From Octopus bimaculoides (taxonomy: Eukaryota), in assembly GCF_001194135.2 (NCBI RefSeq), contig NC_068989.1, positions 20,459,440 to 20,504,681 on the forward strand: a DNA stretch of 45,242 nt. The letters run 5' to 3'. The notes beneath the pieces are model-generated. The model was not told the origin of the DNA. It did no database searches and saw nothing but the letters and a program-made list of their open reading frames with translations. This document shows, piece by piece, positions 1 to 45,242 of the stretch (the first letter of the stretch is position 1; every line of letters starts with the position of its first letter). A program made the position numbers and the translations under genes.

Positions 1-28
1 TATATATATGTATATATATATGCATATA

Positions 29-824
29 TGGGTACAGGACGTCACCAAGTGTTTAAACAACATGAAGTAAGAAGACAAATGTTAAATACGCAATCAATGA
101 GAGAAAAATGGAAAACAGGACAAGTAACTCAAAGAACGACCCTTCAGTAGTTGTCGGCTGTCTTTCTACTGTCTTCGAAGACAGTTGCTCCCATAAATTC
201 TAAAATAAAATTTTCGATTTATGGACGGTCAAAGTTGGGAATAAAAACAGGACAGTGGAGACATACAAGGAAACCGAACGAAAGCAAACATGGAGGGTCG
301 TTAGACCAGAACGAAAAGGAAAATAGTGAACTTTGGGAGAAATATTTTCTTTGAAAAGAGAAAAGATAGAAGAGAGAAATAGAGGACATCCTGTCATTTC
401 CTCACGTGACCATCTTTCTTTTCCTGCACGACATTCTAAGGACTGGACGTCTTTCATCTTTCTCTTCTATCTTTTCTCTTTTCAAAGAAATATTTCTCCT
501 AGCGTTCACTATTTCCCCCTCGTTCTTGTCTAATGACCCTTTATGATGGTTTTCGTTCGGTTTCCTTGTATGTCTCCACTGTCCTGTTTTTTGTTCCCAA
601 CTTTGATCCTATATATTTTATTTTGGAATTCATGGGAGTAACTGTCTTCGAAGACCATAGTGCCGTTCAAATGCTCGAAATGAGTAGACAGACAGCTGAC
701 AACTGATGAAGGGTCATTCTTTGTTTTACTTTTCCTGTTTTCCATTTTTTCCTTCGTTTGCGTATTTAACGCATTTGTTTTCTTACTTCATGTTGTTTAC
801 ACAGTTGGTGACGTCCTGTTCCCA
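29..824. mobile_element. Foldback/MITE-like element with ~360-380 bp inverted arms, embedded in (TA)n
   Basis: Left arm TGGGTACAGGACGTCACCAAGTGTTTAAACAACATGAAGTAAG... (from 29) is the reverse complement of the right arm ...CTTACTTCATGTTGTTTACACAGTTGGTGACGTCCTGTTCCCA (to 824). Complementarity continues to ~395/~443 around a short spacer. TA-rich microsatellite on both sides. Confidence 0.8.
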
Positions 825-2234
825 AATATAATTCATATATATATAGGTATATGTATATATATATATGTATGTATATATATACATTTATTTATATATGCAT
901 AGTGGCGTACGTACACTTTGTCTCTTATATGCAAGTACACATTTTTCTAAATCTTGTATGACTCAATTTATATCTATCAGCCCCTTCACCCTTATTCGTT
1001 CATTCCACTGTTCGTTCTTTCGTTCCACCTCGCTCACGTTTTCTTGCCTTCTCTTCTCCCTCCACTTTTCACTTCACTATGTTCCTGTCATTTTTTCTCG
1101 TCCCTCCCTAATTCTTTTGTCCCTCTACCTCTCTCTCTTATCTTCCCATGTGACCGGTGTTCGGCCAGGCCTGACCTTTCTTTTTGGGGCGGCCGTTGTG
1201 CGTGCAACATCGTTATTTCTCTCTGTGCCTGTGAAATCTTGTATCCCGGCTGTAAGGTCTTATTTCCATATACGCCTGCTTAATTTTATTCGTCCTCAGT
1301 CGAAAGACATCTGTTGCTATGTCCCGTTATTATTCCTACTGTATTTGTGTAACATTGTTCGTTTTTTTCCGTCCTTGTTTTTGTATACATTCGCTGCTTT
1401 CTTCCAATGAATCTAATGCCCTTAGCTTAGTTTTTCCTTGGGGCTGGCCAGATTGGAGCAATATCGAGAATAACTAGCCGAAATTGCAAAGATAATCTGG
1501 ATCTCGACAGAAGAGAGAAAACTCCGAATGACATGTCCGTTTTTTCTTTGTATCGTCTATCTGTATGTTTTGTCCCTTTCTTGTATCACTTAACTGTCTG
1601 GGTTGGAATACAGTATTGATGAAGGAAATNNNNNNNNNNNNNNNNNNNNNNNNNNNNNNNNNNNNNNNNNNNNNNNNNNNNNNNNNNNNNNNNNNNNNNN
1701 NNNNNNNNNNNNNNNNNNNNNNNNNNNNNNNNNNNNNNNNNNNNNNNNNNNNNNNNNNNNNNNNNNNNNNNNNNNNNNNNNNNNNNNNNNNNNNNNNNNN
1801 NNNNNNNNNNNNNNNNNNNNNNNNNNNNNNNNNNNNNNNNNNNNNNNNNNNNNNNNNNNNNNNNNNNNNNNNNNNNNNNNNNNNNNNNNNNNNNNNNNNN
1901 NNNNNNNNNNNNNNNNNNNNNNNNNNNNNNNNNNNNNNNNNNNNNNNNNNNNNNNNNNNNNNNNNNNNNNNNNNNNNNNNNNNNNNNNNNNNNNNNNNNN
2001 NNNNNNNNNNNNNNNNNNNNNNNNNNNNNNNNNNNNNNNNNNNNNNNNNNNNNNNNNNNNNNNNNNNNNNNNNNNNNNNNNNNNNNNNNNNNNNNNNNNN
2101 NNNNNNNNNNNNNNNNNNNNNNNNNNNNNNNNNNNNNNNNNNNNNNNNNNNNNNGCATGTGTATTTGTGTGCATGTCTCTGTGTGTGTACGTGTATGGGC
2201 ATAGATGTGTGTTTGTGCGTATTTGTGTTTGTGC

Positions 2235-2236
<2 letters not shown>

Positions 2237-2278
<42 letters not shown>

Positions 2279-2292
2279 GTGTGTGTGTGTGT
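2237..2292. repeat. (TG)n microsatellite
   Basis: Direct inspection; next to an N gap. Confidence 0.95.
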
Positions 2293-2479
2293 ATGCATAT
2301 ACAACGTTCATACATACATCAGATATAATATAATATTGTAAGCCTGAATTCTATAATAGGATTTCGAAAATTTTTCCAGAAACCAAGAAAAGAAAAGTTT
2401 CCTTTGCAGATGTTAGCATATATAAAATTTCACAGTTCAATTGAAGAACGCAGACGTAAGAACGTTGTATGCTAGGAAA

Positions 2480-2792
2480 AATGATTTATTCAAAAAAGAG
2501 GAGTACAAAAGAGGAGTACAAAACAAAATCTCGCACACTGGAGGATTTGGAGACGCGAATTCAGGAGGTTCTCAACGAGATCCCAGACGACGCCCTTCAG
2601 AAGGTTGTTCATTCCGTCCGTGGCTGTTTGAGGAAACTGGTTATTGCCACCGGTGCTTACGTTGAAATATGAAGATTTTCTTTCATTTTTCCATGTAATA
2701 AAGAAGATGTATCATTTGTTTCAATAAATTTGTTAGATGAATATGGATTTTATTACCAATTTTTAATGCCTATTTACTTTTCACTCAACCTG
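2480..2792 (+). mobile_element. Tc1/mariner-superfamily relic: transposase C-terminus and right end
   Basis: Peptide KSRTLEDLETRIQEVLNEIPDDALQKVVHSVRGCLRKLVIATGAYVEI resembles Tc1/mariner C-termini. Element ends ...CACTCAACCTG followed by TA (2793-2794), a TIR-like end. Confidence 0.7.
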
Positions 2793-3714
2793 TATACATA
2801 ACTTTATCGGTCGCACATATACAGTATATATGTTTTGTTTATTCGTCAAATATGGAGCGGAATCGCATCCGGAGACAGCTCCCTACATGGCAAACTAAGT
2901 ATGCACGATAGATAAAGCTTACATTATTAGAGCTGATGTTAATATGTAATTATATATATATATATATATNNNNNNNNNNNNNNNNNNNNNNNNNNNNNNN
3001 NNNNNNNNNNNNNNNNNNNNNNNNNNNNNNNNNNNNNNNNNNNNNNNNNNNNNNNNNNNNNNNNNNNNNNNNNNNNNNNNNNNNNNNNNNNNNNNNNNNN
3101 NNNNNNNNNNNNNNNNNNNNNNNNNNNNNNNNNNNNNNNNNNNNNNNNNNNNNNNNNNNNNNNNNNNNNNNNNNNNNNNNNNNNNNNNNNNNNNNNNNNN
3201 NNNNNNNNNNNNNNNNNNNNNNNNNNNNNNNNNNNNNNNNNNNNNNNNNNNNNNNNNNNNNNNNNNNNNNNNNNNNNNNNNNNNNNNNNNNNNNNNNNNN
3301 NNNNNNNNNNNNNNNNNNNNNNNNNNNNNNNNNNNNNNNNNNNNNNNNNNNNNNNNNNNNNNNNNNNNNNNNNNNNNNNNNNNNNNNNNNNNNNNNNNNN
3401 NNNNNNNNNNNNNNNNNNNNNNNNNNNNNNNNNNNNNNNNNNNNNNNNNNNNNNNNNNNNNNNNNNNNNNNNNNNNNNNNNNNNNNNNNNNNNNNNNNNN
3501 NNNNNNNNNNNNNNNNNNNNNNNNNNNNNNNNNNNNNNNNNNNNNNNNNNNNNNNNNNNNNNNNNNNNNNNNNNNNNNNNNNNNNNNNNNNNNNNNNNNN
3601 NNNNNNNNNNNNNNNNNNNNNNNNNNNNNNNNNNNNNNNNNNNNNNNNNNNNNNNNNNNNNNNNNNNNNNNNNNNNNNNNNNNNNNNNNNNNNNNNNNNN
3701 NNNNNNNNNGCATG

Positions 3715-4225
3715 TATATATGTCATATGAAGTTTATTGCACAGAATATTCTGAAATCTCTCAAGGGATATGCTAATGGCATTGGCTATTTGATTTATAG
3801 TCAATCGCATGTCATCTATCACCATGTGGTGAATAGAATTAATGCTTCCCTCGGTCGTAGCAGTTGCAGGACACCTAGACCTTGGGTCATCTTGAACTCT
3901 CTCTTTTCTCCTAAATTCAGCTGTCCACGTTTGAACTGTTGATAGAGCTGGAACATCATCCCCTAACGTAACAACGATGTCAGCATAATGTCTTTGGAGG
4001 ACATACCCGATACTTGATAACACCACAATACCAAATTTTGTCCATTTTCAGAAGAAATCTCTACTAGTTAGTACTAAATTCTTCTTTGAACAGTCAAATC
4101 TCAGTTTACCTGAAACGAAACAATGCGTTTATCAATAAGAACAGCAGAAATTAATGCTTGCAAGATTTCGCAGCTGTAGCATCACTCCTTCATAATCAGA
4201 CTATGAACTTTTCAGCACACCCTCG
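3715..4225 (-). mobile_element. mariner relic: left TIR and N-terminal HTH region of the transposase
   Basis: Minus-strand peptide ADIVVTLGDDVPALSTVQTWTAEFRRKERVQDDPRSRCPATATTEGSINSIHHMVIDDMRLTINQIANAISISLERFQNILCNKLHM is a typical mariner paired-HTH region. TIR-like end TA|CGAGGGTGTGCTGAAAAGTTC at 4227-4205. Confidence 0.85.
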
Positions 4226-4528
4226 TACATTCTAACATAAAGTTTAATTAAATATATTCCAAAATCAATATCTACCCAAATCAATTAACAATTTAATCAA
4301 CAATAAATGTCACCTTTAAAGAAACTAAAACAATATTTAAAAAACAAATAACAAATTAAATTAATCGACTTAGATACACTAACAAAGACGGTCCTTTACC
4401 ACGTCATACACGGAAAGAAATAGTAATGACTAGCAAATAAAAAATACTAAGCATTCATGAAATCATGCAGACTTAATGTTAAAATACACACGTTCTAAAT
4501 CAGATATGACTACTTTATACGTATGTAT

Positions 4529-4530
<2 letters not shown>

Positions 4531-4565
<35 letters not shown>

Positions 4566-5050
4566 NNNNNNNNNNTATATATATATATATACATATGTTT
4601 ATGATAAAAAGTGTACAGCTGTACAGTGTGGAAAATTTACTCCCCACGGCAAGTTCGGTGTACCCTTTTTATCGACTTTTCTAAACAATGCAAGTCATGT
4701 CGACGCAAACACCAGCCACTTCGGAGACTGTTTTATCATCTATACATACATACATAGATACATACGTACATACATACATACATACATGCATATATACATA
4801 CATACATACATACATATATACATACAAACATACAGGAAATGCAAATACATAAATATGTATGTACACCTATGTATGTATACACAAACACACACACATACAT
4901 ATACATAAACATGTGTGTATTTATATGTATATATATGTATATATGTATGTATATATATATATGTATGTATAATACACACACACGCACACACACACACACG
5001 CACTCACACGCACACACATATATATGTACACATGTATATACATATATATA
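4531..5050. repeat. Compound (CA)n/(TA)n/(TACA)n microsatellite field
   Basis: Direct inspection; includes a short non-repetitive insert at ~4600-4740. Confidence 0.9.
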
Positions 5051-5559
5051 TGAGTGAGTTATCATCTGCAAATCACTTATATTTTCATATAGGGAGAAAA
5101 CTTTTACAACTACTTATGTAGCTTTTAAAGTTCAAACAGACACGTATTGAGTAGAATGAAATCATGTGCTGTAGTGTGCGTGCAAGTAACTTTCAAATCA
5201 GCAGTAAAAGAACCATTAATACAACGTGGATACATAAATGATTATTGCTACTTTTGTAGGGGCAAACAGAAACCAGTTCAGTTGGCGTTACATTCCAACT
5301 ATACACACACTTGATGGACGTTCGAAGTGCATATATGCATGTATGCATGCATGTANNNNNNNNNNGACACGTATTGAGTAGAATGAAATCATGTGCTGTA
5401 GTGTGCGTGCAAGTAACTTTCAAATCAGCAGTAAAAGAACCATTAATACAACGTGGATACATAAATGATTATTGCTACTTTTGTAGGGGCAAACAGAAAC
5501 CAGTTCAGTTGGCGTTACATTCCAACTATACACACACTTGATGGACGTTCGAAGTGCAT

Positions 5560-5687
5560 ATATGCATGTATGCATGCATGTATGTATGCATGCATGCATG
5601 TATGTATGTGTGTGTATGCATGCATGTACGTATGTATGCATGTGTGTATGCATGTATGTATGTATTTATGTATGTATGTATGTATGT

Positions 5688-5732
<45 letters not shown>
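5560..5732. repeat. (TGCA/TGTA)n followed by (ATAG)n microsatellite
   Basis: Direct inspection. Confidence 0.95.
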
Positions 5733-5733
<1 letters not shown>

Positions 5734-7194
5734 GCACGAACATTATTTTCCTCGATCGAGCGATCTACTAGCGCAAATCAATCGACACCGTCGACTGAAT
5801 TTTACAAAAAATTATTGCTTTATAAGTTTGTTCAGAGTTGCCGCTCTTAGATATATTCCATTGACAAGAGACAAAAAACTCGAAACTTCGATGTCTGGGA
5901 TTCCTGATAGATGGCAACGCTAAACAAACCAGATGTATTCACACCTTTTACCATAAGAGAGATATTTTCTCCACGTTAACTGCAGTGACTTTGCTTTTTA
6001 GAAGTTGAAATATTTGATAAACATATTTTAACTAACCTATACATATATTTCTGTACAGGGTTAGAGCAAAAGTTCGGAACAGTTTTAAAGTAAAATTCAG
6101 AAGCAATATTGAGATGTTGGTACATATCTTGATTCAACCTCGTATGTTCCACTTTTATTCCACCACCTTTGGCTATCTTTGAAGTAGCTTCATGAGCTCA
6201 TCCTCTCAGAACTTGGCATCTTTCTGGGACATGAACTAGTCTAAATGGTTTTGACAGTCTTCCAAAGAATTGAGGTTCTTTCAATTAGAAGAATTTTGTA
6301 GAGACTGAAATAAATGGTAATCCGAAGGTACAAAGACAGGTGAGTATGGTGGGTGTGGTACCAATTTCTACCAGGTCTGAGAGGAAACATGGGGGTCTAG
6401 TGTTGTCCTGAAGGAAAACGACGCCCTTCGGATAGGCAAAATTCTGGGCGTATTTCATCCGTCACCTTTAATAAGCCTAATTGTGAACAATGTCTGAATT
6501 CTACATCTGATTTTATGGAAGGTGCTCGTAATACACAATGCCTTTCCAATGCTTGAGATACAGATGCTTCCAATGCCCTTCCAATGCTTGAGATACAGAG
6601 TATCCCCATCTTCGTATACTGACCCCCTTTTCAAGTAGCTGATGGTGGTCCATTTCGTTTTCTCCAGGAAATATTTACTCCCGATTACTGTAAACAAGCC
6701 ATTTTTCATCACTGTAATAGTTCTTTTTTTTTTAAAATGGGGCGTCTTTATTGCATTTGAGAAGAGATTCACTTATAGAAAGGCGGTCCATTTATTTTTT
6801 TCTGTTAAATTATGACGCACTCAAATATCATAGCGATTCACGTATCTAAGTGTTTTTAAATGCCTTAACGTTCATATAAGATATGTGGGATTTCTCTGCG
6901 ATATCTCGTGTCGTGTGCCCGGAAATATTTTTCATTAACATTTCGATTTAGTTATCATGAACGACTGTAGGCCTGCCGGAATGTTAATAGACTTTCATTT
7001 TCTAAACCTAGCGAATTAGTTAAGAATAGTCCTCTTAGATATGACACCGTCTCCACAAACTGCAGATGATTTATTTTACTGTTTGTACAACGTTTTATTC
7101 TTTCGGGGAATAAAAGAGCATGAAATGACGAAAATGTGTCTAATTTTCCTTCATTTTCACTGTTAACGTAAAGACAGTAGAAGTAAACTATCCT

Positions 7195-9240
7195 TTTATT
7201 CTTTTATGCGTTTCACTCCAAAGGCCGTATCCATACTGGGCTTATCATCTTCTTCGTATACTGAACGGCTTTCTTTTGTGATTGGAGTTTGGTTAAGGGG
7301 GGAATTTGATATTACCTTTTTTGAACTTCTCACCGTGATGTCGTTCCAGCTGGGACTTTGGATAACAGGAAGTCAAGTTGTTTTTGAAAATGTCTACCCC
7401 TACATCATGTAGATCTCTCAAATATTTTGGTAAGCCTTTAAATAGCTATGGGTCCTTGAATCTGAAGCTATTGCAATACATGTTCCATACTCTAGAACAG
7501 ATAGCTAGGACATTTGGAACAGAGTAGTGACGTCCATTTCGGGGCGCTTGTATAGCTTTCGGTGCCAAAGTTTGGTGTCAGTCCTTCCAGGAACTTCCAT
7601 GCGTATATCACATATGTTGTTTTCTTCATCCCATTTATATATAGCATCTAGAACTTTCTGTAGAAGATTAGTATCAAAAGGTTCCTTGACTTCTTGTTCC
7701 ACTTTTGTGCCGTCAGCATAGCTAGTACGTGTGGCTGTCTGTGTAACTGATGGTATATCCGAAAGAACCACCATAAACATCAGGGGCTCCAAGACAGTTC
7801 CCTGAGGCACTCCACTCGCTATCACTGTCTCCTTGGAGATGACCCCATCGGTTTCCACAGCTTGGCTTCTATTTTTAAGCATTTATGTAACCACTCTCAG
7901 GTTTTCTATTATTCCAAGTCTCCGTAGCTTGCGATATATTATCCCATGATTAGCCTTATCAAAGGCTGTTGCAAAACCGAGATATATCACATCCACGTTT
8001 GAGCAATTAATCAGTTGTTTCTACATCCAGTCATAATGCTGCAGAAGCTGTGTAAGGCAGCTTTTTCTTGAGCGGAAGCCACGTGGGTGTGAGGGAATAA
8101 GTCATTATCTTTTTAGAATGTGATCAGCTTCCACCTGGCAATACGTTCTATGACTTTGCTGACATGTGTTGTTAAAAATATATGCCTTTAATTTTTATCA
8201 TCAGCTCTGCTACCTCCTTTATGGATAAGACTTATTATGTCTTCCTTTAACTTTAGGAGAACTATCCCACTTGCAAGGAAGCTTTGGAAGAAGATCTGTA
8301 GTGGACTGGCAAGAGCTCATTTCTATTTCTTTAAGAGAATTGATGGGAATCCATCAGAGCTTATGGATGAGTTTATGCTCATTTCATCAATGGCTGATAT
8401 TACATGAGTTTTCTCTACTTAGATGTAATGAATAATTGCTATCTCTTTGAGTAGAAATTTGGTGTCAAAGAACTCATTAGGTATAGCTTTCCCAAATGCC
8501 CCAACGGAGTTGTGAAAGCGCTTTTGTATTGCACATTCAGTATTTCACTTATCCTCTGGAGGGTCTGCAGTCAGTGAGCCATTTACTTCGAACAGTGGCC
8601 CCATCTTGTACCGTACTGAAGCAGACTATTTTTCAAATCTATATAAGGCTTTAGGGTGGTCTTTACATTTGTCACAGCTCTAGCTTCTTTCTCTGCCCTC
8701 TCTTTTTCATTGGAGTGTTTTAGTTCACTTTCAATCTCAAGTAATGTCTTTTGAAATAGAATTCTTCGCTACCCTTTATGGCCCACTTAAACGATTTGAG
8801 ATCTTTGCTCGCCGTCTTATTATAATTTTCTTATGCTAGGGAATAATGTTTTTCGGTCGGTTTGGCATTCTCTCTGGATCAAATTTACTGCATTTGTCAT
8901 GCATGATTGTCATAAAGTATTGTAGTTTTATGTCAATATCTTGCATAGAGTGACTATTAGACCAGTTTTCTTTCATGAATTCTTTCTGAATACTCTTCCC
9001 ATCAGCTCTTTGGAAGTTCAAGCTGGAAAGGTGTTAGGCGCTTCTAGTAGCCGGCATGTCTGCAATTCTCTGCGGACCAGGAAGTGTTAGTTCAGTTAAG
9101 TTATGATTCAAGAAAATCGTCAGTGTCATCTTAAAATTACAGATGAGCGCCGTATTACTTGTAAAGCAGAGGTCCAGAGCATTTTTAGTGCGACTTTTCT
9201 TGTACTTGCACCAGATCACACTGTAAAAGCTATGTATTTG
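7195..9240 (-). mobile_element. CR1-group LINE relic A (decayed RT region, internal deletion)
   Basis: Minus-strand motifs VDVIYLGFATAFDKANHG, SGVPQGTVLEPLMF, SYADGTKV and C-terminal FQKQLDFLLSKVP. Many stops and frameshifts. Clearly homologous to relics B and C. Confidence 0.85.
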
Positions 9241-10518
9241 CAATCCAGGAGGTGGAAATTGCTACAAAATACCTAACAAACGAAAGAGACTGAAGTCTTT
9301 GGAGCCCCAAATTGCAACCGAGAATGTTGACTATATCACAATTTTGTGGATGACATCACAGATGTGATCAACAACTGCCCAAAAATGTCAACATGGCACT
9401 ACCTACCAATGCGATACGACATTATAACTAAAACGGATATACAACACCACCCGAAAAAATTACTGTCCTTGGATAAATATAAAGAATCCCCATTATTCAA
9501 TACGTACATAAACACCAACACAAAGGATTTTGATGAAATATTTCCAACAAAGTTTCTACCAAGCGCAAACATAACAGATATCGTTGTTTAGGACAAGTAA
9601 GAAAATGTAGAGATCAGCTGCCCTCCTAATCTGAACATCTCTTCGAAAATCAAACAGAAAGAGAATAACTACGGTTAACTGCTTAGATACCTTCAGATTA
9701 TAAATTTACATTTATACTAATAATAGTTGATGCACTTCGTTTTGTGAAAAAATACCTAATTCATAACCTGGAAAAGCTAGGGCATTTAGAAAAAGAAACC
9801 AACCACTTACCGCACATTACTAACGCAATGTTAGAGGAACAGTAAAGATATGCAAGACTTTTCTGAAGTTATCTACATTCCAACGCTGAAGTTCTGTATC
9901 TTTGTTAGATAAACCAGCTCTTTCATAACAGAAAAATTTCAAATTAAAAATAGAAGGGAACACACACACACACACACANNNNNNNNNNNNNNNNNNNNNN
10001 NNNNNNNNNNNNNNNNNNNNNNNNNNNNNNNNNNNNNNNNNNNNNNNNNNNNNNNNNNNNNNNNNNNNNNNNNNNNNNNNNNNNNNNNNNNNNNNNNNNN
10101 NNNNNNNNNNNNNNNNNNNNNNNNNNNNNNNNNNNNNNNNNNNNNNNNNNNNNNNNNNNNNNNNNNNNNNNNNNNNNNNNNNNNNNNNNNNNNNNNNNNN
10201 NNNNNNNNNNNNNNNNNNNNNNNNNNNNNNNNNNNNNNNNNNNNNNNNNNNNNNNNNNNNNNNNNNNNNNNNNNNNNNNNNNNNNNNNNNNNNNNNNNNN
10301 NNNNNNNNNNNNNNNNNNNNNNNNNNNNNNNNNNNNNNNNNNNNNNNNNNNNNNNNNNNNNNNNNNNNNNNNNNNNNNNNNNNNNNNNNNNNNNNNNNNN
10401 NNNNNNNNNNNNNNNNNNNNNNNNNGAAGTACGCGGTTACAGCAGAAACGATTAGAAATTATCAATACCTATAAACACAGAAACATATTTACACATATAA
10501 ACTAGGCTATATTAATAA

Positions 10519-10730
10519 TGGTTTCAAATTTTGGCACAAGGCCAGCAATTTCAAGTGGGGCGTAAGTCGTTTACATAGACCCCAGTGATCAACTGGCACG
10601 TATTTTATCAACCCCGGAAAGATGAAAGGCAAAGTCAAACTCGGCGGAAGTTAAACTTAGAGCATAAAGACGAACAAAATGTCGTTATGCATTTTGCCCG
10701 GCGTGCTGACGCATCGGCAAGCTCACCGTC

Positions 10731-10731
<1 letters not shown>
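10519..10731 (-). mobile_element. SINE-A copy (short GCTGGCCTTGTGCCAAAATTTGAAACC tail type)
   Basis: Reverse complement has the head ...GAGCTTGCCGATGCGTCAGCACGCCGGGCAAAATGC, the central TTTGCCTTTCATC domain and the tail. Confidence 0.8.
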
Positions 10732-10782
<51 letters not shown>

Positions 10783-10830
10783 TGATGATGATGATGATGA
10801 TGATGATAATATGATATTATTAATATTAAT
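10731..10830. repeat. (AAT)n followed by (GAT)n trinucleotide repeat
   Basis: Direct inspection. Confidence 0.95.
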
Positions 10831-10844
10831 ATTATCATTATCCT

Positions 10845-11190
10845 CTACGTCGGCATGTCGTCCGACTTTACGTTCTGGGCTCAAATTCAGCTGAGATCGA
10901 CTTTACCTATTATACCTTTAATGGTCGATGAAATAAGTATCAGTCGAGTTATGGAGTCGATGTGATCGATGATACCTGCTACTCTAGAACTTCAGGTCTT
11001 AAGATTATTTCTTACTTAAGATTACTTCTTACTGGTAAAACCATTAGCACGCCGGACAAAATACGAAGCAGTATTTCGGCTATCTTAAAGTTCTGAGCTC
11101 AAATTCCACCGATTTCGACTTTGACTTTCATCTTTTCAGGGTCTATAAGAAGAGTACTAGTCATGTGATAGGGTCGTTGTAATACACTTC
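10845..11190 (+). mobile_element. Two degenerate partial SINE-A copies (~10845-10975 and ~11041-11190)
   Basis: Box-B-like GTTCTGGGCTCAAATTC and GTTCTGAGCTCAAATTCC, each followed by a CGACTTT central domain. Confidence 0.65.
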
Positions 11191-11232
11191 CCCTTCCTTA
11201 AAATAATCTACTGGCTCATCTTGTTTGTTGTT

Positions 11233-11278
11233 AACACAACGTTTCGGTTGATATACCCTCCATCCTTCATCAGGTGTC
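11233..11278 (-). ncRNA. Hammerhead ribozyme motif, inverted copy with damaged stem II
   Basis: GACAC-CUGAUGA-A-GGAUG[loop]CAACC-GAAA-CGUU-GUGUU. Stem I is GACAC/GUGUU; stem II has a mismatch. Confidence 0.55.
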
Positions 11279-11325
11279 TTGGTGAATTTCGAACTTGGGT
11301 TCTCATTCCTAAGAAATTTCCCCAA

Positions 11326-11371
11326 GCCACCTGATGAAGGCTGGAGGGTATATCAGCCGAAACGTTGTGTT
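11326..11371 (+). ncRNA. Minimal type I hammerhead ribozyme motif
   Basis: (C)CAC-CUGAUGA-A-GGCUG[GAGGGUAUAU]CAGCC-GAAA-CGUU-GUGUU. Intact core, 5-bp stem II, palindromic AACGUU at stem III, stem I CAC/GUG. Confidence 0.7.
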
Positions 11372-11467
11372 AACAACAAACAAGATGAGGACAGATATAT
11401 GTCAATTGCAAATAATGTAAATAATGTACATTATTTGTTACTTGCTTTTTAAAAATTAAAAATGATC

Positions 11468-11670
11468 TAAGGCGGAGAGCTGGCAGAATCGAGAGCACGC
11501 CGAGCGAAATGCTTAGCGACATTTTGTATCTCTTTACGTTCCAAGTTCAAATTCGGTCGGAGTCGACTTCGCCTTTCATCATTTCCTTGTCGATAAAATA
11601 AGTTCCAGTTGAGCGTTGGGATCGATGTAATCGATTTATTCCCTATCTGAAAATTGCTGGCCTTATGCCT
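11468..11670 (+). mobile_element. SINE-A copy
   Basis: AAGGCGGAGAGCTGGCAGAATCGAGAGCACGCCGAGCGAAATGCTTAGC head, box B GTTCCAAGTTCAAATTC, central domain and short-type tail. Confidence 0.85.
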
Positions 11671-13496
11671 GGCGTCGTAGTGTGATGGTAGGTTAAGGGG
11701 AAGATACTACATCGTGCGTTTTCTTACACACATTGCAGGTATAGACACACATATGCATGCGCACACAAATGGAATTGTAAAATATTTGAGCGCATGCACA
11801 CACACAAACGCACATATATAACCCTTGTCCGAAATGCAATTCAATTTTGCTTGGTATGGTTCAATAATATCTGCTCAGTACAATCCAATATTACCAAATC
11901 TGCTCGAGTCACTACTTGAAGTTTACCCTTTACGATCTTATGCTCTGGTACCGCTCAATAAATTTTGGCAGGCATTATTGGTTTCACATTTGGCGATATA
12001 ACTACATGTAAGGTAATTGTAAAATTTACAATATTTTATTAAAATAATGTGATCGAAACCCCTCCTTCTATCACTTCCTGAAGTCAAACTATAGAAGTTT
12101 TGGTTGGGAATATTTTCAAGAACAAAATAAAACCGAATGACAATTCCGATATTTGGGATTGAACCAAGATACCTGTAAATCCCCGAGCTAATGACCTTTC
12201 ATATCAGTTATGCTGACTACCTGCGAATTGCTTCAGCATTTATAGTAATACATATTCACTGACATTTAAATGAGAATATTTTACTAAAATGTACCGACTA
12301 CTTGTGTCACTGTGAGGGGTGAGTGGGGGCTTTTAGTGAGTTTACTTTGTTGCAAGTATTCGGGGCAACTCCCCGATTTGAAGGTTCTTCGTTCCCTCCT
12401 GCGAGTCTTGGGGTCCATTTTACGGATCTTTGGTATTATATTCCCTCCTGATTAACAGATAAGAAATCCTAAAATAATTTAAATATTGGCTAGGGAAAAA
12501 ATCCATTGCAAATTACAATGTAACAAAAATCATATTTTATGTTTTAGATCTTTTACATATTTATAGATTTGCTTGAAATCTATATATTTACATAAATAAT
12601 TCACGAGTTCGATTCTTGGACCGGTAGGTGTGTTATTTGCTCGAGCAAAGTGCTTCATTTTGCGTTACTCTAATTGAAATGAGGATCAGTTTAACACTGA
12701 TGCTGCTCTCTCTCTCTCGAACAACTCACCCTTTCTTTCGAACACACCCATTCTCTCTGTTCCTCTCCCTCTCTCTCTTGTTACTTCCTCGGTATTCTGC
12801 TGGGTCAAAGTGGACTGAAAGGGTGTTTATGGCTGCTCGTAACTGTTTAGACACCTAAAACAGTTAACGAAAACTTGGTTACTTCTATGTGATGATAGCT
12901 TGCGTGTGAAGGATATGTTTTGTTTTTCTTCTACAAATAATGAAACTAACGTATTCTAGTGTTCGCGAGCACTCATTTGCATATTAAACACTTTTATCAT
13001 CATATCAACATTTGAACACGCACAATAACTCAGTTACCGCTCAACCTACTGAAAATAACAGCCAGAGCTCTCACAAATAAAACCTCCAGATAAAGGCTAT
13101 GATGAACAATATAAGAAAGTTTCAGTATGGGCGAATGACCTACAAAGTATAACGGCAACATTTTTCTCAGATCACACCCCATCGTCTTAAATTTTAGAAA
13201 GGCAGTAGTAGAAAATGTCGACTCATATACATAGTGACGAGATTATGAGGTATATAGAATACGGCATAGAGCCAATGTTTAGAACTCCATGTGTTCCTTT
13301 ATAGTTTGAAGTATCTTGTAGTTTTGCATCGATATTCCAAACATAGCATGAAGAAATAAAAGAATGGTGATAAATTTTTACGTATATTCGTTACATCCCT
13401 TTAAGCAAGGTGTTACCTTATAATCAGATTGTATAACAAACGAAAGATTCATTCTAATCACACTAGATTACTTATTGATATTTTAGTTAGAAACAG

Positions 13497-13700
13497 ACGG
13501 TGAGCTGGCAGAATCATTACTGCGCCAGACAAAATGCTTAGCGACATTTCTTCCGACTTAACATTCTTAGTTCAAATGGCGCCGGGTTAGACTTTGTCTT
13601 CCGAGGTCGATAAAATAAGTATCATGTTAGCACTGGGGTCGATATAATCTACTTACTCCATTCCCCGAAATTGCTGACCTTGTGTCAAAATTTGAAACCA
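13497..13700 (+). mobile_element. SINE-A copy
   Basis: GGTGAGCTGGCAGAATCATTACTGCGCC head through CCCCGAAATTGCTGACCTTGTGTCAAAATTTGAAACC tail. Confidence 0.85.
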
Positions 13701-13827
13701 ACAAATTTAGGTCGGAATGATTCTCTTAGATTTTCTGATCTGTCAACAAGCGTATTTTCAACGTAAATGCAGATTACTATGGTGAAAAGCTTCGAAGAAT
13801 TGGTTTTGAGAAGAAAATAGTTCATAT

Positions 13828-13999
13828 ACTCTTTACTCTTTACTCTTTTACTTGTTTCAGTCATTTGACTGCGGCCATGTTGGAGCACCGCCTTTAGTCG
13901 AGCAAATCGACCCCAGGACTTATTCTTTGTGAGCCTAGTACTTATTCTATCGGTCTCTTTTGCCAAACCGCTAAGTTACGGGGACGTAAGCACACCAGG
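13828..13999 (-). mobile_element. SINE-B 3' half with (AAAGAGT)n tail, truncated at the Tx1 junction
   Basis: Reverse complement ...CCCCGTAACTTAGCGGTTTGGCAAAAGAGACCGATAGAATAAGTACTAGG...CCTGGGGTCGATTTGCTCGACTAAAGGCGGTGCTCCAACATGGCCGCAGTC matches the copy at ~20440-20815. Confidence 0.85.
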
Positions 14000-14855
14000 G
14001 AGAGTCAAAAAAAGTTTTGCTTCGGCAACAGGAGGAAAAATAAGACAAATTACGGCAGAAAAACGCAAACTGCTAAAATATAAAATATGTTGAAAAAAGA
14101 AGACACAAAAGTGGAAATAATTCCACCAAAAGAATTAATGGAAACTGAGAAGAGAAAAATAATTATTCCTGAAACTTTTAATGTTAAATCTAAGAAAATA
14201 GATCAAGTGAAGGAGGAAGCAGTAGAAAAATGTTTAAATAACATTTGGAAAGACATTGAATACGTCACAAGAGGAAGAAGGTTCGGCACAGTGGAGGTTC
14301 GAATGGTGAACGAGAAGAAAGCTCAAATTCGCTCAATAAAAACATTGAGAACGGACGAGGTAAATTCTCCTTCCAATGTATATTGGGAGGATAACCTCCA
14401 AAGTAAGAATAACTAGAATCCCACCGGAAATGGATGCAGCCTGGCTTGTGGCAGCTGTGACGATGGACTTGGAGGAAAAAATCACACTCCTCCAAGCCAC
14501 TGTCACGGAAAAACAAATTTGGCAAGACCAAACACTAAACATATTAATCCAGACGGAACCTCAGACGCTGGAAGAAATACCAGAGACCATTGAGATAGGG
14601 GAGGAGAGCCTGGTAGTGTTTGTAGAGGGCAGACAACGGCGTTGTTTTAATTGTGGAAAGCTGAACCACGTGCGGGCCGAATGTAGCCCTCCTCAGGAAG
14701 AAAATGAAGAAGAGGAAGAAGAGAAAGAAATAAAAGAAGCAGAAAGTGGAAGCAGCAACCAAGGGGAAAATATCGGGAAGAGAAATATTCACCCAGCCTC
14801 CCCAACAAAAGCATCGGAAATAAAACCAAAGAAGAAAGCGGTTGCAGAATGTTAA
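14000..14855 (+). pseudogene. Tx1 ORF1 (gag-like), frameshifted, with zinc knuckle
   Basis: ...RITRIPPEMDAAWLVAAV...VVFVEGRQRRCFNCGKLNHVRAEC (CX2CX4HX4C) followed by an acidic/lysine-rich tail. Frameshift near 14380. Confidence 0.85.
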
Positions 14856-15098
14856 GTCTGCCAAGCGTATATCCAATAAATATATCAATTAAGACATCTA
14901 TCAGATAGACGTAAAGAACTATTACATTTTATGGAATGATTTTAGAAAAGATGTAGGCCCTCTGCGAAAAGACTTTTCACAGATAATTTTTGAGGGCCCA
15001 CCTCCGCCAATCCCACGATTCCGAGAAAAAAAGAAGAGGTGGGGATTTCTTCACCTCCTTCTTCATCTTCTTCTACCGGATAAAAAGATAAGACGCTC

Positions 15099-18000
15099 AT
15101 GTCAATTCACGTTGGTTGTTTAAATGTGTGTGGCCTGACGTCGAATTGGAAGAAAGGGCGCTTCCTAAATGACATCAATTCACGCAATTTGGTTGTTATT
15201 GTAGCTGTAGCTACTGAAACCTGGTTAAAAGGGCCAAGAAATCTGCTCCCGTTGCTGGGCGGCTACGAGAAATTCATTTCTCTAGGTTGACCGGCGGGCG
15301 GGTCCTATTGAAAAGAAACCGGGTTTCAGAGAAAAGGTTAATTTTTTCCTATCCAGAAGGTAGGCTGGTCGTCATGGACCTGACATTCAGTTGTGGTAAG
15401 TGGATCAGTCTGGTTACGATTTATGCACCCAATTCCGGTCAAAGTGAGTATTTTAGTGACCTAGAGAAGTTTCTGGGTACGTCACATTCACTAGTTTTGT
15501 TAGGAGACTTTAACACAATCTGCGAAGCACGTGTAGATTTTTGGATCTCGAGAACAGATAGGAGAAGTAACATTGGATTCCGGGAACTGCTAAGTCGTTT
15601 TCAGCTAGCAGATCTATATAGGATGGGCACCCGAACACTTCATTGTGAACATGGTCAATTGGCGACGGGTCTTTAAGGTCTTACTTAGATTTAGATAACA
15701 TCTGAATTAGGAAAGCAGATAAGAACATAGCTAAGTGCCCACAATTTTATCCGGTCAGCTACAGTGATCATCAGTTGGTCACTTGTGAGATGAACCTAGA
15801 TAAAGTATATAGACAAGGATCTGGCTACTGGAAACTCAATACGTCCCTTTTGGCGATTGAGGAGTACGGAGAGCGGATTAAGTTGTTGATACAGAGGACT
15901 TTAACAAGAGCCATCATTAATAATAAATGATGGTATGCCCTCAAACGAACCATTAAATTCGAGTCTATTAGATATAGCATAGGTTTAGTGGCTAGTGAAC
16001 GTAGGCAGGAACGGGGTTTAGTTAGGGCTATAAAGGAAGCCATGAGGAGTTGCAGTGCAACCCAGTTGAAGGCGAAGAAACTGGAACTAAACCAGCATCT
16101 CAAAGCCAAGCACATGGGATTCATTGTCAGGGCTAGACTACGTGCAGTGGGTTGCGAGGGAATCAAGGGCACTGAACGGGCCCGAGTGGTGGAAGCCCAG
16201 CGTAGAAATGATTCCACAGTACGATCTTTGGTGAACCATCAAGGTGAGTTGATAAACGAATCCGAGGAGATGTGTGAGGCCTTTCAGGAGCACTTCTCCC
16301 AGCTTTTCAGGGGAAGCGATGGATCGGACAGTAGGAGGGACCTACCAGACTTCTTCACCGGTCTGCCGCGCCTCTCGGGGCGGAATGCGGAGTCTTGTGA
16401 AGGGCCGATCACACCTGAGGAAGTAATTGAGACTATAGCAGACTATGGCATAAGTCACCGGGACTGGATGGTCTACCCTACGAGGTGTATAGAAGTATGC
16501 CAGACTTCTTCGAGCATCTGCCAGTGTGTACACGAACTAACAACAGAATGGGTTTGTTCCCAGATCTGTGTGCCGGGGAGTGGTGACACTGATCGCAAAG
16601 GGCCCGGACAAGGGGGATTGTTTAGATAATTTCCGGCCGATCACTCTGCTTAACACAGAGTTTTTAACACAGAGATTTTAGCCAAGGTGCTAGCAAAAAG
16701 GTTGGTGCGTGTAGCGGATGGCCTGATCGGGGAGGCAGAAACTTATGGCATCCTCGGCAGAAGCATTCGGGACTATCTCCACCTTCTACGCTACACCTTA
16801 GAGGGGTTTCAGAGTTGTGGTAAGGGTGGGGAAGTGGTCCATTTAGACCATGCTAAGGCATTTGATAGGGTTGACCATCATTACCTGGTGTCTGTTCTTG
16901 CACAGTTCGGCCTGGGTCTTGGCTTCCTTAGGAGGATAATTCAATTGTATAACATCGACTAGATCGTTCGGGTGAACGGTTTTCTGTCCAAACCGTTCTG
17001 TATCAAATGCTCGGTTCGTCAAGGGTGTCAACTCTCAACGCTTTTGTACGTGATGGCTCTTGAGCGAAAGTTGAGTGACATCCTGAGAGCGCCAAGCAGT
17101 AGAGAGACGGTTTCAGCTTATGTGGATGACATCACCTTCATCGTGACCAAAATAGAACACCTACAGAAGGTATGCGAGGCCATTGAGGTCTACGAGACGG
17201 TGGCAGGAGCAAAGATTAATCGGGATAAGTCAGTCAGCATGCAACTCAGCACCTGGAGGGGAAGTCGACGCCTCCAGACAGCGTTGTGGGACGTTGGACG
17301 GAGGGACCGGTCAAGTCGCTAGGAGTCTGGTTTGGGCCACATCTCAAGGTAGAAAAGAACTGGGCTGAGGTTTCGAGCAGGGTGAACAACATAGTCATAA
17401 CCTGGTCCTGGCGATGGCTATCCCCGAAAGGGAGGGCGGAGGTGGCCAATGATTCGTGGTTGCCCAAATTGGAAAGACAGCTCTTTCGCTTTTCGTGGAA
17501 GAGCTCGAAACCACTTGTGAGACGTTCTATGTGCTGTCANNNNNNNNNNNNNNNNNNNNNNNNNNNNNNNNNNNNNNNNNNNNNNNNNNNNNNNNNNNNN
17601 NNNNNNNNNNNNNNNNNNNNNNNNNNNNNNNNNNNNNNNNNNNNNNNNNNNNNNNNNNNNNNNNNNNNNNNNNNNNNNNNNNNNNNNNNNNNNNNNNNNN
17701 NNNNNNNNNNNNNNNNNNNNNNNNNNNNNNNNNNNNNNNNNNNNNNNNNNNNNNNNNNNNNNNNNNNNNNNNNNNNNNNNNNNNNNNNNNNNNNNNNNNN
17801 NNNNNNNNNNNNNNNNNNNNNNNNNNNNNNNNNNNNNNNNNNNNNNNNTGTTAAATGTGACGATTCCTTGGGTGGGGTGGGGGGGTGACCCTAGGTATCG
17901 AGGATAATCAACTAGACAGTCTGATCGAACGTACATTCGGGCCGAAGACACTGGGTAATTTCCAAAAGTCTTTGACCTGGAAGTGTTACCGAGGAGCCTT

Positions 18001-18450
18001 GCCCATTCAAGATAAGCTCGCAAGACACGGTCAAAGCGACACACCGATCTGTCCAAGATGCAGGCAGGAATGGAAACCATCCTGCACGCTATTGTTCAGT
18101 GCCCAGGTGTGTCGGAGGTGTGGGCTTATGCGGAATATCTGTTGTCTGTTACAGTAAAAGTTCAGCTATCGTCTGAGTCAATTTTAAAAATTGACCCACC
18201 TGATTTTCTGACGAAAGAAGATAAGCATTGTTTTCCCATAGTAGTCGCAATCGCGAAAGAAGCGGTATGGAAGACAAGAATGAAAGGAGTAATGACAAAC
18301 AGCTTCATCTCTGGCCTCGATCTACAAGGATATTTCACTTATCATTTGAAAAGGAAAGTGAGGCTGGAGAGAAGATGCCTGTCAGAGAAAATGTTTAATG
18401 ATAGATGGAAGTATGTGGTACGAATGTTGTATATGAGTGTAACCACGTGA
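15099..18450 (+). pseudogene. Tx1 ORF2: APE endonuclease, reverse transcriptase and zinc finger (disrupted)
   Basis: APE motifs VGCLNV, TETW, TIYAPN, LLGDFN, YSDH. RT motifs FRPITLLNTE, AFDRVDH, VRQGCQLS, AYVDDITF. C-terminal CPRC..ETILHAIVQC. Multiple stops/frameshifts and an N gap at 17540-17848. Confidence 0.9.
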
Positions 18451-18678
18451 ACATGACAAAGGTCTACCATCGGTATCAGTGGTGGATTGGGGCTCATGGG
18501 GTCAAGAGCTTAACCATCACTCCATCTGTTTTGTTTTTTGTTGTGTTTATCATTCGTATTTATATTTTGTACTGAATTTTTAATATCACCTTATGTTATA
18601 CAATTTGTTTGTATCTGACCCCAAAATCAGATTGTGTCGTCCCCTCTATGTTGGCTCCTAGTGGGCAATAAAAAATCA

Positions 18679-18880
18679 AGAATCGTTAGTGCAACGGGCA
18701 AAATGCTTAGAGGCATTTAATCCGTCTTTACATTCCGAGTTCAAATTCCGCCGAGGTCGACTTTGCCTTTCATCTTTTCGGGGTCGATTAAATAAGTACC
18801 AATTTATCATTGGAGTCGATGTAACCGACTTACCCACTACCCCGAAATTGCTGGCTTTGTGCCAAAGTGTGAAACCAATA
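18679..18880 (+). mobile_element. SINE-A body lacking its first ~15 nt (target of Tx1 copy 1)
   Basis: Begins AGAATCGTTAGTGCAACGGGCAAAATGCTTAG directly after the LINE tail; the rest is standard SINE-A. Confidence 0.85.
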
Positions 18881-20125
18881 TTTGACTGGTACTTTATTTG
18901 ATCAACCACGGAGAGGTGAAAGGCAAAATTGTCCTCGGAGAGATAAAAGGCGGGATTTGAACTTAGAATGTATAGTGTTAGACTAAGTACCGGAATGCAG
19001 TTTGTTCGATACACTAACGATTCTGCAATTTCAACACAATGAGCTAATAAAAATAATGGTTTCTAATTTAGGCACCAAGCAAAATAAAAATGAAAAATTT
19101 AGAGGAAGGGCTTGACGGGTTCTAGCATGATTAAAAGCACGGTTGACTTCATTGGCATTTGAAATCAGAATGTGAAAAAGTAGAATAAATATAGCAAGGC
19201 ATTTTATTTGATGCTCTAACTATTCTGTCAATTTAACTCTCTGTGTTACTAACGATAATAACAGTCTTGTCCATCTATTGTAAATGGTATGGTTAATTTT
19301 GTATCGTTTTAAAACATTTTGAATTCAAACTAATTTGTACTCNNNNNNNNNNNNNNNNNNNNNNNNNNNNNNNNNNNNNNNNNNNNNNNNNNNNNNNNNN
19401 NNNNNNNNNNNNNNNNNNNNNNNNNNNNNNNNNNNNNNNNNNNNNNNNNNNNNNNNNNNNNNNNNNNNNNNNNNNNNNNNNNNNNNNNNNNNNNNNNNNN
19501 NNNNNNNNNNNNNNNNNNNNNNNNNNNNNNNNNNNNNNNNNNNNNNNNNNNNNNNNNNNNNNNNNNNNNNNNNNNNNNNNNNNNNNNNNNNNNNNNNNNN
19601 NNNNNNNNNNNNNNNNNNNNNNNNNNNNNNNNNNNNNNNNNNNNNNNNNNNNNNNNNNNNNNNNNNNNNNNNNNNNNNNNNNNNNNNNNNNNNNNNNNNN
19701 NNNNNNNNNNNNNNNNNNNNNNNNNNNNNNNNNNNNNNNNNNNNNNNNNNNNNNNNNNNNNNNNNNNNNNNNNNNNNNNNNNNNNNNNNNNNNNNNNNNN
19801 NNNNNNNNNNNNNNNNNNNNNNNNNNNNNNNNNNNNNNNNNNNNNNNNNNNNNNNNNNNNNNNNNNNNNNNNNNNNNNNNNNNNNNNNNNNNNNNNNNNN
19901 NNNNNNNNNNNNNNNNNNNNNNNNNNNNNNNNNNNNNNNNNNNNNNNNNNNNNNNNNNNNNNNNNNNNNNNNNNNNNNNNNNNNNNNNNNNNNNNNNNNN
20001 NNNNNNNNNNNNNNNNNNNNNNNNNNNNNNNNNNNNNNNNNNNNNNNNNNNNNNNNNNNNNNNNNNNNNNNNNNNNNNNNNNNNNNNNNNNNNNNNNNNN
20101 NNNNNNNNNNNNNNNNNNNGTTTTA

Positions 20126-20335
20126 AGGTGGCGAGCTGGCAGAAACGTTAGCACTCCAGGCGAAATGCTTAGCGGTATTTCGTCTGTCTTTATGTTCTGA
20201 GTTCAAATTCTACCGAGGTCGACATTGCGTTTCTTCTTTTCGGGTTCTATAAATTAAATACCAGTTGCGTACTGAGGGCGATCTAATCGACTGTCCCCCT
20301 TACCCAAAATTTCGGGCCTTGTGCCTAGAGTAGAA
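20126..20335 (+). mobile_element. SINE-A copy
   Basis: AAGGTGGCGAGCTGGCAGAAACGTTAGCAC head, box B, central domain and short-type tail. Confidence 0.85.
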
Positions 20336-20439
20336 AAGAATATAGCGCTGGGTTTTAGTGAATTAAATAAATCTGAGTAATTGTTACAAGAAATGTGAAA
20401 ATTACAATCGACACCAGCAAGATGTGCATTTTTGCAACC

Positions 20440-20815
20440 TTAGAGCTTCAGGTTTATTCCCAGTACGCGACACTTTGGGCAAATGACTTCTACTATAGCC
20501 ATGGAATGACTAATGATGGGTGAATTTGGTAGACGGAAACTATGTGTAGAAACTTGTCGTTTATAGATGCATAGATGTGTGTATGTGTGTGTGTGTGTAT
20601 CGTTATGTCTGTTTTTTCCTACCATCGCTTGATAACTGGTGTGGGCTTGTTTACGTCCATGTAATTAGCGGTTCGCTAATAGGAACCGATAGGATAAGTA
20701 CAAGACTTCCAGAAAAATGAAAAAAGTATTGGTGTCGATTTGTTCGACGAAAAACCCTTCCGAGCGGTTCTCCAGCCTGGCCGCAGTCCAGTGACTTAAA
20801 CAAGTAAAAGAAAGA
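20440..20815 (+). mobile_element. SINE-B copy (internal (TG)n, central domain, AAAAG tail)
   Basis: CACTTTGGGCAAATGACTTCTACTATAGCC...GGTAGACGGAAAC...(TG)n...CCGATAGGATAAGTAC...TGGCCGCAGTCCAGTGACTTAAACAAGTAAAAG. Confidence 0.8.
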
Positions 20816-20959
20816 GAAATATATTTTGACCAGTATTAACTTTTTATACTTGTTAACACACTGTGTTGGTAAATATAAATCCAACGATGGGATCTTTATA
20901 CGCGTTTTTGGTTTTTAATTTTGTTTTTCACTCGTGAGGCGTCAGTTGGCGAACTGGAC

Positions 20960-21021
20960 GCCACGTCAGGCTATGAGAAGCGACGCCAGGATATGAGAAG
21001 CTACGTCAAGCTATGAGAAAC
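20960..21021. repeat. ~20-bp minisatellite x3 (ACGTCAGGCTATGAGAAGCG-like)
   Basis: Three imperfect tandem units visible directly. Confidence 0.8.
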
Positions 21022-21074
21022 AAATCTTTGAACATTCACCAATCCTATAGACATTCTTGCGTCCATAGTTTCTT

Positions 21075-21299
21075 ATTTCTTTATTGCCCACAAGAGGCAT
21101 AGAGGGGACAAACAAAGACAGACAAAGAGATTAAGTCGATTACATCGACCCCAGTGCGTAACTGGAACTTAATTTATCGACCCCGAAAGGATGAAAGGGA
21201 AAGTCGACATCGACGGAATTTGAACTCAGAACGTAACGGCAGACGAAATACCGCTAAGCATTTCGCCCGGCGTGCTAACGTTTCTGCCAGCTCGCAGCA
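21075..21299 (-). mobile_element. SINE-A, well-preserved copy with long tail and 18-bp TSD
   Basis: TSD TTGCGTCCATAGTTTCTT at 21057-21074 and 21300-21317. Tail (SINE orientation) ...GTCCCCTCTATGCCTCTTGTGGGCAATAAAGAAAT. Confidence 0.92.
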
Positions 21300-21519
21300 T
21301 TGCGTCCATAGTTTCTTCATTCTTCCTTTGTAGAATGCACAATTTTATTACTTTTCTGTAATAGTAATTCAGCTGGAAGCTAAATATATCGAAACATCTG
21401 CCTGCTCAACTTCAGTATCAATCCATAATCATTTTCTTTGACTTTTGTGAATATCACCCGAGGTAACACCTAAACGAATGGTATAATTTGTAATGAGATC
21501 AGNNNNNNNNNNACTGGTT

Positions 21520-23470
21520 TCAGCCAGAGTCTGGGGCCACACTGGAGCACTGCCTTTCAGTGTTTTGGGGTCTCCTTTCGGTACTGTTTTTGGTGAAGAA
21601 GCGAATTGGACGAAGCTGCTCTTCTTTCTGCTTCCTGCCGCAATGTGAACTCATCTGGATTTCATATAGAAATTTGTCCAGGTGCTTCTTGAAGGTTTCC
21701 ACATCTACACCTTGCATATCCCTTAGCTTCCTTGGTAGGAAGTTAAACAGTTGCGGTTCCCTGAAACTCAAGCCGTTACAATACAGGGTCCTTATCTGAG
21801 ATGAAGAAGACAGTATTTTTGGTATTATGTAGTGCCATCCAAAGTTGGGAGCTACACCTTCCAGGATCTTCCATATGTATATCACTGCATACCTTTCTCG
21901 CCTTCTCTCCAATGAGTAGAGCTTCAGTTCTTATAGGCTCTCCCAGTAGCTCATCTGTTTCACCGAGTCAATCTTCTTTGTGTAGTGGCGCTGCATCGCC
22001 TCGAGTTCAGCCAGCAATATGACGCTCTGCGGCGACCGCAGTTGGGAGCAGTAATCCAGACGATTGAGGACAAATGTTCTCCATAGGAGTATCAGGGTAT
22101 CCTTATTTCTAGTTCTGAATGATATAAGGATCCATCCAACTACTCTTCTGCACAGTGTTACCATCCTGACAATACTCACGTGGACTATTGCATCACTACT
22201 CATGTGAATTCCCATTTCATGTACCAATTCTAACTCTCGGATTGCAATACCTCCTGTTCCTATGTATTCCGATTGTAGTCTGTGGTCCGAAAGCGGAGTG
22301 CTTGAAACTTATCAGCATTGAACTGCATGCTATTTTCATCAGCTCATTTATTTATTGCATGCAGGTCATTTTGCAGCTTTACTACGTCATCAGGTCTCTT
22401 GACCGCCTGTGACACGTTTGTATTAGCAGCGTAGCTGGTGAGAGTGGCTGACCGTACGACTGACGGCATGTTAGAGAGAACCACAAACAGAAGTGGTTCC
22501 AGTATAGTTCCCTGACGAACTTTACTGCGGATTGATGTCTCCCCAGAGAGAGCATCATTGGCTGCAACTGCCTCCTTCTGTCCTGTGAAAAGTCGTGCAC
22601 CCACTCTCCCAGTTTTCCAGTGATACCAAGGTCGCGTAGTTTGTACATATCATCTCATGATCAACTTTATCAAAAGCTTTGGCAAAGTCGAAATATATTA
22701 CATCCACATCTGAGTGGTTGAGCTGTTATTTCAGTATCCAATCATAATGTTGTAGCAGCTGTGTGAGACTGCTCTTCCCAAGGCGGAAACCATGTTGTGC
22801 GTTTGTGAGCAAACTATTCTCTTCCAGAAACGTGATCATTCTCCTTCCGACAATGCGTTCCATGATCTTGCTACCATGTGAAATTAGAGAGACAGGCCTG
22901 TAATTTTTAACATCTGCTCTGCTTCCTTCTTCGTGGACAGGGCATATGATACTCTTTTAACAGTTTGGGAAGTTCTCCACATGCGAGGGCACTCTGAAAA
23001 AGTATCTGCAGAGGTTTTGCGAGAGCTTTCTTGCATGGTTTTAGGAGAACAACCGGAAATCTATCCGGATCCGTTGCTGAGTTTGAGCTCGTCTCATCAA
23101 TGGCTGATATTACATCTTCCTCTTTTATGTCGGTGTAATCGATGGTTGCCCTTTTCCCATGTAGGTCTTCAGTGTTGAAGAACTCTTTAGGCTCGCCCAC
23201 TTGCCAGTTTCCCAGTGGAGAGGTGAAGACATTCTGAAATTGCTTATTTAGTACTTCACCTATCTTGTATTGCACTGAGGCAAACTCTTTCGCCTTGGCT
23301 TCTCTTTCTATCCTCTCCTATTCATGAAGTAGTCTCAGTTTATTTCCGATCTCTAAAAGTTTCTTTTCTAGGAGGGATTTCTCGCTGTCAATAACTTGTT
23401 TATTTAAGCGATTAGAGATCTTTATTCTCTGCCTCATAAGGACTCTTCAGTTTCTTTTACAAAGAGTAGG
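21520..23470 (-). mobile_element. CR1-group LINE relic B
   Basis: Minus-strand motifs VDVIYFDFAKAFDKVDHE, VRQGTILEPLLF, SYAANTNV, RLDYCSQL and ERRRERYAVIYIWKILEGVAPN. Disrupted. Confidence 0.88.
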
Positions 23471-23514
23471 GTTTATGTTTATGAATATTGGGTAATGACT
23501 GTAAAAGTATGATT

Positions 23515-23880
23515 ACGAATACAAGCGGCCAAAATGGAATTCCTCCGACGGATCTTTGAAGTAACGTTACTCGACAGGATGCATGGTTCGGAGAAGAGAG
23601 TCTCCTGGTCGAGTTACAGCACCACTACTATGGGCAACTGGATAGAAAGTCGCAAGACGAAACGCAAGACGAATTCTTCAAGCCGAGTCAACCAGCAAGA
23701 GACCTCAGGATAGACCAAAAATGAGATGGTTGGATAATATCCATAATATCAGTTGTTTACGCTTGGAAATCCAGCGGGAAAGTGTAATAGTGGTCTCTTC
23801 TGATATGGCCCTATGGAGGAGATACCCGAGGACTTCCCGCCACCACGAATAGTGGGCAGAAAAGAAAGATAGATGGAAGG
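23515..23880 (+). mobile_element. RTE-like LINE 3' fragment
   Basis: Frameshifted peptides IQAAKMEFLRRIFEVTLLDRM and ILQAESTSKRPQDRPKMRWLDNIH resemble the RTE ORF2 C-terminus (GRP..RW.D motif). Confidence 0.7.
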
Positions 23881-23989
23881 GTGGATTTTATACGTACATA
23901 TGATCATCTTGATATTTGGATCATCAATTTTGGAGTATGTACTGGAGTACTGGTATACGTGAGGATATCTTCAAGAAAATATTTCATAG

Positions 23990-24215
23990 GTGCAGGCATG
24001 ACTGTATAGTTAAGAAGCTCGCTTTCCAGCCACGTGGTCCAGTTCCACTGCAAATCACTTTGGAGAAGTGTCTTCTCCTAATGCCTCAGGCTGACCATTG
24101 TCTTGTAAATGGATTTGGTAGACGGAAACTGTGTGGAAGCTTGTGCCTTTGTGTTTGTCCCACACCACTCGACAAGTGTTGGTTTGTGTACGCCCCCGTA
24201 ACTTAGCAAAAGAGG
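23990..24215 (+). mobile_element. SINE-B 5' part (tRNA-like head), degenerate
   Basis: GGTGCAGGCATGACTGTATAGTTAAGAAGCTCGCTTTCC...GGATTTGGTAGACGGAAAC...CCCCGTAACTTAGC. Confidence 0.7.
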
Positions 24216-25476
24216 TTCGACATAATAAGTTTCAAGTAAAAGAAACGATAAGTAACTTTTCAAGCGATTCGGTCTTTTCTCGGGCAACCGAATACTCTAA
24301 TATCCTCATCAATGATTTTGTTTTTCTTGAGTTGTGTATTGTTGTAGAGAATATTTATTGCTTTGGTTTGTTTCATGCCGTTATTAGTTTTCCTTACTGG
24401 GTATTGTCTTTCAAGTAATATTCAACGTTTATCTCTCGTTTTAAAATTTGATACAAGTTTGCAGGTTCTTCTTACCAGATGAACAAGAATCAATCAAGTA
24501 AAAAAAAATCAACTTCCTTGTACTGTTAACTCCTGAAATACGAAAAATAGAAGAGAAAATTGTGTGAGTAAAAGTGTATTGAAATTATATATTCTTATTA
24601 CACGTCAATGCTATAGCCATTAGACACGACATCACTAAGTGAAATGTACGAGTAATGGACAAAATAAAGTATAGAAGTGAGAAAAAAAAAACACCTCAAA
24701 AAACAAACACCATAGCGAACATACGGAAATACATAATAAAAAAATTGTAAAAGAATAAGTTGTACGAAAATGAACACTGAAGATAAAACAAAGCATCTAA
24801 CTATATTTAAACTACAAACCGACGTGGTTATAACACAAATCAAGGTTTAAACTACAAATCAATGTAGTTATAACACAAATCAATGAAAATATGCTACCAC
24901 GGAATGCAGTACAAACAAAATATATGACTCGGCCAAAGAAAGAAAACGATATTAGAGAAAGGACCTCACATACGGTAAATAATCTCTCGAGCAAAGAAAA
25001 TGCCACTGAACCCACTACAAACGAAACATAGGGACATTACAGCAAAACAAAGACTAACTATAGAGGGGAAAAGAAGTAAAATCTAAATGTTGATAAAGAT
25101 GAAAGTAGTCCTCATAGACGTATTCAACAAAATATATAGCCACCACACATAGTATACCCTCGACAAAACACAGAATATAACCATGCGTCACAACAGAACA
25201 TCCAGATTTATTGTATGGTACTTGTGATCCTTTCTATATATTCTATGATCAACGAATGAGAAACCAATTCTTTTATGTCACTGAAAGAATTGTAAACCAT
25301 TTTCTTCATTCTTAAAGTATAGTTGACATTGTAGTCTGCTGTAGCAAGCAAGCATGACTTGGCTACACGTTTTAGATGCTTATATAGGCGTGAAATTAGA
25401 CATCCTCTCTATCCGTTCATCCTTCATCAAGGGGCACATCTAGGGTCTGACAGTGGGAGGGTAAGAGTGGGCTGTA

Positions 25477-25706
25477 AGGCGGCGAGCTGGCAGAAACGTT
25501 AGCACGCTGGGCGAAATGCTTAGCAGTATTTCGTCTGTCTTTACGTTCTGAGTTCAAATTCCGCCGAGGTCGACTTTGCCTTTCATCCTTTCATGGTCGA
25601 TAAATTAAGTACCAGTTACGCACTGGGGTCGATGTAATCGACTTAATCCCTTTGTCTGTCCTTGTTTGACCCTCTATCTTTAGCCCCTTGTGGGCAATAA
25701 AGAAAC
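25477..25706 (+). mobile_element. SINE-A, well-preserved full-length copy with long tail and 14-bp TSD
   Basis: Perfect TSD AAGAGTGGGCTGTA at 25463-25476 and 25707-25720. Box-A-like GAGCTGGCAGAAACG and box-B-like GAGTTCAAATTCC. Tail ...TAGCCCCTTGTGGGCAATAAAGAAAC. Confidence 0.95.
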
Positions 25707-27549
25707 AAGAGTGGGCTGTACCAGTACACAAATGAATTCACTTACAACTGAATTGACTGGAGTGACGCGAAATGAAAGACCTTATTCACGGATATAAGGC
25801 ACTACCCATGACTTTATGATCGTGAAGTGTATAACCATGAAGTATAAATTAATCGATTAGTAATTGTCCTTTAGTCACCTCTGCACTTTCTGGATGTATT
25901 TATTCTCTGAAGATACATCTAGATATCTATAGATATGGTTTGTGAATAACTACATCAAGAAAACTTTGGCCTAAAATCTTCTTTGGGACCTAATAAAGTT
26001 GTCTTCTGTGTCCCTAGATTATAAAGTTGGTTCTCTACTACAATCATTAAGTGGTCTTGCTTTTGGGAAAGTTTCAGTTATTAAAGAAATATCTTTGTAG
26101 GATATCAAAAGGGGCTTTATAATTTTGATGTTCACTACCGAAATTTCTATCATCACAATATGTTTGACTTTTGTTCCCACGTTTGTATTATACTGAGGTT
26201 CTGCAACATTTCGGCACTTTTATTATGCCCCCTTGGCTCCAATGAAACTTATTTTTGCTGTTTTTTTCCTTCATAGTTCATATTTTTAGCAATTTTCTCC
26301 TCCATGAAATTGTCAGTAAAATACGAAAACTTCTAATGTGAGGCAATTTTAGTTTTAATTTCATTAATTAGGAGTTTTAGTCTTAATTTCATTAATTAAA
26401 GGATTGCATGCTTGATCGTATTCTTGATCTAGCTTCTCTTACCACAAATATATTATTTATTTTGGTTTATACTTTTGCTTTCAAAGGAAATGTCAGGTCA
26501 AAAATCACATCGAATACTTTGGGATATTTCGCTATTAATTTACATGCAGAATTTAAAACTTAAGGAAAAATTTTCTTTTTCTTTTCATCTTTGCAGTCTA
26601 TAAAATAAGTCTCATCCTGACTGTTTCGGCCAAGTGCTTATTTTATATGTAATACATTTTAGTCCACAGAAATAGGAGATAAAGCCCTCAGAGCAATTTG
26701 ATAAAGAGATATTGTGATGAAAAAACCAAGCACTGGAGGTTGGGAAATTTAAAATACTTCTGCGACACCCGTAAAAATATGTTAACGATAACAATAGCGA
26801 TGGCCTAAGATGCTAAAGTGCTTCCCTTTCAAGTATTTTCTGACGCAACAGTACAAATATAGTTGAAGGTCTGAGATTGTCAACACAAGATCGCAACTGA
26901 AGTACCAAATTCAACGTTAATTTTATGCTAATTTACAGTAAAACTATGATGAATGTTGAGTACGAAGAAAATACCGAAATTCACTTCAAACAAAATAATT
27001 GAATTTGATAGAAGGAAGAATTTATGATGAAGCTAAGGCAATTCAAAAATATTGATAAGCAGTAGATATTGCAATTGATATAATGAAGAAAATATCAATG
27101 CGTAAGTAAAACGAATTTTAATGATTACGTGACATTCTAAACATTATGAGGAAACAAAAGGAACAAAAAGCTCAACCACCACTACCACTACCAGCACAAC
27201 AATGCAATAATGAAATATGATTAACTTTCAATTAAGAAAGAAATAAAGACAATATTCCGAAAGACCCAACTAAAAGGGTAAGTGGCAAGGGTTAGGATAA
27301 AGGAGAAATAAAAGTATTAACAAATTGACGCAATGTGAGAAATTTATTTAAATATTGAAATATGGAGACACGATTATTTAAATTAACCTCAGTACATGGT
27401 TGGTATCTATTTTATCGACGCAGGAAAGATAACTGGTTCAGTCACCTCGGTGAGGTGTGAGTTTAGAATGTACGTTATTAAATATCAATAAACGTTAATT
27501 ATATCTGGAAATCTAGCAATCTTGTTGCCTATCCTGACAATAATGGTAT

Positions 27550-27860
27550 CAAATGTTGGCACAAGGCCAGCAACACTGAGGACAGGGGTGAAATAAATTA
27601 CATCAAATCAGTACTTGACTGATACTTCATTTTATCAAACCTGAAAAGACGAAAGGACCTCGCACACTGTGGTGGGATTTTGAGCTTAGAACGTAAAGAT
27701 ATGGAGTAGGGGGGGGGTCAGTCGATTACACCTCCGTTGTGCTCAGCTGACACTTATGCTATCGACCCGAAAGGATGGAAGGCAAAGTTGACCGTTGCTC
27801 TGAGATCAGAAACCAAAGAGCTGAAAAAAATGACGCGTTGACAATTCTGCCAGTTCACTA
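27550..27860 (-). mobile_element. Cluster of two degenerate SINE-A copies
   Basis: TGGCACAAGGCCAGC tail complement plus TCGACCCGAAAGGATGGAAGGCAAAGTTGACC and ATTCTGCCAGTTC head complement. Confidence 0.65.
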
Positions 27861-28518
27861 CCTTCCACCACAACACTAATAATAAGTATTTCTAATGTAG
27901 ACACAAGGTCAAACTTTTGTGGGAAGAGATGTGGCACTTAATCTCCTCCATTACATGACTACTATATATCTTGTACACTCCTACAAGTATAAGAGTCAAA
28001 GTCGAATATATAAAAATACCCTGACGAAATACTGCAGGGAATTTTGTCGGATTCTGCCTTCCATTGATTTAGCCAATAATAGAATTGATATTCAACATAT
28101 GAATGAAGCCACAAATTTTATAAAAGATCAAGTCGAATAAATTTATTCTAATCTTTAATCAGGACTTTGGATCTTACTTTATTGACGCCAGAAGAATGAA
28201 TAACAAAGTAAACCTTGGAGAAATTTGAAATCAAAACACCAACAGATTTAATCGGAAGATATTTTGTCTTTTAGTTTATTGAACTCAGTCTTAAGTAATA
28301 ATCAAGCAGCATAGGGCAAACAGTTATTATCATTGCTATAAGTATGCTGGAATGGGAAGAATTGTTAGAACGTAGGACAAAATGTCTTGCAGTTACGGCC
28401 CTTTACATTGGGAGTACAAATCCCGAGTACAAACATGTGTTTCATTCTTCAATATAATCAAATTTCCCTTCCCTATAAATTCCTGACCTTCTGTCTATAT
28501 TACAAATCAATATTATTA

Positions 28519-28735
28519 TAAGGTGGGCGAGCTGGCAGTCTCGCATGCCAGACAAAAATGCTCAGCGGCATTTCGTCCCTTTTTACGTTCTGAGTTCAAA
28601 TTCTGCCGTGGTTGACTTTGCCTTTCATCATTTTGGTGTAAATAAGATAAATATCAGTTGAGCACTGAGATCGGTGCAATGGATTTATCTCCTTCCCCAA
28701 AGTTGCTGACCTTGTGCCAGATTGTGAAACCAATA
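28519..28735 (+). mobile_element. SINE-A copy
   Basis: AAGGTGGGCGAGCTGGCAG head, GTTCTGAGTTCAAATTC, central domain and short-type tail. Confidence 0.85.
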
Positions 28736-29049
28736 CTATCATAAGGTCAGTAGGTAGACTTGAATGATGGAAGCGTCAGCCAAGATCCAGGCCTTTGTGT
28801 TCAAATCGAACCGAGGTCAGTTTTAACTTTCATCATACCAGAGTCGATATATCTGTTCAAGCAATTCCCTCTTTTACAATTTGCAGTTTTGTCCTTGTCA
28901 AGGTTTTGGAATGGCAAATCAGCGATTCAAATGGATTATCGTCCAATTTCCTCTTACATTCAGCTTGTGGTCGATAAATTAAACACCAGACTGTAATAAA
29001 TACAATTTCATATATTGTTTCTCTATAAACATAGTAAATAAATATATGC

Positions 29050-29298
29050 GTGACAGATTGGGCAAGTGACTTCTACTACAGTGAATTGAATTTGGTTGAT
29101 GGAAACTCCACAGGAGCCCACTGCACCTTCACACACTCCCACACATCCATAGAAGTTCTTTATACTTGTTTCGGTCATTGATTTGCAGCCATGGTTGGGG
29201 TATCGCCTTTGAAGGCTTTAATTGAACAAATCAACTTCAGTACTTCAAGTCTGGCACTTATTACAACGGTCTCTTTTGCGTAATCACTTAATTACAGT

Positions 29299-29340
<42 letters not shown>

Positions 29341-29476
29341 GAACACAAATTTACATACAAGGAGGGATCAATTTCGCTCCCACTTACCAAATTCCCATAT
29401 ACGCTCACAAGACATTAGTTAGTCTGGAGCTAGAGTTAAAGATTTGTCCGAGGTGCCGTACAGTGGGACTGAACTC

Positions 29477-29480
<4 letters not shown>
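29050..29480. mobile_element. Fragmented SINE-B pieces around (CA)n
   Basis: GGGCAAGTGACTTCTACTA (+) at ~29060; TACTTGTTTCGGTCATT tail complement at ~29163; head complement CCGAGGTGCCGTACAGTGGGACTGAAC at ~29450. Confidence 0.55.
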
Positions 29481-29530
<50 letters not shown>

Positions 29531-29531
<1 letters not shown>

Positions 29532-29900
29532 GTGGGGGTACCTAAATGAAACCGGAATTTTGCAATATTATCTTAGTTTTACATGTTTACACTTATATCG
29601 CCTTCAAAGTATTCTCCATTTGAAGCAATGCATCGGTCCATACGATTTTTCTACTGTTCGAAGCGGTGCTGGAACTCTTGCGAAGTGATCTCTTTTAACG
29701 TCTCCGTTATTCTTTCCTTCATCTCTTCTACATCTGCAAATTCCGTAGCACCAGCTTTCGTAACCAGTAATGACCTTCGAAAAAAGGTCCGGATCAACTT
29801 CCAGCTGTTCCTTCAGTTCAGGACATGCATTTCGTCGTGACTGCTTTTGATCGTCCGTGAGCAAGCGAGGCACAAATTTTGTTGCAACTCTTTTCATTCT
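29531..29900 (-). mobile_element. Internally deleted mariner relic inserted in (TA)n
   Basis: MKRVATKFVPRLLTDDQKQSRRNAC...KVITGYESWCYG (first catalytic D motif, mutated) joined directly to C-terminal EEMKERITETLKEITSQEFQHRFEQ..MDRCIASNGEYFEGD. Terminus next to the TA run. Confidence 0.8.
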
Positions 29901-30169
29901 CTGTAGGTACTCTTCATTCTAGTTTTTCTTCGAACTAAATCGTTATGAATAATTCCGTTGGAACAACGTATTATCCACGTAACTTACTTTTTCCCATAGA
30001 ATATCTTGCCTTCAACGATAATAATTAAAACGTTAATATTTGAATGTTTATTTTAAATCCCTTACTAGAAATTAGACTTAACTTTCAGTTGATTGTAATA
30101 GATTTTTGTACATTCTATTTGCTGAGAACAATGTAATTTACTTGTTTTCATTGTCTATGCACAGTTTTA

Positions 30170-30385
30170 GGGTATCGAGCTGGAAGTAATTAGACCTTCG
30201 GAAAAAATGCTTTGCTGTATCTCTTCTGGCTCATCACATTTTTAGTTCAAAACCCACCGACACCAACTTTGTTTTTAATCCCTTCGTGGTCGACAAAATA
30301 AACTACCAACCAATACTGGGGTCGATAGTCTCTATTAACCTCCTCCCCCCCCACATTGCTGGTCTTGTGCCCAACTCAAAAACCG
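30170..30385 (+). mobile_element. Degenerate SINE-A copy
   Basis: CGAGCTGGAAG head, TTTTAGTTCAAAACCC, GGTCGACAAAATAAACTACC, TGCTGGTCTTGTGCC tail. Confidence 0.7.
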
Positions 30386-30597
30386 TTATTTATGCATAAC
30401 ATAAGATGGCGGAGTGGAAATATTGGTACAGTGTTAGACTATTTAGTCATGATTTTGTACGTTCCGAGTTCAAATCCCATTACAAGTATCTTTGTTTTTA
30501 TTCCATTCCACCGCTAAAATAAGTAAAATATTGCTATTAGATCGAAATCTCAACGTAGTTGGCTCCTGCACTTACTAGTGTAATATTGCTAATGAAG

Positions 30598-30628
30598 AAG
30601 GGACGAGCTGGCAGAATCGGTAGCACGC
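30598..30628 (+). mobile_element. SINE-A head (5' half of a SINE split by Tx1 copy 2)
   Basis: AAGGGACGAGCTGGCAGAATCGGTAGCACGC, then an abrupt switch to LINE 5' UTR. Confidence 0.85.
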
Positions 30629-30844
30629 TGCGGTTGTCTTTGCGAGAACTTGGTTAGTAATTGTTTGTTATTATTACTTATTGTTATTGCTGCCAATTAT
30701 TGTTAAATTTTGAACTTTTCCTATTGTTCTATGTTCTGTTTTAACAGACGTAGTGGACTGTTGCTTCCCTTCGTAAGAAGGGGAAAATAATTTTTGAAAT
30801 AATTTTTGGAAAAAATATTTTGGAAAATATTCATCTTTGTGAAA

Positions 30845-32410
30845 ATGAATTCGGAGGACAAGTCTTCTAACCCTGACGAAGCTAACCAAAGAGCAACTGT
30901 AAAACAAGACAAAATGAGCGAAATTGTGAACGAAAGCCACACAAATGCAGGAAACGGAAAAAGGAGCCAAGAAGGAAAACTGAATGCTGAAAACGATAAA
31001 ATGAATAACGGAAAAGTAAACCCAACAGAAGACAACCAAAAGAAGATTAATTTTGCCACCGCAGCCGGTGTGAGAAAAGATGAATTGAACATAGAGCTAG
31101 ATTCACTGCAGCAACACAGAGGTATGTTCGAAAGGGAAAGTTTTGATGTTAAAGCCACCCTCCCTAATAAACTCACCGAAGCAACAAAGAGGAAAGTAAT
31201 AACATATAAGACAATGATAATAAAAGACAAGAAAATAGACAGGGCATCCAAAGAACAAATCGAGAAGTGTCGACAACTCATCTGGTAAGACATCGAGTTC
31301 TTGAGTAGAGAGAGAAGATAAACCACAGTAATGGTGTACTTCAAAAATGAGGAAAAGGCTATAAAGCAATCGCTCCTACCGATAAAAACTAATGAAATCA
31401 TTTTATTACCAACTTATATGGGTAAGGGAACATCCAAGAGGAAATCCCACCAGAAATAAATGTCACCTGGATTATCTCAGCCCTTCTAATGAGGGTTGAA
31501 GATAAAATCAAGATGATTGAAGCTTCCAGAATACAACAACAGAACTGGCGGGGCCAAAGGGGCTTGAGATCATAATCCAAGCAGCACCCCAGACGTTAGA
31601 AGAAATTGCTGAGAACATCCACATCGGAGAAGAAACCATCTTACGGGTAATGGTGGAGGGAAGGAAACCCAGATGCTACGAATGTGGCGAAAAAGGCCAC
31701 AATCGGGTAAACTGCCCCACCTGCAAGGAGAAAGAACAAGAGGGAAAAAAGAACAAAATGAAAAGACCGACCAGTAGAACCTCGGCACTGATGGTGTTCA
31801 ACAAGCCGGGGAAAAACGGTTGGTCGGTAGTAAGACCCCCAAAAAAGGAAAAAAATAATAACAACCAGCCCAACCCTACAACAACCAAAAAAAAAACTCA
31901 GGATACTGAAAGAAAAATTACCCCTCCCCCCACTATTCCCCCAAAAGTCAACAATATCAGATTCCTCCCCATTCTATTCCTCCTTCGGCGATGAATCCCC
32001 CCTTGCCCCTCTAGCTCGGATTTCCCCCTCTCCCAGACACCACCCCTTACCCACCAAGCCCAGGCATTCTGTCCCCGATATCAAGNNNNNNNNNNNNNNN
32101 NNNNNNNNNNNNNNNNNNNAAGTCCAACAAAATCTAACGAATATAAAGAAAACCTGACTGCAATAAACAATGATAACGAACAATTAAAAAAAAGGTTAAA
32201 GCAAATACCAACGGCGTCAATTTACAAACATCACCCTAAGACTCCAGTAAATATTCCCATTTATTAAATAGATAAAATGAACTATAACATCTTTAAAAAC
32301 TACCACCCAACTGACATGGGTCCTCCAAGACTTGATTTTAACAAGTCGATGTACGAGGACCTATGTCAGAATATCACCCCACTAACCAGTGAAAAAGAGA
32401 GTACCACTGA
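30845..32410 (+). pseudogene. Tx1 copy 2 ORF1 (disrupted) with zinc knuckle
   Basis: MNSEDKSSNP...KKINFATAAG...; MVEGRKPRCYECGEKGHNRVNC (CX2CX4HX4C); Pro-rich tail. Collinear with copy 1 ORF1. The 3' limit is approximate. Confidence 0.8.
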
Positions 32411-32423
32411 CTAAGGTAAGTCC

Positions 32424-35400
32424 ATGTCAAGCATTCACTTTGGATATATAAATGTGCGTAGCCTGACGTCTAGTTGGAAGTAAGGACGCCTCCTAAATGA
32501 CGTCAGGTCACGGAATTTAGATGTTGTTGTTGCTACAGAAACCCGATTGAAGGGGCCAAGAGATCTGCTCCAGCTCTTTTACGGTTACGAGAGTTTCATG
32601 TCTCCATGCTGTCCTCATAGGGGGAGCGGGGTGTTGGTCCTATTAAAAAGAAACGAGTTTTCTGAGAAAAAGTTGATTTTTGCACATCTAGAAGGTAGGC
32701 TGGTCGTCATTGACTTGACGGTCGGCCGTTGTAAGACTATCAGACTGGTTGCATTTTATGCACCTCAAGATACGGGTCAAACTAAGTATTATCAGAACCT
32801 AGAGAAGTTTCTTGGTACATCATATCCCTTAGTTGTGCTAGGAGACTATAACACAATCAGCGATGCACGTGTAGATTATGTTGGCTCGTGTGTTAATAGA
32901 AGTAATGCTTGCTTCCAGGATCTACTAAGACGTTTTGAGCTGGTAGATCCATACAGACTGGAATTTCCGAATGATCCATTGTGGACATGGGCAAATAGCG
33001 ACGGATCTTCCAGGTCTTATCTAGATAGAGTATTAATTAGAAAAGTAGATAAGAAGATAGCTGGGTGTCCACAGTTTCACATGGTCAGCTACCGTGATCA
33101 CAAGATGGTCACCTGTAAGCTCGACATAGATAAGTTATATAGAGGTCCCGGCTACTGGAAACTTAATACGTCCCTTTTGGCGATTACAGAGTACAGAGAC
33201 CAGATTAAGATGTTAATTCAGGGGTCATTAACCGGATCCATTATTAACAACAAATGGTGGTATGCCCTCAAGCGAGCCATTAAACATGAGTCTATTAGAT
33301 GTAGCATAGGTTTAGTGGTTAGAGAGGCTAGAAAGGAATCAGCTCTAGTTAAGGACGTAGAGGAAGCAATGCGAACTGGCTCTGCGGCTCAGGTGAAGGC
33401 CTAGAGACTGGTGTTAAATCAGCACCTCGAAACCAAACACATGGGTTGCATGGTCAGGGCTAGACAACGTGCAGTGGGTTGCGAAGGAATCAATGCTGTG
33501 GGGTGGGCCCGAGTGGGAGAAGCCCAACGCTGCAATGATGTCACAATTCGATCTTTGACGAACCAGCAGGTTAAGTTGACAGACGAACCCGAGGAGATGT
33601 GTAAGGTCTTTAAGGACCACTTCGCCCAGCTCGGGACAGGATGCGAGCTGTATAAGAATATGCCGGACTTGTTCGGACACCTATAGCTGAGTGTCAACGC
33701 GAACTGGCAACAGAATGGGCTCATCCCCAGATCAGTACGCTGGGGAGTGGTGACGCTCGTCAGAAAGGACCCGAACAAGGAGAATGTCATTGATAATTTT
33801 AGGCCTATCACTCTGCTCAACCAAAGTGTTATCGAAAAGATTGGCGCGTGTCGCGGATGGGTTGATCGGGGGAGCACAGGCATGTGCCATCCCCGGCAAA
33901 TCCATTCAGAATAATTTCCATCTTATACGATACACTATACAGGGAATTAATAACGATTCCGGCAAGGGAGTGGCAGTGGTCCATTTAGATAAGTCAAAAG
34001 CTATTGATAGGGTCGACCATCACTACCTGGTGTCCCTTCTGGCACAGTTCGGTCTGGGTCTTGGCTTCCTCAGGTGGATCATTCAAATGTATGACAACAT
34101 TGACTCGGTAGTTCGGGTGAACGGCTTTCTTTCTAAGCCGTTCCACGAAAACGCTCGGTTCGTCAAGGATGTCTGCTCTCCCGCTTTTGAATGTCATAGC
34201 TCTTGAGCCATTGCTTCGAAAGCTGAGCGGTATTTCGAGACAGCCAGGTTGTGAGGTATCGGTTTCAGCCTACGCGGATAACATCACCATTATCGTGACC
34301 AAAATGACTCACCTACAGAGGGTAGGCAAAGCCATTGAGAAATACGAGACGGTGGCAGGAGCACCTGGAGACGCTAGCTGATACCTCCTGAAGGCGTCGT
34401 GGGATGCTGGACGTAAGGTTCGAATAAATTGCTAGGAGTTTGGTTGGGACCAAACCTCCAAATATAGAAGAATTGGGCCAAGGTATCGAGCAGGGTGACT
34501 CACATTGCCAAGATCTGGTCTTGGTGGTGGCTATCCCTCAAAGGGAGGGTGAAGGTGGCCAATGTGTTTATCGCATCGGTCATCACATACCGCCTAACCG
34601 TCGTGCCTTGTCCTGGTTCGTGGTTGATCAAGCTGGAAAGACAGCTCTTCCACTTCTTGTGGCAGGGCTCGAAACAGCTTGTGAGACGCTCTATCTGCTA
34701 TCAACAACCATTAAAGGGTAGGCTAGGGATGCCTTGGCTATTGATGCGCAGACATGCGCTGAGGCTGAGGCACCTGTGGCTCTACCTGGATGGTGAACGG
34801 GTGTGGTCTTCGCTGACGAAACAGATGTTTGCCAAGTTCACTGGTTTCGGTGGACGGGAAACCTGGTTTAATCGTAGATCGAAGTTGGGTACATGGTATA
34901 CGGAGTGTCGCAAGGCACTCCTGCTTTTCCGTCGCTCGGGCAATGCCTGTGGTAGTGGTTCCACCGCTGTCTTTTCTAGAGGGTTTGTAGAGGCGGAATG
35001 CGATGATACATTGGAGGAGACCCTAGGTTTTGACGATAATCAGCTGACCAGTCTGTTCCAACGTACATTCGGGCCGAAGACCCCGGATAATTTTCAGAAG
35101 TCTTTGGCATGGCAGTGTTACCGCGGAGCCTTACCTGTCCGGGATAAACTCTCAAGGCACGGTAGCCGAGACACTTCAATCTGTTCAAGATGTGGGCGGG
35201 ACAAGGAAACCGTCCCACACACTATNNNNNNNNNNNNNNNNNNNNNNNNNNNNNNNNNNNNNNNNNNNNNNNNNNNNNNNNNNNNNNNNNNNNNNNNNNN
35301 NNNNNNTGTCGACTGAATCTATAGTGAAAATTACCCACCGGATTTCTTAACGAAAGAAGGTAGGAATTGTTTTCTCTCTGTAGTAGCAACTGCGAGAGGG

Positions 35401-35568
35401 ATTATAATGAGGAAAAGAATGAAAGGAATAAGCCCTAATCTGGTGAATTATTTCATCTTCCACCTAAAAAGGCAAATAGGGCTGGAGAGGAGATGTTTGA
35501 CTGAAGATATGTTTGGAAAAAGATGGAATAATGTTGCACGAATGTTGGGCATGAAAGCCTCCGCGTGA
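32424..35568 (+). pseudogene. Tx1 copy 2 ORF2 (APE, RT, zinc finger), disrupted
   Basis: YINVRSL, AFYAPQ, LGDYN, SYLDRVL, YRDH, GPGYWKLNTSLL, FRPITLLN, DRVDHH, SAYADNITI, CSRC. Has an internal deletion relative to copy 1 near 33630. Confidence 0.9.
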
Positions 35569-35791
35569 ATGCGATATGGTTTAAAAACCCAAGTCTATGG
35601 CAAGGTGGGGGTCATGGGGTCCGTTATAATCCCGCCTCTACTCCATCTGTTATGCCACATTGTGTCCTATCATTATCCGTATTATATGTTTTTAGAATTT
35701 TTAAAAGGACCCCAACCGCATTTCTTGTAAAATCATTCGATTTCGTTGTGTTGTCCCTTTTATGTATGTCCATATGGATAATAAAAAATTA

Positions 35792-35995
35792 AGAATCGTT
35801 AGCACGCCGGGCCATATTCTTAGTGACGTTTCATCCATCTTTACGTTCTGAGTTCAAATTCCGCCGAGGTCGATTTTACCTTTCGACCTCTCGGAGTTGA
35901 TAAAATAAGTATCAGCTGATCACTGGGAGTCGATGCAATCAACTTACCCTCTCCCCACAAACTTTCAGTCTTATGCCAAAATTTGAAACCAATAT
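35792..35995 (+). mobile_element. SINE-A body (3' half of the SINE split by Tx1 copy 2)
   Basis: Resumes AGAATCGTTAGCACGCCGGG...GTTCTGAGTTCAAATTCCGCCGAGGTCG...TGCCAAAATTTGAAACC. Confidence 0.9.
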
Positions 35996-36029
35996 TACTA
36001 ATAAATGGAAAAATCGTTAGCAAAAAACA

Positions 36030-36200
36030 TGGCAAAATCGTTAGCTCATTTTTTACGTTCTGAGTTCAAATACTGCTGATGCAAATTTTTGTTTTTCATT
36101 CTGTCGGGTCGATAGAATAAGTACTAGTTTAGCGCTGGGGTCGATACAGTCGAATAACTTCTCTCAAATTGCTTGCCTTGTGCTAAAATTAGGAAGACTA
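36030..36200 (+). mobile_element. Degenerate SINE-A copy
   Basis: GGCAAAATCGTTAGC, GTTCTGAGTTCAAATAC, GGGTCGATAGAATAAGTACTAG, CTGGGGTCGAT. Confidence 0.7.
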
Positions 36201-36365
36201 TATTACTAACTAAATGGCTTTTCCTCGCTGCATAAGCATTTTTTAATCAGTTGAAAGCTGCTACATGGAATATGTTGATATTGCGTCTTTCAATGTGTTT
36301 GTGCAGACTATCATTGCATTTATAATACAGTTCTATATTTAAGAGATGAGGAATTATGTAGATTA

Positions 36366-36453
36366 TTTACATTATTTACAATTGGCGGATATTTGTCCTC
36401 ATCTTGTTTGTTGTTAACACAACGTTTCGGCTGATATACTCTCCAGCCTTCAT
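36366..36453 (-). repeat. Inverted 3' portion of the hammerhead-bearing element
   Basis: Reverse complement of ~36610-36695; truncated inside the CUGAUGA core. Confidence 0.8.
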
Positions 36454-36695
36454 ATGGCGTAGTGGTTAAAAGCGGGGGCTACTAACCCCAAGATTCCGTG
36501 TTCGATTCCAGACAGGGACCTGAATAATAATAATAATAATAATAACAGCAACATCGAAAAATACCTTAGGAATGAGAACCCAGGTTCTAAATTTCCCCAA
36601 GACATCTGATGAAGGCTGGAGGATATATCAGCCGAAACAATTTGTTAACAAACAAAATGGGGACAAATATCCGTCGAATGTAAATAATGTATTGC
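36454..36695 (+). mobile_element. tRNA-headed SINE-like element with (AAT)n linker and hammerhead-containing Penelope-like tail
   Basis: Box A TGGCGTAGTGG, anticodon-like arm GGGCTACTAACCC, box B GTTCGATTCC (36500-36509), (AAT)n, then GACAT-CUGAUGA-A-GGCUG..CAGCC-GAAA (36601-36637) and AATGTAAATAATGT end. Confidence 0.75.
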
Positions 36696-36829
36696 ATTTG
36701 CAGTCTAGAATTTGGAAGACGTTACTGCTAGCTAATGGAGGACGTTTACCGTCTGAAAATTGATATCAGCAGGTATTTGATATATTATCCGTTTCGTGAT
36801 GCTGAACACTGTTACTGCCAAGTGTGGTG

Positions 36830-36863
<34 letters not shown>

Positions 36864-37720
36864 TTAACCCAACATTTCTTTGTAATAATTTCAATCATCA
36901 TCAACAGCATTTCGTCTGTATCTTAGATAATTTTATCTAATCAACATATTTATGTTTAACGAGTTTCGTAATTTGTTAGTTTTCTTATTTGTTTTTGAAA
37001 TTTGTTAACGATGATCAAACGTCAACTGATATTGTCAAAGTTTGTTTCTCAAAATATAATTTTCCATGCAGCTAAATGATTTATGACAACACACTCGATG
37101 ATGCAGTCACCAATTTCAAAGCTTTACTTTTCTTTAATCATAATTAGAGAATTATGAGACTGCATATTTCGCAATGTCTAGGAAATATTTTCCTGTTAGA
37201 TATAATCTTAGGATTATTGTACGAGAGAAGTTCATATTTCAGTCCGTTATGTTTGCTCGTGGAAATCAATAACGGTATCCGGTTCGTTTTACACATTCTG
37301 TTTCATGTAGAATTATTTGTTCTTCCGTTATTTTATGGCTATTAAGTTCTCATTGATTTTGTTATGTTGTTTGTGACCCCAATACGTTTTTCTCTATTAT
37401 ATGTCAGTACAGATTAATTTTTTCGTTTTATTTGCCACTACTTTTTCTATTTTGTTCAGATACATCACAGACTCCTCGTTTACTTTGACAATCGCTTAGG
37501 ATCAACCAAGGACATATTAATTTCTTTTGATTGGGCATAACTAATTTCTTGTACGAAATACTATATATCTTCATAGTATATTTTATTTAATAATTCATGA
37601 ATCAGGAGAACTAGAGTTGAGCCGTATGGGATTTGGACTCAACACGGTGTGGTATAGATCCAGACATTTTCCCGACTTTGATTATTTGCTTAAATTATTG
37701 ACACTGGCTCAAACCGCATC

Positions 37721-37935
37721 CAAGGCGGCGAGCTGGTAGAGTCGTTAGCACGCCGGGGAAAATGCTTAGCGGCATTTTGTCCCTCTGTACGTTTTAAGTT
37801 CATATTTCGCCGAGGTCAAATTTGCCTTTGATCCTTTCGGGGTCGATTAAATGAGTACCAGTTGAGCATTGGGGTTGATGTAATCGACATATATCATCTC
37901 CCAAAATTGCTGGCCTTGTTCCAAAATTCGAAGCC
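37721..37935 (+). mobile_element. SINE-A copy
   Basis: AAGGCGGCGAGCTGGTAGAGTCGTTAGCACGCCGGGG head through AAATTGCTGGCCTTGTTCCAAAATTCGAAGCC tail. Confidence 0.85.
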
Positions 37936-39061
37936 ATTATATCAACCTCTCCTGGAAGAACTGCAATAACAGTATTCGCATCTTATGTCCATAACATATT
38001 GGATCATTGGGATATTCTCGAATGTTTCATTTTTTGATATATATATATACTGCCTCTGTTTGGCGTAACTCATCCCGCTTTAAACTTCACACAGATAAGG
38101 AGTTGAAGCTCTTTATTCAAGCTAACGAAATATGTTTCTGCCTGATAGTCTGACTACCCCTTACGAGGCGCGCTGTATCTCTGGTGCATACATACGGTGA
38201 GGCAGACTATTAAGAGGTACATGATATAGCTATGAACACATATTTAGTTCTTCATTTGAAGGCTTTGCTCGCTTTTGACACGACGATCTGAAAATCTCAT
38301 ATATAATTTGTTTATTATAGAATAATAAATCAGTATAGAGGCTAAGCGAAATATTTATAAAACTATTAGCTATATAAAAGAATAATACTTAAATATATTT
38401 CATGAGCCACATAACAAATACCTCTTTCTTACAATATCTTTCTCACTCTTTCTCTCTTTTCCACGCCGGTATTCTTTATAGAATCTAGAAGAAACACTGC
38501 TCTAGGCTAGTTTTCTAGCTTGTGTAATACATCTATATGCATATATTATATTGAAAATGTTTAAGTTTCACAAAGTAAATTTATATTAGTTTTAAATTTT
38601 GGCACAAGGCCAGCCGAGTGAATTAATAGTAAAAAGAAAATGCATCATAGACGAGGAAAGTATTTAGAGTTTTAGCAAAATATACTACCATTTCAAATTA
38701 CTTTATCAGACGATTTAGTCACTCTGAAATATAAGGGAACATATTAAAATAAATCAAATTAAATTAATCTTTTATGATATCAGTTCTAGAATGTCACATG
38801 TTTTTCTTGCAAAAGTCACATGGTGCTGGTATTTCGTTTTCTTTTAACTGAATCTGGGTATAGTAATAGTAAGCGTTCAAGTGGTGACAGTTGTCCTTTC
38901 TGATTAAGGATTGGCTCTTAGTATGAGCAGTAGTAGCAACGCTGGTAGTTGTAGCTGTCGTGGTGGTGATTATAAAAGTTGCATTAGGAGTGGCCGTAGT
39001 TATCTCTGCCTCCCTCCCCCTCTCTTTCTCCCCTCACTATCTCCCTTCACTATCTCCCACA

Positions 39062-40080
39062 ACTATTTAGAAGTAGACGGTATTTCGTTATGGAAGTTGT
39101 TTCTTTGCTGATGCGTTATTGTGTTGTGTAATCGATAAACTGATATAAGGAGAACATTTTAAAATTTGGCGGTTTCTTAGCTGCACCTGACTGAGTTTTA
39201 TTTGTCTGTATTCGCGTATTTAAATTTATGATTTACATAGAGTTATGCGTTGTTTTAATGACCCTCTAGTTTGTCCAATGTAATTCTCTCCACAACCTGA
39301 ACAAGTAATTTCATACATTTGGTTTCAGATGTACAGCGGAAGTTATTCTGTATTGCGAGGAGTTGTCCATGTTTAAAACAGAAACCCGATCCTTCTGTCT
39401 GATTAAAATATATACCACATTTGAGATTTCAGCATTTTTTATTGTTGTTCTTGTTGCCATTGTGTGAAGTTAGGCTTTTGTTAGTATTTTTTCATTAATC
39501 TTGGTTGACATTTGTACTTTACGATTGTATGTTTGGTTCAACGTGGGGTCTTTTTCAGTCTCGATATATTTGGAGTATGATGTTGTAAGTTTCATTTGGG
39601 GTGGGGGGAATTATAGGTAGAAATGTATCATAAGACTTGCAATTCCAAGATATTTCTTTGTTTGTCTTAGTTGCGAGATATTGAATTTTTTGACTCTTTG
39701 TATCGTATTATCAATTAAGGATGGTGGGTAATTCCTGTCAAGGAGCGTATCCTTTAAGTCATTGTGTTTTATGTCGCGAATGTTTGCATCGGATAGTGTT
39801 GTGCAGATCTCTTTAGCTAGGTTTTGAGGGATATTCATTCAGGTGTGACTCGGATGGCAGGATTCGAATGGAATGTATTGTTCAGAGTTCGTAGTTTTAT
39901 AGTAAGTGCCGGTCTCTATTTGGTCGTTGACTTTCTTTATTAGGATTTCTAAAAATGAGAGTGAAATGGTGAATCGTATATCTTTATTAATTCTATTGAG
40001 GTGTGTCTTTTAATTTCTCTATGCCTTTATTCCATGAATGGAGCAACCCTTAGAGTACCTTTTTTTTCAGTTTTCTTTCA
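39062..40080 (-). mobile_element. Penelope-like element relic (RT thumb/linker and GIY-YIG endonuclease)
   Basis: Minus-strand IETGTYYKTTNSEQYIPFESCHPSHT*MNIPQNLAKEICT...LLDRNYPPSLID (PLE post-RT signature). YEITCSGCGENYIGQTRGSLKQR is the GIY-YIG motif. C-terminus ITKYRLLLN. Confidence 0.85.
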
Positions 40081-40603
40081 TATATTTAAAGAAAGAGTTC
40101 TCGTAATTTCGTTGTGATTTTTGATACATCGTAATCTCCAGAGAACTCGTAACTAAACTTACAAAGGAGGGATTGTTTTCGTCCCCGCAGTAGTCCCAGA
40201 TTTTCGTCGAAAATATTGTCATTGAACGTAAAATAGCTAGTCTCTAAGAAAAAGACTTAGGAAAAAAATCTCAACATTGAAATTTTCACTATGCTTAGGG
40301 AAAATTAAAAAAAAAGTCTTTTCATTTCCTAAACATTAATTAATAGTGAAATTTTTATTGATATATCAGGATAAGTAGAAAGTTAAAAAAGATAGGTGAA
40401 AGATTATAAACAAAACAGCAGACACTTAAAATAAAATATTAAAATCTGTTTTAGAAAAGACAGAAAACATTCAAAAGTGGTGTCTAGATATCTATAACAC
40501 GCAATAATTGTATAAATCAAAATAATCTTTAAAAAGCCAATCAATAAACGTAATGCTAACATTTTTATAAAATTTAGAAATGTGTGCAATTGTAATAATT
40601 GTT

Positions 40604-40965
40604 TTATACTATAGGAAGAAGGCTAGCAATTTTAAGGGGACGGAATTAGTCGACATCACTAACACAATACTCAACTGGTACTCTATTTTATCGGCCTCGG
40701 AGAAGTAAAATGTAAAGTTGACGTTGGTGGAATTTGAATTCGGAACGTACAATAGTAATAACTGGTATTATTCAACAGAAGCTGAAAAGCGGTTAGCTGG
40801 CAAAATGCTTAGTAGCATTTCTTCTGGCTTTACGATTTGAATTCAGGTGTTGCCAAAGTTCACTTTATCTTTCATTTTCTTGGGGGCGATAATATGTAAC
40901 AGTTGAGCACTGGACGCAGAGTTATCAACTAACCACTTCCCATTAAATTTCAGGCTTTTGTCTCT
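40604..40965. mobile_element. Two degenerate SINE-A copies in opposite orientation
   Basis: AAAGTTGACGTTGGTGGAATTTGAATTCGGAACGT (-) and TAGCTGGCAAAATGCTTAGTAGCATTTC...GTTGAGCACTGG (+). Confidence 0.6.
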
Positions 40966-41361
40966 ATTGGAAATAATTCAACAGATGTCGGGAGAAAGAA
41001 GGAAGGTAGACCTGAGCATGATGTCGGAAGGTAGACCTGAGATTGATGTCGGACTTGCAGAGGTGTTACGAAATATTTCTATTTTATCTGATGCTTTACC
41101 GTTCCCACTGTACATTGACCGATGTCTAATCAGTCATAGTATCAGTGAAAATTAAGTGGATAGAATTACAAGAGTGATAGAAAGCAACCCTCTGAGTTTA
41201 AATTTCACCGAAGTCGGTATTACCACTCATCCCTTCTAATCGCAAAAAAAACTACTAATGATATGCTAAAAGTAGATACCATGAATTATAAACATCCATA
41301 AATGTTTTATTCCTGTGCTAAAATGAGAAATCATTGTTATTAGTTACAACGGTATCATTAG

Positions 41362-41445
41362 GTGTGTGTGTATATGTGTGTGCATGTATGTGTGTGCGTG
41401 CGTGTGTGCGTGCGTGTGTGTGTGCGTGTGTGTGTATATATATAT
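41362..41445. repeat. (TG)/(TGCG)/(TA) microsatellite
   Basis: Direct inspection. Confidence 0.9.
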
Positions 41446-42469
41446 AGCACAAAGAAGGCGACTATACGCAATATAAAACCCAAGAAGAAAAATTCAATTG
41501 TCAGTAATTGTGACTGACGGTGCAGGATAGCACTTACATTGTTAGAAATAAGAGTTAAAAATCTTAGCTGCAAGGAAGCATAGTTCCATATACTGACAGG
41601 GGAGATAAGCGCCCCACAGCGGGCGAGATCACCATACTAGTTTAGTTTCACCTAGAATTAAAGCTCATCAATAGTGACTACTCCATCGCAGGATGATTTG
41701 GCTAAATCCCGACTGTTAGCATGTAGTATTTACCAAATGAATCTATGGTTGATTATAAAATAACGAAGGCAGCTATACGCAATTTAAAGCCAAAAAAGGA
41801 AAAAAGTCAGTCGTCAATAAGTGTGACTGACGGTACGCCGTCAGTCACAATTAGTGAGAATGAGTGCTCAAAACCGCATTGGTGGATAAAAGTTCTTTAT
41901 TAATGGGTTACGACTACCATCGGTTTCATGTTAAGAGTAATCTCTTAAAAATTATCAAGCCAACTGGAATAAAAACTTTGAATAAAATAGAATTGCTTAG
42001 AGCTGATGGAAGTCTTTGTGAAATGCATGCTGCTGTTTTTATAATTTCAAACAATCAGCTAACACAAATCATCTTTCTATTAAATCTGCACGAACCTGTT
42101 TGTCGATCAAATACTTTTTCAATGTGAAATTAATTATCTGTAGTGTAAAAAAAAAGGATTTGGAATTTTACCTCTTGTGTATTAGTATCCTTCTCATTTG
42201 TTTATTTTCTTTTATCTTTGGTAATACCGGATGAAAATTTGAGTTACGACTCAGTCTTTGTTTATTTTCTGAGCATCTCACTATAATTTTCATTCAACTT
42301 TTATTACAGCGACCACTTCGCTTTCATTCTATTTGAAAACTAGAAATCTTTACGAAACTCCATTCTTTTCACTATCGTTTTTTTTTCACTTTATCTCTTT
42401 AGAATTATTTAGAATTAAAAATCCTATTTAGAGTTATAAATTTTGTTTTTGGTTTTCCTATACATCTTC

Positions 42470-43085
42470 GTTACTGGCTCCCACTCTCTCTTTCATACCT
42501 ACCTCTTCCTCTCCCCCTCCCTCACATAAATTCATCTCTTTCCGCTCCTCTCTCCCTCCCTTTATATCTCTTTACACCTACCTCTTTCCCTCCCTTTTCC
42601 ATATCTTCCTCTTTTTCTCATCTCTCTCCCCCCCTTTCACATCTTCCTTCATTTTTCGCTTCTCCTTTCCTTTCATTGTCTCTCTCAACATCTACCTCTC
42701 CTCTTCTCACCTCATCCTCTCCCTCATGTACTTCTCATTTTCCCCCTCTTCTCACTCCGTTTCTCCGTTTCCTTCACATCCTTCATCCTTTCCTGTTACT
42801 CCCTCACTCTGTCTCCCTTTCTCTTCCTATCATCTCCCTCCCTCTGTCTCTCTTTTTTTCCCTCATAACATTCACTCTGTCTCTCTTCCTCTACCCCTCC
42901 TCTCCTTCACTATGTCTCTCTCTTTCTTTCCCCCTCCTCTACCTACTTCTGTCTTCTTAACACACCACAAACCCTCTCACTTTTCTTCATATCATCCTCT
43001 CTCTTTCCTTCATATCACCCTCTCTCTTTCCATATTCCATCCCTCTCTCTCTCTCTCAGTTCCTCTCTATCCTCTACTCTCCCTC
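42470..43085. repeat. ~600-bp polypyrimidine (CT-rich) low-complexity tract
   Basis: Almost entirely C/T on the + strand. Confidence 0.95.
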
Positions 43086-43089
43086 TGGG

Positions 43090-44600
43090 ATGAAAAAACG
43101 AAGATGGCACCAAAGTAGGAGAAGAAAGAATTGAATCTTCTGTTGCGAGTATGGATGATTGCTAGTGGCGATCTGACAAACAACATCATCACAGAGAGTC
43201 TAACCAGGATCAGTGAGGTACTGAATGACCAGTTCAAAAGTATCTTTACCACTCCGTTGAAACACAGACAAGTGAACGAACCAGTGGACTTCTTTGCCGC
43301 CTCACCTATAACCAGCGAGGCAGTTACGATGGAATATATCGACATTAGCGAAGAAGATATGTTATTAGCCATAGATGAAGTGGACACAAACTCAACTGCT
43401 GGTCCTGATGGTTTCCCAGCAACCCTCCTCAAATCGTTTAAGCATTCCCTGGCAAAACCTCTCCACATTTTCTTCCAGAGCTTTCTTGCAAATGGCAGAC
43501 TGCCAAGCAAGCTGAAGGAGGGAATAATATGCCCAGTCCATAAAGGGGGAAGCAGAGCAGATGCCAAAAACTATAGACCTATCTCTCTGACTTCATACAT
43601 CAGCAAAGTCATGGAAAGGATAGTCAGAGGGAAATTAATCGCATTCCTTGAAGACAGTAACTTGCTGAGTGATACCCATCATGGCTTTCGACCAGGTAGG
43701 AGATTTCTGACTCAGCTCTTACAACATTATGACTGGGTGTTGAGGCAGTTACTCAACAACTCAAATGTGGACGTAACATACCTTGATTTTGTAAAAGCTT
43801 TTGACAAAATGTTTCATGGTATGATATGCCACAAACGGCGTGATCTGGGCATAGCCGGAAAACTTGGAGAGTGGTTATATGACTTTCTGAAAGATAGAAG
43901 TCAGGCAGTAGTGGCTAATGGAGCCACCTCAATGAAGACACATAGTGAACGGTGTTCCACACGGCATTGTCTTGGGCCATTGCTTTTCATAGTGGCACTC
44001 TCAGATGTGTCCTCAATTGTCCGGATAGCCACCCTTGCAAGCTACGCAGACGATACGAAAGTCTCGCAAAAAATACAGAACCCCAGCGATGTTGCACATC
44101 TGCAGCAGGATTTGGACTCAATTTACAGATAGGCTGAGGATAATAATATGTAGTTTAATGCTAAAAACATTTCAAGCCCTTCGCTACCAGCGTCCAAAAC
44201 TGAATGTGAAACTTACAGGATACACTGGTCCACAGGGAATTTCAGTCCCAGAGCCTAAATCAGTGACGGTCCTGGGTACCGACATGAGTGATGATACCTC
44301 TTTTCTTTCCAAGTACACATTACCAGGATGGCGACAAAATGCAGATGACTGGCTGGATGGATCTTGAGAACATTCAGAACCAGAGATAAGGAAACCATAA
44401 TGGTCTTCTGGAGGACATTCCTTCTCAGCCGCATGGATTATTGCTCCCAGCTATGATCACCCACCAGTGTGAAATTAACAGCGGACCTTCAAGCAATCCA
44501 GAGAGGATTCACAAAGAAGATCGTCTCTCTACAACTGCTCAGCTACTGTCGTCCCGTTCTGGCATTGGTGTTGCTTTCAATGACAAAATTTGGCACAATT
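43090..44600 (+). mobile_element. CR1-group LINE relic C (best-preserved RT segment)
   Basis: ORF 43131-44132: AGPDGFPA, NYRPISLTSYISKVMERIV, HGFRPGR, VDVTYLDFVKAFDK, LGPLLF, SYADDTKV. Later RMDYCSQL. Frameshifts around the ends. Confidence 0.9.
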
Positions 44601-44639
44601 CTTTCCAGGATCTTCCAGATGTATATTACGGCTTACATC

Positions 44640-45085
44640 TCCCGCCTTCTCTCCAGGATGTAGAGTCATAGCTGTTTCAGACTTTCCCAGTCCTCCGGTA
44701 ACACAATCTCATCCACAATTTTATGCAAGTCTGGGAAGCTGATTTGGATCGTCACCTCAAGGCTGTATTCAAACCAGTTCACCTCCGTTGTCATCGTGAC
44801 CTTCAGGACATTGGTTTTCCTGCTCGGCGTTGAAGGGGATTGCCGCTACCAGCCACGATCCATCAATTCTGGGGGCATTCTGCCAATCCTAAATCTGGCC
44901 GCACGTTTGCAACAATAGGTTAGCAGAAGTGCCCAATCCTCCGACATTAATGGCACAGTGGAGCACTGTATTGCGTCTTTTTCAGTCGCAAACCGTACCT
45001 CCACTGTGCTGTACTTCTTGCCTCTTGTGTCAATAGCCAGTTGGAGGAGATGCCTTCTTGGGGCTACAAGCGACAGTAGCCTCAA
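44640..45085 (-). pseudogene. Third Tx1-type ORF1 fragment (frameshifted)
   Basis: KKYSTVEVRFATEKDAIQCS...FRIGRMPPE / IDGSWLVAAI / VLKVTMTTEVNWFEYSLEVTIQISFPDLHKIVDEIVL aligns by eye with copy 1 RRFGTVEVRM...RITRIPPEMDAAWLVAAV...LLQATVTEKQIWQDQTLNILIQTEPQTLEEIPETIEI. Confidence 0.75.
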
Positions 45086-45139
45086 CCTTTAAGGGTTAGC
45101 CACATTTAGGTGGTAAATATACTTCACGATTTATATACA

Positions 45140-45177
45140 TATATTTATATACATACATGCATACATACATACATACA

Positions 45178-45242
<65 letters not shown>
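45140..45242. repeat. (TACA)n/(TA)n microsatellite
   Basis: Direct inspection. Confidence 0.95.

Follow-up and report, generated by a model that had tools for sequence, protein, structure and literature searches.

Many Tx1-clade LINE families insert at specific sites of other transposons, with Xenopus Tx1L residing in the piggyBac-type Tx1D, crocodilian Tx1-Mar in Mariner-N4_AMi, Tx1-9_AMi in Harbinger, and Tx1-8_Crp and Tx1-4_AMi in LTR elements, and with SINEU sharing the target of Tx1-Mar (PMC4494074). Other described targets comprise U2 (Keno), tRNA arrays (Dewa), 5S (Mutsu) and microsatellites (Kibi and Koshi) (Kojima and Fujiwara 2004, as cited in PMC4494074). A SINE is not among the targets of Tx1-clade LINEs in the literature examined. 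We analysed a window of 45,242 nucleotides from Octopus bimaculoides (NC_068989.1, positions 20,459,440 to 20,504,681), in which two LINE copies end at one and the same nucleotide of a SINE, here called SINE-A. Like the transposon-targeting Tx1 LINEs, the octopus LINE is an APE-type element of the L1/Tx1 group with a mobile element as landing site at fixed position and orientation, its divergent members share one target, and a SINE is associated with it. It differs from these in that the copies of its partner SINE do not share the target, and published families count tens to hundreds of copies versus two here. As with Keno, Dewa, Mutsu, Kibi and Koshi, the target is short, multicopy, and of Pol III type or simple sequence; unlike the targets of Keno, Dewa and Mutsu, SINE-A is a dispersed retroposon rather than a functional gene array, and tRNA models miss its head.

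Anatomy of the two LINE copies and their SINE-A flanks

The features concerned, in order along the window, are:

13830 to 13995, minus strand: 'SINE-B', a different SINE, 5'-truncated and antisense, abutting the 5' end of copy 1 (from sequence)
about 13996 to 18678, plus strand: LINE copy 1, of a different subfamily from copy 2 (direct reading and comparison with copy 2)
18648 to 18678, plus strand: 3'-terminal motif of copy 1, hairpin GCTC[CTAGT]GGGC followed by AATAAAAAATCA (copy 2 equivalent, 35765 to 35791)
18679 to 18882, plus strand: SINE-A body from nucleotide 14 to the tail, directly 3' of copy 1 (alignment)
21075 to 21299, minus strand: second SINE-A2 copy, with LINE-type tail ...CCTCTTGTGGGCAATAAAGAAAT and duplication AAGAAACTATGGACGCAA at 21300 to 21317 and 21057 to 21074
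25477 to 25706, plus strand: SINE-A2 copy (a SINE-A subfamily), with tail ...GCCCCTTGTGGGCAATAAAGAAAC and duplication AAGAGTGGGCTGTA at 25463 to 25476 and 25707 to 25720
30582 to 30596, plus strand: upstream duplication AATATTGCTAATGAA of the split SINE-A (13/15 match to its partner AATATTACTAATAAA, 35991 to 36005)
30597 to 30628, plus strand: 5' half of the split SINE-A, with left duplication AGAATCGGTAGCACGC at 30613 to 30628 (direct reading, SINE-A head match)
30629 to 35791, plus strand: LINE copy 2, apparently full length (direct reading, domain and gap analysis)
35792 to 35996, plus strand: 3' part of the split SINE-A, from SINE nucleotide 14 to tail ...GAAACCAATAT, with right duplication AGAATCGTTAGCACGC at 35792 to 35807 (alignment)

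Direct reading places copy 2 within one SINE-A, which it cuts in two. The upstream junction (30600 to 30629) runs from ...GGGACGAGCTGGC through the duplication AGAATCGGTAGCACGC into the LINE, TGCGGTTG..., and the downstream junction (35780 to 35811) from ...AATAAAAAATTA into the duplication AGAATCGTTAGCACGC and then CGGG. These two 16-mers are identical at 15 of 16 positions (P = 2e-8 for at least 15/16 at fixed register), and both halves are enclosed by the SINE's own duplication (AATATTGCTAATGAA and AATATTACTAATAAA, 13/15 identical, P 1.6e-6), so that the halves belong to one SINE. The original prediction of an insertion into SINE-A with a 16-bp target-site duplication is confirmed by these two nested duplications, and the empty site can be reconstructed from both flanks. 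Copy 2 comprises a 5' UTR of about 213 nt, an ORF1 with a CCHC knuckle, an ORF2 with APE, RT and zf-RVT, and a 3' UTR ending in ...TCCATATGGATAATAAAAAATTA; at least 6 frameshifts or stops make it a pseudogene, and the SINE-A 3' part after it has 86.9% identity to the SINE-A consensus. It contains N gaps at 32086 to 32119 (between ORF1 and ORF2) and at 35226 to 35306, the latter collinear with copy 1 (84 vs 77 nt) and in frame.

The 3' junction of copy 1 (18662 to 18699) reads ...GGGCAATAAAAAATCA followed by AGAATCGTTAGTGCAACGGGC. Alignment with eight other SINE-A copies shows that its exact junction nucleotide, between A and AGAATCGTTAG, is that of copy 2, as had been predicted, both LINE 3' ends being joined to SINE-A nucleotide 14 (n = 2 copies in the window). 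The SINE-A body that follows is 88.9% identical to the consensus. Copy 1 is likewise a pseudogene (at least 8 frameshifts or stops; terminus ...CTCCTAGTGGGCAATAAAAAATCA), with an uncertain 5' end, probably truncated within or before ORF1. Across its N gap at 17540 to 17848 collinearity with copy 2 is kept (309 N + 32 nt vs 309 nt), and the frame difference there is uninformative, the gap length being an estimate. Two further gaps (19343 to 20119 and 21503 to 21512) fall between the LINEs, and no assembly gap touches any junction of either. A SINE-A head was sought upstream of copy 1 and is absent, and a search on the 5' side for a duplication of its downstream flank found none; the locus with copy 2 is therefore the only complete target site documented. 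The pre-insertion site of copy 1 cannot be rebuilt because its 5' end adjoins the truncated antisense SINE-B, which we take to be a separate abundant octopus SINE.

The SINE-A head had been described as tRNA-like, with the LINE separating its boxes A and B. Rfam returns no tRNA match (whole window, E ≤ 1, or 141 nt, E ≤ 10) and ARAGORN at default settings finds no tRNA in SINE-A; at a relaxed threshold it returns a weak cloverleaf at consensus positions 13 to 92. The alignment displays a box-B-like GAGTTCAAATTCC and two box-A candidates, and what the insertion would do to the boxes depends on the candidate chosen: with TGGCAGAATCG the site falls inside box A, with TAGCACGCCGG upstream of both boxes.

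Identity of the LINE and the 3' end it shares with SINE-A

In ORF2, Pfam detects Exo_endo_phos (E 3.5e-9), RVT_1 (5.5e-13) and zf-RVT (5.7e-5, below gathering score), all three domains are present in intact relatives, and the ORF2 profile aligns end to end with human L1 ORF2p (positions 8 to 844 of 994, E 8e-61). In the window copy, as well as in intact proteins from Argonauta and cuttlefish-like relatives, ORF1 carries a zf-CCHC knuckle; Pfam finds no Transposase_22 in any of these and no RRM in ORF1. For animals, such a CCHC-knuckle ORF1 is 'consistent with the Tx1 clade' (PMC5203782). Judged by these domains, the element is an L1/Tx1-group LINE; the predicted membership of the Tx1 clade holds only as far as this group. 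The domain order of endonuclease, linker, RT and C-terminal domain is that of human LINE-1 ORF2p (PDB 8uw3, 8sxt, 9hdo). The octopus element differs from human LINE-1 in having a CCHC-knuckle ORF1 instead of Transposase_22, in ending with a hairpin instead of a poly(A) tail, and in a site use that appears more selective than L1's TTTT/AA.

The last ~45 nt of SINE-A2 and LINE can be aligned, and in the SINE-A2 copy at 25477 to 25706 this stretch is homologous to the LINE 3' end. The sequence CTTGTGGGCAATAAAGAAA is exact in both SINE-A2 tails and has 3 mismatches at the end of copy 1, with 0.01 matches expected by chance, and each cuttlefish-like LINE has a single GGCCTYGTGCCAAAWTT, the SINE-A1 tail motif, at its 3' end, with no other in the 15 loci fetched. 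In the 4-bp hairpin 86.8% of cells pair, vs 58.8 ± 4.3 after shuffling (0/500 shuffles reach the observed value), figures to be read in view of a short stem, related sequences, a structure taken from those same sequences and a 1-nt shift of copy 2 in the loop. Two-sided changes are seen in three of the four pairs, with slid controls at 18 to 53%. By homology, SINE-A tails derive from the 3' end of the LINE group, which carries a covarying hairpin. SINE-A is probably mobilised by this LINE family too, and the SINE-A2 copies, with the LINE's own tail, were probably moved by its machinery, though possibly by that of a different LINE subfamily. The pair resembles 'stringent' LINE/SINE pairs such as eel UnaL2/UnaSINE1 in its shared 3' tail stem-loop, in the short covarying hairpin just before an A-rich end and in similar duplication lengths. 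It differs in that such pairs are mostly of the L2, CR1 and RTE clades, whereas the probable octopus partner is an L1/Tx1-group LINE. Such pairs follow the Ohshima/Okada model (Kajikawa and Okada 2002, as cited in PMC4494074). Both SINE-A2 copies (n = 2) were inserted outside SINE-A heads, in contrast to the target sharing of SINEU with Tx1-Mar; the machinery and its endonuclease, if indeed the same, would therefore not be strictly SINE-specific. Their duplications start AAGAG and AAGAA and, at 14 and 18 bp, are comparable in length to the 16 bp of copy 2.

Origin of the shared junction

Segmental duplication of a single ancient insertion, with both loci decaying apart afterwards, would suit copies with 17 kb between them, a shared orientation and similar overall identity (about 70-80%), but we reject it as very improbable. 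The dN/dS of ORF2 between the copies is 0.37 against 0.65-0.99 in 12 neutral simulations, and differences at the three codon positions are.244/.163/.314 where neutral simulations are flat. The LINEs have diverged twice as far at synonymous sites (0.41) as the SINE flanks have (0.20; p 6e-8), and the alignment has 63 gap columns in the LINE 3' UTR vs 4 in the SINE flanks. The flanking SINEs are star-like, each nearer the consensus than the other, their mutual identity of 79.1% falling in the range found for pairs of unrelated SINE-A; comparison of the loci found no similarity beyond the SINE ends, and the 5' flanks differ. Copies 1 and 2 are independent events, members of diverged, formerly active subfamilies in separate SINE-A copies, and in this the original prediction was right. 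The reversed order of events, in which 5'-truncated SINE-A copies entered LINE tails, draws on the A-rich LINE tail and on the probable mobilisation of SINE-A by the same machinery. For copy 2 it is contradicted by the upstream SINE head, the 16-bp overlap and the SINE duplication outside both halves, and two truncations at an identical nucleotide would need an explanation of their own; it has next to no probability left.

Independent insertions may still coincide at a hot spot, if the endonuclease prefers only a short motif (AAGAR or AGAAT) and chance took two old insertions to the same one. SINE-A makes up ~10% of the region and carries the motif; all four datable insertions of the LINE machinery start with (A)AGAR, two of them outside SINE-A, and the window was chosen because of the coincidence. 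Against this, the window holds ~14 SINE-A head sites among 84,598 site-strands, for a random-insertion P of ~1.7e-4, and even if choice were limited to AGAAT (7 of 139 sites in SINE-A heads) or AGAA (~10 of 636), two hits would have a P of ~2.5e-3 to 2.5e-4. Moreover, the consensus 11-mer AGAATCGTTAG is exact in both LINE-bearing SINEs and kept in 0/8 uninterrupted SINE-A copies. Argonauta hians (one locus, the sole related octopod locus fetched) offers an independent parallel of divergent relatives with one near-identical 3' flank: two relatives, 67-70% identical in ORF2, are both followed by (TCTA)n, reminiscent of Kibi and Koshi, and then by a shared 179-bp flank with 98.9% identity. We regard coincidence as unlikely. 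Somewhat less unlikely, though still doubtful, is an inherited, RNA-guided junction: an ancestral master in SINE-A would yield read-through RNA carrying the LINE and SINE-A from nucleotide 14, and the fixed nucleotide would reflect descent and homology, not an endonuclease reading sequence. The RNA-borne SINE could pair with a nicked genomic SINE-A, giving the arrangement of copy 2, or the SINE-A tail hairpin could be where reverse transcription begins, in which case LINE and SINE body would travel as one to sites of any kind, giving the headless copy 1. The reverse transcriptase could enter at the SINE-A tail, which has the hairpin and tail motif of the LINE group; with an endonuclease of only weak specificity, SINE-A2 insertions outside SINE-A are to be expected, and the lone mismatch between the two 16-mers could mean that RNA and target differed there from the outset. 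According to reports discussed in PMC4494074, R1/R2 targeting is sharpened by target sequence transcribed along with the element; such a mechanism could account for an invariant junction even if the nick were not strictly specific, but R2 uses a restriction-like endonuclease, unlike the octopus APE LINE, and read-through transcripts are hypothetical here. Contrary to this reading, no duplication surrounds the unit of copy 1 and SINE body, and the SINE segments beside the two LINEs have no derived changes in common past their first 11 nt. The SINEs both look like ordinary genomic copies (87-89% to consensus), so an RNA-borne segment would have to be very short or constantly replaced.

Proposed site-preferential insertion and its route

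Kojima's criterion for a target-specific family is one kind of sequence in >20% of flanks; here the same sequence stands at the 3' junction of 2/2 independent copies, counted in the window only. Two copies at one nucleotide suggest targeted insertion but cannot prove it. The predicted targeting of a SINE is partly supported, by the shared junction and the independence of the events, and weakened by the sample of two, by copy 1 lacking head and duplication, and by the SINE-A2 copies lying elsewhere; the differing 3' flanks of cuttlefish-like relatives also count against a site preference. With 2 of ~14 SINE-A heads occupied in 45 kb, far above what could hold genome-wide, the locus is atypical. 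We hold site-preferential insertion to be the most likely explanation, though at about even odds, and targeting to be probable once its RNA-guided form is included.

For site-preferential insertion by the endonuclease we propose that two subfamilies diverged while active and that target-primed reverse transcription placed each copy in a SINE-A of its own. The APE endonuclease would nick the bottom strand at a putative position 5'-...CGATTCT^GCCAGC-3' (top strand GGC/AGAATCG), the RNA 3' end, consisting of the hairpin and AAUAAAAAAUYA, would be reverse-transcribed from this nick, and a top-strand cut 16 bp downstream would leave a duplication of that length. Part of the preference, which would extend genome-wide, may reside in the short nick-site motif (A)AGAR, also found at the SINE-A2 insertions, and the rest in recognition of more of the SINE-A head by ORF2p. 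Because SINE-A tails copy the hairpin and tail of the LINE 3' end, SINE-A would be a hitch-hiker of this LINE group, and the LINE would therefore land in a repeat that it helps to spread.

Two insertions at one SINE-A nucleotide

Both junctions of LINE copy 2 (30629-35791) were read directly, with ...GAAGAAGGGACGAGCTGGC AGAATCGGTAGCACGC running into TGCGGTTG... at the 5' end (30629) and ...CCATATGGATAATAAAAAATTA running into AGAATCGTTAGCACGC CGGGCC... at the 3' end (35791/35792). Aligned to eight further SINE-A copies in the window, 30597-30628 proves to be the first ~29 nt of SINE-A and 35792-35996 to be SINE-A from nucleotide 14, the junction nucleotide, through the tail. The target-site duplication (TSD) is a 16-mer (30613-30628 and 35792-35807; 15/16 identical, P 2e-8 in fixed register), and the original prediction that copy 2 splits a SINE-A with a 16-bp TSD is thereby borne out. 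Because the TSD of the split SINE itself lies beyond the two halves on either side (AATATTGCTAATGAA at 30582-30596 and AATATTACTAATAAA at 35991-36005; 13/15, P 1.6e-6), copy 2 is a LINE inserted into a pre-existing SINE-A, and arrival of the SINE after copy 2 is excluded. Just upstream of the split SINE lies a diverged SINE-A-like copy (30165-30391, +; nhmmer E 7.5e-26). At 36005-36050, the head region of an older SINE-A with an internal deletion (36008-36206) shows a 16-nt near-duplicate, TGGAAAAATCGTTAGC ... TGGCAAAATCGTTAGC with AAAAAACA between; it is very short and might have arisen by replication slippage or mark where an extremely truncated insertion entered at nearly the same position of the head.

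Copy 1 (~13996-18678), which belongs to another subfamily of the same LINE, has its 3' junction at 18678/18679 (...CTCCTAGTGGGCAATAAAAAATCA followed by AGAATCGTTAGTGCAACGGGC), and alignment with SINE-A places it at the same nucleotide as that of copy 2, as predicted. No SINE-A head was found upstream of copy 1 and no duplicate of its downstream flank anywhere in the window; its 5' end adjoins a 5'-truncated antisense copy of another SINE (13830-13995, -), and 13702-13829 has no homology to the 5' UTR of copy 2 (score 33; null 29.7 +/- 4.9). The 3' junction alone of copy 1 is informative. The SINE at 13830-13995 looks unrelated to SINE-A and has a central block in common with it (GTCGA..ATCGACCCCAG...GTACTTATT.TATCG), a hint that octopus SINE families have a core domain in common. 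The region after copy 1 has been struck by SINEs repeatedly, an inverted, 3'-truncated SINE-A (18886-19033, -) lying 3 bp past the tail of the SINE-A behind copy 1.

No assembly gap falls at a junction. Copies 1 and 2 are collinear across the gap at 17540-17848 of copy 1: alignments end at 17539/34703 and restart at 17881/35013, with 309 N plus 32 nt in copy 1 against 309 nt in copy 2; the reading frame is not the same on both sides, which is uninformative since the length of the gap was estimated. Collinearity also holds across the gap at 35226-35306 in copy 2 (84 nt versus 77 nt in copy 1), where the frame is kept; the gap at 32086-32119 lies between ORF1 and ORF2 of copy 2, and the remaining two of the window lie between the copies.

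The two insertions are independent. Over 790 aligned ORF2 codons, copies 1 and 2 give pS = 0.41, pN = 0.19 and dN/dS = 0.37, with differences by codon position of.244/.163/.314, against dN/dS of 0.65-0.99 and flat codon positions in neutral simulations run through the same pipeline (n=12). Values outside the neutral range imply that much of the divergence built up under protein selection while the lineages were active, rather than between dead duplicates. Against the SINE-A consensus, the SINE bodies next to the two copies show 88.9% and 86.9% identity; against each other they show 79.1%, no more than unrelated SINE-A copies show to either of them (0.73-0.82). Synonymous divergence is twice that of the SINE flanks (p 6e-8), and 63 gap columns are needed for the 3' UTRs versus 4 for the SINE flanks; substitution identity, at 80% for both 3' UTR and SINE flank, did not discriminate, indel load and synonymous divergence alone doing so. 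The likeness between the copies, moreover, stops exactly at the SINE 3' ends. Segmental duplication of one insertion, the case named at the outset as fatal to the idea, is rejected on dN/dS, flank identities, indel load and the point at which likeness ends.

The SINE head had been described as tRNA-like. Neither Rfam nor default ARAGORN supports a tRNA in it, and a weak cloverleaf appears at a relaxed ARAGORN threshold only. SINE-A carries a box-B-like GAGTTCAAATTCC and two box-A candidates with opposite outcomes: with TGGCAGAATCG as box A, the LINE falls within that box and parts it from box B, as had been proposed; with TAGCACGCCGG, both boxes lie downstream of the LINE site, and the SINE on that side retains its promoter. 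Separation of the boxes is thus unproven. Elsewhere in the window, sub-threshold Rfam 'microRNA' matches (mir-297, mir-466, mir-3149 and others) proved to be simple-sequence artefacts on (TG/TA)n-type microsatellites:

335-500: microsatellite, sub-threshold match
2253-2322: microsatellite, sub-threshold match
4500-5680: microsatellite, sub-threshold match
29469-29547: microsatellite, sub-threshold match
41368-41455: microsatellite, sub-threshold match
45128-45194: microsatellite, sub-threshold match

The LINE family and its relatives

Numerous frameshifts and stops mark both copies as pseudogenes. ORF1 encodes a CCHC zinc knuckle, and ORF2 comprises Exo_endo_phos, RVT_1 and zf-RVT. A profile built from the two stitched ORF2s and two relatives matches human LINE-1 ORF2p over positions 8-844 of 994 (E 8e-61) and R2 proteins over the RT only. 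The intact ORF1s of relatives have the CCHC knuckle and lack Transposase_22, an arrangement that in animal elements is consistent with the Tx1 clade (PMC5203782), and L1-Tx1 is an annotated LINE class of octopus genomes (PMC13282606, PMC8967140). Membership of the L1/Tx1 group is sound, and the predicted Tx1-clade identity holds as far as that group on domains, ORF2p profile and CCHC ORF1; protein clusters of the relatives bear the names of hypothetical or unnamed proteins only, and no clade name. Word-indexed protein searches and an exhaustive HMMER search of 1.84 billion representatives returned no octopus family members, the nearest relatives being from Argonauta hians (P0002; the protein libraries contain no other close one), the JGI fragment P0001 and cuttlefish-like contigs of ENA. 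The following loci were compared:

L001 (Argonauta hians, BAAFZT010000021.1), 9647-12965 and 13400-19074: LINE relatives in tandem, ~30% diverged from each other
L013/L014 (ERZ21867824 ctg122906l) and L015 (ctg62082l): intact cuttlefish-like LINE family, ORF2 of 1153 aa

Identity within the Argonauta pair is 67-70% for ORF2 and 86% over the last 59 nt, copy A being without ~120 C-terminal codons. After each LINE comes (TCTA)n and behind it a 179-bp flank, with 98.9% identity between the two flanks; no other (TCTA)n run of at least 4 units occurs in the 21.5 kb of the locus, from which SINE-A is absent. On this comparison the pair would repeat the octopus pattern at another target, as expected of a target-switching, site-specific lineage, and gene conversion of nearby flanks may lie behind the flank identity.

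The ERZ21867824 family, 80-83% identical to Acanthosepion pharaonis proteins, probably comes from a cuttlefish relative. It includes a head-to-tail tandem array (period 6594 bp, units 97.7% identical, plus a partial third unit) and another copy adjoining a satellite of ~150 bp; flanks differ among these relatives, with no common 3' flank seen. With 385 member sequences in one 90%-identity cluster, the family may be recently active.

A 3' tail in common with SINE-A

The ~28 SINE-A-related segments make up about a tenth of the 45-kb window. Two of them, of the SINE-A2 subfamily, are the youngest SINE-A copies present (91-93% identical to consensus):

25477-25706, +: SINE-A2; usual SINE-A tail replaced by one homologous to the LINE 3' end; TSD begins AAGAG
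21075-21299, -: SINE-A2; usual SINE-A tail replaced by one homologous to the LINE 3' end; TSD begins AAGAA

The SINE-A2 tail reads ...GTCCCCTCTATG..CCTCTTGTGGGCAATAAAGAAA[C/T] and the end of copy 1 reads GTCGTCCCCTCTATGTTGGCTCCTAGTGGGCAATAAAAAATCA, the alignment spanning the last ~45 nt. The 19-mer CTTGTGGGCAATAAAGAAA matches exactly three places, namely the two SINE-A2 tails and the end of copy 1, with 0.01 expected by chance. The tail of the commoner type, SINE-A1, ends ...GGCCTTGTGCCAAAATTTGAAACCAATAT, of which GGCCTYGTGCCAAAWTT also occurs in the 3' end of the cuttlefish-like relative, once per LINE copy and at no other place in the 15 loci retrieved. Chance accounts for the tail-like matches at 8522 and 23853 and for all 10 matches of the SINE-A2 19-mer in JGI metagenome contigs, which are microbial and have no SINE upstream.

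A hairpin of 3-4 bp with a YTWGT loop, conserved with compensatory changes in its stem, directly precedes the A-rich terminus in octopod and cuttlefish-like LINEs and in both SINE-A tail types (loops in brackets):

SINE-A2: GCCC[CTTGT]GGGC
Copy 1, 18648-18678: GCTC[CTAGT]GGGC
Copy 2, 35765-35791: GTCC[ATAT]GGAT
Argonauta, L001 12760-12790 and 18826-18856: GCC[CWTGT]GGC
SINE-A1 (e.g. 10525-10543, 37912-37930) and cuttlefish-like LINE (L013 7135-7176, L015 8149-8190): (T)GGC[CTTGT]GCC(A)

Across 17 sequences, 86.8% of cells pair versus 58.8 +/- 4.3 when shuffled (0/500 shuffles reach the observed value), slid controls give 18-53%, and three of the four stem pairs show changes on both sides, figures to be read with a short stem, related sequences, a structure taken from those same sequences and a copy 2 moved by one loop nucleotide. 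The hairpin is probably the element recognised by the reverse transcriptase, and tail homology and hairpin together bear, at the sequence level, the mark of LINE/SINE partners that have a 3' recognition element in common; both stand whatever the outcome on targeting.

A possible insertion-site preference and rival explanations

About 14 of the 84,598 site-strands in the window are SINE-A head sites, so that random insertion would hit one with P ~1.7e-4. When choice is confined to AGAAT (7/139 sites in SINE-A heads) or AGAA (~10/636), two insertions at that site have P ~2.5e-3 to 2.5e-4, and all these figures are tempered because the window was picked out owing to this very coincidence. A hot-spot coincidence is retained as an explanation, if an improbable one. 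Both SINE-A2 copies have clean TSDs (AAGAGTGGGCTGTA, 14 bp; AAGAAACTATGGACGCAA, 18 bp) of lengths in keeping with the 16 bp of the LINE, and the tail is followed by (A)AGAR at 4/4 junctions (two LINE, two SINE-A2). Neither SINE-A2 copy sits in a SINE-A head (0/2), which together with the (A)AGAR junctions points to machinery with a short nick-site preference, not obligatorily SINE-specific. Such a preference alone leaves an extra factor to be supplied for two LINE insertions at one SINE nucleotide: ORF2p might recognise more of the SINE head, or read-through LINE RNA carrying SINE-A sequence might pair with genomic SINE-A copies.

We rate a site preference at the level of the endonuclease as an even proposition. 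That the junction is instead RNA-guided or inherited, through such pairing of read-through RNA, seems unlikely, if slightly less so than a hot spot. It would account for the headless copy 1, LINE and SINE body having been retrotransposed together, starting at the SINE-A tail hairpin. Two results speak against it: no TSD around copy 1 plus SINE body was found, and the LINE-adjoining SINE segments have no derived changes in common past the first 11 nt. Duplication, or the reverse order of events, carries next to no weight given the divergence and TSD evidence. The full proposal, that an octopod autonomous L1/Tx1-type LINE homes to a fixed head nucleotide of the SINE family whose hairpin tail is taken from the LINE's own 3' end, is advanced tentatively, as the less probable side of the question.

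Known targets of Tx1-type elements are small-RNA genes, microsatellites, DNA transposons and LTR elements. Nearest to the present case are Tx1-clade families at fixed sites of other transposons, plus associated SINEs (PMC4494074). Neither a LINE targeting a SINE, including its own partner SINE, nor Tx1 targeting in cephalopods was found in the literature searched; SINE-A sequence strings returned nothing relevant there, and the O. vulgaris repeat paper comes without a consensus library. Target-specific LINEs are models for how APE-type endonucleases gain sequence specificity and are of interest as site-directed insertion tools; a SINE target, if true, would be a 'safe harbour' of a new class. 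The LINE would then have in the SINE its parasite and its landing pad at once, joining mobilisation and targeting in one pair and offering an almost unlimited harmless target; the LINE would, depending on the real box A, inactivate copies of its own hitch-hiker, and relatives would have changed target, in Argonauta to (TCTA)n with a fixed flank. Octopus genomes are reported to have SINEs and LINEs as their largest repeat classes (PMC8967140, PMC13282606). LINEs nested in SINEs would bear on octopus genome evolution, with consequences for how repeats are annotated and dated and for SINE transcription, and the tail homology and hairpin name a candidate driver of octopus SINE expansion.
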